A stretch of 64,000 bases of DNA from an uncultured delta proteobacterium. Its GTDB lineage: Bacteria; Desulfobacterota; RBG-13-43-22. The stretch lies in assembly GCA_963790475.1 (NCBI GenBank), contig CAWBOS010000011.1, positions 224,001-288,000 of the forward strand. The letters are read 5' to 3'. Numbering within the stretch: the stretch's first letter is position 1; each line of letters opens with the position of its first letter. The position numbers and the translations under genes are program-made. The notes below the pieces were generated by a model that saw only the letters and a list, made by a program, of their open reading frames with translations, was not told the origin of the DNA and ran no database searches. Shown here piece by piece: positions 1 to 64,000 of this stretch.

Positions 1-1238
1 AGGCCCTGGTCAATAACGCCGTCAGGGCCCTTGCCGCCGGTGAATGCCGGGCCGTCCTGATGACCGGGGCTGAAGCTTTTTATGCCCTGCGCCGGTCGTC
101 CAAAGGTAAAGTCGTCTTGGATTGGCCCCGGAGTGAGCCCCCGGATCGGATCGATGGTAACAATTCCCCCGGCTTCAGCCCACTGGAAAAAAAGTACAAC
201 CTTTCCCGTGCCATTTATGTCTATCCCCTTTTCGAGACGGCGCTCCGGGCTTCTTCAGGCCGCAGCCCGGAGGAGCACCGCAAATATCTGGGCGAACTTT
301 GCGCTCGTTTATCGCGGATAGCTTCAACAAATCCCTACGCCTGGATACGCCGTGCAGCATCGGCGGAGGAGATAGCCACCCCCGGCTCGGGCAACCGTTA
401 TATCGGCTATCCCTATACCAAGATGATGAATGCCAATATCGATGTAGACCAATCCGCTGCGCTGATTATGACTACCGAGAAGACCGCAAGGGAATTAGGG
501 ATAGACCCCGCGCGCTGGGTCTATCCTCTGTCCGGAGTCGAACTTAATGAAATCTGGGTCGTAAGCCGTCGTCCCCGTCTGGATAGTTCACAGGCGATCC
601 GCCTGGCCGCCCGGCTGTGTCTCGACCGGGCAGGTCTGTCTTTAAATGATATAGGCGTTTTCGATCTCTACAGCTGTTTCCCCTGCGTTGTGGAAATCGC
701 ACGTCGGGAAATCGGTATTTCGGAAGATGACGGGCGCGATCTATCTGTTACGGGAGGTCTCGCCTTTTTTGGCGGTCCCGGCAACAACTATACCATGAAT
801 GGCATTGCCTCTGTGGTCGATAGGATTCGAAAAAACCGGAAGCTGAAGGCCATGGTGACTGCCAACGGATTCTACCTGACGAAACATGCTGTTGGAATAT
901 ACGGCGGTGAGCGGCCCTCTATTCCTGTAAATTGCGGGGAAGCGACCGGCCTTCAGGCGTCCATCGATGCCTCAGCGCTGCCCGAACCGTTGGAACGGGC
1001 CGACGGCGAGATGATGGTTGAAGCCTATGTCATCAGGCATGACAGAAAAGGTGAACCGGAGCAGGGCACGGTGATTGGGAGGGTCAGGGACGGCAGCCGC
1101 TGTCTCGCTCATATCCAAGCCAATGCGGCCTCGCTTTTGGAAATGGAGAAGTTCGAACTTGTAGGAAAAACAGGCCGGGTGCGATTCCATCCTGAAAGCG
1201 GGCTCAACTTGATTTCCTTTAGTGATTTTCCCTTTTGA
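1..1238 (+). CDS. Thiolase-like protein (acetyl-CoA acetyltransferase family) with C-terminal extension; 5' end lies outside the window
   Basis: Motifs YPYTKMMNA, VDQSAALI, DLYSCFP, VTGGLAFFGGPGNNY and TKHAVGIY; the frame is open to the window edge. Confidence 0.8.
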   Translation, partial: ALVNNAVRALAAGECRAVLMTGAEAFYALRRSSKGKVVLDWPRSEPPDRIDGNNSPGFSPLEKKYNLSRAIYVYPLFETALRASSGRSPEEHRKYLGELCARLSRIASTNPYAWIRRAASAEEIATPGSGNRYIGYPYTKMMNANIDVDQSAALIMTTEKTARELGIDPARWVYPLSGVELNEIWVVSRRPRLDSSQAIRLAARLCLDRAGLSLNDIGVFDLYSCFPCVVEIARREIGISEDDGRDLSVTGGLAFFGGPGNNYTMNGIASVVDRIRKNRKLKAMVTANGFYLTKHAVGIYGGERPSIPVNCGEATGLQASIDASALPEPLERADGEMMVEAYVIRHDRKGEPEQGTVIGRVRDGSRCLAHIQANAASLLEMEKFELVGKTGRVRFHPESGLNLISFSDFPF

Positions 1239-1253
1239 ATCTACTCACAAAAG

Positions 1254-1817
1254 TCAGCGGCGGCCCAGTTCCTCTTCCAGTTGCCAGACGACATCTCCGA
1301 CGAAATCATGAAATCCCCAGCCGATGCCGTCCGTCATCTGTTCCACTCTCGCCAACCGGTCGCGGAACTGTGAATACATCCCCTGCGCCTCGCCGCGCAA
1401 TAGAACGGACAGTTCTTCCAGCACTGACTCCACGCTGTTGTAAAACCGCTCATCAATGTCCCCAAATTCGTGGGTGAATTTTACACCGTTTTCCACATAG
1501 GTCATCAGCAATTCCACCGTTCCCGGGAGGTTGCACGTAGCCTTGCGAAAATCGCGAATGGCCTTACATGCCTCTCCCAGCTTTAGTTTGCCGAAGCCTC
1601 GCGCGGGAAAAAACTGCTCCACGATCTTGCTCCGATACTTTTCCAGGACCTCGGCATTGTTCTCGCCGGCCTTACAGCGGGCAAGGATAAAGTCGCGGTT
1701 CTCAGGGTCCGCTTCAAATAGGTCTTTCATCAGGGCGAGTAGTGCGGGCTTGTCCCAGGTAGTGAGTTGTTGGCGGACAGTACTCCAGCCGCCAGGCTTT
1801 TTGGTCGTGTTTTTCAT
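1254..1817 (-). CDS. Hypothetical protein (DUF6155-like, helical)
   Basis: 187-aa ORF with ELLMTYVENGVKFTHEFGDIDERFY and GWGFHD motifs; co-oriented with the upstream HTH gene. Confidence 0.6.
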   Translation of the reverse strand: MKNTTKKPGGWSTVRQQLTTWDKPALLALMKDLFEADPENRDFILARCKAGENNAEVLEKYRSKIVEQFFPARGFGKLKLGEACKAIRDFRKATCNLPGTVELLMTYVENGVKFTHEFGDIDERFYNSVESVLEELSVLLRGEAQGMYSQFRDRLARVEQMTDGIGWGFHDFVGDVVWQLEEELGRR

Positions 1818-1825
1818 GGCTCTGA

Positions 1826-2116
1826 CTATCTATGTTGAATGCCTTTCAATGGGGGCAATGAATCAGACGGAACGATCAAGGTGATGCTGCGCGCTTGCCC
1901 GGGAACACGCCGAATAAAGCCACGCCGTTCCAGCGTGAGCACCATCGAATGCACGCTCGGCGGCGAGATCTGAAAAAATCGCTGCATGTCTGCTTCAGCC
2001 GGAGCGTAACCGTTCACGACGCTGTATTGATGGATATAGGCCAGAAACTGGCCTTGTCGTTCGGTGAAAATCGGGGTCATAAATTTTTGTTGCTGGCTGA
2101 CAGGGAGACCATTCAT
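1826..2116 (-). CDS. LexA DNA-binding-domain/MarR-like winged-helix protein
   Basis: FTERQGQFLAYI...PPSVHSMVLTLERRGFIRRVPGQARSI resembles the LexA N-terminal domain; no peptidase domain. Confidence 0.7.
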   Translation of the reverse strand: MNGLPVSQQQKFMTPIFTERQGQFLAYIHQYSVVNGYAPAEADMQRFFQISPPSVHSMVLTLERRGFIRRVPGQARSITLIVPSDSLPPLKGIQHR

Positions 2117-2199
2117 AGCTCACACCTCTGCGACTGTCGGTTCGTCCTCATTGTAAACGCGGGCGAGGGATTGGATCTTCTTGTCGAATTCGATTTTTT

Positions 2200-2859
2200 T
2201 TAACCCAAAGTTTCTGAAAAATACGCCTTGTCCCAAATATTTTCTCCCCTATCAAGACTCTTCTTGACCTCAGGAAAAGTAGCCAGGAGTGCTTTTTTTA
2301 AGGAGAGCTTAAGTTTTCGGATGATGGCTTCTATGGATTTTTCCCCATCGGATTCGAGATAAATATGCAGGTGATCCGGGGCCAGCCAGAGCAGACGGGC
2401 AACTCCCCCAACGAGTCCCCCGCAACCAATAACCGTATCAAGAACTAAATTAAAATATTCTTTTTCAGGAGAAAAGACGGGTGTCCTTTGGCTGACATTC
2501 CAGGCCAGATGATACTTGAGTTCCATAAAAACCCCTCCGGGATATTGTTTCAATTTCTGCAGAGCCAGGGCTTTCTGGTATTTGAACTTGTCGGAGTTCA
2601 TTATTTCATAAATGGATTTATGCCTTGCCTTTCGATCAACCGGAGCAGGGGGCGTTACCTCAGCCGAACCAATAAGGTTTAATCTCGGGCGAAAGGCGTG
2701 ACAAGAAAAATTGTGATCATCTTGGACGGCTCGGTTCAGATGACAAAGAATCCCTTCCTCAAATTCCAAATCCCGGCAAACCCGGCAGCGGCTATCGGTC
2801 CGGGCCCTATAAAACTTGTCACATTCCAGACATCTCTGGGGAGCATTTTTTTCAGGCAT
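2200..2859 (-). CDS. IS200/IS605-type Y1 (HUH) transposase-like protein with Cys-rich N-terminal extension
   Basis: LKYHLAW, DHLHI (HUH motif) and IWDKAYFSETLG (catalytic Tyr); N-terminal CxxC...CxxC...C...C; start chosen at MPEKN, the ORF extends to 2904. Confidence 0.7.
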   Translation of the reverse strand: MPEKNAPQRCLECDKFYRARTDSRCRVCRDLEFEEGILCHLNRAVQDDHNFSCHAFRPRLNLIGSAEVTPPAPVDRKARHKSIYEIMNSDKFKYQKALALQKLKQYPGGVFMELKYHLAWNVSQRTPVFSPEKEYFNLVLDTVIGCGGLVGGVARLLWLAPDHLHIYLESDGEKSIEAIIRKLKLSLKKALLATFPEVKKSLDRGENIWDKAYFSETLG

Positions 2860-3318
2860 AGCTACTCGGTATCTTTTGAAGCGGCATGGCACGACCGGCA
2901 ACATTTAGCATTCGCATTGGGTCACGTTACCTGATGGGTTGTTCCCCTTCACCCCATATACGGGCGAGGGTAGTCTGGATCTTCTTCTCAGACATTCTGG
3001 TTCCTATTTTATCCTCCCATCAAAAAATTAAAAGCCCCATCTTCTTTTCAAAAAATGGGGGGCATTATCGGACTGCTTCATGCACCGGCCTCTCGGGTTT
3101 GGGAGTAACGTCCTTAAAAAAGCTGATTTTTAGATAAACAATTTAAAACATATCCATTAGTTAAAGTCAACTCCAAAGGAGTAGCGTCTTCAGAGACTTT
3201 ATGAGATCAGACTAATTCAATCCCGGAATTATTTTTTTAAGTTGCACTCGCCGGGCCTTTTAAGTATATAATTTTTGGCTTGGCTTAAGAATTTTAAGGA
3301 ATCGAAGAAAGTCCCGAT

Positions 3319-3885
3319 ATGAATTCACTGAAAGAACTGATTCAAGAATTCCCGGTCCATGAACGAAAACTGGATATCCGCACTTATCCGCTGGATAACG
3401 ACCAGGTGGTCGTCGAAGGGTCTCTCCGGGACGAAAGGATGGTGCCCGGTTACAACAGGGACGGACGGCCCCGCCCACCGGGAGTGGTCCATTGGATGTG
3501 TGTCCGACTTCTCTTGGGAGGGAAGCCGATTACCATCCTCGATGCCGAAGCGGAAATGCCTACCATCCCTCATCCGCTGTGCCCGACTGTTGTCGATTCG
3601 GTGAAAAAAATTATCGGTCTGGCCGTAGTCACCGGATTCAGCGATCAGGTGCGTAAGAAGTTGTACGGGGTGGAAGGCTGCAGTCACCTGATGCACCTGA
3701 TCCTGGCCATGGGACCGGCCGGACTGCACGGCTATTGGGCCGATCAAGGCCGAAAGCCCCACACCGTGCCCCGGTCCTTTGAAGAGACACCTAACCTGGA
3801 GTATCTGATCAACAGTTGCCAGCTGTGGCGGGAAGACGGGCCTTTAGTCAGACAGATTCGGGAATCACTAAAAATAATTGAATAA
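3319..3885 (+). CDS. DUF2889-like protein
   Basis: HERKLDIRTY, VHWM, P.P.CP, GCSHL and LINSC motifs. Confidence 0.7.
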   Translation: MNSLKELIQEFPVHERKLDIRTYPLDNDQVVVEGSLRDERMVPGYNRDGRPRPPGVVHWMCVRLLLGGKPITILDAEAEMPTIPHPLCPTVVDSVKKIIGLAVVTGFSDQVRKKLYGVEGCSHLMHLILAMGPAGLHGYWADQGRKPHTVPRSFEETPNLEYLINSCQLWREDGPLVRQIRESLKIIE

Positions 3886-3925
3886 CTTGACATTTTGACT
3901 TGAAATGATTATTGAATAACCAGCC

Positions 3926-4067
3926 GAGAGCTTTGAAAAACATTCCTTTTTGACCAATTTCTTCGTCAGGCTCAAATTTTAATCCCTAGAAATACCAAGG
4001 GTATTTTTGGGATTAAATTTTTCGTCTTCCTTGATCTTGAACAAAATTAATTAGTTTTCAGAGTCTT
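3926..4067. repeat. Intergenic palindromic MITE-like element
   Basis: Imperfect terminal IR (gagagctttgaaaa / ttttcagagtctt) and central palindrome aaattttaatccc...gggattaaattt. Confidence 0.5.
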
Positions 4068-4117
4068 ACGGCCAATTCTCAAAATATGGTAACCTATTTT
4101 CTTAATTTGAATTTTTT

Positions 4118-5062
4118 ATGATTGAAGTTGAACAGTTAACCAAATATTACGGTTTTGTACCGGCCATATCCGAACTTTCATTTTCTATCGGACAGGGGGA
4201 GGTGGTCGGCTTCTTAGGACCCAATGGGGCGGGGAAAACCACTACCCTCAAGATTTTGACCTGTTTCCTTCCACCCACCTCCGGAAAAGCCCGGGTCAAT
4301 GGCTGGGATGTCTCACATGATTCCCTCAAAGTCCGGGAACAAGTGGGCTACCTTCCCGAGAGTGTTCCTTTATATACCGAGATGACCGTAGAACGATTTC
4401 TTTCCTTTGCCGCTCAGGCCAAGGGGATGGGCGCCCATGAAATCAAAACATCCCTGAATAAGACCCTGGATGACTGCGGGTTACAGAAGGTCCGGGGACG
4501 CATCATCGGGCATCTTTCCAAGGGGTTCAAACAACGGGTCGGACTGGCCCAGGCCCTTTTGAACAATCCCCCGGTCCTGATCCTGGATGAACCAACTATC
4601 GGATTGGACCCGGCTCAAGTGGTGGAGATCAGGGAATTGATCCGGTCTTTAGGCCAGGAGAGGACCATCATATTAAGTTCTCACATCTTACCGGAAGTCA
4701 GCCAGATCTGTCAGAGGGTGATCATCATCAATCGGGGCCGGATTGTGGCCATTGATACGGTCTCAAACCTGACTGCTCAGATTCAGACCTCACGGAAAAT
4801 CCATTTGACCATCCAGGGACCCCCGGAAGAAATCTTAAAGGTCCTGATGCTTCAACCCGGGGTCTTGAAAGCGGAAGAAAAACCAAAGGACGGTCCTGGA
4901 AGATACCAGGTGGAGATGGATAAGGACCAGGATATCAGGGCCGACCTGGCGAGATCGGTCATTGAAAAAGGATGGGGATTGCTGGAAATGCGCGGTCAGG
5001 AGCTCAGCCTGGAAGAGGTCTTTGTTCAGTTGGTGACCGAAGAACCTGGAGACCAGGTATGA
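4118..5062 (+). CDS. ABC transporter ATP-binding protein (GldA-like)
   Basis: Walker A GPNGAGKTT, signature LSKGFKQR, Walker B ILDEP. Confidence 0.9.
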   Translation: MIEVEQLTKYYGFVPAISELSFSIGQGEVVGFLGPNGAGKTTTLKILTCFLPPTSGKARVNGWDVSHDSLKVREQVGYLPESVPLYTEMTVERFLSFAAQAKGMGAHEIKTSLNKTLDDCGLQKVRGRIIGHLSKGFKQRVGLAQALLNNPPVLILDEPTIGLDPAQVVEIRELIRSLGQERTIILSSHILPEVSQICQRVIIINRGRIVAIDTVSNLTAQIQTSRKIHLTIQGPPEEILKVLMLQPGVLKAEEKPKDGPGRYQVEMDKDQDIRADLARSVIEKGWGLLEMRGQELSLEEVFVQLVTEEPGDQV

Positions 5063-5829
5063 AGGGATTTGCAGCGATTTTTAAACGGGAACTGTACGCC
5101 TTTTTTGCTTCTCCCATTTTTTATGTTGTCGGAGGGATTTTCCTGATCTTGTGCGGTTATTTTTTTTATACCTCCGTGGCCTATTTCAGTCTGATCAGTT
5201 TTCAGGCCGCCCAGAATCCCAATGCGGGAGGGCTGGTCAACTTGAATGAAATGGTTGTAAAACCCCTTTTTGACGATATGAGCATTATCCTTCTGTTGAT
5301 CATCCCTTTGCTGACCATGCGTCTATTGGCGGAAGAAAAGAAGAACGGGACCATTGAACTCCTCCTGACCTATCCCGTTCGGGAAGCGGCTGTAGTCTTG
5401 GGGAAGTATTTGGCCACCCTCTTTATTGTCTTCATCCTGCTGTCCTTGACCGGCATTAATGTTTTGATGATTTCCCTCTTCGGAGTTGTAGAGTGGGGGC
5501 CGGTTTTAACCGGTTACGGTGGTTTGATTTTAATGGCCGCCTGTTTCATTTCTCTGGGCCTCTTTACTTCAGCCCTGACCCAAAATCAGATTATTGCCGC
5601 GGTCCTTGGCTTTGGAGCTTTACTTATGTTTTGGATCATCGGCTGGGCCGGATCGGTCTCCGGACCAGGGGTCGGCCAGGTGGTCAACTATCTTTCCTTA
5701 TTGGAACATCTGGAGCCTTTTACCAAAGGGGTTCTGGATACCCGGGATATTATGTATTATATTAATTTTTCGGTGTTTTTTATCTTCTTAACTTTACGCT
5801 TTCTGGACTCACAAAAGATTAGAGGATGA
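5059..5829 (+). CDS. ABC-2 permease (GldF-like)
   Basis: Multi-TM protein with PLLTMRLLAEEKKNGTIELLLTYP; ATG overlaps the upstream stop. Confidence 0.85.
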   Translation: MKGFAAIFKRELYAFFASPIFYVVGGIFLILCGYFFYTSVAYFSLISFQAAQNPNAGGLVNLNEMVVKPLFDDMSIILLLIIPLLTMRLLAEEKKNGTIELLLTYPVREAAVVLGKYLATLFIVFILLSLTGINVLMISLFGVVEWGPVLTGYGGLILMAACFISLGLFTSALTQNQIIAAVLGFGALLMFWIIGWAGSVSGPGVGQVVNYLSLLEHLEPFTKGVLDTRDIMYYINFSVFFIFLTLRFLDSQKIRG

Positions 5830-5958
5830 AACGATTTCGGATTTCGGAATGCGGATTTCGAAATAAAAGGAACCAAAGAACTGATTGGTAATTTACGATT
5901 TCAGATTTCAGAATAGAAAAGTTTATTATAGAAGAAATAATCCTCATAAAAATAAATC

Positions 5959-7362
5959 ATGATTGCCACCAAGATAAATAAATGGAAGGAAAAGTCCCTG
6001 TTGACCCTCCTGGCTATAGTCTTCATCGCCATTCTGGTGGGGATCAGTCTGATCGTCCATCGGTTCCCCTGGCGGTTGGACCTGACCCAAGGGAAGAAGC
6101 ATTCCATTTCCAGCCAGTCACAAAAAATCGTAAAAAACATCAGGCAGGAGGTCTGGATCCGGGCCTTTTTTCAGGAAGGAAACCCCGCTAAAAAAAATGC
6201 CCAGGCCCTTTTTGAGACCTATTCTTATATCAATCCCCGAATTCATTACCAGTTTATAGACCCCGATCGGCAACCCGCTTTAGCTCAGCAATACGGGGTG
6301 CGAAACTACGGGGCCTTGACCCTGGAATCTGCCGGAAAAACCCGCAATGTTGCCACCGCCGATGAAGAGGGGATCACTAACGGCCTGTTACGATTGATGC
6401 AAAACAAAGTCAAGAAGGTAGTTTTTCTTACCGGACATGGGGAAAAGAGTCTTCAGGATTCCCAAAAGACAGGATATTCCCAGGCCGGGGGTCTCTTGGA
6501 AAAAGAAAATTACCAGACCGAAGAAATCAATCTTATGTCCGGGACCGGCCTTCCGGCCGAGACCAGCTGTTTGGTCATTGCCGGGCCAAAGAAACCCTTT
6601 TTCCCGGAAGAAATTGAGGACCTGAAAAAATTCGTCAGCCGTGGAGGCCGGGTGGTCCTGATGTTGGAACCTTATCAGGACGGTGGGTTAAAAGATTGGC
6701 TGGCCTCATTGGGGGTGACCCTGGATCAGGATATCCTGATCGATAAGGTCAGCCGGATTTTTGGCGGGGATTACCTGATCCCCATGGCCGGTTCCTACGG
6801 CCGGCATCCGATAACCGAAAGATTCAATGTGGCTACTTTTTTCCCCACGGCCCGATCCCTGACGATTCCCGCAACACCACCGCCAGGGGTTTCTTACGAT
6901 ATACTGGTTCGCTCATCGTCTGAGAGCTGGGCGGAGACCGACAAAAGAAAAATGGAAAAGGGTGAGGCCTCCTTTGATGAAGGGAAAGACCGGAAAGGGC
7001 CGCTGGACCTGGCCGTTTTAGTGACCATTGGTTCACCGGACCCAAAAGCGGATTCCAAAGAACCCGGGAAAAAGGAACAAAAATTTCCCAAAGGTCAGCT
7101 CGCCGTTTTCGGCGATTCGGATTTTGCCTCCAACGCTTATTTTAATCTTTCCGGCAACGGGGACCTGCTGCTGAATACCATCAATTTCCTGACCGAAGAA
7201 GAACAGCTTATATCCATCCGTCCGGCCAAAACACCGGTTCGTCCTTTATCCTTGACCTCAGCCCAGGCCCAGATGTTGTTCCTGATCCCTATGGTCCTGC
7301 TGCCCTTGGTGGTGATTGGGGCCGGGATAGGCGTTTGGCGTTCAAGGAGAAAGGCGCGGTGA
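5959..7362 (+). CDS. GldG-family ABC auxiliary component
   Basis: RLDLT, FLTGHGE, LVIAGPK and GDSDF motifs; N- and C-terminal TM helices. Confidence 0.85.
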   Translation: MIATKINKWKEKSLLTLLAIVFIAILVGISLIVHRFPWRLDLTQGKKHSISSQSQKIVKNIRQEVWIRAFFQEGNPAKKNAQALFETYSYINPRIHYQFIDPDRQPALAQQYGVRNYGALTLESAGKTRNVATADEEGITNGLLRLMQNKVKKVVFLTGHGEKSLQDSQKTGYSQAGGLLEKENYQTEEINLMSGTGLPAETSCLVIAGPKKPFFPEEIEDLKKFVSRGGRVVLMLEPYQDGGLKDWLASLGVTLDQDILIDKVSRIFGGDYLIPMAGSYGRHPITERFNVATFFPTARSLTIPATPPPGVSYDILVRSSSESWAETDKRKMEKGEASFDEGKDRKGPLDLAVLVTIGSPDPKADSKEPGKKEQKFPKGQLAVFGDSDFASNAYFNLSGNGDLLLNTINFLTEEEQLISIRPAKTPVRPLSLTSAQAQMLFLIPMVLLPLVVIGAGIGVWRSRRKAR

Positions 7363-7895
7363 TTTTAAAGAAGCTTTGGATATACCTCGCCGTCCTTCTG
7401 TTCGTTGCCGGGCTTTGGGCTGTATCAGAATTTATGATCCCTCGAAAGACAGAGGGATTAAAGGTCCCGCCCTTTTTTACCAACCTTCAACCCGAAAAAA
7501 TTCAGGAGATCCAATGGCTGAGAGGCACTGACGTTGTTGACCTGAAAAAGAATAAGGTTTGGGAGATCGTTCAACCGGTTTCAGCGCCGGCCGATCCGGC
7601 TGTTGTGAATAATATCCTCCGGACCTTGAGTGGGCTTACATCGGAAAAACGATTTTCCGTTTCAGGGAAGGACTGGAAAGAATTCGGCCTGGATCCCCCC
7701 AGGTTAAAGGTTCTTTTTTTGAACCAGGGTAAATGGATTGAAATTCAAATAGGTAAAAAGACACCGGTCGGTATTGACTCCTATGTCAGAGTCTCCAACT
7801 CACCAGACCTTTTTTTACTCCCGGAGTATCTCGTCGGAGAACTCGATCAGGACCTTTCGGCCCTGAAAGAGAAAAAGGTCAAGGAAGGTCCTTAA
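7359..7895 (+). CDS. DUF4340-like membrane-anchored protein
   Basis: N-terminal TM, FGLDPP and IGKKTP motifs; typical position after gldG; GTG overlaps the stop. Confidence 0.7.
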   Translation: MILKKLWIYLAVLLFVAGLWAVSEFMIPRKTEGLKVPPFFTNLQPEKIQEIQWLRGTDVVDLKKNKVWEIVQPVSAPADPAVVNNILRTLSGLTSEKRFSVSGKDWKEFGLDPPRLKVLFLNQGKWIEIQIGKKTPVGIDSYVRVSNSPDLFLLPEYLVGELDQDLSALKEKKVKEGP

Positions 7896-8266
7896 TGGCC
7901 AGGATTGTAAGCTGTTTAAAAAAAAGAGAGATGCTCCACAACACGAGTATCAGCAGTGACGAACTCGCTCAATATGGATGGGAGTACCTTAAAGAGGATC
8001 GACCGGTCGATGCCCTGGATTTTTTTGAAAAGGCCCAGGACTTGGAAGGGATCCGGCAGATCAGGGAGTGGAGTCTGGAACAAGGCGATCCTTTTCTGCT
8101 GCAACAAACCGGGAAACTATTGAAGGAGCAGGTCCCCGAAGATTTATGGAGGAAGGTAGGAGAAAAGGCCCTGGGCGCCGGCAGATTTCAACAAGCCTTG
8201 ATGGCCTTTAAAGCCCTGGCTGATGAGGAAAAAATTAAAGAGATACAGACTTTGATAAAAGGATAA
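7895..8266 (+). CDS. Hypothetical helical-repeat protein
   Basis: 123-aa ORF translationally coupled (TAATG) to the previous gene. Confidence 0.6.
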   Translation: MARIVSCLKKREMLHNTSISSDELAQYGWEYLKEDRPVDALDFFEKAQDLEGIRQIREWSLEQGDPFLLQQTGKLLKEQVPEDLWRKVGEKALGAGRFQQALMAFKALADEEKIKEIQTLIKG

Positions 8267-8384
8267 GGATCATCCCTGTTTCTTCATAAGTAATAAGGAA
8301 GTAACAATTCCAAATAATATTGGAACCCCACCGCTTCAATTTAAAAAGTGAGATAAATTCTGACTGAAAAGCGTGAACAGCAAT

Positions 8385-9489
8385 ATGCCTAACGACAATC
8401 ATAAAAGGGATTACTATGAGGTGTTGGGAGTTTCCCGGCAGGCCGATGAAGAGGAAATAAAAAAAGCCTACCGGAAAATGGCTCTCCAATATCATCCGGA
8501 CCGTAATCCCGGAGATAAAGAAGCCGAAGAACGGTTTAAGGAAGCGGCCGAGGCCTACGAGGTTCTTCATGATGCCCAAAAACGGGATCTTTATGACCGG
8601 TTCGGCCATGAGGGGTTGAAGAGTACCGGCTTCAGCGGGTTTGGCGGATTTGAAGATATTTTCTCCAGCTTCGGGGATATCTTCGAAGACTTTTTCGGGT
8701 TCGGCCGAAGGGGCCGGGGTGGATCATCGCGGGCCAGGGAAGGAGCGGATCTTCGTTATGATCTCTCCGTTTCTTTCATGGAAGCGGCCAAAGGTAAGGA
8801 AATGGAACTGAAAATTCCCCGGATGGAGACCTGTACCCATTGCCATGGGAATGGCCTTGAACCCGGCACCAAGCCCGAATTCTGCCCCACCTGCGGCGGC
8901 AGGGGACAGGTGGTCCAGTCCCAGGGGTTTTTTCGAATCAGTACCCCCTGTCCAAGGTGCCATGGTCAGGGCCAGATTATCACCCATCCCTGCCCTTCCT
9001 GCCACGGGCAAGGACGGATTGAACAGACCAAAACCTTGTCCATCAAGATCCCGCCCGGAATCTCCAATGGGTCCCGCTTGCGTTTTCGAGGTCAGGGGGA
9101 AGGGGGCAGTCCAGGGGGGCCCTCCGGGAGATTTATATGTCATCGTCTATGTCGAAGAACATGAATTCTTCCAAAGGGACGGGGACAATGTGGTTTGTTC
9201 TCTCCCCATTTCGATGACCCAGGCCGCCCTGGGGGCGGAACTTGAGGTGCCGACATTAAACAACCCTAAAAAACTGACTATCCCCAAAGGGACCCAGAAC
9301 GGCCAAACCTTGCGAATGAAAGGGGAAGGGTTCCCCCACCTTCGCGGGTCCGGTAAAGGAGATCAGATCATCCAGGTAGAGGTGAAAATCCCCAACCATT
9401 TAAATAAAAAACAGGAAGAACTGTTGCGGGAATTTGAGGAATTGGAAAGCAAAAAAAGCGGGTCCCGGCTGTTTAAGTTATTCTCATAA
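8385..9489 (+). CDS. dnaJ: Chaperone DnaJ, split by a +1 frameshift in a G run near 9114-9128
   Basis: J-domain HPD, G/F region and four CxxCxGxG repeats; C-terminal GDLYV...GDQII continues in the next frame. Confidence 0.92.
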
Positions 9490-9658
9490 CTACATTAGAA
9501 AGCAAGAATGAGGGGGTCCCAGGATAATCGGAAGCCTTCGGTTTAAGGTATAAGGTGCACAGTGTAAGGTTCACCTTGAACCTTTCGAGCCTCCGATCTT
9601 TTGAATCCATAAATCCTTTTAAATCTCCGATGTCTCTCCCGCAGACCAAAATTGGGTT

Positions 9659-11383
9659 CTACCGTATATAAGCCTCGGTCACATAGCGGCGCATCATGCG
9701 GTGGGTATTAAAATAATAGGCATTTTTTCCGATGGCATTTTGCATCATCCGGACCCAGATCCCTTTTTCATTATAATAAAGGGGTATGATGATCTTTTCG
9801 AGCTTATTGTATAAGTCCTCGGCATCCCGGGTATCATAGTCGTCCACCAGTTTTGTTTCGGTTGGGTTGGGTCCTATGGACCATCCCGTGTATCCTTCGA
9901 TATGACCTTCTATCCACCATCCGTCCAGGACACTGAAATTCAAAACACCGTTATGGGCCGCTTTCATCCCGCTGGTGCCCGAGGCCTCCCGGGGTCGAAG
10001 GGGAGTATTAAGCCAGACATCCACGCCCGAAACCAATTTCAAGGCCAGCTCCATATCATAGTTGGCCAGATAAACCAATTGGATTTGACCTTTCAATTTT
10101 TCCTTGAAATCAAAAATCCTTTCGATCAGGGCCTTGCCCGGCTGATCGTTAGGATGGGCCTTACCGGCATAGACGATTTGAATCTTACCCGTCCCTATGG
10201 TCTTTAGTCTTTCCAAATCACTGAATAACAGATCGGCCCTTTTATAAGCCGTTGCCCGGCGGGCAAAACCGAAGGTCAGCACCTCCGGGTCCATATTCAA
10301 ACCAGTGGTCTCTTGAACATAGCTGAATAAAACCTTCTTAGCTTCCTGGTGGGCTTCCCATATTTCTTCATCCGGGACCCTTTCGATACGGACAAATAAT
10401 TCAGGTTCATTGGCCCAACCGGGCAGGTATTTGTCATAAAGTTTCTTGAAGCTTTCACAGGTCCAGGTGTAGGAATGAACCCCATTGGTGATGGCGCTGA
10501 TTTTGTAACCGGGAAACATATTCCTGGAAATTTCACAGTGTTTTTTGGCCACCCCGTTAACGAATTCGCTCAGGTTAAGGGCCAGCAAAGTCATATTCAA
10601 AAATTCCTGCCCGGCAAGACCTTTCAGCACATCAAAGGGAATGGGCTCACCCAGGATCTGCCGGACTAAGTCATAGGAAAAACGGTCGTGGCCGGCATCC
10701 ACCGGGGTATGGGTGGTAAAAACACAAAGATCTTTTACCCGGTTGACATCCCAGACCAGTTTTTCGTCCCAAACCTCTTCAATCGGCTTTTGAAAAATTT
10801 GGAGAAGTTCAAGGGTTAACAGACTGGCGTGACCTTCATTAAGATGATATTTTTTGATTTCAAAACCCAGTTTTTTCAGCAGTCGTGCCCCGCCGATGCC
10901 CAGGACAATTTCCTGTTTTAAACGGTAAGCCAGATCCTTCCCGTAAAGGAAAGAGGTGATTTCCCGATCCTCGGGGGCATTTTCTTTTATGTCGGTATCG
11001 AGAAAGAAAACCGGGACCTGTCCTCCGGTAAAGCTTTTTACCGTATAGAACCAGGCCTGAATTAAAACCTTCCGGCCTTCAATCTCCACCGAAACCTTGG
11101 GGGAAAGCAGGGTCATGAATTTGGCCGGCTCCCAGAAAACCGGGTGTTCGGTCTGCCTGCCTTTTTCATCCAATTCCTGGCGGAAATATCCTTTTTCACT
11201 GAGCAGGGTAACCGCTACCATGGGAAGATTGAGGTCGGCCCCGGATTTGATGGTGTCTCCGGCTAAAACACCCAGACCGCCGCTGTAGGTCGGGATACTG
11301 CTCTGTATCCCTATTTCCATAGAGAAATAGGCAATCATGGGTTCTTTGGTCAATTCCATCAACAAAATGGCTTCGGGATTCAT
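9659..11383 (-). CDS. glgP: Alpha-glucan (glycogen/starch) phosphorylase
   Basis: YFSMEIG, YSGGLGVLAGD, HLNEGH and EASGTSGMKAA (PLP lysine). Confidence 0.92.
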   Translation of the reverse strand: MNPEAILLMELTKEPMIAYFSMEIGIQSSIPTYSGGLGVLAGDTIKSGADLNLPMVAVTLLSEKGYFRQELDEKGRQTEHPVFWEPAKFMTLLSPKVSVEIEGRKVLIQAWFYTVKSFTGGQVPVFFLDTDIKENAPEDREITSFLYGKDLAYRLKQEIVLGIGGARLLKKLGFEIKKYHLNEGHASLLTLELLQIFQKPIEEVWDEKLVWDVNRVKDLCVFTTHTPVDAGHDRFSYDLVRQILGEPIPFDVLKGLAGQEFLNMTLLALNLSEFVNGVAKKHCEISRNMFPGYKISAITNGVHSYTWTCESFKKLYDKYLPGWANEPELFVRIERVPDEEIWEAHQEAKKVLFSYVQETTGLNMDPEVLTFGFARRATAYKRADLLFSDLERLKTIGTGKIQIVYAGKAHPNDQPGKALIERIFDFKEKLKGQIQLVYLANYDMELALKLVSGVDVWLNTPLRPREASGTSGMKAAHNGVLNFSVLDGWWIEGHIEGYTGWSIGPNPTETKLVDDYDTRDAEDLYNKLEKIIIPLYYNEKGIWVRMMQNAIGKNAYYFNTHRMMRRYVTEAYIR

Positions 11384-11582
11384 GGACTTCCTTTAAATAT
11401 TGAATTTATTGGGAAACGACATCCCCATTCTTTTTTTCTATTTTAATTTGGATTAAAATCCATAATATTGTCAAGCGATTATTTGTTTAATTATTTTTCT
11501 TGCCAATAGAGGGCAAATCGGCTATAAGTTATACTTTTAAATATATTTCTTCAGAAATTTCGGAAATCAAGAGGGGAACTGG

Positions 11583-11681
11583 ATGGGTAGCGTAGTCAAA
11601 AAAAGACGAAAAAAAATGAGGAAGCATAAGCATAAAAAGTTGATGAGAAAAACCCGTCATCAACGTAAGAAGAGGGGTTAA
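11583..11681 (+). CDS. AURKAIP1/COX24-domain basic peptide (bS22/mS38-like), 32 aa
   Basis: MGSVVKKRRKKMRKHKHKKLMRKTRHQRKKRG with upstream SD gagggg; below the ORF-track size cutoff. Confidence 0.85.
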   Translation: MGSVVKKRRKKMRKHKHKKLMRKTRHQRKKRG

Positions 11682-11784
11682 CCGCCCCAACCTTTCAGAA
11701 GGGCATCGTTACTCATCGTTCGGGCGTTTTCGATTTGGATTGTACCTGCCGATAAAAAGAAACGTTCCACCATTTTTCCAAATC

Positions 11785-11816
11785 CAGGCCATCCCTTCCG
11801 GGTATGGCCTGTTTTT
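11785..11816 (+). terminator. Intrinsic terminator between the bS22-like gene and thiD
   Basis: caggccat-cccttccgggt-atggcctg followed by ttttt. Confidence 0.65.
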
Positions 11817-11848
11817 ATTGGTAAGGGGGGACTATTATTTCTCGCATT

Positions 11849-12622
11849 TTGACCATTGCCGGTTCGGATTCCGGCGGCGGAGCGGGTATCCAGGCCGATC
11901 TGAAAGTCGTCGCCCTGCTGGGAGGATATGGAACTTCGGTCATAACCGCCCTGACGGCCCAAAACACCTTGGGGGTACAAGGGATCTTTCCGGTCCCCGT
12001 TTCCTTTATCGAAAAACAGCTTAATTCGGTCCTTTCCGATATCGATGTCGATGCCGTCAAGACCGGGATGCTGGTCCAGGCCGAAGTCGTTTCTCTGGTC
12101 GCCCGGAAACTTAAAAAGAGGAAGGTGCAAAAGCTGGTAGTGGACCCGATCATGATCTCTGAAAGCGGGCATCGGCTGTTGGAGGAAAAGGCGGTCCCAA
12201 TCCTGAAAGACAACCTTTTTCCACTGGCCGGGTTGATAACCCCTAACCTCTCCGAGGCCTCCATCCTGACCGGACTTCCGGTTCGAACCCGGACCGACAT
12301 GAAAAGGGCGGCCAGGGTCATTAAAGAAGGGACCCGGGGAAATGTCCTGATCAAAGGGGGGCACTTATCCGGGGCGGCCGTAGATCTTTTTTTTGATGGG
12401 TCCACCTTCCTGGAATTTTCCAGCCCGCGTATCCGGACCCGAAGCCCTCACGGAACCGGATGTACTTTATCCGCCGCTATTACCACCTTTTGGGGACAAG
12501 GTCTTTCTTTGATCGAGGCCCTGGGAAAAGCCAAAGAATTCATCACCACGGCCATTGCCGGAGCTCAACCGATCGGTCACGGGAGAAATGTGACCGATCC
12601 CTATGCCTGGCTAAAAAAATAA
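11849..12622 (+). CDS. thiD: Hydroxymethylpyrimidine/phosphomethylpyrimidine kinase
   Basis: [32 protein letters not shown] and HGTGCT. Confidence 0.93.
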
Positions 12623-12633
12623 GGAGTATTATT

Positions 12634-13921
12634 TTGACACAGATTGAATCAGCCAAAAAAGGAATCATAACTTCGGAAATGCGGGATGTGGCCCGCTATG
12701 AAGGGTTGGATCCGGAGCAGATCCAAAAAGGGGTAGCCCAGGGCACAATAGTTATCCCGGCCAACACCGAGAAAAAGAAGGACCGCCCCGTGGGCATCGG
12801 TCAAGGATTGACCATCAAGGTCAATGCCAATATCGGGACCTCGTCCGACCAGATAGACCTGGACCAGGAACTGGAAAAGCTTAAGATCTGCGTCCAAAGC
12901 AAGGCCGATACGGTGATGGACCTCAGCACCGGGGGAGACCTGAAGGAGATCCTGCGCACCATGATCGCCCATTCGCCTCTCCCTCTGGGTACGGTCCCTA
13001 TCTATCAGGCCGCGGTGGAAACGATCCGGGAAAAAGGCGGAATTATTCACCTGACCGCGGAAAAGATCTTCGAGGTGATTGAAAGCCAGGCCCGGGCCGG
13101 GGTTGATTTCATCACCGTGCATTGCGGGGTCACCCTGGGTTCCCTGGAGCGTCTGCAGCAGCAAGGCCGGATTCTGGATATCGTCAGCCGGGGCGGGGCC
13201 TTCCTGGCCACCTGGATGGTTTATCATGGGAAAGAAAACCCACTATTATGAACAATATGACCGGCTGGTGGATTTGGCCCGGAAATATGATCTGACCTTG
13301 AGCCTCGGCGACGGTCTGCGGCCGGGCTGCCTGCTCGACGCCACCGACCGGGCCCAGGTGCAGGAACTGATAACTTTAGGTGAATTACGGGAAAAGGCCC
13401 TTAAAGCCGGAGTCCAGGTCATGATCGAAGGACCTGGGCATGTACCGCTGAATCAGATCGAGGCCAATATCCTGCTCGAGAAACAGCTCTGCCAGGGTGC
13501 CCCTTTTTATGTCCTTGGTCCTTTAGTCACCGATATCGCCGCCGGTTATGATCATATCGCCTGCGCCATCGGGGGGGCACTGGCCGGGATGGCCGGAGCC
13601 GATTTTCTGTGTTATGTCACTCCTTCCGAACATCTCAAACTCCCTTCCCCGGAAGATGTGCGGGAAGGGATCATTGCCGCCCGGATCGCCGCCCATGCCG
13701 CTGATCTGGCCCGGGGGAACAAACAGGCCTGGGAACAGGACCGGCAAATGGCTTCGGCCCGCAAGGCCCTGGATTGGGAAAAGCAGATCGGACTCTGTCT
13801 GGATCCGGAAAAGGCCCGCAAAATGAGGGCTGAAACCAGCCGCGGTGAATCCGATGTCTGTACCATGTGCGGCGAATTTTGCGCCATTAAATTGATACGG
13901 GACTTTTTGAAAAAGAAATAG
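12634..13921 (+). CDS. thiC: Phosphomethylpyrimidine synthase, frameshifted near 13246
   Basis: [34 protein letters not shown] and CTMCGEFC; removing one T restores NPLYEQYD. Confidence 0.9.
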
Positions 13922-13932
13922 AGTGTTACTTT

Positions 13933-14067
13933 TGACAAGTTCGTAAAAAGTCGCCGAAACCCAAGGTACGTCATTCCGGCGAAAGCCGGAATCCAGTATT
14001 TTAAAGTAATTATAATTCTTCTGGACCCCGGCTTTCGCCGGGGTGACGACTTTTTACGAGTCCATCA
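13933..14067. repeat. REP-like palindrome pair inside a MITE-like element
   Basis: gtcattccggcgaaagccggaatccag (13970-13996) inverted to ctggaccccggctttcgccggggtgac (14021-14047); outer IR tcgtaaaaagtcg / cgactttttacga. Confidence 0.75.
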
Positions 14068-14097
14068 CTTTTTAAGGTCGTCTTTTTTAAAGCCATC

Positions 14098-15093
14098 ATG
14101 GAAGCCTCTGACCGGAAAGCTCACCCACATCCTAAAGAAATAATACTGGGGGTCTTGTCCCAAAGCGATTTTGTTTCCGGAGAGTCCCTGGCTAAACAAT
14201 TGGGAATGACCAGACCGGCGGTCTGGAAATATATCACCCAACTCAAAGAAGAGGGATTCAAAATCGAATCCCTTCAGGGTAAAGGTTATCGTCTCCAGGC
14301 CCTTCCTGATATTTTATATCCGGATCTGATTCGGCAGGAGATCGATACTCACCGTTTCGGGCAAAACATTTTTCATTTTCTGCGCACCGATTCCACCAAT
14401 ATCCAGGCCCGGTCTCTGGCCGCCAACGGGGCCCGGGAAGGGACCTTGCTGGTAGCTGAATATCAGGAAAAGGGGAAAGGCCGTCTGGGCCGTCAGTGGC
14501 AATCCCCTTCCGGGAAAAATCTCCTTTTTTCTTTAATCCTGCGGCCGGACTGGCCCCCGCAACAGGCCTTTTATGGGACGGTGCTGACTTCGGTTTCCCT
14601 TTGCCGGGCCATACCAGAAGTCACCGGTATTGAAGTGGGCATCAAATGGCCCAATGACATTTATGCCGGTGAAAAAAAATTAGCCGGGATCCTGACCGAG
14701 TTTGCCACCGATCCGGATCGAATCGAGTATATGATTGTCGGGATCGGGATCAACTGCAACTGGTCCCCGCCCAAACCGCCACCGGAAGGGCAGCCGTCCA
14801 TCAGCCTTCTTAAAGAGACCGGTCACAAAATTTCCCGTCTCAGGCTTCTGGCGCGTTTTCTGAAACAGGCGGAAACCTTATATGAACAAACTAATATCGA
14901 AGGAGTCGGTTTGCTAAAGGAGGAATGGAATCGATATTCCCTGGTCAATAATCGACGGATAACGATATCCAACAATCAGAAGACTTGGACCGGCATAGGC
15001 CAGGGTATCGATGATCATGGTGCCCTGATCCTTCAGCTTGACAATGGCCAACAGGAAAAATTTCTTGCCGGGGACGTGCATTTAAGATTTTAA
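14098..15093 (+). CDS. birA: Bifunctional biotin ligase/repressor
   Basis: N-terminal HTH (SGESLA...AVWKYI), STN, Q.KGKGRLGR.W, KWPND and KLAGIL. Confidence 0.92.
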   Translation: MEASDRKAHPHPKEIILGVLSQSDFVSGESLAKQLGMTRPAVWKYITQLKEEGFKIESLQGKGYRLQALPDILYPDLIRQEIDTHRFGQNIFHFLRTDSTNIQARSLAANGAREGTLLVAEYQEKGKGRLGRQWQSPSGKNLLFSLILRPDWPPQQAFYGTVLTSVSLCRAIPEVTGIEVGIKWPNDIYAGEKKLAGILTEFATDPDRIEYMIVGIGINCNWSPPKPPPEGQPSISLLKETGHKISRLRLLARFLKQAETLYEQTNIEGVGLLKEEWNRYSLVNNRRITISNNQKTWTGIGQGIDDHGALILQLDNGQQEKFLAGDVHLRF

Positions 15094-15131
15094 GACTTTT
15101 TGTATCAGTTTAGCTTTTTGAAATAAATGTT

Positions 15132-15326
15132 TTCACCGCAAAGGCGCAAAGGGCGCAAAGAAATGAATATTTTCATTGATTGCCGGTGAGGGGGCCGGAA
15201 ATCAATAGCCTTCGCTAGCTTGCTGGGTAATTTTTTGCCGGAGGCCAGAGTTGGTTTATTCAATCCACCTCTCATGGGATTGAACAAAAACAATTCTCTC
15301 TGCGATCTTTGCGGCTTTGCGGTGAA
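15132..15326. repeat. Intergenic inverted-repeat element
   Basis: ttcaccgcaaaggcgcaaag and ctttgcggctttgcggtgaa form a 20-bp IR with one mismatch. Confidence 0.7.
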
Positions 15327-15379
15327 TATAAACCCTTTTTCGAATAACTAAAGTGTTACGATTTTTATAGGAGGGCTTC

Positions 15380-17167
15380 ATGAAAGTACTGGTTGTAGGT
15401 GGAGGCGGCCGGGAACATACCTTGGTCTGGAAGATCGCCCAGAGTCCAAAAGTGTCTAAAATCTATTGCGCCCCGGGCAATCCCGGGATCGGGGAATTGG
15501 CCGAGTGTCTGCCCCTAAAGGCCGATGATATCCCCGGCCTGGTCCGATTTGCCCAAAAAGAAAAGATCGGCTTGACCGTGGTTGGTCCCGAAGATCCCTT
15601 AACCAGAGGACTGGTCGATGCCCTGGAGAAAAAAGGGCTCAAGGCCTTCGGTCCCAAGAAAAATGCCGCTGTCCTGGAGGCCAGTAAAGATTTTGCCAAA
15701 CGCATCATGGCCAAGTACCATATCCCCACGGCGTCCTTCAAAACCTTCACCGATCCTAAAAAGGCCTTGGCCCATTTGGAAAAAGTGGGGGCCCCGATCG
15801 TGGTTAAAGCCGATGGACTTGCTGCCGGCAAGGGGGTTATGGTTTGTCAGACCAAGGCCGAGGCCCGGGCGGCCATTGAATTAATCATGTACGATAAGGC
15901 CTTTGGGGAAGCAGGCAATATGCTCCTCCTGGAGGAATGTCTTACCGGGGAAGAGGCCTCATTCCTGGCCTTTACTGACGGCCGGACTGTCCTGCCCATG
16001 CCCACTTCTCAGGATCACAAACCCATCTACGATAACGATCAGGGGCCGAATACCGGGGGAATGGGTGCTTATTCCCCGGCACCGGTGGTCGACCCGGCCC
16101 TGTTTCAGGAGGCCATGAACCAGGTGATGATTCCCACGGTCCAGGCCATGGCCAAAGAGGGACGGCTGTACAAAGGGGTGCTTTATGCCGGATTGATGAT
16201 CAAAGACGGCCGGATAAAAGTCCTGGAATTTAATGTCCGCTTTGGAGATCCCGAGACCCAGCCGTTGTTGATACGTTTAAAAACAGATCTGGTGGAGATC
16301 TTTGAGGCCGTGGTTAATGGGACCTTGCATAAAATAAAAATTGACTGGGACGAACGGCCGGCGGTCTGCGTGGTCATGGCCGAAAAAGGTTATCCCGGGT
16401 CCTATCAAAAGGGCCACGTCATTAAAGGACTGGATCAGGTCAAAGGCATGAAGGATGTGGTGGCCTTTCACGCCGGTACCGCCTTAAAAGAAAAGTCTAT
16501 TGTCACCAACGGGGGACGGGTCCTGGGTGTGACCGCCCTGGGAGAGGACATTCCCAAAGCCATAAAAAAGGCCTACCAGGCTGTGGGAAAGATCGGTTGG
16601 GAAACCGCTTATTGTCGAACCGATATCGGTCGAAAGGCCTTAAGATACTCCGGGAGTAAAACCAATTCAGCCCCTTTGGTGGGGATTGTCCTGGGCAGTG
16701 ATTCGGATCTTCCGACTATGGAAGGGACAACGAAGATTTTAAGGGAATTTAACATTCCCTATGAGCTGATGGTTTCCTCGGCCCATCGCTCGCCTAAGAA
16801 GACGGCCGAATTTGCCCGCAAGGCGGGAGAGCGGGGTTTCAAGCTCCTTATTGCCGGGGCCGGGGCGGCCGCGCATCTGGCTGGGGTTTTGGCGGCAGAG
16901 ACCACCCTGCCTGTTATCGGGGTGCCTATTGATTCTTCTTCGTTAAATGGTTTGGATTCTTTGCTGGCCATGGTTCAAATGCCCTCGGGCATTCCAGTGG
17001 CCACCATGGCGGTCGGGCCCGCCGGGGCCAAGAATGCCGCCATCCTGGCCGCCCAGATCCTGGCCTTGAACTCACCCTCTCTGGCCTCGGCCTTGAAAGA
17101 CTTCAAGCAGCATTTGGAAAAAGAGGTTTGGGAAAAAGACAAGAAAATACATGCGATCTGGCCGTAG
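15380..17167 (+). CDS. purD: Fused PurD (GAR synthetase) - PurE (N5-CAIR mutase)
   Basis: GGGGREH, KADGLAAGKGV, GPNTGGMG and RFGDPE, then in frame GSDSD, SAHRSP and AGAAAHL. Confidence 0.92.
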   Translation: MKVLVVGGGGREHTLVWKIAQSPKVSKIYCAPGNPGIGELAECLPLKADDIPGLVRFAQKEKIGLTVVGPEDPLTRGLVDALEKKGLKAFGPKKNAAVLEASKDFAKRIMAKYHIPTASFKTFTDPKKALAHLEKVGAPIVVKADGLAAGKGVMVCQTKAEARAAIELIMYDKAFGEAGNMLLLEECLTGEEASFLAFTDGRTVLPMPTSQDHKPIYDNDQGPNTGGMGAYSPAPVVDPALFQEAMNQVMIPTVQAMAKEGRLYKGVLYAGLMIKDGRIKVLEFNVRFGDPETQPLLIRLKTDLVEIFEAVVNGTLHKIKIDWDERPAVCVVMAEKGYPGSYQKGHVIKGLDQVKGMKDVVAFHAGTALKEKSIVTNGGRVLGVTALGEDIPKAIKKAYQAVGKIGWETAYCRTDIGRKALRYSGSKTNSAPLVGIVLGSDSDLPTMEGTTKILREFNIPYELMVSSAHRSPKKTAEFARKAGERGFKLLIAGAGAAAHLAGVLAAETTLPVIGVPIDSSSLNGLDSLLAMVQMPSGIPVATMAVGPAGAKNAAILAAQILALNSPSLASALKDFKQHLEKEVWEKDKKIHAIWP

Positions 17168-17364
17168 GAGACATGAGGTGTGAGGCCAGAGGGGAAAGAA
17201 AGCGTGAGGCATGAGGCACGAGGCATGAGGCAAAAGAAAGATCCTGCGTATTTTTTAAGAAGCAAAAACGTCAATCTTTTGCTAAGGTTTCGGTCCATTT
17301 TTTTCCATCAATCTTCTCGCCTCTTATGTCTTGCCTCATTCCTCACGCCTCTCGCCTACTTCTC

Positions 17365-18618
17365 ATGAAAATCATCGCCGACTTCCATGTCCATTCGGCC
17401 TACAGCCGGGCCACCAGCAAAGAGATGCATTTGCCGACCATGGCCCACTGGGCCGGGCTGAAAGGGATTCATCTGCTGGGAACCGGCGATTTCACCCATC
17501 CAACCTACTTTGAAGAGATCAAGACCGAACTGGAAGAAACCGGCCAGGGGCTCCTTAAATTAAAGGGGGATGAGGCCGCGCCAGTCCACTTTATATTGAC
17601 TGCCGAAACCAGCCACATTTATACCCAGGCTGGCAAAGGCCGCCGAGTCCATATGATGATCTTCGCCCCGGCGATTCGTTCGGTGGAAAAGATCAATCTT
17701 CATCTGGACCGCATCGGCAATGTCAAGTCCGACGGCCGCCCCATCTTCGGCTTCTCGGCCAAGGACCTGGTAAAAATTGTCCTGGATATCGACCCGGAAT
17801 GCCTGGTTGTTCCGGCCCATGCCTGGACTCCCTGGTTTTCCGTCTTTGGTTCTCATTCCGGTTTTGACGGCCTGGAAGAATGCTTTGAAGAAGAAACGGC
17901 CAATATCCATGCTATTGAAACCGGCCTTTCCTCCGACCCGGCCATGAACTGGCGCTGGTCGGCCCTGGACCGGCTCAGTCTCATCTCCAATTCCGATGCC
18001 CATTCGCCGGCCAAGATCGGACGGGAGGCCAATATCTTCGATTGCCCCAAGACTTATGACGATATTATTCAAACCATCAAAGACAAAGATCCAACACGAT
18101 TTCTGGCCACCATCGAATTTTTCCCGGAAGAAGGCAAATATCATTTCGACGGTCATCGGAGTTGCGGGATCAGTTATGCTCCGGAACAAACGAGGGAGAA
18201 GGATTATCTCTGCCCCGTTTGTGGAAAAACCCTGGTGGTAGGCGTCATGCATCGGGTGGAGGCCCTGGCCGACCGGCCGGAAGGTTATGTACCCGAAGGG
18301 GCCGTCCCGGCGCTCCATCTGGTCCCCCTGGAAGAAGTCCTGGGTGAGGTTTACGACGTCGGGGCCCAATCCAAACGGATTCGAAAGGAGTATCTGCGCC
18401 TGATTGAACGAGGCGGGTCCGAGTTTCGGATCTTATTGGATCTTTCGGAAGAAGAACTGCGGTCTTTTATGGACGACCGCCTGGCCGATGGAATTTTGCA
18501 GGTCCGCCGGGGCCTGGTCCAGGTCAAACCCGGTTATGACGGGGTTTACGGGCAGGTAAAAATTTTCAAAATGGATGCCCCTTCCGCAGAACCTTCCCCT
18601 CAACTCACACTTTTTTAG
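17365..18618 (+). CDS. Endonuclease Q-family protein (PHP domain + Zn ribbon) with C-terminal QLTLF
   Basis: DFHVHS.YSRATS, GTGDFTHP, PAHAWTPW, SNSDAHS, GKYH.DGHR.C, CPVCG and PGYDGVYG. Confidence 0.88.
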   Translation: MKIIADFHVHSAYSRATSKEMHLPTMAHWAGLKGIHLLGTGDFTHPTYFEEIKTELEETGQGLLKLKGDEAAPVHFILTAETSHIYTQAGKGRRVHMMIFAPAIRSVEKINLHLDRIGNVKSDGRPIFGFSAKDLVKIVLDIDPECLVVPAHAWTPWFSVFGSHSGFDGLEECFEEETANIHAIETGLSSDPAMNWRWSALDRLSLISNSDAHSPAKIGREANIFDCPKTYDDIIQTIKDKDPTRFLATIEFFPEEGKYHFDGHRSCGISYAPEQTREKDYLCPVCGKTLVVGVMHRVEALADRPEGYVPEGAVPALHLVPLEEVLGEVYDVGAQSKRIRKEYLRLIERGGSEFRILLDLSEEELRSFMDDRLADGILQVRRGLVQVKPGYDGVYGQVKIFKMDAPSAEPSPQLTLF

Positions 18619-18720
18619 ACGCCTTATTTACCAGAGCCTTTTACCACCCCCGCATCACTGCAATCCCCTGCGATCCTCTCTTTCGTCTGACAAATCCCGA
18701 CCTCCCATGTTCTTTCCCTT
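18402..18720 (+). repeat. Repeat A, copy 1 (resident endoQ 3' end + downstream tail)
   Basis: Source sequence of the diverged copies at 28980, 41202 and 51194 and of the tail-only copies at 42938 and 48267. Confidence 0.9.
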
Positions 18721-18856
18721 TCCATCAGTAAACACCATTTCCCCCCTTAGTTTTCGCCAGTTCTACTTGATCCTTTCTTTTTTGCTTGCTATTCTGAATA
18801 AAACGGGCCTCCTCATATGAAATGAAAGATTCATTCTGTCACTTATCCGATTCTAT

Positions 18857-18881
18857 GGAACAAAAATGCTTTTCATTCGTT
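18857..18881 (+). promoter_or_regulatory. Putative ECF sigma promoter GGAAC-N16-CGTT
   Basis: ggaacaaaaatgcttttcattcgtt; the same architecture recurs at 19458-19482. Confidence 0.6.
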
Positions 18882-18889
18882 ATTCTAAT

Positions 18890-19444
18890 ATGGACATCAT
18901 GACCCCTCAGGCTGAAACTCTTTTAATCCAGCGATTTAAAGAAGGTGATCTATCGACGTTCAAACAGATCGTCCAGGTCCATCAGGATAGAATTTATAAT
19001 CTCTGCCAATATATGCTTGGAAATCCTCAAGATGCGGAGGATGCAGCTCAAGAGGTATTTATCAAGGCCTATCGAAAATTGAAGGATTTCAGACCCGAAT
19101 CCTCCCTTTACACCTGGTTATACCGTATCGGAGTGAATACCTGTCTTGACCATAAAAAGAAATCACGTACCGAGCCCATCAAACACCAATCCATGGATGA
19201 AGACTTGCCCTCGACCGAGCCATCACCTGAGAATCGTTATGAATCCAAAGAAATAGGTCAGACTATACAATCAGCCCTCCAACAATTGCCAAAGCATTCG
19301 CGAGCCGTCATCGTCTTGAGGGAGATCGAGGGGCTTTCCTACGAAGAAACGGCCGGGGTGCTGCATATCTCTTTAGGGACGGTTAAATCAAGGATATCAA
19401 GAGCGCGGGAGGAGATGCGCCAGCTCCTGCAAAACAAGATATGA
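18890..19444 (+). CDS. ECF RNA polymerase sigma factor
   Basis: DAEDAAQEVF, TWLYRI, LSYEE.A and GTVKSRISRAR; start placed downstream of the putative promoter (ORF open from 18866). Confidence 0.9.
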   Translation: MDIMTPQAETLLIQRFKEGDLSTFKQIVQVHQDRIYNLCQYMLGNPQDAEDAAQEVFIKAYRKLKDFRPESSLYTWLYRIGVNTCLDHKKKSRTEPIKHQSMDEDLPSTEPSPENRYESKEIGQTIQSALQQLPKHSRAVIVLREIEGLSYEETAGVLHISLGTVKSRISRAREEMRQLLQNKI

Positions 19445-19457
19445 AAATAGAATTTAG

Positions 19458-19482
19458 GGAACAAAATCGAATCTCGGTCGTT
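19458..19482 (+). promoter_or_regulatory. Second putative ECF promoter, upstream of the anti-sigma gene
   Basis: ggaacaaaatcgaatctcggtcgtt (GGAAC-N16-CGTT). Confidence 0.6.
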
Positions 19483-19502
19483 TAATAGTAGGAGAGAGAA
19501 AA

Positions 19503-19970
19503 ATGAACTGTTCACAAATAAAACCAATGATCTCTCGGTATGTAGATCAAGACCTCGATCGGGACGAAAAGAGCGTTTTTGAGCTTCACATCAACCAATG
19601 TCCGGCCTGCCGAAAAGAACTGGAAGAGCAGTTATCGATTCATGGCCTTCTGGTTTCAGCGGAAAAGTATGAAGCCCCTATCGGTTTTACAACCAGAGTC
19701 ATGGCCCGTATTGAAGAAAAAGAAAGAAGGCCTTCCTTCTGGAGTTTTTTTACGCTTCAGCCTGTCTTCCTCCGGGCCGTTGAAGTGGCCTTCGCCCTGG
19801 TTATCATCTTGATCGGCATGGTCTCTGGTAACCTGCTGTTTACCGGCAAAGCACCCGAAAGACCCATGACTGTTCAAGAATCCTTTTCTCTCGATCTTTT
19901 CCAGGCCACACCTCCTGGTTCGATCAGTGGGGCCTATATGGCCCTGGCGGAGGGAACCTATGAAAAATAA
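19503..19970 (+). CDS. Zinc-binding (zf-HC2) anti-sigma factor
   Basis: HINQCPAC (HxxxCxxC) and one TM helix; follows the ECF sigma gene. Confidence 0.88.
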   Translation: MNCSQIKPMISRYVDQDLDRDEKSVFELHINQCPACRKELEEQLSIHGLLVSAEKYEAPIGFTTRVMARIEEKERRPSFWSFFTLQPVFLRAVEVAFALVIILIGMVSGNLLFTGKAPERPMTVQESFSLDLFQATPPGSISGAYMALAEGTYEK

Positions 19971-20430
19971 TTTTATGAAATATATCCTGATCCTTTCTTT
20001 GCTGATGAACGCTTCCTTGCTTGGTGCTGCAGGGTACACACATTATAGACAGTCCCGCTATCGTATGGCCACACCGGATAATTGTCCTGCCCAAGGAAAT
20101 TATCTGTTCGAAGAGCTGTCCCTGAAACCGGAGCAAATAAAGCTCTTTCAGCAAAAAGCCGCCTTGTTCCACCGCGCCGTGGCTGAGAAGAAGAATGAAG
20201 TAAATCAGCTCAGGACTTCCCTCGTCGCCCTCATGAGGGTAGATCACACCGATAACCTGGCAATCGAAAGGACGATAGCCCATATCAATAAAATACAGGA
20301 AGAGATGCAGAATACGGTCGTTTCTCACATGCTCGAATTCAAATCCATGCTTGACCGGAAGCAGCAAAAAAAATTCCTTGATCTGGTCGAGGGCTCCATG
20401 TCCCAGCACAGGGAGGCGGTGTGTCCATGA
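19960..20430 (+). CDS. Spy/CpxP/ZraP-like periplasmic protein
   Basis: N-terminal anchor; LSLKPEQ and LDRKQQ (LTxxQ-like) motifs. Confidence 0.75.
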   Translation: MKNNFMKYILILSLLMNASLLGAAGYTHYRQSRYRMATPDNCPAQGNYLFEELSLKPEQIKLFQQKAALFHRAVAEKKNEVNQLRTSLVALMRVDHTDNLAIERTIAHINKIQEEMQNTVVSHMLEFKSMLDRKQQKKFLDLVEGSMSQHREAVCP

Positions 20431-20894
20431 TTCCAATAACAGCGCCTTTGACCCCAAATCAGACGGTAATCCCGAATAAGAAGAATCGAATGAGACTATT
20501 TCTCGGCATACTGGTCTTGACGGCCTTGTGTCTTGGCATCAATGCCATAGCCGCAGGCATTCCGCATGCCGAAGTGCTTTATATGAACCACGGCCCAATG
20601 CAGCCTACAATCAGAGAGCTAAAAACCGTCTTCGCGAATTACGGGGATAAGATCGCCGTTTCCTGGTACGACATCGATACCGGAGAGGCACAACAATTCG
20701 CCGCCAGGAAGGGCCTCCACGAACATATCCCCTTAAACATCTGGATAGACGGGTCCCAGACCATCAAACTGGCCCAGAGGACGGTAAGATTCTCCGGTTT
20801 CCCTTCAGGCTCGGGGCCTAAACCTTTTCAGGGAGATTGGACCATGCAGGATCTGAGGGCCGCGATCGACCAGGCAATTTCAAGAAAGAGGTAA
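20427..20894 (+). CDS. Exported thioredoxin-fold-like protein without CxxC
   Basis: Hydrophobic signal segment; VSWYDID...HIPLNIWIDG pattern. Confidence 0.45.
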   Translation: MIPITAPLTPNQTVIPNKKNRMRLFLGILVLTALCLGINAIAAGIPHAEVLYMNHGPMQPTIRELKTVFANYGDKIAVSWYDIDTGEAQQFAARKGLHEHIPLNIWIDGSQTIKLAQRTVRFSGFPSGSGPKPFQGDWTMQDLRAAIDQAISRKR

Positions 20895-20897
20895 CCC

Positions 20898-22163
20898 GTG
20901 TTTAGGACGAAAATTGAACAGATAATAACAAGGATCACCGCACGCATCAGCATAGTTGTCTTCTTCGTGATGGCCTTCGAAATCATGATCATGATAAGCC
21001 CCTTTGCCTTTTTCTTTTATTCTGTTTTCAATCCCATTTTCCACTTTCTTGACAGTTGGGCGGCCACAAGGTGGCTGACCACGTTCTTCCTGCCCCACAT
21101 GATTTTGCCCCCGACTCTGTTCCTCAAGGCGGTGCGCGTTTTCGGCTCCATCTGCTTTGTAGCAGGCTCCCTGACCTTTGTCATCTGCGCCCTGCAGGTA
21201 TATCTGGGGAAAATCTTTAAATGGGGGATAGTTTCCAAGGGCCTTTATCGTTATATCCGTCATCCCCAGTATACCGCCCTGGGTGTATGGGGCATTGGGA
21301 TGAGCATACTGTGGCCCCGATACATCGTCCTGGCCAGCTTGTCCGTCATGTTTATTCTTTACTATTTTTTGGCCAGGGACGAAGAGAAGAGAATGATAAA
21401 TCAGTACGGCAGGTCCTATGAAGTCTATAAGGACCGGACGGGCATGTTTGCACCGAAAGGGATTGAGAGATATTTCCCGGTTTTCCCTGGAAATTCGTTG
21501 CGGTACGCGGTTATTCCATTGTCGGTATTACTCGTGGTCATTGGATGTGGTTTCGTTCTTCGCGAGGTTACGCTGCACTCGCTTGCCTTCGAAGCCAGAG
21601 GCAATATTACCCTTGTCCCTGTTCTTCCCGAGGACAGAGCGCTGAGCGGCGCCATATTATCCGGCCTGCTGAGAAATAATCGGGTCACCGAAGCTGGCCT
21701 TGCGGCAGATAGAGACTACTTAGGATATGTCATGCCGGGGGATTACATCATGCAGGGTATGATTGCCGACACTGGGAGCGAATTCCATCTCTACAAGAAG
21801 CATCACACCGTGGCCATGATTACCGAATGGGTACTCCATCCCTTCCAGCATTTGAGGAGCTCGCCTTCGCTCCACATGGCGCAGATGTTCCATGTTGATC
21901 CCGCCGTTGCCAGGAGGCACCACTGCCCGATCCCTGTCAAAGAGAATAATGGGGTCTGTGATACCTGTAGTTACCGAAGGGTGGCTTTGGTTGAAATCGA
22001 CCACCCTGGAGGACATATTTCCGGCTACCGGCTCCTGGGTGTGAATGCTACCAGGGTGCCGATAAGCTTCGTGGACATCAACGTGAAGACTGGCGAGATC
22101 GCCGAAATCGTGCGCGTCAAGAAGGCAACGGCCTGGGAAGAGGTGCCGACGCCGGCCATTTAA
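20898..22163 (+). CDS. ICMT/PEMT-like membrane protein with soluble Cys/His-containing C-terminal domain
   Basis: GLYRYIRHPQY and EEKRM...YG..YE.Y motifs; several TM helices. Confidence 0.7.
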   Translation: MFRTKIEQIITRITARISIVVFFVMAFEIMIMISPFAFFFYSVFNPIFHFLDSWAATRWLTTFFLPHMILPPTLFLKAVRVFGSICFVAGSLTFVICALQVYLGKIFKWGIVSKGLYRYIRHPQYTALGVWGIGMSILWPRYIVLASLSVMFILYYFLARDEEKRMINQYGRSYEVYKDRTGMFAPKGIERYFPVFPGNSLRYAVIPLSVLLVVIGCGFVLREVTLHSLAFEARGNITLVPVLPEDRALSGAILSGLLRNNRVTEAGLAADRDYLGYVMPGDYIMQGMIADTGSEFHLYKKHHTVAMITEWVLHPFQHLRSSPSLHMAQMFHVDPAVARRHHCPIPVKENNGVCDTCSYRRVALVEIDHPGGHISGYRLLGVNATRVPISFVDINVKTGEIAEIVRVKKATAWEEVPTPAI

Positions 22164-22232
22164 TGCCTCCCTCCTCGAAAATTTGGCTTCGGCACAGGCA
22201 GGCTTAAAAGATAATTTGTCGTAAATTCAACA

Positions 22233-23384
22233 ATGATCTCTCCTTCCCTATCCACCCTTTTTCTGTCATTTCTTCGATTAGGCCTGACCGCTTTTGGCGG
22301 TCCGGCCATGATCGCCCACATTAAGGAGCTTTCGGTTAAAAAGAAAAAGTGGTTGAACGATGGAATTTTCAACCAGGGGATAGTCCTCTGTCAATCCATC
22401 CCCGGGGCCACGGCCATGCAAATGGCAGGCTTTGTGGGACTGAGGATAAAGGGGATCAGGGGAGCCCTGGCCTCTTATCTCGGTTTCGGACTGCCGGCCT
22501 TTGCCTTAATGCTGGCCTTTTCCATTTTATACGTCACTTATCATGATCTTCCCTTTGTCCACTCTTTTTTCTCTGGACTTCAGGTCATTGTGGTGGCCAT
22601 TATTGCCCAGGCCACCTATTCCTTCGGGAAAAGTATCTCCAATCGTTATCAAAATATTATAATTGCCATAGCCGCAGCCGGCTCCCTGGGGATCGGGATC
22701 AGCCCCTTTTTGGTCATACCAGGAGCCGGATTGGTCAGTATTTTTTTATATAGAAATACCAAGCACCCACCAGTGTCGGATCGAAAAGCGGAGCCCTGGA
22801 AGATCAAACCCATCATCTTCCTTTTATTAATCCCAATAGCCGGGTTGATAGCCCTTTATTTTTTGAACATCAAGTCGTTGGGTTTGTCCCTCCTGATGAT
22901 GAAGATCGATCTATTCGCCTTCGGGGGCGGGTTCACTTCCCTGCCTTTGATGCTGCATGAGGTGGTGGAGGTGCGGGGTTGGATTGACGAAAAAACTTTT
23001 ATGAACGGTATTGCCCTGGGCCAGGTCACCCCCGGGCCGATTGTTATTACGGCTACATTTGTGGGCTACCTATTGTTTGGTTTATTGGGCTCTCTGGTCG
23101 CCACCATCTCCATATTTACCCCCTCCTTTTTAATAATGGTAATCATAAATCCAGTATTCGATCGATTAAAATCATCGCCCCTATTTTTGAAGGCCACTCA
23201 GGGCATCCTGGCCTCCTTTGTCGGACTGCTTTTTTATGTCCTTATTAAATTTGCCCTGGCCGTTCCTTGGGATATCCTTCGAATCCTCTTTTGCCTTGCC
23301 GCTTTGATAGCCCTGATTAAAAAAATAGATCTCCTCTATATCGTCCTAACCGGGGGTATCATTTCTATCTGGTTGTTTTCTTAA
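22233..23384 (+). CDS. chrA: Chromate efflux transporter (long-chain CHR)
   Basis: AFGGP, QSIPG, AFGGG and QVTPGP in two homologous halves. Confidence 0.88.
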   Translation: MISPSLSTLFLSFLRLGLTAFGGPAMIAHIKELSVKKKKWLNDGIFNQGIVLCQSIPGATAMQMAGFVGLRIKGIRGALASYLGFGLPAFALMLAFSILYVTYHDLPFVHSFFSGLQVIVVAIIAQATYSFGKSISNRYQNIIIAIAAAGSLGIGISPFLVIPGAGLVSIFLYRNTKHPPVSDRKAEPWKIKPIIFLLLIPIAGLIALYFLNIKSLGLSLLMMKIDLFAFGGGFTSLPLMLHEVVEVRGWIDEKTFMNGIALGQVTPGPIVITATFVGYLLFGLLGSLVATISIFTPSFLIMVIINPVFDRLKSSPLFLKATQGILASFVGLLFYVLIKFALAVPWDILRILFCLAALIALIKKIDLLYIVLTGGIISIWLFS

Positions 23385-23439
23385 CGTATTTCCCTACACG
23401 AAGTTGCAATCGAATAGAAAAAAGGAAGTTCTTTTGACT

Positions 23440-23575
23440 TTGACCGCAAGTTTTTTCATTTTCGGAATAACCTTAATGGCTTCCGGGTTTTATTACCGGA
23501 CCCCCATCCCGATCCAGCCCATGAAAGCCATCGGAGCTGCGGCCATAGCCGGAGGCATCAGCCCGGGAGCCCATG
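23440..23575 (+). pseudogene. Internal fragment of a MOT1-type molybdate/sulfate transporter
   Basis: FGITLMASGFYYRTPIPIQPMKAIGAAAIA matches the P.P.QPMK motif; the rest of the gene is absent. Confidence 0.6.
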
Positions 23576-23949
23576 AACCTTTTTAAGCAATATTATAGCC
23601 AGTAATGGTCAATTTTATGATATACCTTCTTGAAACATTTGTAGAGGGTTAATTGGGAGGAGAAGACAATTTTTCAAGTAATTTAAAGTACTTCTTCCTT
23701 GTAATCCTCAAACTTCCATTCTTGAAAAACACAAGAGTTCAAAACTAATCGTCGATAAGAGGGCCTTAATATTTGGTGAACTTAGAAACGGCAGCGGCAT
23801 GGTGTAGCGGGTCATATTTTCTATGGCCTTTTTTTTTGAGATAGATTCTTGGACCATAGAAGACTTGAAAACCGGAGTGTTTCCAGTATTTCAGCAGATT
23901 TATATAATGGGGTATGATTTTACCTTTTCTGAATTATACTATGCCAGTC

Positions 23950-23979
23950 TGCGGGACCCCTTTTTGATGGGGTCCCGCA
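23950..23979 (-). terminator. Hairpin after the DUF35 gene
   Basis: tgcgggacccc-tttttgat-ggggtcccgca, perfect 11-bp stem. Confidence 0.6.
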
Positions 23980-23986
23980 TTAACCA

Positions 23987-24577
23987 CTAAAAAGAAAATC
24001 CCTTCGGCAATTGGTTCTCTTTCGTACCGTCAGGTACCCAGGCCATGTCCAAAATGGTATAGGTCGGGTCCAGCTTCTGGAAGATAGGGACCACGCGCAT
24101 GCCGATTTCCGGCTCGCCGACCGCCAGATAACTGAACAGAATCGTGACTACTCCGTCAAATTCGATATTGACGAATTTAATGGGTTTATCCAAAAAATTG
24201 AAGGCTCCCGACCGTTCGCATACCATGAAGGTGTGCACCTTAGCTGTTTTCTTGGCAAGATCGGTCATGTCGATGACCGTGTTTTTGCTAAGGCAATCCG
24301 GGCAATAGATTCTGAAGGGCTGGTAAATAGAGCCTGTGGTCTCGCATTTTGGGTTTTCACAGCGCGTACCCATCAGTTTTCCTTTGCTCAAATTCTCAAA
24401 AAAAGGAGCTTCACCACCGTAGGAATGGATGTGGGTCAACTGCCGGGGATTAGTGATCCCGATCAGCCGCCAGTCTTCTTCAGCGAGGCGGATGGGTTGA
24501 CCCAACTCAAGGTGGTGAAAATCACCTTTTATCTTATACTGTCCTTTTTTAACATATACTTGTCCTATCATGCTCAT
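23987..24577 (-). CDS. DUF35-type Zn-ribbon + OB-fold protein
   Basis: KLMGTRC...C...CPDC and EPEIGMRV; directly downstream of the thiolase-like gene. Confidence 0.85.
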   Translation of the reverse strand: MSMIGQVYVKKGQYKIKGDFHHLELGQPIRLAEEDWRLIGITNPRQLTHIHSYGGEAPFFENLSKGKLMGTRCENPKCETTGSIYQPFRIYCPDCLSKNTVIDMTDLAKKTAKVHTFMVCERSGAFNFLDKPIKFVNIEFDGVVTILFSYLAVGEPEIGMRVVPIFQKLDPTYTILDMAWVPDGTKENQLPKGFSF

Positions 24578-24590
24578 AGTCGTTTCTCCT

Positions 24591-26027
24591 CTACGCGTCC
24601 TTTTTAATTAATTTATCGGGGTCCATCAATATCGTGCAGGTTACATGAGACCCAACACCGGCATGGCTGATGGCCAGTGCCCGCTTGGCGCCCTTGACCT
24701 GCAGGTCGGTCCAGTCCGCAGGTTTCTGACGATTAAACTCCTTCCATCTCTTCTCATCGCCGTGGATCTCCCCCCAACGGTTCCAGAGGTGGCAGGCGAT
24801 CTCGAAGACTTGCATGATACCCGTCGCGCCGACTGCGTGCATGCAGCCGATGAGCCCGCCGGAAAGGTTGGATGGAAGCTTGCCCGGTTTTCCGGTTTTC
24901 GGGTTCGTGTGATAACAGTCGCCCGACTCGACGTAGTCCCGACCGTAGCCGTAGGGCCTGAGACCGATGTCCTCATAGGTCTGCATGTCGCTGATGGTGA
25001 AGGCGTCATGGAGCTCGATCACGTCCAGGTCTTCCGTCGGATCTTTAATGCCGACCTGATTATAGGCGTAATAGGCTGCCATACGGGCTGCGAGGAAACC
25101 GGTGAAACCGGGATAGCGCTCGCCGCCGGGAAACTTCTTGCCCAGATCCTTATATTGATCCGCCGTCTCGTTAGGCAGGAGGGGGATTTCCATGTCTCGC
25201 CGGTCTGCCGCCCGCAGGGTATGCGAGCCCGCGGTAACCCACATCCGCAGAGGCTTGTTGGGCGTATTCTTGGTCAGTTTCATCGCCGTTGCCTCATCGC
25301 AGATGATCGTACAGGCGACGCCGACACTCATGAGGCAGCAGTCCAGGGTACGCAGGGGGTAGGCCACAATCGGTGATTTCAACACGTCTTCCACGGTGAT
25401 CTTCATCGGCGCCTGGGCGTAAGGGTTCATGCGCGCGTATCCGTGGTGCTTCACGGCAATCTCCGCCATGGTCCTCCGGAATGAGTCCTCTTCCTTACCG
25501 AAGACCTTCCAGTATTTCTGGGCCATGACCGCGTAATATCCGGCATAGATATGGCCCAGGGGCCCTTCCCAGTCCTTGTCAGCCGCACAGGAAATATAAA
25601 AGTTACCTTCATCGGTGGGGACCTCGTCCATCCGCTCCCAGCCCATGGCCAGGCAGCAATTGGAGTATCCGGAGGCGACCGCCTTCAAAGCTTCCCACAT
25701 GGTCGTTCCGCCGGTGGCCCCGCCGGTCTTGACCCCGCAGTTGCCAAGCGGGTCGAGCCCAAGCCGGTCATGGATCAAGGCTTCGCCCAGGAGCTGATCA
25801 CCGAAGTGGTCGGCAAAGTGTCCGTAGTAGCAGGTGTGGATGTAGCTCTTCAACTCGGCGGGGGTCATGTTGATCAACTCCGCCGCCTGGGTCAGGGCGT
25901 CGATAGCGAGTTCCTCGGTCCGCTTGTCCGGAAAAGCCCGGTCGAATTTCGACTGGCCGGCGGTTACCAGGTAGACCGGCCTCATCAGTTTTGGAATTGC
26001 TAATTGTTTGTCGCTGAATTTAATCAT
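24591..26027 (-). CDS. SCP2-type thiolase-like protein
   Basis: AVKHHGYARMNPYAQ, PLRTLDCC, IELHDAF, NLSGGLI and HAVGATG. Confidence 0.85.
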   Translation of the reverse strand: MIKFSDKQLAIPKLMRPVYLVTAGQSKFDRAFPDKRTEELAIDALTQAAELINMTPAELKSYIHTCYYGHFADHFGDQLLGEALIHDRLGLDPLGNCGVKTGGATGGTTMWEALKAVASGYSNCCLAMGWERMDEVPTDEGNFYISCAADKDWEGPLGHIYAGYYAVMAQKYWKVFGKEEDSFRRTMAEIAVKHHGYARMNPYAQAPMKITVEDVLKSPIVAYPLRTLDCCLMSVGVACTIICDEATAMKLTKNTPNKPLRMWVTAGSHTLRAADRRDMEIPLLPNETADQYKDLGKKFPGGERYPGFTGFLAARMAAYYAYNQVGIKDPTEDLDVIELHDAFTISDMQTYEDIGLRPYGYGRDYVESGDCYHTNPKTGKPGKLPSNLSGGLIGCMHAVGATGIMQVFEIACHLWNRWGEIHGDEKRWKEFNRQKPADWTDLQVKGAKRALAISHAGVGSHVTCTILMDPDKLIKKDA

Positions 26028-26194
26028 AGATCAATTACCTCTTCTTTCTAGTTTCTACTTTTTATCGTTTTATTTGTCTCTTCTTGCCATTTTGCCTACT
26101 ACGGCCTTCCTTGCTCTTCTTCCATACCGCCGGCCACCATAAAAACCCTTCGATTCCATTTGGGAGCCCGCAAATTTCCTTTCTAAAAATGTTA

Positions 26195-26815
26195 TCATCC
26201 CTGATTCTCCTTTTCAATTTTTAGTTGACTAATATAAAATTTAAGTTGACTAATGGTTTGCTTCCATATGTCCGGATCTCTTCCAGCTGAATAGAGTGTA
26301 ACGGCCCCATTAATGGAAATCACGATGAAATCGGCGATTTCCTTAAAGTTAAGTCCTTTTTTCACCAGACCCTTTTTATCCGCCTCCTCCAGCCAGGAGT
26401 GAAACAACCGGGAAAAACGGATAAATCCCCGGAGGACCTTTTTACTCATGGGGGCTGATTGCCCCGAAAGCTCAACCAGCATATTAGCAAAAAAACACCC
26501 CCCCTCGAAAACATCGGCTCCCAGATAGTTTTTCAAGGCGTTTTCAATGGTTTTTTCTATGCGTTTAAGGGGATCGGCGGTCTTTCTGACATCCTTGAAC
26601 ACAATGCCTCTCCAAATCATTACGGCCTCTTCATAAACGGCATTCCAGATGGCTTCCTTGCTCCGGAAATGACCGTAGAGTCCTCCCTTAGTTAGATGGG
26701 TGGCCTCCAAGATATTGCAAATGGAGGTATTGAAATATCCTTTAACGGAAAAGAGCTGCAGAGATTTATTTACAATCTGTTGGCGGGTTTGGATTCCTTT
26801 GGTTCCCATATTCAA
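26195..26815 (-). CDS. TetR/AcrR-family regulator
   Basis: LF..KGY..TS...I.EA...TKGGLYGHF.SKE and GC motif. Confidence 0.9.
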   Translation of the reverse strand: MNMGTKGIQTRQQIVNKSLQLFSVKGYFNTSICNILEATHLTKGGLYGHFRSKEAIWNAVYEEAVMIWRGIVFKDVRKTADPLKRIEKTIENALKNYLGADVFEGGCFFANMLVELSGQSAPMSKKVLRGFIRFSRLFHSWLEEADKKGLVKKGLNFKEIADFIVISINGAVTLYSAGRDPDIWKQTISQLKFYISQLKIEKENQG

Positions 26816-27189
26816 TTGATCTCCTCAATAAAAAGCAGAACGGTTGGTATATTTTTGCATAGGAAGAAAATTTGTCAAGAAAAAATCGGCCTCAGGAATT
26901 TAATGAAAGTATAAATCGTAATTCGGAAGGATAACCAAATAAAATGGACCCGTCCAAGCCTACTCCCTGATAGACCAGGTTCATGAGTTGCTCATCCATA
27001 TGGTTAAACTTTCCCTAATTTCTATAGGAAGGATTAGGAGAATAATTTGACAGAAGGGGTTTTGTTATAAGATAATTGCTCAAGGGATCAATGGGGTAAT
27101 CGCCGAGCAATGAGGCCGGTACAGGTGAAAGCGGTATCTGCTCAAGGCGAGAGGTTTATTAATCCACATCCAAAAGGAGGAGGAAACCC

Positions 27190-28410
27190 ATGAGAAGCAA
27201 ACGAATTATTAGTTTTTTGTGCCTTGTTTTAGGTCTTTTTTTGATTAACGGCCCGGCCTTTGGCAAAGGCCAATACGGCCCCGGGGCAAGCGACACCGAA
27301 ATCAAAATCGGTAACACGATGGCCTACAGCGGCCCGGCCTCGGCCTATGCAACCATCGCTAAAGCGGAAGGGGCTTATTTCAAAATGATTAACGACCAAG
27401 GCGGGATCAACGGGCGGAAAATCATTTTTCTCAGCTATGATGACGCCTACAGCCCTCCCAAATGTGTGGAACAGGTGCGCCGACTTGTGGAGCAGGATCA
27501 GGTCCTATTATTGTTTCAGGTTTTAGGCACCGCTAATAACAAGGCCATTTGGAATTATTGTAACATGAAAAAGGTGCCCCAACTATTTGTGGGTTCCGGG
27601 GCCACTATGTGGGCGGATCCCAAGGGGCACCCCTGGACCATAGGTTCACAGCCCGACTACCAGAGTGAAGGACTCATCTATGCCAAGTACATCCTTGAGC
27701 ATCTGCCCAAGGCCAAGATAGGAATTTTATATCAGAACGATGATTTCGGAAAGGACTTGAGGAAAGGCATATTGGACGGCCTGGGCAGCAAGGCGAAAAG
27801 TTTAATTGTTGCCGAACAGTCTTATGAAGTTTCTGATCCCACCGTGGATTCACAAATTGTCAATTTAAAAAACAGCGGGGCCAATGTCTTTCTCAATTTT
27901 ACCACCCCCAAGTTTGCCGCCATGGCCATCAAAAAGGCCTATGAAATCGGCTGGAAACAGGTCCAATTCATCGCGCGGGTATCCAACTCTGAGGGTTCGG
28001 TGCTGAAACCGGCCGGGCTTGAGGCCTCTGAAGGCGCCTTGTCCCTCTTCTATCTGAAAGACCCGGACGACCCCGAGTGGAAAAATGATCCGGCCATTAA
28101 AGAATGGCAGGCTTGGATGAAGAAATACTACCCCGAGGGAAACATTCACGATATTTTCAATGTTTTTGGTGTCACTCAAGCCCAGGCCATGGTCCAGGTC
28201 CTCAAACAGTGTGGCGATGACCTGACCAGAGAAAATGTCATGAGACAGGTGGCCAATCTCAAAAACCTGGCGTTGCCCCTGTTTCTGCCGGGGATAAAGA
28301 TCAATACCAGCCCGACGGACTTTACCGTTTTTAAGCAAATGCAGTTTGGTAAATTTAATGGGCAGCGGTGGGTATTATTCGGCAGAATACTTGAGACCTC
28401 ATCGAGATAG
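27190..28410 (+). CDS. Branched-chain amino acid-type ABC substrate-binding protein (no permeases adjacent)
   Basis: Signal peptide, YSGPAS, INDQGGINGRKI, DDAYSPPK and QNDDFG; SD aggagg. Confidence 0.88.
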   Translation: MRSKRIISFLCLVLGLFLINGPAFGKGQYGPGASDTEIKIGNTMAYSGPASAYATIAKAEGAYFKMINDQGGINGRKIIFLSYDDAYSPPKCVEQVRRLVEQDQVLLLFQVLGTANNKAIWNYCNMKKVPQLFVGSGATMWADPKGHPWTIGSQPDYQSEGLIYAKYILEHLPKAKIGILYQNDDFGKDLRKGILDGLGSKAKSLIVAEQSYEVSDPTVDSQIVNLKNSGANVFLNFTTPKFAAMAIKKAYEIGWKQVQFIARVSNSEGSVLKPAGLEASEGALSLFYLKDPDDPEWKNDPAIKEWQAWMKKYYPEGNIHDIFNVFGVTQAQAMVQVLKQCGDDLTRENVMRQVANLKNLALPLFLPGIKINTSPTDFTVFKQMQFGKFNGQRWVLFGRILETSSR

Positions 28411-28419
28411 CTTAAAGGC

Positions 28420-28440
28420 GCGGGCCATTATTTGGCCCGC
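28420..28440 (+). terminator. Hairpin after the substrate-binding protein gene
   Basis: gcgggcca-ttatt-tggcccgc. Confidence 0.5.
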
Positions 28441-28745
28441 TATCATTTCTAAAGAATATGAGTGAAGGTGAATGAAATTCTGGATTCACAAAAAGATGAG
28501 GAAGAGAAAGAGGAAGGGAGACTTAAGCGGAAAAATTTTATAACAAGAAGTGTTAGAAACGACCAAAAATGTAACTTGTTTTCCTTCCCTTTTCCGGCTC
28601 ATGCGTTGGGGTAACAGGTTAACAGGTAATGAGTTATAACAAAATAGGTGAAGTCCTCTCCCATTTAGAATCTACCAGCTCTTCTCATACCTCCTGCAAA
28701 TAGAACCTATCCGGGCTAATCTTGTCCATCTTGCGGAGGTCAAAA

Positions 28746-28972
28746 TGAAAAGACCAATTCTCCTTTTTTATCTTTTTACGGTTCTTGTTTTATTGCTCAT
28801 CCCTTCTTTGTATATTCCCTAAACCTGACCTTTAACAATACCCCCACCCAAGTCTATTTCAGCCCTAACGGGGGATGCACTGAGGTTGTTATTCGGGAGA
28901 TCGACCGAGCCAAGTCAGAAATCGTAGTCCAAGCCTACTCCTTCACCTCCCAGCCAATAGCCAAGGCCCTAC
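28746..28972 (+). pseudogene. 5' fragment of a Nuc-like phospholipase D family nuclease
   Basis: ...TQVYFSPNGGCTEVVIREIDRAKSEIVVQAYSFTSQPIAKAL; signal region disrupted; truncated before HKD at repeat A copy 2. Confidence 0.75.
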
Positions 28973-28979
28973 GAGCGCC

Positions 28980-29325
28980 GACGACCGCCTGGCTGATGGC
29001 ATTATGCAGGTCCGCCGGGTCCTCGTCCAGGTCAGGCCCGGTTATGACGGGGTTTACGGGCAGGTAAAAATATTCAAAAATGATGTTCCCCCTCCCAAAC
29101 CTTCCTGTTAACTAAATCTTTTTTAGCCGCATTACTTACCAGAGCCTTTCAAAATCCCTTCAATCCCCGGAGATCCTATCTTTCAATGGTCCTAGTTCCG
29201 CCCTCCCATGTTCTTTCCTGTGTAATAGTTTTCTCTTAACGATGAATGCTCAACGCCAAACCTTCTTCCTCTCTTTCCCCTCTTTTCTTTTTTAGTAAAC
29301 TTTCTGGCCAACTGAAGGGTTTAGG
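28980..29325 (+). repeat. Repeat A, copy 2 (endoQ 3' end + tail)
   Basis: Reads DDRLADGIMQVRRVLVQVRPGYDGVYGQVKIF; 8 differences in the 96-nt core versus the resident gene. Confidence 0.9.
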
Positions 29326-29460
29326 TGAAAACTGAGCAGATATCCTTTTTTTGAATAAATAAGCATTCGGCCCTTTTAGCTGTTTTAACAAGTTTATTTT
29401 ATGCGTCAATTTGTAAGATCAAAATTCAAAAATAGACTTGAGCCTTTCACAGAAGTAAAA

Positions 29461-29670
29461 CCCAACCCCTTTATAGGAAACTTATCGCGCTTTTGTAAAA
29501 AGAAATACTCAATAAGAGAAAAGGGAGAGCCAATAAGAATAATTCAAGGAGCAAAACCGGAAGGGAGATTGTCTAATCAACTACCTATCAGATGTATAAC
29601 ATAATAAAATAATTGTATATATTTACAAATTATTTGGAAAACAACCGAATGGCATAAAGATTGCTTTATC
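29461..29670 (+). repeat. Repeat D, copy 1 (sigma54 leader region)
   Basis: Colinear with 48451-48650; shared ggaaacttatcgcgc; a further shared block at 29353-29400 matches 48684-48732. Confidence 0.7.
29650..29665 (+). promoter_or_regulatory. Sigma54 -24/-12 promoter
   Basis: TGGCATAAAGATTGCT (GG-N10-GC), upstream of the Rhs gene. Confidence 0.75.
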
Positions 29671-29976
29671 AACTAACTTGTTTGTTTGATATTTTTTAGG
29701 TCTTAAGCTTTCTTCCCTTTAAATACCCTTCACTCATATTTTGTGAAGTTAACATTTCTTTGCTTGTTGATATAGGTTTCCGGGCCTTATTGCCGATTGA
29801 AGTGATAGCTTAGCAAACATTTCTTTTTTTGAAAGAATAAGTATTAAATTTTTGTTGTTTTGATTAGTAAGTTTTCCCAGGGCTGGAGCAAAAGCAGGAA
29901 AATTCTATTAATCCTGATGGACAGATTTTTCTTCAGTTCAAGCAATTTAAATTTATTTTTTTTAAAGCGAGGTCCT

Positions 29977-32900
29977 ATGAAACTGTCTCGAAAATTGCCC
30001 GTCCTAATATTCATTTCCTTATCTTTCCTTCTCATCCTCGGCTACGTATCTTCCACAGCGGAAGATACAGAAATTTCCATCGAGGGAGATCCACGCAGCC
30101 TGGCCATCAATCCTACCACGAATCAGGCCTTGGTAGGCAGCGTTAAGCCTAATGAGATTTCGCTGGTGGATCTGGACACGGAACAGGTCATTTCCACTAT
30201 CGGGGTCGGGAAAAAACCTTTGGGAGTGGCCGTGGATTTAAGCAGAAACCTCGCCCTGGTCGTCCAAAAACCCAGCCATACCTTGTCGATTGTCAGCTTG
30301 GACACCCACCAAGTCCTGGCCAATATATCCGTTGGGAAGTCTCCCTCCAGTGTGGCTGTTTATGAAAGGGATAGCGGCCCCCATCTGGGCCTTACCGCCA
30401 ATTATAAGGATAATACGGTTTCGGTGGTCGATTTAAAACAGTTTATTGTCCTCCAAACGATCCCGGTGGGCCAGGGACCAAGGGATTTGGCCGTCGATTC
30501 CAATCTCGGTCTGGCCCTGGTGGTCAATGAAAAAGATGATACGGTATCGGGTATAGACCTGGGAAGCTTTCAGGTTACCTGGATGATTCCGTTGGGAAAC
30601 AAGCCCCGGGCAGTCAGCATCAATTCGGAGACCCATCTGGCCGCCACAGCCAATACCAAAGGGAACTCTATTTCCATCATCAACCTGACTCAGTGGCAGA
30701 CCCAGACGATCCCAGTGGATAAAAACCCAGTGGACCTGACCATGAATCCCTTAGACAATACGGTCCTGGTGGCTTGTGATAAAACCCAAAGCCTTCTTCG
30801 GATAGATTTGAATACCAACACGGCCCTTCAGGAGTATCCCTTGAACAAGAGAACTCGGGGGTTGGCCGTCAATCCCTTTACCAATATAGCCGCTGTGGTG
30901 GATGGTCAAACAGACAGCCTGACCCTGATTCAGCTTCCCAATCCTGTGCCGGTAATTGATGCAATCAATCCCACGACTGTTGCCAGAGGCAGTCTTGGGA
31001 CCACGCTGACGATTCAGGGTTCGGGTTTTCTTAAGACCTCGTCCGTATCTGTCCACCCTTCTCCGGATTTATTGCCGGTCACCTTTATCGACAATCATCA
31101 TCTGAGCATCACAATTCCCCAGGGATTCCTGGCCAAAGCCGGGACCTGGCAGGTTGTCGTTGCCAATCCTATCCCGGAAGGGGGTGTTTCCAATTCCGCA
31201 GTCCTTACCGTAATAAATCCGGTCCCGGCCATAACCACCATTGATCCTGCTTCCACTCCGGCGGGTGGCCAAGGATTGACCCTCACGGTTTACGGCACCG
31301 GCTTCTTTCCGGACACAAGTGTTTCGGTCAATGGGGCAATCAGACCCAGCACCTATATCAGCGGAACAGAGCTTCAGGTAACCCTTGCATCAACGGATAT
31401 AGCCTCTGGTGGCATCCTTTCGATCGCCGCCTCAAACTTGGCACCGGGTGGAGGGATATCGAACCCCATGTCCTTAACGGTCATGAACCCTGTACCGATT
31501 CTTTCTTCAATAGATCCGAATTCCATCAAGGCCGGCAGCCCTGGTTTTACCTTGAACTTGGCTGGCAGTAACTTTGTCACCGGCTCATCCATCCTGTTCA
31601 ACAACACATCGGTAACGGTCACCTATGTGGACAGCGCTCACCTTACGGCCTTCGTCCCGGCAACAGCCGTTGCCGCAAAAGGAACTTATCCGGTGGTGGT
31701 CACCAATCCTGGACCGGGAGGAGGGGCTTCCGGGTCCATCGATTTTACCGTAACCCCTTCTTCCAACGTCACCCCTTTGCCGGAAGGGGCCTATGGGAAG
31801 CAGTATGAAGACCTCTTCCCTTCTGATGCCACTATTCCCGGCTATGACCCCAAACGATTCTCCTTGATCACCGGGCTGGTCAATGATGCCACCGATAATC
31901 CATTGTCCAATGTGGTAGTAGGCATCCACAGCCATCCGGAATATGGAACGGCCCAGACCGATCCTGCGGGTAGGTTTTCCATCCCCTTGGACGGAGGGGG
32001 AACCGTCATAATGACCTATCAGAAAGCAGGATATCTTCCTGTCCACCGCCAGGTCAATATCGGCTGGAATACCATTGCCAATACCGAGACGATTATCATG
32101 ATCCCTGAGGATGCCGCATCAACGGCTATCAGCTTTGATGGTAATGCCTCAACCATTCTGACCCACCGAAGCACTCCGACCACCGATTCCTTCGGCACCC
32201 GGTCCCTGACCATGGTTTTCACCGGTGATAATCGGGCCTTGGTGAAAGATGACCAGGGCAATGAACAGCCCCTGACCAAAATCACCGTCCGGGCCACAGA
32301 ATATCCCACTCCGAAATCCATGCCGGCCAAGCTCCCGCCCACCTCGGCCTTTACCTACTGTGCTGAGCTGGCTGTAGATGGAGCCAAGAGCGTCAGGTTT
32401 GATAAACCAGTAGTGGTTTATGTGGATAACTTTCTAGGCTTCAATGTTGGCGAAATCGTGCCTGTGGGTTACTATGATCGGAACCGGGCTGTCTGGGTGC
32501 CCCAGAATAACGGCAAGGTGGTCCGGCTTCTCGATACCAATGGAGATAGAGTAGTCGATGCTTATACGGATGGGATTAATCAATATCCTGCCCCGGGCCT
32601 GACCGATCCGACTCAATACCCGCCCAATGCCACCTTTTGGCGGGTGGAACATACCCATTTTACCCCCTGGGATTATAACTGGCCATATGGTTTCCCATTA
32701 GATGCCATTTCCCCGAATCCGGAATATCCCCCTATTACTGATGGTCAATGCGCAAACGATGATAATTCTTGTATCAGCTCCTATGTAGAGAACAGAAGTC
32801 GAATCTTCCATGAAGATATCCCGATACCCGGCACGAACATGACCCTCCATTATGCGAGCAATCGGACCAAAGGACATAAATCAGTTATTACAATTCCGGC

Positions 32901-35900
32901 GAGCGGTTCGAGTGTACCGGCGACCCTGTTACGGATCATAGTCCGTATGACGGTTGCCGGCCGGACCTTTGAGACCTCGCTTTCTCCACAGCCGAATCAG
33001 AGAGGGGAATTTATTTGGGATGGCTTCGATTATTTGAACAAACCGGTTTTTGGTTCGACCATTGCCAATATCAGTATCGGGTTTGTCTACCCGACAATAT
33101 ATTATTCTTCCCCAAGCAGTTTTGAACAATCATTTGGTCAAGTAGGTACTTTCATAACCGGATTCCCTGTTGCCCGTCAGGAAATGACATCCTGGAAGCA
33201 GAGCGCGGTAATAATCTATCAGGGGAACACCGAAGAAATTGCAGAAGGCTGGACGCTCTCATCTCATCATTACTTTCAACCCGCTGATCCTTATACCCTG
33301 TATAAAGGAGACGGGACAACTCTTAAAAATAATGCCAAGGTTATCACCACCATTGCCGGTAATGGTCAGGCGGGTTTTAGTGGAGACGGAGGCCCTGCTA
33401 TTCAGGCAAATCTTTACGCCCCGGGAGGGGTAGTATTGGATGGGGTGGGGAATATTTATATAGCAGATAGTTGGAATGACCGGATAAGAAAGGTGGATTA
33501 CAACGGAATTATTACTACCGTTGCCGGTAATGGTCAGCGGGGGTACAGTGGAGACGGAGGACCTGCTACTCAGGCAAGCCTTTTCGAGCCCAGTTATGTA
33601 ACAGTAGATAATGCTGGAAATCTCTATATCGCAGACTTAGCCAACCATCGTATAAGAAAGGTAGATACAAATGGGATTATTACCACCATCGCCGGGAATG
33701 GTCAGGGGGGTCAGTATGTGCAGTTTTCTGGAGATGGAGGTCCGGCGACCCAGACGCCTCTTGGCTATATAAATGGAATAGCAGTAGATAATGCCGGGAA
33801 TCTTTACATTGCAGATGGTTGGTATAACCGTATACGGAAGGTAGATGTAAATGGAATTGTCACCACTATTGTCGGCAATGGCCAGTATGGCTACAGCGGG
33901 GACGGAGGTCCTGCCACGATGGCACAACTTGGTGGGCCTAATGGCGTAGCAGTAGATAATGAAGGAAATCTTTTTATAGTGGATGGATACAATACGAATC
34001 GGATAAGGAAGGTGGATGCAAGCGGAATTATTACTACTATTGCCGGGAATGGGCAGGCGGGTTACAGTGGAGATGGGGGACCCGCTATCCAGGCCAGTCT
34101 CAGTGGGGCAAGTGGTATAGCAGTGGACAATTCAAAGAACATTTATATAGGAGATAGTTGGGGCAACCGCATAAGAAAGATCGATACTAACGGGATTATT
34201 ACCACCTTTGCCGGCAATGGGCAGGCAGGCTTTAGTGGAGACGGAGGTCTGGCTATTCAGGCAAATCTTCTCGGGGCAAATTACATAGCAGTCGATAGTG
34301 CAGGTGCTGTATATATAGGAGATACTGGAAATCAACGGATACGAAAGGTTTCCTATCCGGAAGCATTCAGTTCCGTCGTCAATGCCGGCGACACCGCCTT
34401 CTCCGATGAAAATGGCCAAGGTTATATCATGTATAGCACTGGTCTCCATAAATCCACTATCGACCTGGAAACAGGAAAGACCCTGCTGACCTTCGGCTAT
34501 GACTCGGAAAACAGGCTTATTTCTATTACCGACCGATTCGGCAACCAGACCACGATTCAGAGGGATGGAAACGGGGTGCCCTTGTCGCTCGCTTCACCGG
34601 ATGGGATTATTACTCGTTTGACTGTTAACAGCAGCAACCATCTTACCGCCGTCACCTACCCGGATAATTCCGCCAATACCTTTACCTACACCTCAGACGG
34701 CCTCTTGACCGATAAATACGATCCCAAGGGAAACCATTTTGTCCATCAATTCGATACCAACGGGAGGATCTCCAACGTCTTCGATCCGGAAGGCGGATCC
34801 TGGAGTTTTTCAAGAAGTGTGGATAATTCCGCGACGGTCACAGCTACCACGCAGACCGCCGAAGGGAACACCACCACCTATCAGGACCGGACCGATTCTA
34901 CCGGGGCTTATACTTCGATCACCACCAGCCCCTTTGGTTCGGTGAGCACTTTTACCCGTTCCGCCGATGGTCTGACCGAAACCGAACAGCCGGCCTGTGG
35001 TCTAAACCAGACTATGAAATACGATCTCGATCCGGCCTTCAAATATAAATATCTCAAGGAATTCGCCCAGCGCTCACCCGCCGGGCTCACCCTGCTAACC
35101 GCCGACACCAGGAATTATCAAGACACCAATGCCGATAGTGTGCCTGATTTGATAACCAAAACCCTCGGTATAAACGGCAGGAACTGGACATTGATCAACA
35201 ACACCCATACCGGTATCCTGACCAGCACCTCGCCCTTGGGGAGGACCATAACCCGGAACTACAATCCTTTGAATCTGCTTACGCAGAACATGACAGTGAC
35301 CGGTCTTCTCCCCTTAACTTTGGGATATGACACCAGAGGAAGGCTGACCACCACCACAACCGGAAGCAGGGCATCGACGATCACCTATGACAATCGGGGC
35401 AATATCGAAAGCCTGGCCACCCCGGATGGGAAGACATTCCATTATACTTATGATTCAATGGGCAGATTGAAAAACCAGACCCTGCCTGACACTACGATGA
35501 TAAGTTATGATTACGACTCAAACGGCAACATGACCGTGCTGACCAATCCCCGAACCATCAGTCATGGCTTCGAATACACCGGCGTCAACCTGCGCAGGAC
35601 CATGACCACGCCCTTGTCCGGGAATTATCAGTACACCTATGACAAGGAACGAAATCTGAAGTCAATCCTCTTCCCTTCCGGTAGACAAATCAAAAATACT
35701 TATCTGAATGGTCTTCTATCAGCAACGACCACCCCGGAAGGAGTGACCAGCTATACATATACCTGTGGCACAAACCTTCAGGATGCGACCAGAGACACAG
35801 AGAAGGTAGCCTATACCTATGATGGCTCTTTGTTGAAAACCGATACGCGGACAGGATTGCTTAATCAGATCATCGAATATGGTTATGACAACGATTTCCG

Positions 35901-37266
35901 TCTTATCTCTTTAAACTATGCCGGCGCATCTCAGATCTTAACTTATGATAATGATGGTCTGTTAATCGGAGCCGGGTCATTCACCATCACCCGCAACGCC
36001 CTGAATGGATTAGCAGGAACTGTATCTGGCGGTACCCTGACCAATACCCGGACCTTCAGTGGTTATGGAGAGCTGGATGGCTCTGTATACCTGGTAGGAG
36101 GGATGAGCAAGTACAGCTATTCTTTGACCCGCGACCTGGCCGGCAGGATTACACAAAAGATTGAGAACGTTGATGGGATAACCGATACCTACGATTATTC
36201 TTACGATACCAACGGCAGGCTGAACGAAGTCAAAAAGAATAACATGGTCGTGGAATCCTATACCTATGATCCCAATGGCAATCGCCTCACTGAAATAAAC
36301 ACTCTCCGTGGTATTAACCGTCCCTATACTTTTTCGGATGAAGACCATATAATCAATGCAGGAGGTGAACCCTATCAGTTCGATGTTGATGGATTTATGA
36401 CCCAGAAGACGACCGCCGCCGGGAGCTTGGGAACTTCCTTTTCGTCAAGAGGCGAACTCCTCTCTGCTGCTTTACCTTCCGGTACCGTCATCACTTACGA
36501 CCACGACCCCATGGGCCGGAGAATAGCCAAAAGGGTGAACGGATCTATAATCGAGAAATATTTATGGAAAGACGCCATCACTTTATTGGCCGTCTATGAT
36601 TCCTCCAACAGCCTGATAATACGTTTCAACTATGCCTATGGACGACTGCCGGTATCGATGACTTACAATGGCATCACCTATTACCTCGCCTATGACCAGA
36701 TCGGATCTCTTAAAGCGGCTATCGATACCTCAGGTAACGTCGTTAAAAAGATTGACTACGATTCCTTCGGCAGTATAATTTCAGACACGAATCCATCAAT
36801 GAGCATTCCATTTGCATTCGCCGGAGGCCTTCATGACCGCGATACTAATCTCGTACGCTTCGGCGCCCGCGACTATGATCCTTCTATTGGCCGCTGGACC
36901 GCCAAAGACCCGATTGATTTTGGGGGAGGGGATACAAATCTGTATGGGTATGTGATGAATGATCCGGTGAATATGAATGACCCCTTTGGCTTATATTGTG
37001 GAAGCGGTATTTCTGAGTATTTTGTCCCAGATTCATGGTGGGGACAGTATAGTTTTAGTAATGCATGCAAAAAACATGATGATTGTTATGATACTTGTGG
37101 AAAAAAGAAACAAGAATGTGATAATAATTTTCTAAGAGACATGCGCCAAGAATGTTCTAAACTGGGAGGATACTGGCGGCAAGATTGCTCCGCTACATCA
37201 TACATATACTATCAAGCAGTCGATAAGCTTGGTGGCCCAGCTTATAAATCTTCGCAAAACAAATAA
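29977..37266 (+). CDS. Teneurin-like YD/Rhs protein: signal peptide, YVTN beta-propeller, three IPT/TIG domains, NHL repeats, YD shell, Rhs core and PLA2-like C-terminal domain
   Basis: Repeated AGNG..G.SGDGGPA (NHL), NPVP Ig-like units, YD repeats, RFGARDYDP..GRW..KDPI, PVNMNDPFG and CKKHDDCY. Confidence 0.88.
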   Translation: MKLSRKLPVLIFISLSFLLILGYVSSTAEDTEISIEGDPRSLAINPTTNQALVGSVKPNEISLVDLDTEQVISTIGVGKKPLGVAVDLSRNLALVVQKPSHTLSIVSLDTHQVLANISVGKSPSSVAVYERDSGPHLGLTANYKDNTVSVVDLKQFIVLQTIPVGQGPRDLAVDSNLGLALVVNEKDDTVSGIDLGSFQVTWMIPLGNKPRAVSINSETHLAATANTKGNSISIINLTQWQTQTIPVDKNPVDLTMNPLDNTVLVACDKTQSLLRIDLNTNTALQEYPLNKRTRGLAVNPFTNIAAVVDGQTDSLTLIQLPNPVPVIDAINPTTVARGSLGTTLTIQGSGFLKTSSVSVHPSPDLLPVTFIDNHHLSITIPQGFLAKAGTWQVVVANPIPEGGVSNSAVLTVINPVPAITTIDPASTPAGGQGLTLTVYGTGFFPDTSVSVNGAIRPSTYISGTELQVTLASTDIASGGILSIAASNLAPGGGISNPMSLTVMNPVPILSSIDPNSIKAGSPGFTLNLAGSNFVTGSSILFNNTSVTVTYVDSAHLTAFVPATAVAAKGTYPVVVTNPGPGGGASGSIDFTVTPSSNVTPLPEGAYGKQYEDLFPSDATIPGYDPKRFSLITGLVNDATDNPLSNVVVGIHSHPEYGTAQTDPAGRFSIPLDGGGTVIMTYQKAGYLPVHRQVNIGWNTIANTETIIMIPEDAASTAISFDGNASTILTHRSTPTTDSFGTRSLTMVFTGDNRALVKDDQGNEQPLTKITVRATEYPTPKSMPAKLPPTSAFTYCAELAVDGAKSVRFDKPVVVYVDNFLGFNVGEIVPVGYYDRNRAVWVPQNNGKVVRLLDTNGDRVVDAYTDGINQYPAPGLTDPTQYPPNATFWRVEHTHFTPWDYNWPYGFPLDAISPNPEYPPITDGQCANDDNSCISSYVENRSRIFHEDIPIPGTNMTLHYASNRTKGHKSVITIPASGSSVPATLLRIIVRMTVAGRTFETSLSPQPNQRGEFIWDGFDYLNKPVFGSTIANISIGFVYPTIYYSSPSSFEQSFGQVGTFITGFPVARQEMTSWKQSAVIIYQGNTEEIAEGWTLSSHHYFQPADPYTLYKGDGTTLKNNAKVITTIAGNGQAGFSGDGGPAIQANLYAPGGVVLDGVGNIYIADSWNDRIRKVDYNGIITTVAGNGQRGYSGDGGPATQASLFEPSYVTVDNAGNLYIADLANHRIRKVDTNGIITTIAGNGQGGQYVQFSGDGGPATQTPLGYINGIAVDNAGNLYIADGWYNRIRKVDVNGIVTTIVGNGQYGYSGDGGPATMAQLGGPNGVAVDNEGNLFIVDGYNTNRIRKVDASGIITTIAGNGQAGYSGDGGPAIQASLSGASGIAVDNSKNIYIGDSWGNRIRKIDTNGIITTFAGNGQAGFSGDGGLAIQANLLGANYIAVDSAGAVYIGDTGNQRIRKVSYPEAFSSVVNAGDTAFSDENGQGYIMYSTGLHKSTIDLETGKTLLTFGYDSENRLISITDRFGNQTTIQRDGNGVPLSLASPDGIITRLTVNSSNHLTAVTYPDNSANTFTYTSDGLLTDKYDPKGNHFVHQFDTNGRISNVFDPEGGSWSFSRSVDNSATVTATTQTAEGNTTTYQDRTDSTGAYTSITTSPFGSVSTFTRSADGLTETEQPACGLNQTMKYDLDPAFKYKYLKEFAQRSPAGLTLLTADTRNYQDTNADSVPDLITKTLGINGRNWTLINNTHTGILTSTSPLGRTITRNYNPLNLLTQNMTVTGLLPLTLGYDTRGRLTTTTTGSRASTITYDNRGNIESLATPDGKTFHYTYDSMGRLKNQTLPDTTMISYDYDSNGNMTVLTNPRTISHGFEYTGVNLRRTMTTPLSGNYQYTYDKERNLKSILFPSGRQIKNTYLNGLLSATTTPEGVTSYTYTCGTNLQDATRDTEKVAYTYDGSLLKTDTRTGLLNQIIEYGYDNDFRLISLNYAGASQILTYDNDGLLIGAGSFTITRNALNGLAGTVSGGTLTNTRTFSGYGELDGSVYLVGGMSKYSYSLTRDLAGRITQKIENVDGITDTYDYSYDTNGRLNEVKKNNMVVESYTYDPNGNRLTEINTLRGINRPYTFSDEDHIINAGGEPYQFDVDGFMTQKTTAAGSLGTSFSSRGELLSAALPSGTVITYDHDPMGRRIAKRVNGSIIEKYLWKDAITLLAVYDSSNSLIIRFNYAYGRLPVSMTYNGITYYLAYDQIGSLKAAIDTSGNVVKKIDYDSFGSIISDTNPSMSIPFAFAGGLHDRDTNLVRFGARDYDPSIGRWTAKDPIDFGGGDTNLYGYVMNDPVNMNDPFGLYCGSGISEYFVPDSWWGQYSFSNACKKHDDCYDTCGKKKQECDNNFLRDMRQECSKLGGYWRQDCSATSYIYYQAVDKLGGPAYKSSQNK

Positions 37267-37375
37267 TCTAAAATGCGAAAAATTTCGCAAAATTTGAGTA
37301 TATACAATAAAAAAACATTTTATTAAGTTATTGTTATTTAAAAAAATAAATATTGATTGTAAGTTTGAGGACAAT

Positions 37376-37657
37376 ATGAAAGGGTTTATTGGTTTTATAG
37401 TTTTTATTTTTTTAGATATTATTTTTTGTGTTGCTATTAGCATAAAAAGAAAGAAAATTTCACAAAAAATTGATTTTGTGGCCATTTTTTTATCGGCAAT
37501 TGCAACTACTATTTTATTTCATATCATCGCTGTGATCGAAGATTTTAAGAGCAGCCAATGGGTTATGATTTCGATTCCAGTAGCTTTCATCTTTGGCTTA
37601 CTTATCTCAAGCTTAACATCTATTATCTATCAAGGCTTTTTGCAGAAAACAAAATAA
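37376..37657 (+). CDS. Small three-TM membrane protein, candidate immunity protein
   Basis: AT-rich 93-aa hydrophobic ORF with SD gagg directly after the Rhs toxin tip. Confidence 0.55.
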   Translation: MKGFIGFIVFIFLDIIFCVAISIKRKKISQKIDFVAIFLSAIATTILFHIIAVIEDFKSSQWVMISIPVAFIFGLLISSLTSIIYQGFLQKTK

Positions 37658-37731
37658 GAATCCAAGGATCGAAGGAGTATACTACTTATTTCCCTTGCTA
37701 TGGCGGTTTTTTATTAATAGTAAAGTCTAAA

Positions 37732-37790
37732 GGGGTCACCCATCAAAAGGCCACCGTCGTGAGAAAAAGGTCGTCCGTATGGAAGAAAGT
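37732..37790 (+). repeat. Repeat B, short copy
   Basis: ggggtcacccatcaaaaggccaccgtc...ccgtatggaagaaag aligns with the copies at 40225 and 51065. Confidence 0.65.
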
Positions 37791-37801
37791 AAAGGAGGCA
37801 A

Positions 37802-37977
37802 GTCTCCGTTTGACTTATTAAACCGACACCGGCACTAAAGGAATATGAGCAGGTCAATGAGCATAGAATATGAGGGAGCCTGATATCATGCGATGAACCG
37901 GGGGAGGAGATCGGATCGGATTTTTAAAGACCGGATCGATTATCGGTCGTTCATCGACTTGATGGAGGATATAACCC
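37802..37977 (+). pseudogene. Repeat C, copy 1: leader + 5' stub of a REP-associated tyrosine transposase (RAYT)
   Basis: MSRSMSIEYEGA*YHAMNRGRRSDRIFKDRIDYRSFIDLMED; leader gtctccg.ttgacttattaaaccga shared by three copies. Confidence 0.75.
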
Positions 37978-38067
37978 GGTTTTGGGGTGCCATAATTCAT
38001 AAGGGTTTTGTTTTCTTGGAGCAATAACCATGAAGGGTTAAAAAAAGTTGAAAGGCAGGGGCAGGAA

Positions 38068-38508
38068 TTAAAGAGTCTCGATAGCGGGATAGGTCTCAAG
38101 AACCGTTGACCAAATTAATTCGGCGATAAGTAGATTAATTCCATTATTTCCTGAGAAACCCCAGATGCCACAATGCGAGTCATCGGACTCTGTAGGTTCA
38201 TGGGTCACTCTCAAATGATAGCCTCCTTGGCTCCCTTCCTCAACATTCATACACATATCCCCCACATTTAATATTGCAATCAGATCTTTCTTTTTTAAAT
38301 TGAACGGTATAGCGGCATATCGAATTCGAAGTTCGGCAATCTCTAATAGTCGATCCGGACAACTAAGAAATTCAAGCCAATTGACTGAGAGGTGATTATC
38401 TGTATTACGGGGCAAAAAGGCTACACCAAGGATCTGGCCATCTTCTACTCCCTTGCCATAGCAAAGGCGAGCAATATGGTCAGTAGGGGGGACTTTATCG
38501 CCCTTCAC
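38068..38508 (-). CDS. Putative ADP-ribosyltransferase-fold toxin
   Basis: IAR...AF...LSV.W...V.HEP...D.SH..I pattern (R-S-H type ART-like); start overlaps the upstream gene. Confidence 0.5.
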   Translation of the reverse strand: MKGDKVPPTDHIARLCYGKGVEDGQILGVAFLPRNTDNHLSVNWLEFLSCPDRLLEIAELRIRYAAIPFNLKKKDLIAILNVGDMCMNVEEGSQGGYHLRVTHEPTESDDSHCGIWGFSGNNGINLLIAELIWSTVLETYPAIETL

Positions 38509-39241
38509 GCCCAGCCCATTTTAGTACTCCCCATGGCTTGACCTTCTCTAAGAGGGTATCGGGGTTGACTGTGCCAGATATACAAATTTTTTTCTCTATC
38601 CGAGGAGAGGGAGAGGGGGCAATAATCGCGAAGTGAGCGAACCCTGAAGCCAAAAAATGAATGCTGAAGACCGATGCCTGGCTTTCTTTCCATGAGGCAT
38701 AAATCTCATTAGTAGGTGTTAACCCAATTGCTGGCTTCTTAAGGTAATAGCTATGCATCTGTAAAAAACTATAGAAATTTAGCAAAGACTTTAAAGAAAT
38801 TCCGTTACTTACTGGGTCTTCTTCCTTTACATCTTCTAACAACTCAAAAAGTCGCTGAGCAACAACCTCTCGTTCCGGAATTGATTTAGTATCTCTAATA
38901 TTCCTGATTATGTCTGACACCTGGTTTTCATTGCTTTCTTGTGTACTCAATTCTGTGGTAGGGTTTTCAACTCTTGAATAAAATTGCCATCTTGGCGCTT
39001 CTGCTGTTTCTTGGACAGTTGGAGTAGAACTTTCAATCCTAAGGTTTTTGGGAAGTGTCGTTTTAAGGAATATACTTGTCGCATCGGCAGAATACAAGAG
39101 TGAGGGGGAGTTTAATTCTTGAACAGTCCCAAATTGACCATTTGATATAGGCTCCGTCCAACTTCCCACAGCTTTCAAACTAAATATGGCTGCTGGATTT
39201 TCAAATTTTTTTTCTGACTGGTTGACCCCATACTTATACAT
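38495..39241 (-). CDS. Hypothetical protein, candidate antitoxin (S/T-rich N-terminal half + compact C-terminal domain)
   Basis: ATG overlaps the upstream stop; C-terminal PAIGLTPTNEIYASW...SIHF. Confidence 0.6.
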   Translation of the reverse strand: MYKYGVNQSEKKFENPAAIFSLKAVGSWTEPISNGQFGTVQELNSPSLLYSADATSIFLKTTLPKNLRIESSTPTVQETAEAPRWQFYSRVENPTTELSTQESNENQVSDIIRNIRDTKSIPEREVVAQRLFELLEDVKEEDPVSNGISLKSLLNFYSFLQMHSYYLKKPAIGLTPTNEIYASWKESQASVFSIHFLASGFAHFAIIAPSPSPRIEKKICISGTVNPDTLLEKVKPWGVLKWAGREGR

Positions 39242-40052
39242 GTTCTCGTTCCCATTCTTCCTGTTGAATCGTATCGGTTGTGATATCAGCAAAACCGGAT
39301 ACTATCCATTCATGTGCTGTATCAAACCAGTCACGTATTCCAGTCCGGTCTTTAGTCGTACCAATCCCCCTTGCCGTGAAATCTAAAACAAAGATAGGGA
39401 CGTTGCCTTCAATAAGTTTAGCTTGTTTGATTGTTGCAACAAGCTCCCCTTTCTTTGCTGGAAGTGCAAATTTTAGGTTCCAAGAGATATCGATAGGGTT
39501 AGACAAAAAACGTGGAGGCTGATTCCAAAAGAAGTCTCTAAAAATTCTTTGTAACTCCTCTACTGTCTCGCGCTCAGCTTTTTTGGGGATATGATTGATG
39601 TAGGTAAGCTCACACTCAATTGGGGTAAACTCCCCAAGTTGGAATTCCTCAAAAAAAGCCTGTAGCGTTCCGAGAACCTCTTCGAATCTTAAAATAACAT
39701 ATTCGTATCGAGGATAGATATCATCACGTTGACGCCAGTTGAAATAGATGCGGTCAGGTTGGAATTGAACAAGTTGATTCCCCGGCTGATTAATAAACCA
39801 TACTCTGGGAAGGGGGGCTCCAGTAACCTTATCTAATAAAAGCTCACCATGAACTGAGACTAAGGGAGCTGCGTGCTGAACTTGCGGATATTCTCCTCTA
39901 AATTTATCCCAAAGAAGACCAATATGGGGTAAAGTAAAATTTTGAGAAGGATTAAATCGAATTCCACATACCACTTCCGTGACAGGGGGGCGCTTATAGC
40001 TAGGGAGCTTTCTATTAAAAGGAGATACCAACTTGTTATCTCGTGGATTCAT
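39234..40052 (-). CDS. TIGR04255-family protein
   Basis: PPVTEVVCGIRF, R.WF, LVQFQPDR, YPRYE, LTYINHI and FVLDF. Confidence 0.8.
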   Translation of the reverse strand: MNPRDNKLVSPFNRKLPSYKRPPVTEVVCGIRFNPSQNFTLPHIGLLWDKFRGEYPQVQHAAPLVSVHGELLLDKVTGAPLPRVWFINQPGNQLVQFQPDRIYFNWRQRDDIYPRYEYVILRFEEVLGTLQAFFEEFQLGEFTPIECELTYINHIPKKAERETVEELQRIFRDFFWNQPPRFLSNPIDISWNLKFALPAKKGELVATIKQAKLIEGNVPIFVLDFTARGIGTTKDRTGIRDWFDTAHEWIVSGFADITTDTIQQEEWEREHV

Positions 40053-40224
40053 ATGCTAAAATTATAATTATGAAAGATCAGCATGTCAAATAAATTCGTT
40101 TAGTCGGTTAAACAGAGTTAGGCCATACGAAGTCTTTGATCTCACATAGGATACGGAAAATCTGCCGCTTGTGAGGGCATAGGTCGGGCCAAGTTAATGG
40201 ATGAAATTGTGACTAATTTATTGT

Positions 40225-40350
40225 AGTCATAGGGCCACCCATTAAAAGGCGACGGTCAAGATGAAAAGGGTCCCCGTATGCAAGAAAGAACATTTTTCTT
40301 GCAGTGCAAGGACTGTTAGAGCTGCCCCAGGTTTCCAACGTTTTCACTCT
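40225..40350 (+). repeat. Repeat B, copy 2
   Basis: Colinear with 51065-51190 (shared ttttcttgcagtgca and tttccaacgt). Confidence 0.7.
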
Positions 40351-40603
40351 TGCTGAAATTTCAAAGGTTAATGTGTCAGCGATAACTTCACTGCACCAAT
40401 CACTCATCAGGATCAAGAAATCTTTTGCGGTTTCCTGATGATTTTATGTTCTCCCTTACCCATCAAGAGGTTAGAAACTTGAGGCCTTTTCAGAGCAAGT
40501 CGTGGGTCTTGGGGTCGCATATTGAAGGTACACAAGTTTAGGAAATGAAGGGGACGTGGCCTTTATCCCCAGTGAGCATTGCATTAGCCCGTTGAAAAAT
40601 AGC

Positions 40604-40633
40604 TTGACATGTGCATACGAATGTACATATACT
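40604..40633 (+). promoter_or_regulatory. Sigma70 promoter with palindromic operator for brnTA
   Basis: TTGACA-N18-TATACT; the spacer is an IR (tgtgcat-acga-atgtaca); GTG start follows 6 nt later, so likely leaderless. Confidence 0.7.
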
Positions 40634-40639
40634 TTTCTT

Positions 40640-40906
40640 GTGTTCGAGTGGGACCCAAACAAAGACCGACTGAACCAGAAAAAGCACGGAGTGGGTTTCG
40701 CGGATACCTTCGCCGTATTTGAAGATCCGAACGCTCTCACCATGGAAGACTACGAACACGGTGAAGAACGTCAGGTGACTGTCGGAATGGATTGCTTCGG
40801 CAGAATTCTTGTCGTGGTTTATCGGTGGCGTGACGAAAACATCCGAATCATATCTGCGAGGAAAGCAACAAGATCAGAGGTAAAAGGCTATGAAACTCAA
40901 TTATGA
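40640..40906 (+). CDS. BrnT-family toxin
   Basis: FEWDPNK...N.KKHGV.F, EER and IRIISARKAT. Confidence 0.9.
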   Translation: MFEWDPNKDRLNQKKHGVGFADTFAVFEDPNALTMEDYEHGEERQVTVGMDCFGRILVVVYRWRDENIRIISARKATRSEVKGYETQL

Positions 40907-41144
40907 TTTTAGTAAGGCTCGGCGGGGAGCAGTGATTCCTCCCTCGGGCAACAAAGTCAGGATTACCATTCGACTGGACAGGGACATTATAGAATGGTTC
41001 AAGTCGCGGGTGGAAGAATCTGGGGGCGGAAATTATCAGACCCTGCTTAACAATGCCCTCCATGAATACATCACGAATCGGGACGAGACTATCGAAAAGG
41101 TCCTTCGACGAGTTGTCCGCGAGGAATTGCATGCTGTCCGCTGA
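40890..41144 (+). CDS. BrnA-family antitoxin
   Basis: YDFSKA, ITIRLD.DII.WFK and YQTLLN.AL. Confidence 0.9.
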   Translation: MKLNYDFSKARRGAVIPPSGNKVRITIRLDRDIIEWFKSRVEESGGGNYQTLLNNALHEYITNRDETIEKVLRRVVREELHAVR

Positions 41145-41201
41145 GGCAAAGGCGAACCAAGGCAGAAAACAAAGGGGACCGACCCCTTCTACAATTGTTA
41201 C

Positions 41202-41338
41202 ATGTACGACTGTCTGACCGATGGAATTTTGCAGGTCCGCCGGGGCCTGGTCCAAGTCAGGCCCGGCTATGATGGGGTTTATGGGCAGGTAAAAATTTCC
41301 CGAAATGATAGACCTTCCATAAAATCCTCTCCGCAACA
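41202..41338 (+). repeat. Repeat A, copy 3 (endoQ 3' coding part only)
   Basis: Reads MYDCLTDGILQVRRGLVQVRPGYDGVYGQVKISRND. Confidence 0.9.
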
Positions 41339-41600
41339 CCAAGAGTGGCTTTACGCGGGGAGCCGATGGCTGGCGGCAACGGGTCGGCCTGATAGGCGCG
41401 TAGAAGGCCAAGCAGACCCTGACCTCTGTAGGAAACATTTGTTATTTCCTCTGTTTTTTTGTATAATTAAAATGGCTTAAAATCGGGAGGTTAGGATAGT
41501 CAAAATTAGGAGGGTTTTTCCCGCACGAATGTGGTAAAAAATGAAGGACATTGTCATTAATAAAATTATGGCTTAAAACTTGACGGAGGAGGTTATCTAA

Positions 41601-41786
41601 ATGGAAGACCTTACGCCCAAACAGATTCGTCAAATGTTCCGAGATTTCGGCCTGGAAGGAGAAGAGCAACGAGAATCATTTCGCCCACTGGCCCCACCCA
41701 CAGGAGAAGACACTAAAGCGTCGGGGCAATTGTTCATTCGTATCGTGCCGTCGACTTCTCTCGAAGAGGAGCAAGAGTATGCCTAA
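41601..41786 (+). CDS. Small acidic hypothetical protein
   Basis: Strong SD ggaggagg; 61 aa; stop overlaps the protease start. Confidence 0.6.
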   Translation: MEDLTPKQIRQMFRDFGLEGEEQRESFRPLAPPTGEDTKASGQLFIRIVPSTSLEEEQEYA

Positions 41787-42720
41787 CTGGAACACCATCC
41801 TGGAAGATATTAGAAAACGCGGTGGTACTCATGACGTTGTACGACGTGAGTATTTGTACAAACTACATAAATTGACCGGACGCAATGTCATTGTGTACTA
41901 CTCAGGATGGCTCCAGAAGCCTGGGTTATTGGGTTCTGACATCAACGACGCAGACAAAAATGGGTTTATGACTGCAATCCATCAACTGGATCGCTCAAAA
42001 GGACTTGATCTTATCTTACATACGCCTGGCGGAGGAACGGCAGCTACAGAGTCTCTGGTTGATTATCTCTACTCTATGTTCAATACGAATATAAGAGCTA
42101 TTGTCCCGCAGATTGCATTGTCCGCTGGCACAATGATCGCTTGCGCCTGTCGCGAGATTCTTATGGGTAAACATTCTAGCCTCGGACCAATTGATCCCCA
42201 ATTTGGCAACGTTCCTGCCCATGGAATCATTGAAGAATTTAAGCGCGCCCACGAAGAAATCAAAGCCGACCCCTCCAAAATCCCAGTATGGCAACCTATC
42301 ATTGCAAAGTACCAGCCCACCCTAGTTGGCGAGTGTGAGAAGGCTATTAAATGGTCTATCAATATGACCCGGGAGTGGTTGCTCCGGGGCATGCTTGCAG
42401 GAAAGCCTGATGCTGAAGCAAAGGCTGATGCCATCTTAAATGAACTCGTTGATCATTCGCTCACATTATCTCATGCACGGCACCTTTCCGCGAGCAAATG
42501 TAAAAGTATCGGTCTTGAAGTTGTCATGCTTGAAGATGATCATAAACTCCAGGAAGCGGTGCTTTCAGTGCACCATGCCCTGATTCACACACTTTCCGCA
42601 ACCGGGGCATTCAAAATTATCGAGAACCATAAGGGTGTAGCTTTTATTCTGATATTTCAGCCTGCTATCGTTCAAGGTCCCGGGGGTAAACAACAATTAG
42701 CAGAAGCTCCAATGGCATAA
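41779..42720 (+). CDS. SDH_sah/S49-type ClpP-fold serine protease
   Basis: LDLILHTPGG, ALSAGTMIA, SSLGPIDPQ and SHAR. Confidence 0.85.
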   Translation: MPNWNTILEDIRKRGGTHDVVRREYLYKLHKLTGRNVIVYYSGWLQKPGLLGSDINDADKNGFMTAIHQLDRSKGLDLILHTPGGGTAATESLVDYLYSMFNTNIRAIVPQIALSAGTMIACACREILMGKHSSLGPIDPQFGNVPAHGIIEEFKRAHEEIKADPSKIPVWQPIIAKYQPTLVGECEKAIKWSINMTREWLLRGMLAGKPDAEAKADAILNELVDHSLTLSHARHLSASKCKSIGLEVVMLEDDHKLQEAVLSVHHALIHTLSATGAFKIIENHKGVAFILIFQPAIVQGPGGKQQLAEAPMA

Positions 42721-42825
42721 CGATAACGCCCACTCTACCGCCCTATAAGCCCTTGAGCCTTGAGGCGCCCTACTACTTTTCTAAAATTTACCTCAATTAA
42801 ACATGAAAAATAAAACTGTAAAGGG

Positions 42826-42930
42826 GTCTCCGATTGACTTATTAAACCGATACAGGGACTAAAGGAACATGAGCAGGCCACTGTGGATAGAATATGAGGG
42901 AGCCCGATATCATGTGATGAACCAAGGGAA
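42826..42930 (+). pseudogene. Repeat C, copy 2 (RAYT 5' stub)
   Basis: MSRPLWIEYEGARYHVMNQG, joined almost directly to a repeat A tail. Confidence 0.75.
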
Positions 42931-42937
42931 GGCGGTT

Positions 42938-43092
42938 GCATCCCCCGGAGATCCTTTCTTTCAATGGTCCCAGTTCCGCTCTCCCATCTTCCGTCCCTGT
43001 CTAATTTTTTTGCCACCGGACGATGAACGCTCAACACCGAACATCTTCTCCTTTTTTCCTTGCCCCTCTCCCCTCTTTTCTTTTTAGTAAAC
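42938..43092 (+). repeat. Repeat A tail-only copy
   Basis: tccccggagatcc...gacgatgaacgctcaac...tagtaaac matches 29164-29300. Confidence 0.8.
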
Positions 43093-43135
43093 GTTCCTGT
43101 CAAACGGCGGACTTCAAAAAAAAATTTCTTAGGGC

Positions 43136-44002
43136 TCAATATTTCTTTTTAGCCTGTTCATTGAAAGGACCGTCACGAAATTCCAGCCAGCCCTTGAATC
43201 CCTTTTCCCGGGAGTGTTTGGATGCTTCGGCATTCCAGTCTGCGGACTCCTTGGTGGCATGGGTCATCTGGTGCCAGACATATTGATATTCAAAAGCCAT
43301 GGCCATTCCCATAAAGTCCTGGGCCTTGTTCATGGCGCGTTTGGTCAGGGCCACGGAAACCGGGGGCATCAGGGCAATCCGCTCAGCCAGTTTCAGGGCC
43401 TCGGCATCCAACCGATCATTCGCCACGATCCGGTTAATCATGCCCAGGCGCTCTGCCTCTTCCAGAGGAATAATATCCCCGGTCCACAGGTATTCCTTGG
43501 TCTTCCGGAAGCCTATCTCAAAGGGAAGAACCATCACTTCCCCGCCGCTGCCGCAATGGCGGATCGAGGGATTCCATAGCCGGGTATCCTCGGCCGCAAT
43601 AATGATATCACACATACAGGCCAGCATGATTCCCCCCAGCACCACGTTGCCTTTGATAGCGGCGATGGTAGGTTTTTTCAGATTTCGGATGGCCAGGCAT
43701 TTACTCAAATAATATTCATCCTCCAACTCCAGACGATCTTCAACACTTCTGCGGTGACGTTCCCGATAGTCCTGCTGGAGTTCATCACCGGGGATAGGAC
43801 TCAAATCATGCCCGCTGGAAAAGGATTTTCCGGCCCCGCACAGGATAATCACCCGGATGTTCGGATCCCGATCCGCCTTTTGGGCCGCCTCATCGAGCTC
43901 CAGAATCAACCTGGCGTTCTGGGCATTGTGGGTCTCCGGCCGGTTGAGCGTAATCCGGACCACAGGACCTATTTCCTCATAAAGTATAGCCTGCCTTTCC
44001 AT
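43136..44002 (-). CDS. Enoyl-CoA hydratase/isomerase family protein
   Basis: ITLNRPE..NA, FSSGHDL and KPTIAAI.G...GG; SD aggagg. Confidence 0.9.
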   Translation of the reverse strand: MERQAILYEEIGPVVRITLNRPETHNAQNARLILELDEAAQKADRDPNIRVIILCGAGKSFSSGHDLSPIPGDELQQDYRERHRRSVEDRLELEDEYYLSKCLAIRNLKKPTIAAIKGNVVLGGIMLACMCDIIIAAEDTRLWNPSIRHCGSGGEVMVLPFEIGFRKTKEYLWTGDIIPLEEAERLGMINRIVANDRLDAEALKLAERIALMPPVSVALTKRAMNKAQDFMGMAMAFEYQYVWHQMTHATKESADWNAEASKHSREKGFKGWLEFRDGPFNEQAKKKY

Positions 44003-44379
44003 CGTTTTCCTCCTTTGATTATTAGATTTACCCCCCCTGGAGTTGATCACCGAATCGACAGGCTCGGTTGTCTGTCCGTCCCGCGCCGCCGAAAACTCGC
44101 CGGTGCATCTTTTCTCCTACACATCAGCTATATACCTTTGCAAGGTCCTCTGTCACGACAATTTATAGAGGCCGCAAGGCATGGTGGCCTTCATAAAACC
44201 TCTCATAATAAAGCGGACCATTGCAGGCCATATTGCCGGTGGCTTCCAGACGCAATCTGCCGACGGGCCCGTCCTTATTCGCAAAACATTTCGGATTTAT
44301 CATCCTTCCAGATGCTATCAAAGGATTGTTTTGATGAGTGAAGGTGGTCCCCAACAATTGGTCAATGTTCACGTTTCCC

Positions 44380-45288
44380 CTATTTTATTTTCCAGTTTCG
44401 GTAGGCCCGGAGGGGCAGGATAAGACCAAAGAATGGAATCATATACATGGCGGCCACTGTGGGCTCCAGGGGTGTGAAGAATTGAGAGCTAAAAACGATT
44501 ACGAGCACATTGTTCATGATGCCAAGGCTAATGATTGCGGCCAATTGATCCTGCAATGGCCTCCCCCAAGCCAGAATAAGGCCTGATAATAGATAGAGGC
44601 CGCCGAGAATGATCGCCACCAGGATCGATACCGCGATTGTCCCAGGTCTTTGATAGAAAAAGTCAGAGTATTTGGAAAATATTCCCAAGTTGGTCAAAGC
44701 AAAAAGAACCAAAGCGATATAATACTGGTTCTTCATCAATGTCTGAGTAAGTCCCTCCGAAAACTTTCTAACCCCTTCAGCCAGTAAAATGGGAATGAAG
44801 ATGACCATAGACAAAAGCCTGATCATGCTTAATAGAGAAATATCCAGCGCCTTTCCGAAAAGAAAATCCACGAGCGCAGGGAGAGTGAAAGGAACCAGGA
44901 GCGACGATATGATGACCATGACGAGAACGACGGATGTGTTGGCTCCAAGAAGATTCGAGATGAAGGGCGCAACAACACCAGTGGATATCCCGCTCAAAAG
45001 CAAGGCAGACAAAGCATATTCGGGCCATATAATTTTGAATAGGATAGCGATCGTCAATGGCAGGAGGATCATTCGTATGACCAGAAAAAGCGAGATTTCC
45101 CCGAGAGATTCTGTCAGGGTCTTCTTAATGTCGGCAATGCGAAGAGGAAGAAAACTAAGAAATAGGAGGGTCATCATGGAATAAAAAGGGACGGGCTGAA
45201 AAATAGAGCTAAAACCAGGGGAAAAGATTCCTGTAAGAATGGATGAATAGATCACCACTAAGAGAATCGCATCTTTTGCACGAAACAT
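44380..45288 (-). CDS. Bile acid:sodium symporter family membrane protein
   Basis: Multi-TM 302-aa protein with LLGAN, SSLLVPFTLP and GIMNN. Confidence 0.7.
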   Translation of the reverse strand: MFRAKDAILLVVIYSSILTGIFSPGFSSIFQPVPFYSMMTLLFLSFLPLRIADIKKTLTESLGEISLFLVIRMILLPLTIAILFKIIWPEYALSALLLSGISTGVVAPFISNLLGANTSVVLVMVIISSLLVPFTLPALVDFLFGKALDISLLSMIRLLSMVIFIPILLAEGVRKFSEGLTQTLMKNQYYIALVLFALTNLGIFSKYSDFFYQRPGTIAVSILVAIILGGLYLLSGLILAWGRPLQDQLAAIISLGIMNNVLVIVFSSQFFTPLEPTVAAMYMIPFFGLILPLRAYRNWKIK

Positions 45289-45754
45289 CCTTTAACCTCT
45301 CCCTCCTCTATCCAACGACAATAGAAGAGCGATTTCCGACCTTTGTTCAGACAATAAGGAGTCTTTTTGGGGAGTCAGAGATTACGGGATTGGGTCTTGT
45401 GTGTCAAGACAAAATCAATCCACGATGTCGGGCGGTTTTACCTATCGAGATATTAGTCATTTGTTGGGTGTTGATTTTCTCAAACTGATATTTAGTAAAA
45501 TTCGCTTACTACATTGAAGGAACCCCAAACCATCGATTCTCATTCTTCTTTTGATGTCCTTCTTCCAGGGCAAAATGGACATTCAGTTCCATGGCTTCTG
45601 TTGTTGATAATCGCTTTCCATTCATGACCTCTCGAACAGATCCACCAAACTATTATGGAATGACTTAGGATTAAAGCAAAGGGAATCTCTGGCGATTAAA
45701 AGCGAAATAATCGAAAAAGGATGTTAAGAGATTGAGTTGCAAGAGCAGGAAATT

Positions 45755-45787
45755 AAAAAAGGGGGAATAGTTTAATATCCCCCCTTT
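45755..45787 (-). terminator. Intrinsic terminator of the small exported protein gene
   Basis: aaaggggga...tccccccttt stem followed by a U tract on the minus strand. Confidence 0.65.
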
Positions 45788-45808
45788 GTGGAAATTTATG
45801 AAAAGAGA

Positions 45809-46027
45809 TTATTTCTTTTCCGCAGGAGCTGCAGGAGCTTCTTCTTTCTTTTCTTCCTTCTTCACTTTGGCTTTCTTTACCACCTTTTTCTTTGCTGCCT
45901 TTTTCTTCACCGGGGCCTTTTCTTCAGCCTTGGCCGGTTCAGAAGCAGCCTTTTCCTCAGCGGCGAAAGCAAAGGAAACCGTCATCGCGAAAGCCATTGC
46001 CATAAGCAACGTAATCATCTTCTTCAT
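45809..46027 (-). CDS. Small exported Ala/Lys/Glu-rich low-complexity protein
   Basis: Signal peptide ending AFA; SD aaggaggtg; own promoter and terminator. Confidence 0.75.
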   Translation of the reverse strand: MKKMITLLMAMAFAMTVSFAFAAEEKAASEPAKAEEKAPVKKKAAKKKVVKKAKVKKEEKKEEAPAAPAEKK

Positions 46028-46102
46028 ATCGATTCACCTCCTTATTTAGTAAAATTTATCAGCAATTTTTTGATATTTTTTTGAATGCTTATATTTTATT
46101 AA

Positions 46103-46118
46103 GGCATAATTCATGCCA
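46103..46118 (-). promoter_or_regulatory. Sigma54 promoter
   Basis: Minus strand TGGCATGAATTATGCC (GG-N10-GC). Confidence 0.6.
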
Positions 46119-46513
46119 ATATAATTAATAACGTTTTTACAATAAGTTGGATAAAATAGGGTTTTTTTGAAAGGGAAATATTGCAAATCTTGGGAAATAT
46201 CTGGAAACTTATCTTAGAATTTATAATTTCTGGAAAGTAATTATTATAAGACCGCCCCGGGGATTGGAATATACGGCCGTGGTCATTCCCATTCTCATTC
46301 AGCACTATATCTCCTTTCAGAGAAACAGGACCTATACCGGGGCTACCAGGGGGAAAAAGTTGGTATTAAAAGGGTCAACTCTCCGGTTCCTGAAAAACAA
46401 GAGGTTAAAAAAGAGCTATGAGATTTTAAGGAAAGGTTTAATAATAGGTCAAATGGAGAACCTGACCCCTTTTTAACACCATAAATTCAAATGCTAAATA
46501 CAAGGAGGTAGAA

Positions 46514-46723
46514 ATGGGCAATCGTCTTAAGGATAAAATTGCCATCATAGAAAAGAAAACGATCAGAGAAATTCGGGATGGTCTTGTCCCATTGAAGGGC
46601 GGGCAGGGAACTGCCTGGGACACGGCCTATGCCGCTCTTTTCCTGGCATCCGATGAAGCAAAGTTTATTACTTCAATCTATCTGCCTGTCGACGGGGGAC
46701 AATGTGCGAAAATCGGGTCATGA
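46514..46723 (+). pseudogene. Internally deleted SDR oxidoreductase
   Basis: N-terminal [12 protein letters not shown] fused to C-terminal [16 protein letters not shown]...VDGG; the core is missing. Confidence 0.8.
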
Positions 46724-46848
46724 AACGGGTTGGGAGTTGATTGGAGATTAAGAATATTATAATGATGTGTTAAAATCAAAGACCTTGAAGGGGTTGGTCT
46801 CGTCCGCCCCCCCCCAGGATCCAAGACCCAAGAACATAAGGAGATAGG

Positions 46849-47892
46849 ATGGGCAAACAGCAGCAAATTACCGAACCATGTGAACTTCTCGACGAAAACG
46901 GGTTGTTGACAAAACCGGGGTATGCCACAAGGGCCTTCTGGCGCTATGACCGAAACAAAATCAAGGCTGGCTGGTATCGGATTAAGGAATGGGATTATTA
47001 TGCGGTCCTTTGCCAGGAAGAAGGATTCGGTATCAGCTTTGCCATGGCCGATCTGGGTTATATCGGGTCGGCCGGCGTCGGTTGGCTTGATTTTAAGGAA
47101 AAAAACTACAGGCATATCGGATCGACGTTGAATTTACCCAAAGGGAAAATGGGATTCCCTTCAACCCCGGATAAAGGAGAAGTGGCCTTCGCCGACAAAA
47201 AGATAAGGCTCAAGTATATCGTGTCCGGCCCCGAAAGGATTATTCAGGTTGAAGCGCCGGGGTTCATCGATAATAAAGGGCGAAAGGGTCTCAAAGGAGA
47301 GCTGAGATTATACCAAGACCCGGAAATGGACAGCATGGTCATCGCCACTTCCTGGGAGGAAAATCGAAAGGCTTTTTATTACAATCAAAAAACTAATTGT
47401 ATGCCGGCCAGGGGAACCATTACCATAGGCGACCGGCCGTACGAGTTCAATCCGCAATCCTGTTTCGGGGTACTGGACTGGGGGCGGGGGAACTGGACCT
47501 ATAAAAACAGGTGGTATTGGGGATCGGCCTCGGGTCTGCTCAATGGGCACCCCTTCGGCTGGAATATCGGCTATGGTTTCAGCGATCGTTCACCGGCCAC
47601 GGAAAATATGCTGTTTTATGATAATAAGGCTCACAAACTGGAAGAGGTGGCTTTTCATATCAACACCGACGATTACCTGGCACCCTGGAAATTTGCCAGC
47701 AACGACGGGCGGTTTGAGATGGACTTCACTCCTATTCTTGACCGGCATGCCGCTTCGGAAATTTTGTTTTTAAAGACCGTTCAACACCAAGTCTTCGGGA
47801 CCTTCGATGGTAAGGCGGTGCTTGACGACGGAACGGTACTTCAAGTCTCCAATTTCCTCGGGTTTGCCGAAGATGTATTGAACTGGTGGTGA
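46849..47892 (+). CDS. DUF2804-like protein
   Basis: RIKEWDYY, FYYNQK, LDWGRG.W.Y...WYW and QHQVFG. Confidence 0.8.
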   Translation: MGKQQQITEPCELLDENGLLTKPGYATRAFWRYDRNKIKAGWYRIKEWDYYAVLCQEEGFGISFAMADLGYIGSAGVGWLDFKEKNYRHIGSTLNLPKGKMGFPSTPDKGEVAFADKKIRLKYIVSGPERIIQVEAPGFIDNKGRKGLKGELRLYQDPEMDSMVIATSWEENRKAFYYNQKTNCMPARGTITIGDRPYEFNPQSCFGVLDWGRGNWTYKNRWYWGSASGLLNGHPFGWNIGYGFSDRSPATENMLFYDNKAHKLEEVAFHINTDDYLAPWKFASNDGRFEMDFTPILDRHAASEILFLKTVQHQVFGTFDGKAVLDDGTVLQVSNFLGFAEDVLNWW

Positions 47893-47919
47893 TTTTTTAC
47901 ATAGTAATAATTGGGTTAA

Positions 47920-48068
47920 GTCTCCGGTTGACTTATAAACCGATATGGATACCAAAGGAATATGAGGGAACCTGGTATCATGTGATGAACCAGGGGAGGA
48001 GATCGGATCGGATTTTTAAAGACCGGAACGATTATCGGTTGTTGATTGACTTGATGGAGGATATAACC
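47920..48068 (+). pseudogene. Repeat C, copy 3 (RAYT 5' stub with internal deletion)
   Basis: EYEGTWYHVMNQGRRSDRIFKDRNDY; deletion between two gaatatgag-like direct repeats. Confidence 0.75.
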
Positions 48069-48266
48069 TGGGGTGCCCTGCTTTGACGAGATTGACGATT
48101 TAGCTGAGGGAGGGAAGACAAAAACAAAATGCAAAAAAATGGACCCCCGACTGTGAACTTCATTGAACGGCTGTCTCGGCCCCTGCCAGAAACCAAGACA
48201 AGGCCGTCTTCAAAGACCGCCAAGACTGTGAATTTTTTCTTGAGGTAAAAAGCTAAACATTATAGA

Positions 48267-48335
48267 TCCGCCCTCCATGTTCTGTCCCGGTGTTAAGATT
48301 TTTTCTCCTGACGACGAACGATGAACGCGCAACGG
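48267..48335 (+). repeat. Repeat A tail, degenerate copy
   Basis: tccgccctccatgttc...gaacgatgaacgcgcaacg. Confidence 0.6.
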
Positions 48336-48450
48336 TGAGCGTCTCAGATTTTCCTGGCTTTTCCGTTTCCTTTGTTGTTTAATAAGTTTGTTTTCTTGAA
48401 TATAAAGAAAAAAATTACCCGGAGATTCTTCATCCTTTTTTGGAGGCAAA

Positions 48451-48650
48451 TCCTAACCCTTTATGGGAAACTTATCGCGCTTATGTGAAAAAAAATACCC
48501 CAAAGAGAGAAAATGAGGAGACAAAAAAAGTAATTCAGGACCGAGACTTGAAAGGGGATGATTCATTTTATGAACCTATTTGATACGTAAGACTTTAAAA
48601 AAAGTTTAAGTTTTTTGAAACAGAGATAAATGGCATAAAAACTGCTTTAT
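48451..48650 (+). repeat. Repeat D, copy 2
   Basis: Colinear with 29461-29670. Confidence 0.7.
48631..48646 (+). promoter_or_regulatory. Sigma54 promoter
   Basis: TGGCATAAAAACTGCT (GG-N10-GC). Confidence 0.65.
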
Positions 48651-48839
48651 TAATTAGTATCTATCTTCAGAGGTTTCCTTTCCGAATGAATAAGTATTCA
48701 GCCTTTTTAGCTGTTTTTAATCTGTTTTATTTTGGATTAGCAGTAGCAAGAGTCAAACGTAAGCTTAATCCCTTTATTGGCACATTAGGTCTCCCGCCTG
48801 TTATGAATAGACATAGTCGGGGGAGATTGTTCTGCCCAT

Positions 48840-50999
48840 TTGGAACCTATTAAATTATTAATGAATAAGCCAGGAATCAGACCAGGGATCGGTAAGATCA
48901 TTGAGGTCCGGAATTTATTGGAGGAAGAAGAAACCAAGGGCCGTGATCTGACCTATGGGAATTTATTTGAATTGGTCCGATTATTAACCGAAGGAGAACT
49001 GGAGAGAGGATTCAACAATGCCAAAAAGATCCCCCGCAAAAAACTGATCGACCTTCTCAATTATTTCAATTTCTCTGAGAGAGAATTTTTAGTTGTTTTC
49101 AGTCATCCCCAATACGATGAGATCGTAACCCGGGCCATCAAACCCCAGCCCTGTCAGGAAGGCACCATTTCCGGCCTATGGGCCCGCCCGGGGGACTATA
49201 GTGAATCTTTGAAAGATTTCGAAGTGCTTTGTTTTCTGATTGAAAACGAGAGAGAAATCCTTTTGGCCCAATCGCGGCGCGTCGAAATAGATGAGCAGGG
49301 GATTGGGTTGACCTTGCCGGAATTCGGTTTTGAAATCATTATACGGAAAACCAATCGATACCCCTGCCATCAGGTTCAGGCGGAATTGATTCAAAACGGG
49401 ATTCTTTTCCCAGGGCGTCTGGATGTCTTCAGCGTCAACTCTTTTCGGGTGGAAGTCTTTTCCGAAGAAGGAAAATCTTTAAAATGGATTAATTCCGAAT
49501 ATCCTGTCCAAATCATTCTAAAGGATCGAGAAGAAATTTTATATTCCCGGCAGTGTAAAATAGTCAAGCAGAGGGAAAATCTTAATACGAAAACTTTAGT
49601 ATTGGAACCCAACCATGAACCTATCCATAGATTCAAACGAAGAGAGTTTCGTGCCTCGAGAACAACCCTGCATCCGTCCCCCGGGGTTTATTGCCTTCAC
49701 CCATTGATTAAGAGACTAATAAAATTTAATGTCTGCGATATATCGACTTCCGGTTTCTCCGTGGAAGAAGAAGGGGGATCCTCCACACTTCTGCCGGGAA
49801 TGATCATTCCCGACCTTCAAATCGAGCTGGCCAATACCGCCACCTTATCCTGCAAAGCCCAGGTCATTTATCAAAATAAAATGGAAGACACGGTTGTCAA
49901 ATCCGGCTTTACTATTTTAAATATGTCCAATGAAGACTATATTAAATTAACCAACCTGGTCAATAAATCCATGAATATTAATCTGGATATTTGCGGGACC
50001 ATTGAACAGGAATCTTTGTGGCAATTTTTCTTCCAGGCCGGATTTATCTATCCGCAAAAATATCATTATATCCAGCAAAATAAAGAAGATTTTAAAAACA
50101 TTTATAAAAAGATCTATCAAAGTCCGACGGAAATCGAGAGACATGTTACCTACCAGGAGAGGGGAAGCATACTGGGACATATCTCCATGCTCCATGTTTA
50201 CGGTGCCACCTGGATGCTTCACCACTTTGCAGCCACCCCCAGTTCCAGACACAAGAAAGTGGCCTTGACCCTGTTGCAGCAGATCGAACAGTATATCATC
50301 GATTCCCATTATCTTGAATCTACCCGGATGGATAACATCATCTGTTATTTCCGGCCGGAAAACAAGTTCCCCAATCTGGTTTTCGGAGGAGCGGCCAGGG
50401 CGTTAAAAAACCCGAAGATCTGTTCGCTGGATCGTTTTGCCTATATCTCCTACCCCATGATCCTGAGCCCCCATCAAGGGGAACTTCCCGAACCCTGGAC
50501 TATGACCCCGACCGGGCCGAACGATTTGGACGAACTGGCCCATTTTTATAACCATACCTCCGGAGGGCAAATGATCCAAGCCCTTGATCTGTATCCGGAT
50601 ACATTGAAAGACGATCGTTTAAACCAAACCTATCATCGCCTGGGTTTTAAACGGGAACGTCATCTTTTTTCGATCAAAAAGAAAGGCAAGGTCAAGGCTA
50701 TCATAAGCCTGATCAAAACCGATACCGGCTTGAATTTATCGGAATTGACCAATTGTGTAACGCTGTTTGTTTTGGAACCGGAAAGTTTTCCTTTTGAGGT
50801 GTTCTTAAAGACTTTTTCTCAGTTGGGGGTCCATGATGAACGTCAAACGATCCCTGTTTTAATTTATCCTGCCCAATATGCCGAACGTCATGCCATGGCC
50901 TGTGACCGTTTTTATGACCTCTGGGTTTTTGGGGTGGAAAACAGCGATCATTATTTCAATTACGTCAATAAGATCTTTTCGCGCCTTGTTTCTTTATAG
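48840..50999 (+). CDS. Large PilZ-domain-like protein with possible GNAT-like C-terminal region
   Basis: RKTNR and RASR...DISTSGF (RxxxR/DxSxxG); C-terminal GHISM...TWMLHH. Confidence 0.65.
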   Translation: MEPIKLLMNKPGIRPGIGKIIEVRNLLEEEETKGRDLTYGNLFELVRLLTEGELERGFNNAKKIPRKKLIDLLNYFNFSEREFLVVFSHPQYDEIVTRAIKPQPCQEGTISGLWARPGDYSESLKDFEVLCFLIENEREILLAQSRRVEIDEQGIGLTLPEFGFEIIIRKTNRYPCHQVQAELIQNGILFPGRLDVFSVNSFRVEVFSEEGKSLKWINSEYPVQIILKDREEILYSRQCKIVKQRENLNTKTLVLEPNHEPIHRFKRREFRASRTTLHPSPGVYCLHPLIKRLIKFNVCDISTSGFSVEEEGGSSTLLPGMIIPDLQIELANTATLSCKAQVIYQNKMEDTVVKSGFTILNMSNEDYIKLTNLVNKSMNINLDICGTIEQESLWQFFFQAGFIYPQKYHYIQQNKEDFKNIYKKIYQSPTEIERHVTYQERGSILGHISMLHVYGATWMLHHFAATPSSRHKKVALTLLQQIEQYIIDSHYLESTRMDNIICYFRPENKFPNLVFGGAARALKNPKICSLDRFAYISYPMILSPHQGELPEPWTMTPTGPNDLDELAHFYNHTSGGQMIQALDLYPDTLKDDRLNQTYHRLGFKRERHLFSIKKKGKVKAIISLIKTDTGLNLSELTNCVTLFVLEPESFPFEVFLKTFSQLGVHDERQTIPVLIYPAQYAERHAMACDRFYDLWVFGVENSDHYFNYVNKIFSRLVSL

Positions 51000-51064
51000 C
51001 TTGGGGGTCCCCCTCCCCTTTCTCAAGACCTTTGAACAAAGTCCCCAGACCAGAAAATCTTTGG

Positions 51065-51190
51065 CCATGGGGTCACCATTAAAAAGCCACCGTCTAGAGA
51101 AAAGGTTTTCCGTATACAAGAAGAAGCTTTTTTCTTGCAGTGCATAGGCATGATAGAACTGCCCAAGATTTCCAACGTCCTTACCTTTCG
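51065..51190 (+). repeat. Repeat B, copy 3
   Basis: Directly precedes repeat A copy 4. Confidence 0.7.
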
Positions 51191-51193
51191 TCA

Positions 51194-51615
51194 GATAGAA
51201 CGAGGCCGGTCCGAGTTTTGGATTTTAATGGATCTTGAGGAAAAAGAAATGCGGTCTTTATGGACGGCCGCCTGGCCGATGGAATTATGCAGGTCCGCCG
51301 GGGCCTGGTCCAGTTCAAGCCCGGCTATGACGGGGTTTACGGGCAGACAAAAATTTCCCGAAATGATGTCCTCCTGCCAAAACCTTCCTCCCAACTCACA
51401 CTTTCTTACCGCCATATTTACCAGAGCCTTTCACAAGCCTGGCATTCCCCGGAGGTCCTTTTTTCATGTAACAAATCCCGACCTCCATGTTCTTTCCCTG
51501 TGTAATGGTTTTCTCTGAACGATGAACGCTCAACGCCGAATGTCTTTTCCTTCTCCCTTGCCCCCCTTCCCCTCTTTTTTTTTGGTAAACTTTCCGGCCA
51601 TGGCCCGGTTTAGGA
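51194..51615 (+). repeat. Repeat A, copy 4 (longest; endoQ 3' end + tail)
   Basis: IERGRSEFWILMDLEEKEMRS / MDGRLADGIMQVRRGLVQFKPGYDGVYGQTKI...SSQLTL with a 1-nt indel. Confidence 0.9.
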
Positions 51616-51856
51616 TGGGTTAAGATTAAGATGGGGGAAAGCCCGTGGTCAGAAATCGATTTTTTCCTGTACTCGCCCAAATCCAATTTTAGATAAAATA
51701 GAATAGTTGAAACAGTAATCAAATCTTAAATACGCCTTTTCCCCCCACAAAATACTCTCCTGCCTGTATTTCATTATCAACTTAGTTAGCGTAAGTTGAA
51801 TGCTACCCTCACATATCGCCTTGGCATTTGCGGTATGATTCAGGAAGGAGTCAAAA

Positions 51857-52459
51857 ATGAATCCCCCAATTAAAATCCTCCACATTGACCAAGATTATAG
51901 AGTTATCTATTTTATTAAGTATCCTGGGAGCATAATCCGTTCCCCTATTTCACTCCAACAGGCCTTAGATCTCTTAAAAACCGAGGAATTCGATTTGATT
52001 CTTTCAGAACCGCATAATAAGGCGATCCTGAACCCTCAAGCTAGTTCTTTAACTGAGGACAATAAGATCCGCATCCTGATCGTCGATGACAATCCCATTC
52101 TCAGAGAGGGACTAAAGTCCGTTCTTTCCCATTCCCCGATTTTCGATATCGTTGGTCAAGCCGGCGATGGTCTTGAGGCCATTGATTCCGTTGAAAAATT
52201 TCACCCCGACCTGGTTTTGATGGATATAGCCATGCCCCGGATGGACGGTATAACTGCAACTAAGGAAATTAAGAAACAATGGCCGGAGACTAAAATCCTG
52301 GTTTTTAGCGTTCATAAATCTTCCGAATATCGGACAGCCGCTTTAAATGCCGGAGCTGATGGTTATATCAGCAAAGATTCTTTCTCAGTCGAATTGGTTC
52401 AATCCATCCAAGATATTCTTAATAAAAATCAAGAGTTCCATTCTAACATTATGAAATAG
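51857..52459 (+). CDS. Response regulator receiver protein (degenerate REC + NarL-type REC, no output domain)
   Basis: ILIVDD, PDLVLMDIAMP and GADGYISK; ends without an HTH. Confidence 0.8.
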   Translation: MNPPIKILHIDQDYRVIYFIKYPGSIIRSPISLQQALDLLKTEEFDLILSEPHNKAILNPQASSLTEDNKIRILIVDDNPILREGLKSVLSHSPIFDIVGQAGDGLEAIDSVEKFHPDLVLMDIAMPRMDGITATKEIKKQWPETKILVFSVHKSSEYRTAALNAGADGYISKDSFSVELVQSIQDILNKNQEFHSNIMK

Positions 52460-52893
52460 TCTGGTATAGATCCTTTCTTTTTTCTCGTTGCCGCTCTTTG
52501 GGCTTACTTAAATATTCCCTTAATCCGAAGGGAGCCATCCAGGCAGACTATCTTAGTTGAACTCGTAATCGATAAGATAAGCACATGCGTCAGATGAACA
52601 GTTGGTGAAGTCGATCACAATTTAAGTTAGGACCGTTTAGAGGAATTGGGCCTGTTTGGTTATTCCCGTCTTTGTCATGATAAATCAATTTTCCTGAGGA
52701 ATAAGGTAATGCCTCGATTTCTTCATTGGAAGCCGCTTTAATCTGTTTTTTTATCAAATGAACGGCATCAGCAATTTTTTTTGAAAATTCTTGAAATTCC
52801 CGGAAAACCTGTTTAACCTCTCTTTCAGTTGGCCCATAATAATACCCAAAATGGTATCCATGAAAGACATCCAATTATGACATACAGGGAACT

Positions 52894-53652
52894 ATGATCA
52901 TTAAGGAAATTCAAGCCAAGGCCATCCTTTCAAAATCCCAGGTCTATGACTATGCCTTGAACGCGTATGTGGGATGCGGGCATAACTGCAGCTACTGCTA
53001 TGCGCGGTTCATGAAGAGATTTACCGGGCACAGTGAACCATGGGGTGAGTTTGTGGATGTAAAAATGAATGCGGCGGAACTCTTAGCCCGGGAGGTCAAG
53101 AAAAAGAAAAAAGGAACCGTCTGGATAAGCGGGGTGTGTGACGCCTATCAACCCTTAGAAGGAAAGTATAGACTCACCAGGAGATGTCTTGAGATCCTCG
53201 TGGAGAACGGCTGGCCGGTTGTGATTCAGACAAAATCTCCATTGGTCCTGCGGGACATTGAGATATTGAAGAGGGCAACGGATAGTGAGGTCGGGTTCAC
53301 AATAACTACCGCTGATGAAAGGATGCGGAGGATCTTTGAACCGGGTGCCCCTCCGATAGAAAAACGCCTAAAGGCATTGGGGATCCTTCATGGAGAGGGA
53401 ATCAGGACTTATGTCATGATCGCCCCCATGCTTCCAGGGGCTGACAGGCTCGCTGAGATGCTGAAGGGAAAGGTGGACCATGCCCTGATTGACAGATATA
53501 ATTATCATTATGCCGACCGGGCCTATAAAAAATACGGAATGGAATGGGCCATGGATGAGGCCTTCTTTCAGGAAGAAGGTGAGGAATTGAGGGCCTCGTT
53601 TGAAAAGGCTGGGATATCCTGTTCGATTTCGGTCCCGGGCAACAACAAATAA
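52894..53652 (+). CDS. Radical SAM protein, spore photoproduct lyase-like family
   Basis: CGHNCSYCYA, D.YQPLE, IQTKS and FEP. Confidence 0.85.
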   Translation: MIIKEIQAKAILSKSQVYDYALNAYVGCGHNCSYCYARFMKRFTGHSEPWGEFVDVKMNAAELLAREVKKKKKGTVWISGVCDAYQPLEGKYRLTRRCLEILVENGWPVVIQTKSPLVLRDIEILKRATDSEVGFTITTADERMRRIFEPGAPPIEKRLKALGILHGEGIRTYVMIAPMLPGADRLAEMLKGKVDHALIDRYNYHYADRAYKKYGMEWAMDEAFFQEEGEELRASFEKAGISCSISVPGNNK

Positions 53653-54584
53653 ATGGAATGGGATAAAATTTTCACCTTATTCGGGGTTCTTCTTTTACTT
53701 CCAGGAATGGTCCAGGGAGGGACCTCTTTCCATCCCCTTTTTCAAGAAAGCGATGAGAAAAGGGGTTACTGGGTATATCTGCCCGACCGCCATCAGGGTT
53801 CCAATTTGTTGCCGGTGGTTTTGGTCCTTCACGGAGAGGAGATGGACGGTGAGTCTATGATCCGCCTCTGTAATCTCAATGAAAAGGCTGATGAAGCCGG
53901 CTTTTTGGCAGTCTATCCGAACGGCACAGGCCAGAAGGATAAGAAATTGACCTGGATGCAGGGCGGTGCTGCGGCTCGGCCCAATTCAACAATAGAGAGG
54001 ATGTTGCCTTTATCGAAAATGTCCTGGATAACGTGGAGGAACGTTATCCGGCGGACCGGTCAAGAATTTATGCGACCGGCATATCGAATGGGGCCATGAT
54101 GGCCTACCGGTTGGCAGCAGAAATTCCCTACCGCATTGCTGCTGTGGCGGCTGTAGCTGGAAGCCTTGAGGTGGGACCTTCCACCATTGAATGGCCTGTC
54201 CCGGTGTTGCACTTTCACGGTACGCGGGATGAGTTTGTCCACTTCGACGATGGACATGGAGGCCGATCCAAAACAAGAATCGGCATCAATTCGGCGATGG
54301 ACACCATACGGACCTGGGTCTGGGTTAACGGGGCTAATATAGAACCTGAAACAGCAGAATTGCCGGATCAAGCGGACGACGGCACCAGGGTGGTACGATA
54401 TATCTACCGGGCTCCTAAATCAGGAGCCGATGTTATTTTATATAAGATTCAAGGAGGAGGCCACACCTGGCCCGGCAGGCCGAGCGGGGAGATAATTCTT
54501 GGCCCCTCCACCCGGCAAATCTCAGCCAATGATCTAATCTGGGAGTTCTTTAAGAAACATAAATTAAATAATCCACACCCCTAG
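53653..54584 (+). CDS. PHB depolymerase/LpqC-like esterase, frameshifted near 53956
   Basis: VLVLHG, AVYPNG; adding one A restores WNAGRCCG; GISNG nucleophile, HGTRD and GGHTWPG. Confidence 0.8.
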
Positions 54585-54752
54585 GAGCCTGTCGGACTTA
54601 AATTTGTCCGGTTAAATTTTCGTTTAAAAAATCTATTAAAAATGTGCTCAAAAGACAAGATTTCTCTTGGCATAAGTTGGATTATATGATAAAATATAAA
54701 TTAATTCAATTAGTTAAATATATTCGACTTTAAAATTACGTAGAGAGAAAAT

Positions 54753-56107
54753 ATGAATCCTCCACGATTTAAGTGTTGTGACCGCGATACCCTATACCTG
54801 ATGCCTCCCTCTATTCATGATTGGCTACCACGAAATCACTTGGCCAGATTTATTGTGGAGGTGGTCACCAAACTTGACTTGAGGCCCATCGAAAACGCCT
54901 ACGACGGCCGGGGTTCCGAGGCTTATTCTCCGACCATGCTGGTGGCATTGTTGTTTTACGGTTATGCCACGGGCGTCTTCTCCAGCCGCAAACTGGAATT
55001 GGCCACCCATGAGTCGGTAGCTTTTCGTTATATTACGGCCAATCAACACCCGGATCATGACACGATAGCTGCCTTCCGCAAACGTTTTCTGGAAGAGTTA
55101 AAGCCTCTATTCGCCCAGATCCTGATGATTGCTCAAACAATGGGTATAGCCAAACTGGGCCAAGTGGCCTTAGACGGAACTAAGATCAAGGCCAATGCCT
55201 CCCAACATAAGGCCTTGAGTTGGGATCATGCCTGTAAACTGGAACAACAGATTCAGGCAGAAGTTGACTCGCTCTTACGTCAGGCCGAAGTAGCGGACCG
55301 GGAAGCGGTTCCCGAAGGGATGAGTATCCCGGAGGAACTTTCTCGAAGAGGGAAACGGCTTGAAACTATAGAACTGGCCAAGCGAGAGATTGAACGTCGA
55401 GCCGCTGAGCGTTATGCCAAAGAGCAAGAAGTCTACGACCAAAAGATGGCCGAACGTTATGCCAAGGAGCAAGAGGGTGGTAAGAAACCCCGAGGACGTG
55501 AACCTAAACCACCCGAGTCCGGCCCTAAAAAAACCGATCAAGTGAATCTGACCGATGAAGATTCCCGGATTATGCCCGCTGCCGGCGGGACCTTTGAACA
55601 AGCTTACAACGCCCAAGCCGGGGTGGATCTTTCAACCATGCTTATTGTCGAAAATCATGTTACCCAACACCCCAATGACAAGCAAGAAATCCAGACGACC
55701 TTGGAAAACCTGATTTCCCTACCAGACCAGTTAGGCACGGTGGACACCCTAGTGGCCGATTCAGGCTATTTTAGTGAGGCCAACCTGGATAAGTGCGCAG
55801 CCGAGCAGATTACCCCCTATATTGCTGTAAATCGTGAAAAACACAATATTCCCTTAGAAGAACGTTTCGCCCAGCCCGAACCTTTGCCGGAAGAGGCTGA
55901 TGTGCTTACCCGAATGAAGCATCGGCTAAAAACATCAGAGGGCAAAAAGATATACGCCCAGCGGAAGAGTACGGTTCGAACCGCTATTCGGCATTATCAA
56001 GGCCATTATGGGCTTTCGACAATTTTTCCTTCGCGGGTTAGAGATGGTCAGCGGCGAATGGAATTTAGTCTGTATGGCCTACAACTTAAAAAGAATGTAT
56101 GCCCTAG
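54753..56107 (+). CDS. IS1182 transposase (outer); +1 frameshift near 55975; last codons displaced to 57771-57781
   Basis: SSRKLE, PDHDTI, LDGTKIKANAS, YNAQ, ADSGY and AYNLKR. Confidence 0.88.
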
Positions 56108-57766
56108 GAGTCTGTCGGACTTAAATGTTTTATAGTCAAAATTTTATTTAAGAAGAGAAAAATCTCTTGGTTAAATCTAAGTTTTATGGTAGAATATAAA
56201 ACTAATTCAATAAGTTAAATTAACATTTTTTATAATTTTATGACCACACCAAGAGAGCCACATGAACCCTCCACGATTTAAGTGTTGTGACCGTGACACC
56301 CTATACCTTTTGCCTCCCTCTATCCACGATTGGCTTCCGGAAAATCATCTGGCCCGTTTTATTGTGGAGGTAGTAATCAAACTTGATTTAAGGCCTATTG
56401 AAAATGCGTACAATGGCCGGGGTTCCGATGCCTATTCTCCTGCTATGATGCTGGCCTTGCTTTTTTACGGTTATGCGACCGGGGTTTTCTCCAGCCGCAA
56501 ACTGGAATTGGCCACCTATGAGTCGGTAGCTTTTCGTTATATTACCGCCAACCAGCATCCGGATCATGACACCATTGCTGGTTTCCGGAAACGTTTTTTG
56601 GAGGAATTAAAGCCGCTATTCACCCAAATCCTGATGATTGCCCAAACTATGGGTATAGTCAAGTTGGGCCAGGTGGCTTTAGACGGAACCAAAATCAAAG
56701 CCAATGCCTCCAAACATAAGGCCTTGAGTTGGGATCATGCCTGTAAACTGGAACAACAGATCCGGGCCGAGGTCGATGCGCTCTTACGTCAGGCCGAAGC
56801 AGCGGAACGAGAAGAGATTCCTGACGGGATGAACATCCCGGAGGAATTGGGTCGAAGAGAAAAACGCCTTCAGACTATTGACCTGGCCAAGCAAGAGATC
56901 GAACGTCGCGCTGCGGAGCGTTATGCCAAAGAACAAGAAATCTACGACCAGAAGAGGGCCGCCCGTAAAGCCAAAGAGCAAGAAAGTGGTAAAAAACCCA
57001 AGGGACGTAAACCTGAACCACCCGAGCCCGGTCCTAAAAAAAACGACCAAATGAATCTAACCGATGAAGACTCCCGGATTATGCCTGCTGCCGGAGGAAC
57101 CTTTGAACAAGCTTACAACGCTCAAGCCGGCGTGGATCTGAATACCATGCTCATCGTAGAAAATCATGTCACTCAACAACCCAATGACAAGCAAGAAATT
57201 GAAAATACCTTGGGAAATCTGACTTCCTTACCAAACCAGTTAGGCACGGTTGACACATTAGTAGCCGACTCAGGCTATTTTAGCGAAACCAATCTGAATA
57301 AGTGTGAAGCCGAGCAGATCACCCCCTATATTGCTGTAAATCGTGAAGAACACAATATTCCCTTAGAAGAACGTTTTGCCCGGCCTGAACCTTTACCGGA
57401 AGATGCTGATGTGCTGACCCGAATGAAGCATCGGCTAAAAACACCCGAGGGCAAAAAGATATACGCCCAGCGGAAAAGCACGGTCGAACCGGTATTTGGC
57501 ATCATCAAGGCCATCATGGGCTTTCGACAATTTTTCCTTCGAGGGTTAACAGCGGTCAGTGGTGAATGGAACTTAGTCTGCATGGCCTACAATTTAAAAA
57601 GAATGCATATCTTAGCCCATTAATAATAATGACCGAGCAATTGCAAGGAAAAATTGTCGAAAAAAGCTTGATATCTTTATTGTTGAACTAAAAACCCCTT
57701 TGATCCTCTAAGAAAAAATCCGATCCCTTTTGTATAATAATTATGAGTTTCAAGACCGACAAACTC
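56108..57766 (+). mobile_element. IS1182-family element (inner, apparently intact)
   Basis: IRL gagtctgtcggactt and IRR aagaccgacaaactc; CTAG at 56104-56107 and 57767-57770. Confidence 0.9.
56262..57623 (+). CDS. IS1182 transposase (inner)
   Basis: Same motifs plus intact RKSTVEPVFG. Confidence 0.92.
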   Translation: MNPPRFKCCDRDTLYLLPPSIHDWLPENHLARFIVEVVIKLDLRPIENAYNGRGSDAYSPAMMLALLFYGYATGVFSSRKLELATYESVAFRYITANQHPDHDTIAGFRKRFLEELKPLFTQILMIAQTMGIVKLGQVALDGTKIKANASKHKALSWDHACKLEQQIRAEVDALLRQAEAAEREEIPDGMNIPEELGRREKRLQTIDLAKQEIERRAAERYAKEQEIYDQKRAARKAKEQESGKKPKGRKPEPPEPGPKKNDQMNLTDEDSRIMPAAGGTFEQAYNAQAGVDLNTMLIVENHVTQQPNDKQEIENTLGNLTSLPNQLGTVDTLVADSGYFSETNLNKCEAEQITPYIAVNREEHNIPLEERFARPEPLPEDADVLTRMKHRLKTPEGKKIYAQRKSTVEPVFGIIKAIMGFRQFFLRGLTAVSGEWNLVCMAYNLKRMHILAH

Positions 57767-57926
57767 CTAGCTGCCAAATAAAAAAATCCACAAAGAAAAA
57801 TTACAAAAAAAGGCCTTATTCTATTATCTTGAACTTACTATAACCCTTTGGAGTCCTCAAAATAAAATCGGACCTCTTGGGAGACAATATCTTTAGCTCA
57901 AGATCGACAGGCTCCTAGTCCGGTTT

Positions 57927-58511
57927 TTATTTTACAGTATAACCCCGGCCTTCGAGGCAGGCACCCATGGCCCGCCGGAAATCAAGCTCCCTTTGTACCA
58001 ATTGGGAGTAGCGGGCCTGATCCATCCGGGCATAGGCCTCTTCCTGTCTTCGGGCTTCCTCTTGTCTGGCCGTATCCGAGACAGCCCCGGCAACGGCTCC
58101 TCCGGCCGCTCCGATCAAGGCCCCACCGGCCGCATGTCTCCCGCCCAGGATAGCTCCCAGTACCGCTCCGACCACGGCGAAGGCGGCTGTGTCATGGCCT
58201 GGCGGAGGTAAAGGTACCACCCTGACCCGTTGCTCCGGCGGAAGAGGCGAAAGACTTGGATCAAAACCGGTCTCCTTGATGGCCCAGTTATAGCATTCGT
58301 AATGGTCCCGCGATTGTTGTTCGACGGTTTGACCCTTTTGGGGATAAAAATAGACCTGAGGGAGGGATGGTCGAGGGGGCCCGGCCACAGGTTGTGAAAC
58401 CACCAATTCCTGCCTAGGATAACAGGCAACCAACCCGAAAAGGGTTAAAAGAAACAAAAGCCCAAGACTGACCCTGGCCGATTTATTCAAATTTTGTTCT
58501 GGAATTTTCAT
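57927..58511 (-). CDS. Glycine-zipper lipoprotein
   Basis: Lipobox LVAC, YP.KGQ..EQQ..D..EC, GA..GA zipper and ACLEGRGY. Confidence 0.8.
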   Translation of the reverse strand: MKIPEQNLNKSARVSLGLLFLLTLFGLVACYPRQELVVSQPVAGPPRPSLPQVYFYPQKGQTVEQQSRDHYECYNWAIKETGFDPSLSPLPPEQRVRVVPLPPPGHDTAAFAVVGAVLGAILGGRHAAGGALIGAAGGAVAGAVSDTARQEEARRQEEAYARMDQARYSQLVQRELDFRRAMGACLEGRGYTVK

Positions 58512-59094
58512 TTTCTTTCTCCTTAATCAGTAAACCTGCTAAATTTTACCTCTAATTACGAATACTCCGGTTGTCAATCGTGGGCTTATAATTTTATTAA
58601 AATTTTATCATAGCTGTCAAATGAAAGGCAAAAAGCACCAGTAATAGCCAGGCGAGTGGAAATAAACTAATGAGAATCACTTTTTTCATAGCAAATCCTT
58701 TGTCTTCAACGCTGTACTCTTCCTGCTGAATGCCCAGCTACAGCCTTAGGGGGTTTAGTTTTCGATACCGGTTGCCAAGGGTATAATAGTGTCGAATTTA
58801 ATACCCTGACCGAAAGAGACTCATTTGAAAAAATATTTCGATTTAGGCATTCTGGACCTCCTGTCTACCGATCTGCAGTTAAAGGGCCGCTTTTTTCTCT
58901 TTTCCCGGGGAGAGGCTGGTATTCTCTTCGGTTGATAAAATTATCAAAAACCTTTCAATCAAATTATCTCAAAGAAATTTGATTTTCTAAGAGCTCCCAT
59001 TCACTTGAAAGAGGCTCTGTCGGCATCCACTGTATTTCCTCTCCCCGGAACAAAGGATCGTACTCTACTCACAACAGCTCTAGTGAAAGCCAAC

Positions 59095-59541
59095 CTACAT
59101 CCTACTGGCCATATGAATATGCGCCCGGTGCCACATCTCCGGCCCCCACATCCCAACCTGGGCGGCCTGGTCCGGGGTGAGATAACCCCTGGCTGCCAGC
59201 CGAAAGTCGATGAATTTCATTTGTAATTGGGTTCTTAAATCGTTAAGCTCTTTTTGCTTGGCTATGATCTTGTCTTTTTCCGGTTTCGGGACAGTCCAAA
59301 GGGTTTTAAGCTCCAGCCTTTTAACTTTAATGTTGTTGCGTAGAAAAACCGTGTCCTTATGGAAATTATCCCGCAAAGTCTGGAGCTGGGTTTTTTGTTC
59401 CGGAGTGAGATTCAACAGGTTATGATGAAAGTCCTTAAAACCTTCTCTTGGACCTCCATCTCCCGGAGTCATGGCATAAACGCTGCCGGTCATTAAAAGT
59501 AAAGCGAATAAAAACGCCAAAGTCTTAGTTGAACTGATCAT
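59095..59541 (-). CDS. Spy/CpxP-family periplasmic chaperone
   Basis: Signal peptide; LNLTPEQ and LTPDQ motifs. Confidence 0.8.
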   Translation of the reverse strand: MISSTKTLAFLFALLLMTGSVYAMTPGDGGPREGFKDFHHNLLNLTPEQKTQLQTLRDNFHKDTVFLRNNIKVKRLELKTLWTVPKPEKDKIIAKQKELNDLRTQLQMKFIDFRLAARGYLTPDQAAQVGMWGPEMWHRAHIHMASRM

Positions 59542-59910
59542 TTTTTCCTTCCTTTCGTAATTTTTTTGATAAAGTTAAGACAAATTCTAAAAGACCGCCT
59601 AATATCCTTGTTGCTTATTACCTCCCCCCTTTCGCTTTTTTCTTTGTCTCTCCAAGGACTTTTCTTGAAGAGGCCGATCTAAATGGTCCGGATAGCCAAG
59701 TTAGACCAAAGGATTTTTCTTAAGTTAAAAATAAAAAAATCCTTTCGATCAGACAATTATCTATTAGTCCTTTTGCCTCACTGAATGGTTAATAAAATAT
59801 TTAACCTTGAAGAAATACTCCGGTTTGCCGGAAAACAATCTCCCCCTTAAAATAAAAGGGAGGACAATCTAAGCATGCGATAAAAAGAATCCCCTAATGA
59901 AATCGAACCC

Positions 59911-60240
59911 ATGCCTCGGCTAAGAAAGAATAAACCTTTTGAAGAAGATATCTGCAGGCATCTTTTTTCGGTATCCGCCGCCATGGTCGGTGTATGCCTG
60001 ACGGTGATCGGCTTTATCCCCATTGCTATCTCCGCCCAGCAGATCGACACCTTGGCCGACGATCTTCTTTCTGTAGTGGCCCTTTTCTTTATCTGTTCAT
60101 GCCTTTGTGCTTATTACGTTTTGCGGATGCGCAGTATTCGCCGAATTCATTGCCTGGAACGAATTGCCGATGGGTTCTTCATCCTGGGTTTGATTTTGAT
60201 GGTCGATGTTTGCGGTATTATTGGCTGGGCTATTATTTAA
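59911..60240 (+). CDS. Small three-TM membrane protein
   Basis: HLFSVSAAMVGVCLTVIG and ADDLL; hydrophobic. Confidence 0.6.
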   Translation: MPRLRKNKPFEEDICRHLFSVSAAMVGVCLTVIGFIPIAISAQQIDTLADDLLSVVALFFICSCLCAYYVLRMRSIRRIHCLERIADGFFILGLILMVDVCGIIGWAII

Positions 60241-60388
60241 CGAAAATAGAAGTTTTACTAAAAATAAGGAAGGACCTTTTGGACCCCCCCTCCGTACCTA
60301 TTGCTTTACGGTGAGGTGCTTACATGATTTAAAATTATTCTTTCTGTGAATCTAAGTCATCTTAAAGGTTTGTGGCGATTTCTATCGG

Positions 60389-61675
60389 TCATTCTAAAAT
60401 GATCTCTTTTTTAATGTATATCGGGCGCACTATTTTCCGTATCGAGTCAAGCTTTTTCGCAAAGAGGAGTGCGCCCGCTATACATGCGGTTCCGCCGAAA
60501 ATGAGGGTTGCCGGTGCGCCCAGACTGCTGGCCATCGAACCGGCCAATAGGCTGCCGAAGGGGGTCATGCCCCTAATGGCCATGGTATAAAAACTCATCA
60601 CGCGTCCTCGTTTATCATCCTCGACGATAGTCTGTATGACCGTATTGGAGGAGGCCATTTGGACCATCATCCCGAACCCGGTCAGAACCATCAAACCCAA
60701 AGAGAGCCATATAAGACGGGACAGGGAGAAGGCAATGAGTCCTATCCCAAAGATACTTGAAGCCATGACAATGATCCTCCCTAAGCCCAAGACACTTTTT
60801 CTCGAAGCCAGATAAATGGCACCGGCCAAGGCTCCGAGGCCCGAACATCCTACAAGAAAACCAAGGGTATGAGATCCCCCATGGAGGATATCTTTGGCAA
60901 AAACGGGCATGAGGATTGAGTAGGGCATTCCCATCAGGCTGACCAAAGCCAAAAGCAACAGCAAAGAACGGATGGGAATAAATCCAAAGGCATAAGAAAA
61001 CCCATCCTTCAACCCCTGCCACACCTGGGTGGTTTGATTCTTTCTTTGGAGGGGAGCAATTTTCATGGCCAACAGCGATGCGATAACCGCAAGATAACTC
61101 AGGCCATTGATAAGAAAACACATCCCCTCACCGACGACTCCAATCAATAGGCCGGCTATGGCGGGTCCAAATAATCGAGCGCTGTTTACCAGAGAGGAGT
61201 TCAGGGCGATGGCATTGCCCAAATCCTCCCTTTTTTCCACCATTTCAAGCACAAAAGACTGCCGTATCGGCATGTCAAAGGCATTAACCAATCCAAGAGC
61301 GGCTGAGAGAATCATGATCTGGATTACATCGATCAGGCCTTCAAGGGTGAGGAAGGCTAATAGCAAGGCCTGGACCATGGCCAGTATTTGAGTAATCACC
61401 AGTGCCCGTCGAAGAGGCCACCGGTCGGCCAAAACCCCGGCCAACGGAGCTAACAGAAAGGTGGAGATGGACCCCATAAATCCGACCAGGCCCAGCATAA
61501 AGGGTGAATGGGACAAATGATACACCAGCCAGCTCATGGCGATTTGCTGCATCCAGGTCCCGATAAGAGAGATCCCTTGTCCGCCGAAAAAAAGGCGGTA
61601 ATTGCGATGTGACAAGGCCCTGAAGGTTCCCTTCAACCTACCGGGATTATATAGACGAACTTTTCTGGATATCAT
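60389..61675 (-). CDS. MFS transporter (DHA3-like)
   Basis: RNYRLFF.GQ.IS..GTWMQ, GVLADR and RGRVMS. Confidence 0.88.
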   Translation of the reverse strand: MISRKVRLYNPGRLKGTFRALSHRNYRLFFGGQGISLIGTWMQQIAMSWLVYHLSHSPFMLGLVGFMGSISTFLLAPLAGVLADRWPLRRALVITQILAMVQALLLAFLTLEGLIDVIQIMILSAALGLVNAFDMPIRQSFVLEMVEKREDLGNAIALNSSLVNSARLFGPAIAGLLIGVVGEGMCFLINGLSYLAVIASLLAMKIAPLQRKNQTTQVWQGLKDGFSYAFGFIPIRSLLLLLALVSLMGMPYSILMPVFAKDILHGGSHTLGFLVGCSGLGALAGAIYLASRKSVLGLGRIIVMASSIFGIGLIAFSLSRLIWLSLGLMVLTGFGMMVQMASSNTVIQTIVEDDKRGRVMSFYTMAIRGMTPFGSLLAGSMASSLGAPATLIFGGTACIAGALLFAKKLDSIRKIVRPIYIKKEIILE

Positions 61676-61943
61676 TTTTCCTATAGATCCATCTTCGGTT
61701 TTTTTCTGTAACCTTCTTGCTCACCGGGGAGGTGATCAATTTTTCAGAACCATTATTATTGAAGAAGATTTGGTTTTTATGGGAAAGAGTTTAAGGCATG
61801 GGAAATAAATGATCAAGAAGTAAAATCTCTCCCAATTTTTCAATTTGAATAATTCCCAGCAAAAGGTTATTCTGATAGTCTGGACCTTCAAAAATTGATT
61901 ACTCCTTTTTTAAATCCTTTATCCTGGGGATACAGAGGCCATA

Positions 61944-62651
61944 ATGCACTACTTTCCTGTAGCATTGCCTTTTCTGATTCTTTTTGCGGCCCTTCTCGCT
62001 GTTCTGATAGCGGTAGTTGAGGTAGGGGTTCTTCGCTACGCCTATCACAAGATCGGGATCGGGCCAAGGCACATGTTCCTCCTGTTGGCACTTTCTTTCC
62101 TGGGCAGCTACGTGAATATCCCCGTCTGGCAGCTTCCTCCCCATCCGATAGTTTTACCTGGTGTCGTATCCTTTTATGGTATACCTCAGGTCATTCCGAT
62201 CGTACGAGACTGGCCGGGGACGGTTATTGCGGTCAATCTCGGCGGGGCTATCATTCCCGTTTTTCTTTCTATCTACCTGCTCATAAAGAATAGACTGCTT
62301 CAGAAGAGCCTCGTCGGTATAGGCATTGTAACCGTTTGCGTGCACCTCATCGCCGAGCCCATGAAAGGCGTGGGGATTGCCGTTCCGACCTACGTCCCGC
62401 CTTTGATCGCCGCCGTAGTCGGATTATTCCTTTCCCGACAGTATGCGCCCCCCCTCGCCTACATAGCAGGAAGCCTCGGCACTCTCATCGGGGCCGACCT
62501 TCTCAATTTGGGGAAGATCCAGGGACTGGGCGCTCCTGTTGCTTCCATTGGGGGGGCAGGAACGTTTGACGGCATTTTTCTCACCGGGATCCTCGCCGTT
62601 CTCCTGGCAGGCCTTGTTTCGAAAGAGGGGGCTTCCAGACGCCGGAGGTGA
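61944..62651 (+). CDS. DUF1614-like membrane protein
   Basis: GSYVNIP, AVNLGGAIIP, GTLIGADL and SIGGAGTFDGIFL. Confidence 0.85.
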   Translation: MHYFPVALPFLILFAALLAVLIAVVEVGVLRYAYHKIGIGPRHMFLLLALSFLGSYVNIPVWQLPPHPIVLPGVVSFYGIPQVIPIVRDWPGTVIAVNLGGAIIPVFLSIYLLIKNRLLQKSLVGIGIVTVCVHLIAEPMKGVGIAVPTYVPPLIAAVVGLFLSRQYAPPLAYIAGSLGTLIGADLLNLGKIQGLGAPVASIGGAGTFDGIFLTGILAVLLAGLVSKEGASRRRR

Positions 62652-62784
62652 ATTGATGCCGGTATGGCCGGTTATGTAACAGGGTACTGCCAGGCCTGAT
62701 TCAGAAACAACGACTCGAATTAAAGGATTGAACGGCGGAGATTGGATGAATTGCCGAAAAAAATGATTTTGAATTGAGGGAAAA

Positions 62785-62829
62785 AACGCCCGAAGGTCGA
62801 GCCTGGAACAACGTCTTCCTTCGGGCGTT
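62785..62829. terminator. Hairpin between convergent genes
   Basis: aacgcccgaagg ... ccttcgggcgtt 12-bp stem; U tract on the minus strand. Confidence 0.55.
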
Positions 62830-62839
62830 CTCGGGGGGG

Positions 62840-64000
62840 CTAATTTGGTTTTACCGCGGCGAAGAGATGGTTTTCTCCTCTTTGAATAAAGAGCAGGATG
62901 TTGTCCTGACCTTTGATCTTTTCAATCTTCTGCAAAAAATCATCGGCATTCTTGACCGGTTTCCGGTTGACCTCCCGGATGACATCTCCGGGTTGGATAC
63001 CCGCCTCGTCGGCCGCGCTCCCGGATTCAACCTCGGCCACGACCACACCTCCTGGTTTTTTTAACCCAAGTCCCCGAGCGATTTCCGGAGTAAGGTTCTG
63101 GACTGTAATCCCCAGGGATGGCTGAGAAGAGGGCGCCCTGGCCGTAACTTCTTTTTCCTCCATTTCTCCAACTTTCAGGGAGCGATCCATGACTTTGCCT
63201 TCTCTGGACAGCTTCAAACCAACCAATTTCCCTATCGTTGTCGAAGCCACGATTCGGGGCAGGTCATTCGCTTCTGATATTTTTTTACCGTCAAACTCAA
63301 GGATGATATCCCCTTGCTCAATGCCGGCCTTTTCCGCCGGACTGCCCGGGTTTACCTGGGCCACCAGGGCGCCCCTATTTTCCTTGAGGCCGAATGACTT
63401 GGCCAAATCCGGGGTTACCTCCTGAATGGTCACGCCCAGCCAGCCTCGGGTCACATGGCCTTTATTCTGGAGTTGACCGGCAATGTTTTTGGCCATATTG
63501 ATCGGGATGGCAAAACCAATCCCCTGGCCTTGGGCCACAATGGCCGTGTTAATGCCGACCACTTCCCCTTTCATATTGATGAGGGGGCCTCCACTGTTGC
63601 CGGGGTTGATGGACGCATCCGTTTGAATAAAGTTATCATAAGGTCCGGATCCGATTACCCGACCCTTGGCGCTGACGATGCCCGCGGTCACGGTCTGTTC
63701 CAGTCCGAAAGGGCTGCCGATGGCCACGACCCAGTTGCCGACCTTCATATCCTCTGAGTTGCCAAGGTTCAGGGGGTGGAGATCCGAGGCCCCTTCGATC
63801 TTGAGCAAGGCCAGGTCGGTCTTGGGGTCCCGTCCGACGACCTTACCTGTATACTCCTTGCCGTTACTGAGTTTGACTTTAATCTGGTCGGCTTCTTCAA
63901 CCACATGATTATTGGTCAGGATATATCCGTCACGGCTGATGACAAACCCCGAACCAATGCCCCGCTGTTCGTACCCTCTTGGTGGGTTTCCATGGAAAAA
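62840..64000 (-). CDS. HtrA/DegP-DegQ serine protease with two PDZ domains; 5' end outside the window
   Basis: LTNNHVV, DLALLK, QTDASINPGNSGGP and RGWLGV. Confidence 0.92.
   Translation of the reverse strand, partial: FFHGNPPRGYEQRGIGSGFVISRDGYILTNNHVVEEADQIKVKLSNGKEYTGKVVGRDPKTDLALLKIEGASDLHPLNLGNSEDMKVGNWVVAIGSPFGLEQTVTAGIVSAKGRVIGSGPYDNFIQTDASINPGNSGGPLINMKGEVVGINTAIVAQGQGIGFAIPINMAKNIAGQLQNKGHVTRGWLGVTIQEVTPDLAKSFGLKENRGALVAQVNPGSPAEKAGIEQGDIILEFDGKKISEANDLPRIVASTTIGKLVGLKLSREGKVMDRSLKVGEMEEKEVTARAPSSQPSLGITVQNLTPEIARGLGLKKPGGVVVAEVESGSAADEAGIQPGDVIREVNRKPVKNADDFLQKIEKIKGQDNILLFIQRGENHLFAAVKPN

Follow-up and report, generated by a model that had tools for sequence, protein, structure and literature searches.

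Diverged copies of the endonuclease Q gene end punctuate a cargo array in an uncultured delta proteobacterium

In Rhs 'C-terminal displacement', an intact gene is followed by direct, degenerate partial copies of its core, 'of varying length' and in places carrying frameshifts or stops, each of which precedes different DNA (Jackson et al., 2009, PMC2935791). New material enters beside the intact gene and older ends are pushed downstream with no integrase, and homologous recombination with circular intermediates has been proposed (PMC2935791). The anchor in these arrays is a polymorphic toxin gene, and the displaced piece is a distinct toxic tip with its immunity gene, retention being by immunity. 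The effector-immunity arrays of the Vibrio cholerae T6SS combine a conserved upstream anchor with an illegitimate distal join, and older 3′ material is moved downstream into arrays that consist of immunity genes under selection; homology-facilitated illegitimate recombination was proposed, and the arrays were likened to integrons that lack an integrase (Kirchberger et al., 2017, PMC5361080).

Tandem islands at the 3′ ends of genes or at tRNA genes, such as SGI1 at trmE, bring a replacement gene end, leave direct partial copies of the target and accrete there; they carry an integrase gene of their own, and their att cores and boundaries are fixed. Tycheposons are an example of such tandem site-specific islands. 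The pangenomes of E. coli and Pseudomonas also contain integrase-free 'hotspots' between core genes, which hold defence and competition genes and are exchanged through flanking homology. To our knowledge this is usually double-crossover replacement, and serial stubs of the flanking gene have not been reported.

The locus described here lies in the genome of an uncultured delta proteobacterium of sulfate-reducer type (G000), within a stretch of 64,000 nucleotides (C11:224001-288000), hereafter the window. Its anchor is endoQ, which is intact and encodes 430 amino acids (17326-18618, forward strand, as are the stubs, tails, modules, PLD-like fragment, RHS gene and brnT/brnA pair below). In a PDB sequence search the protein matches PfuEndoQ/Endonuclease Q (5zb8 and 7k30; E ~1e-52, residues 16-413). 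Orthologs are present in 12 of 13 genus genomes, and comparison of the resident gene with seven relatives revealed no clear mosaic breakpoint. The resident protein ends in PQLTLF, directly before the stop and resembling a clamp-binding motif, and all 12 aligned orthologs end in QL[T/N/A/S]LF. PCNA binding by archaeal EndoQ requires a C-terminal PIP box, and a beta-clamp-binding consensus was pointed out at the C-terminus of bacterial homologs (PMC4858679). The QLxLF at the extreme EndoQ C-terminus is a probable sliding-clamp-binding motif. Behind the gene lies a non-coding tail (tail B, 18619-18719), which aligns with the tails of two of the copies described below (c2 and c4).

An initial reading made from the sequence alone had reported direct recurrence of the endoQ 3′ end at 28980, 41202 and 51194, with differing left breakpoints, and of its tail alone at 42938 and 48267. 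Self-BLAST and a repeat search of the window agree on this family of copies, which repeats the last 136-319 nt, always in direct orientation, and whose members are 75-88% alike over 136-344 nt; no inverted repeats of at least 40 nt were found in the window by the repeat search. Stub c2 (28980-29310) starts at the equivalent of position 18472 and has an in-frame TAA and tail B (18472-18717 against 28980-29218, 79.8% over 252 nt, E 4e-56). Stub c3 (41202-41337) starts at the 18469 equivalent, is cut before the stop and has no tail (18469-18604 against 41202-41337, 81.6% over 136 nt, E 4e-31). Stub c4 (51194-51600), the most decayed, starts at the 18402 equivalent and has tail B (18402-18719 against 51194-51499, 82.4% over 319 nt, E 1e-82). 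Self-BLAST likewise recovered two tails without a gene end, t5 (42938-43097 against 51442-51595, 77.6%, E 2e-22) and t6 (48268-48334 against 51478-51535, 74.6%, E 1e-5), the latter a weak match by itself that was accepted because it adjoins a module (C, below) and matches a tail in the relative G012 at 84%. The genome-wide BLASTN check that had been proposed, run with four queries, gave matches confined to the endoQ locus (C11:242402-275620) and none on the other 19 contigs of the 6.34-Mb genome.

Unrelated cargo lies between the copies. Cargo block 1 (18866-28410) encodes, by Pfam, an ECF sigma/anti-sigma pair, a metal-resistance-like protein, a PEMT/ICMT-like protein, a chromate transporter, a thiolase-like pair, a TetR protein and a periplasmic binding protein. 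It is followed by a truncated PLD-like (Nuc-type) gene fragment of ~85 codons without the HKD part (28681-28970) and by c2. Cargo block 2 (29860-37266) is a gene for a 2468-aa RHS/teneurin-like YD-shell protein with a phospholipase-A2-like tip (Pfam), preceded by module C (29443-29694), a leader that it shares with a GNAT-domain gene (29458-29569 matches 48448-48559) and that also precedes the RHS homologs of G011 and G012. Behind the RHS gene are module E′ and D′ (37732-37991), D′ being what decay has left of the 5′ end of an IS200/RAYT-like gene, interrupted by a stop; the intact D gene in G012 encodes 338 aa with Y1_Tnp and Bac_DnaA_C domains. A fourth RAYT-like pseudogene lies at 2200-2904. 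Module E (40228-40420), a dispersed ~170-nt repeat with copies on C1, C10, C11 and C12, precedes a brnT/brnA toxin-antitoxin pair (40556-41144; Pfam BrnT 3e-27, BrnA 5e-11) that ends 58 nt before c3. At t5 another D′, here the initial ~22 codons of the RAYT-like gene, is fused directly to tail B (42826-43097), and at t6 (47920-48729) D′, tail B (48268-48334) and module C follow one another upstream of a 719-aa GNAT-domain gene. A truncated module E (51066-51178) adjoins c4.

The left edges of the stubs are variable and illegitimate. Across G000, G008 and G012 they fall at six or more positions (the equivalents of 18402, 18469, 18472, ~18542, ~18550 and ~18603), and c3 is cut on its right side too. 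At the left joint of c2 the PLD-like gene is cut mid-domain and followed by ~9 filler nt and the truncated endoQ end. An intact paralog at G000:C10:1568768-1569058 runs on into an ORF that contains the HKD part; its 5′ portion and the fragment are 85% identical, and the similarity breaks off at 28970. The left joint of c4 is formed by the truncated copy of repeat E. Truncated partners at the joint, as in homology-facilitated illegitimate recombination, are found at both c2 and c4, and filler at c2.

The stubs appear to retain traces of a coding past. As the sequence-only reading had described, they keep the QVRRGLVQV.PGYDGVYGQ frame and share variants with one another (AGG in c2 and c3, ATTATG in c2 and c4, TCCCGAAATGAT in c3 and c4), and AGG and ATTATG also occur in orthologs of relatives. 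Its 'many synonymous changes' was overstated, the differences from the resident gene being mostly non-synonymous: synonymous/non-synonymous counts are 5/11 for c2, 6/11 for c3 and 2/13 for c4, compared with 6/3 to 11/7 for the three closest endoQ orthologs. The differences fall mostly on ortholog-variable sites (c2, 22/95 variable vs 2/52 invariant columns; c3, 24/90 vs 1/46; c4, 27/129 vs 5/86), and the stubs therefore look like former gene ends rather than in-place duplicates. By codon position, c2 (6/6/12) and c3 (8/6/11) show a third-position excess and c4 (14/10/8) does not. Stub c4 also has a 1-nt deletion, has lost its stop and carries 14 states absent from every ortholog, against 6 and 5 such private states in c2 and c3. 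The longest identities among the G000 copies fall in the codon-conserved PGYDGVYGQVK block. At about 81-84% identity to the resident end, a divergence of species level in this genus, the stubs are decaying pseudogenes, and they look like former functional endoQ ends from alleles that had diverged to that level. All of the genomes are MAGs, the estimated contamination of G000 is 9.68% and thiC and dnaJ in the window appear frameshifted; sequencing errors may therefore account for small indels in the stubs.

Variation behind endoQ extends through the genus. Downstream DNA differs in every relative examined, diverging from ~12-14 nt past the stop, no conserved right flank was present among the relatives compared, and stubs occur in 4 of the 13 genus genomes (G000, G008, G011:C210 and G012). 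The suggestion that this region is a recombination or accretion hotspot is borne out, and the synteny comparison proposed to check it found downstream content that is not identical in relatives. Moreover, stub neighbourhoods of G000 recur beside endoQ or a stub elsewhere, the RHS gene in G011 and G012 and brnTA in G005 and G008, where DNA 1.8-5.2 kb downstream of endoQ is 91-93% identical. The order in G011 is endoQ-HDOD-C-RHS, with one HDOD-domain gene between and an RHS homolog 74.7% identical over 7.7 kb. G012 has stub-B-C-RHS, with a left truncation unlike those of G000 and the intact D gene two genes upstream of the stub; the t6 unit equals this D-HDOD-stub-B-C arrangement minus the 3′ part of D, the HDOD gene and the stub. 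In G002 a D-like gene begins ~250 nt past endoQ. G008 presents an empty and a filled site in two haplotypes: contig C16 has one stub, and C19 has stub1-hicB/hicA-stub2, where stub1 carries the left flank and stub2 the right flank of C16. A core of ~50 nt is identical in stub1 and stub2, and no recombinase lies in the 0.8-kb hicBA cassette. This arrangement looks like a Campbell-type product; the identical core is also what a trans-acting enzyme could leave by a site-specific crossover.

The array probably arose through repeated, homology-anchored events that displaced the endoQ gene end, in the manner of Rhs 'C-terminal displacement'. DNA of a related lineage, bearing the 3′ part of endoQ and its own downstream genes, would recombine with the resident gene through their common sequence. 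It could enter as a circle through a single, Campbell-type crossover, or as linear DNA through one homologous crossover and an illegitimate distal join; the homologous anchor would lie opposite the illegitimate joints. The incoming end would take over as the working endoQ end, and the old end, shifted downstream, would persist as a stub with the DNA formerly behind it. Repetition would place the newest cargo directly behind the intact gene, then a stub, then older cargo and a further stub, with all copies direct and the most decayed farthest away, an order that c4, the most distal and most decayed stub, fits. Later deletions could trim stubs from the left or erase them, leaving the tail-only t5 and t6. 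The survivors would be only those events that restored an intact endoQ end, because the QLxLF at its extreme C-terminus is probably needed as a clamp-binding motif. A locus-encoded recombinase would be unnecessary, and existing stubs may serve as portable homology for further gain and loss of cassettes. What was seen directly is the anatomy of the array, its lack of recombinases, the illegitimate edges, a divergence like that of alleles and the recurrence in relatives; the recombination route, the succession of events and the part played by selection are inferences. The D′ remnants, which lie beside tails three times in G000, are treated as bystanders. Counting against displacement are the nearly coincident starts of c2 and c3, the lack of a clear mosaic breakpoint in the resident gene and the expected rarity of recombination between sequences only ~80-85% identical. 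The genome has ComEC and DprA, which are also present in 10/14 and 11/14 control genomes respectively, and therefore say little about competence.

It is possible, though rather unlikely, that the array instead represents tandem, decayed site-specific islands, in which a tyrosine recombinase targets the endoQ 3′ end, attP supplies the replacement end, and the integrases have been lost or act in trans. Targeting of protein-gene 3′ ends is known, the cited account of SGI1 at trmE being one case (PMC8409611), and such islands would explain the direct orientation of every copy and the restoration of the gene at each event. Stubs c2 and c3 start only 3 nt apart (18472 and 18469), an improbable coincidence if joints are random but one that a fixed att boundary, or a common origin, would account for; the identical cores flanking hicBA in G008 resemble attL/attR; and 19 PF00589 (tyrosine recombinase) matches elsewhere in the genome might act in trans. 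However, none of the 19 lies within C11:224001-288000, in line with the earlier statement that the window holds no integrase, and PF00239, for serine recombinases, has no match genome-wide. By Pfam, no recombinase family was found among 54 window ORFs, nor among 62 ORFs (a subset of 111 predicted) from the ~6-13 kb downstream of endoQ in seven same-genus relatives, and no integrase remnant was seen in either. At least six different left edges, the c2 edge with its filler inside a PLD-like gene and the right-hand cut of c3 also speak against fixed att boundaries with an identical core, for which the G008:C19 stubs are the exception. An endoQ-end mimic (attP) had no match in viral contigs, plasmids or phages, collections that barely cover this uncultured lineage, and 0/66 endoQ loci from other phyla have an extra coding-end copy. 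The window, being without a tyrosine recombinase, does not have the organisation of an integron either (intI/attI and attC-separated cassettes). The proposal of integrative elements with recombinases tied to endoQ ends thus gained no support, and homology-driven accretion, which the sequence-only reading had held as its fallback, is the better supported: no recombinase was found here or downstream of endoQ in seven relatives, the edges are variable and illegitimate, and no mimic turned up in the viral, plasmid and phage collections.

Still less probable is that an HUH (Y1, RAYT-like) enzyme encoded by D, neighbouring or in trans, drives the insertions, with the endoQ end and tail as its target and D′ as marks of former cassettes. 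D′ does lie directly beside tails B (42826-43097, 47920-48334) and after the RHS block (37802), and the intact D of G012, the D-like gene of G002 and the pseudogene at 2200-2904 add to the association. Yet there is no D sequence near the stubs of G008 or G011:C210, inspection by eye showed no conserved hairpin in the tails, the three D′ stop at different points on the right, as passive remnants would, and deletions in a D-HDOD-stub-B-C unit like that of G012 account for t5 and t6. We know of no case in which RAYT-like genes with a DnaA-C domain move cargo.

An assembly artefact, in which a metagenome assembler chained haplotypes of the DNA behind endoQ from different strains or species, is very improbable. 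The contamination estimate of G000, itself a MAG, the frameshifted appearance of thiC and dnaJ and the three haplotype contigs of this region in the G008 bin invite the suspicion, but the copies are too diverged to mislead an assembler, the stubs are truncated and adjoin truncated genes rather than being full endoQ copies, the stub-B-C-RHS unit is also found in the independent MAG G012, the G008 stubs lie within long contigs (C16, 327 kb) and short, independent contigs from a second sample agree without a single difference over the right edge of D′ (48072; record 16, 47943-48209). Equally disfavoured is duplication of the gene end in place, followed by long neutral divergence and later insertion of cargo, which would account for direct orientation at a single locus but not for differences that avoid ortholog-invariant columns as under coding constraint, for stub variants seen to segregate in the endoQ orthologs of other species, or for neighbourhoods that match endoQ- or stub-adjacent DNA in other genomes.

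Returning to displacement, the endoQ array shares with Rhs/CdiA loci the direct, degenerate partial copies of varying length behind an intact gene, and CdiA/Rhs orphan modules are a further likeness. It has no toxic tip and immunity gene for each copy: the stubs are mutually homologous and apparently functionless, and the cargo, 0.8-12 kb in length, is made up of unrelated genes that lie on either strand. Whereas immunity genes are under selection in the V. cholerae arrays, the cargo blocks here have no common function, and neither the integrase nor the fixed att sites of tandem islands were found at endoQ. Like the integrase-free hotspots, the locus varies next to a conserved core gene and is rich in toxin-antitoxin pairs, remnants of restriction-modification systems and a polymorphic toxin; unlike them it leaves serial stubs of the flanking gene and its right flank is not conserved. 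The anchor is not the polymorphic toxin gene of the Rhs arrays but a housekeeping DNA-repair nuclease, a gene whose probable clamp-binding C-terminus would have to be restored each time.

The gene at 17326-18618 on the forward strand encodes endonuclease Q (EndoQ), its product matching the solved Pyrococcus EndoQ chains 5zb8 and 7k30 (E ~1e-52, residues 16-413), with a weak PHP_C match as the sole Pfam hit. Every aligned ortholog terminates in QL[T/N/A/S]LF-stop, and this QLxLF end presumably matches the clamp-motif consensus. Archaeal EndoQ needs its C-terminal PIP box for PCNA binding and stimulation alike, and bacterial homologs carry, according to the same authors, a beta-clamp-binding consensus at their C-terminus (PMC4858679). 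The sequence-only reading of this region had described the 3′ end of the gene as repeated three times in direct orientation, with variants shared among the copies. Alignment and self-comparison of the window bear out both statements, placing the repeats at 28980-29218 (c2; 79.8% identity to the endoQ end over 252 nt), 41202-41337 (c3; 81.6% over 136 nt) and 51194-51499 (c4; 82.4% over 319 nt), at E between 1e-82 and 4e-31. The non-coding tail that follows the stop codon (module B) is present after the resident gene, c2 and c4, and stands alone at 42938-43097 and, as a weaker match, at 48268-48334.

Judged by their reading frames, the three copies are pseudogene stubs: c2 has an in-frame TAA, c3 ends ahead of the stop codon and c4 has a deletion of 1 nt and lacks a stop. 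Elsewhere in the window, thiC (12460-13921) and dnaJ (8373-9489) are each split into two overlapping ORFs bearing Pfam halves, which suggests frameshifts, either real pseudogenes or assembly indel errors, and bears on the weight given to single-base indels in the stubs. The copies had been credited with many synonymous changes, a description that the codon counts correct; synonymous and non-synonymous differences from the resident number 5 and 11 in c2, 6 and 11 in c3 and 2 and 13 in c4, and 6/3, 9/7 and 11/7 in the three closest orthologs. Across their 133 common nt, the stubs match the resident gene at 81-84% identity, the range also given by orthologs from other species of the genus. When columns are classed as invariant or variable among 12 orthologs, differences fall in 2/52 invariant versus 22/95 variable columns for c2, 1/46 versus 24/90 for c3 and 5/86 versus 27/129 for c4. 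By codon position (first/second/third), c2 (6/6/12) and c3 (8/6/11) retain the third-position excess of orthologs (e.g., 7/3/21), whereas in c4, the most distant from the gene, it is gone (14/10/8); c4 also has the most states unseen in any ortholog (14, versus 6 and 5 in the other two). The stubs thus look like former working endoQ ends, and their pattern of change fits alleles that diverged in other lineages, mostly while still constrained as coding sequence, and then decayed, the more so the farther they lie from the gene.

In terms of Pfam content, the array opens with endoQ-B and a run of genes from an ECF sigma factor to a binding protein and a truncated PLD-like gene. It continues with c2-B-C, an RHS toxin and E′-D′; with three minus-strand genes, E, brnTA and c3; with an SDH protease and D′-B; with a stretch from enoyl-CoA hydratase to DUF2804 and D′...B-C; and with a GNAT gene, E, c4-B and a response regulator onwards. 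The letters denote short modules that, besides the endoQ end and B, the self-comparison finds in common at block boundaries. Module C has one copy ahead of the RHS gene (29458-29569) and another ahead of a gene for a 719-aa GNAT-domain protein (48448-48559). Module D′ (37802-37979, 42826-42929, 47920-48071) represents the 5′ end of an IS200/RAYT-like gene, now decayed and with an internal stop; the gene is intact in the relative G012 (338 aa, Y1_Tnp and Bac_DnaA_C). Module E (37732-37787, 40228-40341 or to 40420 in its fuller span, 51066-51178) is a repeat of ~170 nt dispersed through the genome (C12:147107-147264, C12:468064-468217, C10:357642-357778, C1:136317-136470, C11:209246-209350); it has a conserved hairpin of the GCAAGAAAG...CTTTCTTGC type and no Rfam match, and a MITE, a small RNA and a terminator unit are its candidate natures. 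A (CGAACG)n-type motif, e.g. GAACGATGAACGCTCAACGCCGAA, recurs in intergenic DNA genus-wide (window 51509-51549, the 48316 region and 43020-43050; C10:989063, C11:4051 and C12:194034; loci L048-L056 in several relatives), often just upstream of genes and in one case beside a tRNA gene, and may serve regulation or be associated with promoters.

The RHS gene (29860-37266) encodes a 2468-aa teneurin-like protein with TIG, NHL and YD-shell parts and a phospholipase-A2-like C-terminal tip; the small membrane ORF that follows (37331-37657) could be its immunity partner, and its homologs in G011 and G012 sit behind the same leader C. Between D′ and E, on the minus strand at 38068-40052, lie ORFs of 146 and 265 aa, both of unknown function, and a TIGR04255-family protein. 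In contigs of relatives from another study, E′ connects straight to E without this 2.5-kb three-gene piece; with brnA-E and E-B joints also present in such contigs, the module joints are reshuffled between strains. In a check of public runs, X1 was the best holder, with 0.40 of sampled words (depth ~1-4); none of its listed contigs exceeds 643 nt, too short to judge the main junctions, and joints between two endoQ-end repeats were not among them.

The stub edges are ILLEGITIMATE. Directly left of c2 are the first ~85 codons of the PLD-like (Nuc-type) gene, which an intact paralog on C10 and relatives match as far as 28970, short of the HKD part; ~9 unmatched bases follow, and then endoQ from the equivalent of 18472. 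The c3 stub begins 58 nt past brnA and is truncated at its right side as well, and c4 adjoins a truncated copy of E. Across genomes the left edges occupy at least six positions (18402, 18469, 18472, ~18542, ~18550 and ~18603), those of c2 and c3 being 3 nt apart.

The window comes from an uncultured Thermodesulfobacteriota genus that is represented by MAGs only. endoQ is found in 12 of its 13 genomes with purD-purE conserved upstream, and downstream similarity stops ~12-14 nt past the stop codon, the synteny comparison proposed in the sequence-only reading yielding different content in every genome. What follows is a CopG antitoxin and metabolic genes in G004, a 992-aa ORF of unknown function in G010, an HDOD gene and then C with an RHS gene (74.7% to that of the window over 7.7 kb) in G011, HTH/M78, PIN and brnTA in G005, BamHI and methylase remnants, PIN and brnTA in G008, and other genes in G009 and G006; the brnTA DNA of the window (40567-41164) has its 91-93% identical counterpart in G005 and G008. 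Genes lying beyond these in the relatives are on other contigs of the present genome, so the right flank is not conserved and no common empty site is definable.

Stubs occur in 4 of the 13 genomes. A search of 21 family genomes with R1, a sequence-only model of the endoQ end, found clear extra copies in the present genome (3) and G008 (4 stubs on three contigs) only, a count that leaves out nine weaker matches (E 9e-4 to 9e-3); G011 was marginal, and the short G012 stub is detectable through its tail only. In seven genomes of the other genera of the family nothing but resident ends scored better than E 3e-3, and an extra coding end was seen at 0 of 66 endoQ loci from many phyla (those of 80 named loci whose 3′ end is complete and is followed by 1 kb or more). 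A metagenome scan with the conserved core returned four short contigs (1.4-3.4 kb), each with a resident end followed by differing DNA, and no arrays. On G011:C210 the last ~35 nt of endoQ are followed by a B-like tail. The order on G012:C164 is GNAT(-)-C(inverted)-RAYT-HDOD-[last ~16 nt of endoQ, B and C]-RHS, of which the stub-B-C-RHS unit is that of c2 with a different left truncation. Leader C is present twice, inverted, in G012 (L140, 1-4134), the copies flanking RAYT-HDOD-stub-B with GNAT on one side and RHS on the other; window 47920-49881 is an isomer of this arrangement, with the unit facing the GNAT gene, and inversion between C copies could switch the DNA downstream of that unit.

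The best-supported reading is serial homology-anchored displacement, in which a homologous endoQ end would anchor incoming DNA and the old gene end would be displaced, event after event; it is plausible that the extreme EndoQ C-terminus is the selective filter on recombination products. The tail-only remnants at 42938 and 48268 would most simply be deletions inside a G012-like D-HDOD-stub-B-C unit. This process has been proposed elsewhere: for Rhs loci, where partial-core direct repeats vary in length, in the form of 'homologous recombination with circular intermediates' (PMC2935791), and for Vibrio cholerae T6SS arrays as homology-facilitated illegitimate recombination with a conserved upstream anchor (PMC5361080). 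Against displacement stand the lack of any directly seen event, the expected rarity of recombination at 80-85% identity, the 3-nt spacing of the c2 and c3 starts, the RAYT-like remnants repeatedly beside tails, and a resident gene with no clear mosaic breakpoint, a sliding-window comparison with seven relatives having given a noisy signal.

Also against displacement, the identical core of the G008 stubs would suit a site-specific enzyme acting in trans. None of the genome's 19 tyrosine recombinase matches lies in the window, as the sequence-only reading had noted of integrases (the nearest, C11:98359, is ~126 kb off), serine recombinases have no match genome-wide, and no recombinase family occurs among 62 ORFs scanned in seven relatives, those of 111 predicted (at least 90 aa) that lie ~6-13 kb downstream of endoQ. 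Transposase-type genes in the window are limited to a RAYT-like pseudogene (2200-2904) and two IS copies (54753-57623), all outside the array; the IS copies (54753-56135 and 56262-57623; DUF772 and DDE_Tnp_1) are in tandem, 85% identical, 3 kb past the last stub. For an accretion of integrative elements the defining parts are missing, and the hotspot with accretion first suggested is supported in its homology-driven form. Other candidates were rejected: four query pieces compared by BLAST with all 20 contigs of the 6.34 Mb genome, a comparison also proposed at the outset, matched the endoQ locus only and on a single strand throughout, ruling out an ordinary dispersed repeat; the window gave no Rfam match at gathering thresholds and no tRNA or tmRNA, so no known RNA or tRNA-type target explains the repeat; and a ~35-nt piece of tail B was rejected as an att core because it is the genus-wide intergenic (CGAACG)n-type motif, not endoQ-specific.

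A site with and without a cassette can be compared in G008. Contigs C16 and C20 carry endoQ, ~4.1 kb of DNA and a stub, whereas C19 begins within an endoQ end and has two stubs separated by ~0.8 kb with hicB/hicA and no recombinase. The lone C16 stub aligns with the first C19 stub at its left flank and the second at its right, and the C19 stubs have an identical core of ~50 nt with divergence to its left. This arrangement is the one expected if a stub-bearing circle crossed over with a resident stub, and it shows stubs to be involved in acquiring further cassettes. The hicBA cassette, searched across the genus, has one 69% relative and short repeats. The three versions of the region are ~95-96% alike in their common parts, so the G008 bin mixes closely related populations. 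We regard as rather unlikely the bolder proposal that, in this genus, stubs of the endoQ end serve as working parts of a cassette system resembling an integron but lacking an integrase, in which stub-flanked cassettes such as hicBA would loop out as circles by stub-stub recombination and dock at any stub or resident end, in the same or another cell, with the clamp-binding C-terminus enforcing gene restoration. If true, a housekeeping gene end would be a shared, portable recombination site through which toxin-antitoxin, toxin and metabolic cassettes are exchanged across species of the genus.

Serial displacement with orphaned gene ends is already documented at polymorphic toxin loci, where arrays are explained by immunity-gene retention. 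The endoQ array has the same anatomy, but this displacement array sits on a housekeeping gene for DNA repair, carries arbitrary cargo and lacks a recombinase. For annotators, direct repeats of a gene 3′ end are insufficient evidence of integrase-mediated islands. The array suggests that such displacement arises generally as a side effect of gene flow anchored by homology, at any place where a flexible region adjoins the end of an essential gene, and it provides an ordered, readable log of past acquisitions in an uncultured lineage.

Follow-up and report, generated by a model that had tools for sequence, protein, structure and literature searches.

Why is so much of the space between unrelated genes at this locus taken up by a handful of recurring sequences? 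A preliminary description of positions 28980-51615 of a 64-kb stretch of DNA (the window) had proposed that four repeat families, A to D, all in one orientation, surround swapped cargo and descend from an iterated ancestral unit. We analyzed this region and compared the surroundings of one gene at its left, endoQ (±10 kb), in eight relatives (L001-L007 among them). With boundaries as drawn in this analysis, repeats account for 2966 of the 6163 intergenic bases within 28980-51615. Copies aligned by self-blastn are 79-88% identical over 104-344 bp for A, 80-82% over 56-115 bp for B, 83-92% over 40-114 bp for C and 77% over 113 bp for D. When each copy was left out of its model in turn, nhmmer found all 19 again, without exception in + orientation (scores of at least 15.7, E between 4e-50 and 9e-4), against a top score of 8.8 across five block-shuffled windows and a best non-family E of 0.059. 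The families thus lie beyond chance, and co-oriented, at the places first listed; what the list lacked was a master copy of A outside the region (18397-18719) and a mini-element at about 46363-46472. B, C and D are absent from 1-18 kb and 52-64 kb of the window and from the conserved 10-kb upstream flank in the eight relatives.

What are the repeats, and why here? The four families have separate origins (a host gene end, a transposon end, a promoter and a simple repeat), piled up where the lineage gains DNA, and they are not components of one dedicated cassette unit. On balance, we favor reading the locus as a lineage-wide insertion hotspot anchored on the 3′ end of endoQ and littered with TIRtron debris, with a mechanism that we infer. 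If so, endonuclease Q, in an uncultured Desulfobacterota lineage, joins the known gene-end insertion sites as a new protein-coding hotspot, and island finders that rely on integrases or tRNAs would overlook such an array.

Repeat A and the endonuclease Q gene

Repeat A comes from an intact endoQ-family gene outside 28980-51615, whose 3′ end it carries in displaced form. This endonuclease Q/TIGR00375-like PHP nuclease gene (17326-18618, +) is the source of A and the left edge of the hotspot. Its protein matches TIGR00375 at E 9e-49, below the cutoff, its homologs are named endonuclease Q family/TIGR00375, and it is 90% identical to that of Deltaproteobacteria RBG_13_43_22. The master copy, A0 (18397-18719, +), comprises the last 74 codons and a tail of ~100 bp, without the heptamer core that follows the tail elsewhere, and is 82% identical to 51194-51499, in A3 (self-blastn, E 1e-82). 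The displaced copy A1 (28978-29315, +) has a premature stop and continues into tail and core; its junction cuts a NucT/phospholipase-D-like nuclease gene, of which a 5′ fragment survives at 28746-28977 (+; NCBIfam NucT, E 4e-4). A2 (41202-41339, +) is a copy of A as first described, but one that lacks the tail, while a partial tail with core stands at 48262-48357 (+; held-out E 4.5e-12). A3 (51189-51600, +), the longest displaced 3′ end, has lost its stop, carries a 1-bp deletion and retains tail and core.

No two of the displaced copies A1, A2 and A3 begin alike; their starts correspond to 18472, 18469 and 18397. Including a fragment in L004 (~18542), there are four starting points, up to ~145 bp apart, a spread unlike that expected of one fixed crossover. 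To the left of A1, A2, A3 and the L004 fragment we found no common sequence. The A copies are 73-84% identical among themselves and no closer to A0 than are the alleles of other species; a tree of the copies (150 bp) does not resolve, with bootstraps of 21-61, one pair excepted. Decayed or derailed C-terminal pieces of endoQ also occur in public sequences (P0169, P0172, P0179, P0193 and P0194 among 30 short matches). P0194 runs on into the same tail as A, and P0169 and P0172, like A3, begin near residue 358-359. P0165 is a frameshifted piece, and most short database matches could be contig-edge pieces. Among 1.84 billion representatives searched, the matches were mostly short pieces that lacked context; 10 of 155 short proteins had >20 unaligned N-terminal residues, a count that displacement, frameshifts or contig edges could all produce. 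A role for A as a recombination anchor is plausible.

Gene-end replacement at endoQ

Synteny with all eight relatives stops ~15 bp or less from the endoQ stop codon, and the content downstream differs. The first cargo block of the window (18866-28410), which encodes an ECF sigma/anti-sigma pair, a heavy-metal sensor, a methyltransferase, a chromate transporter, a thiolase pair, a TetR protein and a substrate-binding protein, is missing downstream of endoQ in 8/8 relatives and has no blastn match from them. L004 carries its own displaced endoQ fragment (E 2e-15). Between L004 and L005, the endoQ body has 60 differences over 974 sites and the 3′ part 44 over 235 (p 0.002 by permutation); the 3′-part divergence is as high as between distant species, and the 3′/body ratio of 3.0 compares with 0.77-1.62 in 26 of 27 other pairs. 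In L004/L005, then, the 3′ end of endoQ has clearly been replaced, and the anchor gene is mosaic there. A second close pair, L006/L007, gave p 0.026, for which rate variation could account. The breakpoints of both close pairs fall near 18338-18347, which fits a fixed crossover equally well. For the window endoQ, comparison with L001, L002 and L003 gave no breakpoint that reached significance (p 0.94, 0.22 and 0.06); a 3′-end exchange between the window and L002 had looked likely from 96% identity in the conserved part and failed the permutation test with the second of these values.

Could endoQ instead have served as attB for integrase-driven islands, whose decayed tandem array we now see, with a replacement 3′ end of ~280 bp in the style of e14/icd, integrases lost and ends eroded from the left? 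A regenerated gene followed by displaced fragments is, according to PMC4383910 and PMC13626634, the standard signature of islands, and here A0 is intact while A1-A3 and the L004 fragment are displaced. The shared breakpoints near 18338-18347 and the common start of A3, P0169 and P0172 suit such a process as well. Toxin-antitoxin pairs, a restriction-modification (R-M) remnant and a NucT fragment are typical island-end cargo. Yet no integrase turned up in 29+21+49 ORF scans (Pfam and NCBIfam among them) or in 78 six-frame intergenic reads, and neither the window nor the scanned downstream ORFs of L001-L005 and L007 contain one or a remnant of one. The differing fragment starts, with nothing in common to their left, also count against this reading, and we regard it as unlikely. 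A search for tRNA and tmRNA found none, and therefore no tRNA att site; Rfam gave no match at gathering score and a single sub-threshold L20-leader match outside the repeats.

Cargo and its order among relatives

The cargo blocks are 1-10 kb long, multi-gene, on both strands and equipped with their own promoters. Behind the first block lie a teneurin-like Rhs gene with a phospholipase-A2-like tip and a small membrane protein, the putative immunity protein (29860-37657, +; Pfam/NCBIfam), with an orthologous block in L003. A TIGR04255 gene and two unannotated genes (38068-40052, −) follow, a putative ART triad in the first description, with a 12/12 sigma-70 promoter match at 40089-40061; the two genes have no Pfam, NCBIfam or PADLOC match, and PADLOC matched none of 11 window proteins. 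Next come a BrnT-BrnA toxin-antitoxin pair (40556-41144, +), a small ORF with an SDH/ClpP-like protease gene (41602-42720, +; Pfam/NCBIfam), and genes for an enoyl-CoA hydratase, a bile-acid symporter family protein and a small secreted protein (43136-46027, −) with DUF4379 debris between them. A DUF2804 gene (46849-47892, +; Pfam) and a gene for a 719-aa putative PilZ/GNAT protein (48840-50999, +) complete the series. The PilZ label given to the latter at the outset is backed by Atlas alone (0.99; PilZ on 46% of members), and Pfam shows a GNAT stretch only.

Six of the eight relatives have a 10-kb flank, and in half of these (3/6) the same modules recur in other orders; the other three (L001, L002 and L007) have no displaced fragment, B, C or D. 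The order is endoQ-HDOD-D1-Rhs-immunity-B-mini TIRtron in L003, core-HicBA-core-E-RM-core-E-A fragment-VapBC-BrnTA-B start in L004, and core-VapC-BrnTA-B start in L005. The BrnTA copies of the window, L004 and L005, all at this locus, are 91-93% identical, against 80-87% for the core genes of the species compared, with synonymous changes in 21 of 172 codons versus 84 of 325 (p 3e-4; second comparison, p 1e-3). BrnTA has thus moved between species at the endoQ site as an exchanged foreign module. The Rhs block of the window is 74.7% identical to that of L003 over 7743 bp, no closer than core genes.

Do these arrangements preserve an ancestral unit, A-D-cargo-B-C, iterated by tandem duplication within the genome and with its cargo replaced between the repeats? 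This was the original proposal, and the co-orientation of all copies speaks for it, as does the similar order seen once in L003. D and B bracket two cargos, the Rhs-immunity block and the PilZ-like gene, in keeping with the claim that cargo is swapped here. The recurrent adjacencies hold insofar as tail and core precede D twice and follow C twice, but the two joins between C and the A tail have different breakpoints, a 3-bp gap after codon ~21 in one and a 187-bp spacer after codon ~44 in the other. The unit is complete only once, and this instance has an orthologue in L003 and is therefore one inherited block. D is permuted, the junctions differ, and the A copies diverge from one another as described above. 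Order is also not conserved while cargo varies: L004 and L005 have other orders and other modules, and B in L005 has no displaced A within 10 kb. Iteration of a unit therefore has little to recommend it, although local duplication of tail, core and D as one step is likely.

An integron-like system with the core as a new att site, or an assembly artefact, has next to no chance of being the answer. The array is rich in toxin-antitoxin pairs, co-oriented and variable, as in integrons. The attC motif, RYYYAAC...GTTRRRY, forms a bottom-strand hairpin; pairs of this type number 4 in the window against a mean of 4.3 in 20 shuffles, none fits a repeat family, and their folds are weak, so the part of the first description that had the locus work without attC sites stands. 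No IntI was found in ORF scans or six-frame intergenic reads of the window, the core is unstructured, and the cargos are multi-gene, on both strands and with their own promoters. Copies that share 73-92% identity and turn up again in independent genomes are no assembly artefact.

Origins of repeats C, B and D

Repeat C is the left end of a TIRtron together with the start (21-52 codons) of its transposase gene, which encodes a Y1/HUH enzyme bearing a tail of the DnaA type. C1 (37792-38000, +) consists of the left end, a promoter-like stretch and the first ~52 codons, with an internal stop, of a 326-aa Y1+DnaA_C transposase (E 5e-19); C2 (42820-43100, +) has the left end and 21 codons fused to an A tail and core; and C3 (47916-48075, +) retains codons ~8-44 next to an internally deleted left end (E 7e-16). 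The mini-TIRtron (about 46363-46472, +; tblastn E 4e-6) retains the left end, the last ~30 transposase codons and an inverted right end at 46469, a strict GGGGWSAS complementary to the degenerate left ends. It occurs in L003 too, and in the window it is flanked by UvrD_C and short-chain reductase debris. A short palindrome at 41171-41189 resembles a collapsed pair of TIRtron ends and may be one. The full-length relatives of the transposase (326 aa, PF01797+PF08299) score 70-74 bits against NF047646, whose cutoff is 80 bits; the pieces in the window match at E 5e-19 to 4e-6, and there and in the eight relatives' loci we found fragments only, no intact TIRYT gene. C has no match in plasmids. PMC3733652 and 10.1101/279083 describe TIRtrons/TIRYT (TnpA-REP subclass 2.1.2) as a Y1 transposase with a Bac_DnaA_C tail and inverted GGGGWSAS ends that overlap the 3′ end of the gene.

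B is probably a TIRtron end as well, judging from the motif at its edge. B1 (37729-37792, +) is truncated and starts with GGGGWSAS, B2 (40228-40470, +) runs into an ORF6N gene fragment, and B3 (51066-51185, +) was found by self-blastn and the held-out model. The strict motif is present in 4 of 6 copies, and in all six, after four different cargos, the left edge is sharp. Neither a cognate transposase gene nor an inverted partner was found for B. An origin as a gene fragment was rejected: six frames have no Pfam or NCBIfam match, and variable columns fall 20/20/19 by codon position, which marks B as non-coding. Comparison ruled out the C-terminal part of the C transposase, and a match to plasmids or phages was weak and limited to the ORF6N part. 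By eye there is no likeness to the IS1182 ends at 54.6-57.8 kb. The L003 fragment adjoining B, which we take to resemble the N-terminus of IS110, has no Pfam or NCBIfam match, and an IS110 end was also dismissed. Folding z-scores of B, C, the mini-element and the tail range from -0.66 to +1.37 (no structured nucleic acid), and the consensus folds of B and of E, a further repeated segment, are weak, with double changes in 1 of 14 and 1 of 10 pairs.

Might the TIRYT (Y1/HUH) enzyme itself be the engine, cutting and joining single strands at GGGGWSAS ends, making the non-homologous junctions and building a cassette-like array at endoQ? At least eight TIR-type ends or scars lie in the window hotspot, to which the sharp left edge of B in its six copies may be added. 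GGGG[AT][CG] occurs ≤130 bp upstream of 3/4 displaced fragments, two as palindromes at -28/-29 (background 0.144, p ~0.01, post hoc), and in 2 of 9 genes, those of L001 and L003, TIR-like motifs stand 19-36 bp past the endoQ stop (background 0.089). The motif, however, is a short one that occurs often (the 64 kb contain 18 strict matches, 7 of them in 28980-51615), the cargos have no inward-facing pairs of ends, only one end points leftwards, and no intact gene survives in the window or the eight loci. The literature searched yielded no account of TIRYT moving or capturing cargo. We consider this quite improbable, and would give no better a chance to a mixed scheme in which homology at the endoQ 3′ end sets the site, TIR ends (C, B and scars) make the other junction, and TIRYT, a widespread Y1/HUH transposase, does the joining in a cassette array that has no integrase and through which species of the lineage exchange toxin-antitoxin, defence and Rhs modules. 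Were TIRYT to make the junctions, the class would gain a function, and a cassette system with neither integrase nor attC would be defined. The locus supplies ends and several mini-derivatives of the TIRtron family, substrates for a transposase class that has no assay in the papers searched.

D was correctly placed at 29350-29670 and 48451, but it consists of two blocks whose arrangement differs between the places: D2-D1-(E)-D2′ in the first (29330-29896) and D1-D2 in the second (about 48435-48770). In the first, a diverged E/D2 segment (29282-29440, +; E model E 4e-5, D2 held-out E 9e-4) precedes D1 (29443-29680, +), an AT-rich upstream region with a sigma-54 -24/-12 motif at its end (29650-29665), the sole perfect match in the window and in 15 loci. 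E and a second D2 piece (29708-29896, +) follow between promoter and Rhs; L003 lacks this stretch and L004 has two. In the second (48436-48763, +), D1 precedes D2 and the motif has one mismatch (48631-48646). The L003 orthologue of D1 lies 40 bp ahead of the Rhs start. The motif is kept in 3/3 D copies, while the match count alone is within chance (26 of 100 shuffles); we infer that D is a candidate sigma-54 promoter region. The core, a degenerate 7-mer repeat for which a covariation test had been proposed, has 0 predicted pairs and no covariation; heptamers of its class also occur on either strand of conserved intergenic DNA in relatives.

Proposed mechanism and comparison with known systems

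How would an endoQ-anchored hotspot work? The 3′ end of endoQ, the last conserved sequence ahead of the variable region, would act as a landing pad where incoming DNA with a related endoQ 3′ end recombines, supplying the gene with a new end. The old end and the intergenic DNA downstream of it (tail, heptamer core, E/D2) would be shoved behind the new cargo, and the far end of the incoming DNA would be joined without long homology, leaving cut genes such as the NucT fragment. A1-A3 would be traces of three such events. TIRtrons (Y1/HUH, GGGGWSAS ends) would have inserted in the same neutral zone and decayed to C, the mini-element, palindromic scars and probably B. D would be a sigma-54 promoter region duplicated along with its neighbourhood and reused ahead of a second gene, and each copy may have been eroded differently by deletions. 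The same mechanism is proposed for T6SS and Rhs arrays in PMC5361080, which also describes homology-facilitated illegitimate recombination as rare; this counts against our preferred explanation, as do the window endoQ with its lack of a significant breakpoint, the poorly supported tree of A copies, and the three relatives without displaced fragment, B, C or D.

The hotspot shares features with several known systems and differs from each. The attachment of prophage e14 at icd/icdC and the tandem islands of Islander (PMC13626634, PMC4383910) likewise show an intact gene that has exchanged its 3′ end, along with pseudogene copies of that end beyond the inserted DNA; here, the target is an endonuclease Q gene, integrase and phage genes are lacking, fragment starts vary, and an array holds three fragments. 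Integrons also have a variable, toxin-antitoxin-rich array with repeated spacers in a single orientation, whereas this locus has no IntI or attC, its multi-gene cargo lies on both strands with promoters, and its spacers are of mixed origin. As in the TIRtrons outlined in PMC3733652 and 10.1101/279083, a Y1 transposase with a Bac_DnaA_C tail goes with inverted GGGGWSAS ends over the 3′ end of the gene, but here fragments, mini-elements and scars stand alone, clustered at one locus, and B has the end motif only in common with them. In arrays formed by C-terminal displacement or homology-facilitated illegitimate recombination, such as Vibrio T6SS effector-immunity arrays and Rhs orphan tips (PMC5361080), a conserved upstream stretch also serves as anchor for the DNA that arrives, and earlier 3′ ends come to lie further downstream; at endoQ a housekeeping repair gene provides the anchor, the cargo (toxin-antitoxin pairs, metabolism, Rhs) has no relation to that gene, and the displaced ends have no evident use.

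Repeat A and the end of endoQ

What is repeat A? In the preliminary description the list of A copies starts at 28980, whereas the longest A match (82%, E 1e-82) is at 18397-18719, outside the array at 28980-51615. This match, A0, comprises the end of endoQ, an intact 430-aa gene of the TIGR00375/endonuclease-Q-family nucleases (17326-18618), and about 100 bp downstream; the nearest named relative of its protein is from Deltaproteobacteria bacterium RBG_13_43_22 (90% protein identity). The displaced copies A1, A2, and A3 are versions of this end in decay, marked by a premature stop, truncation, and a 1-bp deletion. Their start points differ, and A1 cuts off a NucT-like gene. The tail of A is intergenic DNA downstream of endoQ, and the core within it, absent from A0, consists of three to four degenerate 7-mers. 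Covariation, suggested earlier as a test of this core, yielded 0 consensus pairs across 8 copies. Core-class 7-mer arrays also occur, on either strand, in conserved intergenic DNA of five loci around endoQ in related genomes (L001, L002, L003, L005, and L007). Species-specific tandem 7-mer arrays lie on opposite strands at window 17195-17360 and 5830 and in core-region intergenic DNA of L001-L005, at matching positions, such as the gap from purE to endoQ, and the unit differs from genome to genome. Downstream of a chromate transporter, a gene fragment (23420-23580) that resembles a molybdate/sulfate transporter has no Pfam match.

The repeat families themselves are real. Self-blastn of the window recovered each of them, and leave-one-out profiles found all 19 copies held out, each on the + strand, in agreement with the co-orientation first reported, with scores of at least 15.7 versus at most 8.8 in shuffled windows. 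By our boundaries, repeats make up 2966 of the array's 6163 intergenic bases; window 1-18 kb and 52-64 kb hold no copy of B, C, or D.

Transposon remnants and other intergenic modules

Of 76 candidates, 44 proteins matched a profile built from the three pieces of C; the majority are 326 aa long and carry Y1_Tnp and Bac_DnaA_C domains. A profile of these 326-aa-type transposases in turn matches C1 (E 5e-19), C3 (E 7e-16), and C2 (E 6e-7), and tblastn places a transposase C-terminus at 46363-46458 (E 4e-6). The latter forms a 105-bp mini-element in which both ends are present, the right one complementary to those at the left of the C copies; L003 has one too. At the sequence level, C and the mini-element match TIRtrons, transposons of subclass 2.1.2 that carry the Y1/HUH transposase TIRYT and end in GGGGWSAS according to PMC3733652 and 10.1101/279083. 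The spacer after C3 (48090-48160) resembles by eye the residues following a truncated transposase in two short database proteins (P0128, P0131), which hints at a recurring C-derived mini-element; the tblastn match did not reach into the spacer. Other transposases lie in the window: an IS200-like Y1 domain outside the C family (2200-2904, minus strand; Pfam Y1_Tnp E 2e-10), with a cysteine-rich N-terminal extension of about 120 aa and an adjoining LexA-type HTH gene, and two tandem IS1182-family copies (54682-57770) that share 84.7% identity across 1432 bp, with a frameshift close to the end of the first.

Repeat B is non-coding, and its fold is not significant. Its left edge is sharp in 6 copies, with a strict TIR motif at the start in 4 of the 6, and the first ~30 bp are all that L004 and L005 have of it. 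B may be the end of another TIRtron family, on a motif so short that it has 18 matches in 64 kb. Did TIRYT itself make the junctions? A GGGG[AT][CG] motif lies at most 130 bp upstream of three of four displaced fragments, two of these motifs are palindromic at -28/-29 (post hoc p about 0.01), and four kinds of cargo are followed by B. However, the window and the relatives' loci contain no intact TIRYT gene and the cargo is not bracketed by end pairs; we consider this boldest of the alternatives improbable. If it were true, the locus would be a much more interesting HUH-built array. TIRYT comes up in just two works in the literature searched, which included few subscription papers.

At the end of D1, in 3 of 3 copies, stands a sigma-54 -24/-12 motif. 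It is the sole perfect match in the window and the 15 loci described below, a count that by itself is within chance (26/100 shuffles); in L003 it sits 40 bp before the Rhs start. The motif also precedes the window's Rhs gene (29860-37266; 2468 aa, teneurin-like; orthologue at L003 11565-18821), which encodes NHL, YD shell, TIG, YVTN propeller, and phospholipase-A2-like tip domains. D2 accompanies a fifth module, E, that had escaped the original list (about 150 bp, 77-84% identical, weak fold; window 29708-29856, L004 10945-11098 and 14061-14181) and has no Rfam match; the D1/D2 order differs between the two window copies. At 38068-40052 (minus strand), in a candidate ADP-ribosyltransferase triad, a TIGR04255 gene and two unannotated partners have a perfect sigma-70 match; a 146-aa gene among them falls in unnamed Atlas clusters (high score, low recognition).

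Module order in related genomes

One scan of GTDB genomes reduced 572 candidate stretches to 15 loci, including 8 syntenic relatives, of which 6 have 10 kb of downstream sequence. Upstream synteny, over genes we take to be glgP, thiD, thiC, birA, and purD-purE, is preserved in all 8 and in each of them breaks off at the endoQ stop; gene content downstream varies. The conserved region also holds two palindromic intergenic elements (13969-14048 and 15132-15326; 28-nt and 30-nt arms), which may resemble repeats adjoining GIY-YIG and GxxExxY genes. L003 reads endoQ-HDOD-D1-Rhs-immunity-B-mini TIRtron; L004, core-HicBA-core-E-broken BamHI-type R-M-core-E-displaced endoQ fragment-VapBC-BrnTA-B start; and L005, HTH/IrrE-core-VapC-BrnTA-B start, whereas L001, L002, and L007 have no B, C, D, or displaced endoQ fragment. 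Thus, the vocabulary of modules is shared in 3 of 6 relatives, and the conserved order once envisaged is not found. The broken restriction-modification system of L004 (11293-13560) includes a controller protein. L001 (14664-15029) and L002 (15358-15723) share a cupin gene (79.8%) in otherwise unrelated downstream regions.

The preliminary description read the array as an iterated A-D-cargo-B-C unit with replaced cargo. Its single complete unit is orthologous to the L003 block (74.7% over 7.7 kb), and one local duplication of tail-core-D probably occurred; the rest of the iteration probably does not hold, and this account is slightly less probable even than junctions made by TIRYT.

Recombinases and signs of exchange

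No integrase or resolvase appeared in ORF scans, which took in few of the ORFs of window 1-17 kb (a region whose ORFs look like housekeeping genes), or in 13 intergenic stretches read in six frames (78 reads), which returned ORF6N, DUF4379, UvrD_C, and reductase debris only. The reported absence of attC sites was borne out, attC-type motif pairs being at chance level (4 vs 4.3). The window has no tRNA and no Rfam family; a sub-threshold L20_leader match (45747-45852, minus strand; E 5e-4, 36.9 bits against a cutoff of 58.7), which follows the gene for a small secreted protein rich in Lys and Ala, is probably a terminator. Could the array be a decayed tandem series of integrase islands? The signature is identical to that of e14 at icd/icdC, as presented in PMC13626634 and PMC4383910, and two breakpoints agree, but no integrase is left and the displaced fragments start at varying points. 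This main rival is possible, at perhaps one chance in several.

A sign of exchange at the endoQ end comes from L004 and L005, which differ at 60/974 sites in the gene body versus 44/235 in the 3' part, the latter a divergence otherwise seen between distant species (permutation p 0.002 with the last 15 codons excluded; breakpoint near 18338). For L006 and L007 the step is weaker (18347, p 0.026); 3'-to-body ratios in the other 26 pairs are 0.77-1.62. No significant step emerged when the window's endoQ was compared with L001, L002, or L003, and a tree of the 150-bp A ends was unresolved. BrnTA of the window is 91-93% identical to that of L004/L005, versus 80-87% for core genes, with synonymous changes in 21 and 23 of 172 codons versus 84/325 (p 3e-4 and 1e-3). 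Thirty short database proteins match the endoQ C-terminus: five (P0169, P0172, P0179, P0193, and P0194) look decayed or derailed, P0194 extending into the same tail as the window's A copies; another corresponds to A2 of the window; P0165 is a piece with a frameshift; and the remainder may be contig-edge pieces.

Proposed insertion at the endoQ end and known systems

We favor, at somewhat better than even odds, homology-anchored insertion at the endoQ end. Incoming DNA carrying a related endoQ end would recombine at the resident one, renewing it and displacing the old end with its tail, and the far junction of the inserted DNA would be non-homologous. TIRtrons would then settle in the neutral zone and decay, and the copies would be eroded by deletions.

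The endoQ locus is real and merits recording. Among the titles and abstract openings searched, with few subscription papers included, none reports endonuclease Q as an insertion target of this sort. Loci of this kind, hotspots at gene ends accompanied by displaced fragments, are already known. The homology-anchored route that we favor is the one proposed for T6SS and Rhs arrays in PMC5361080.
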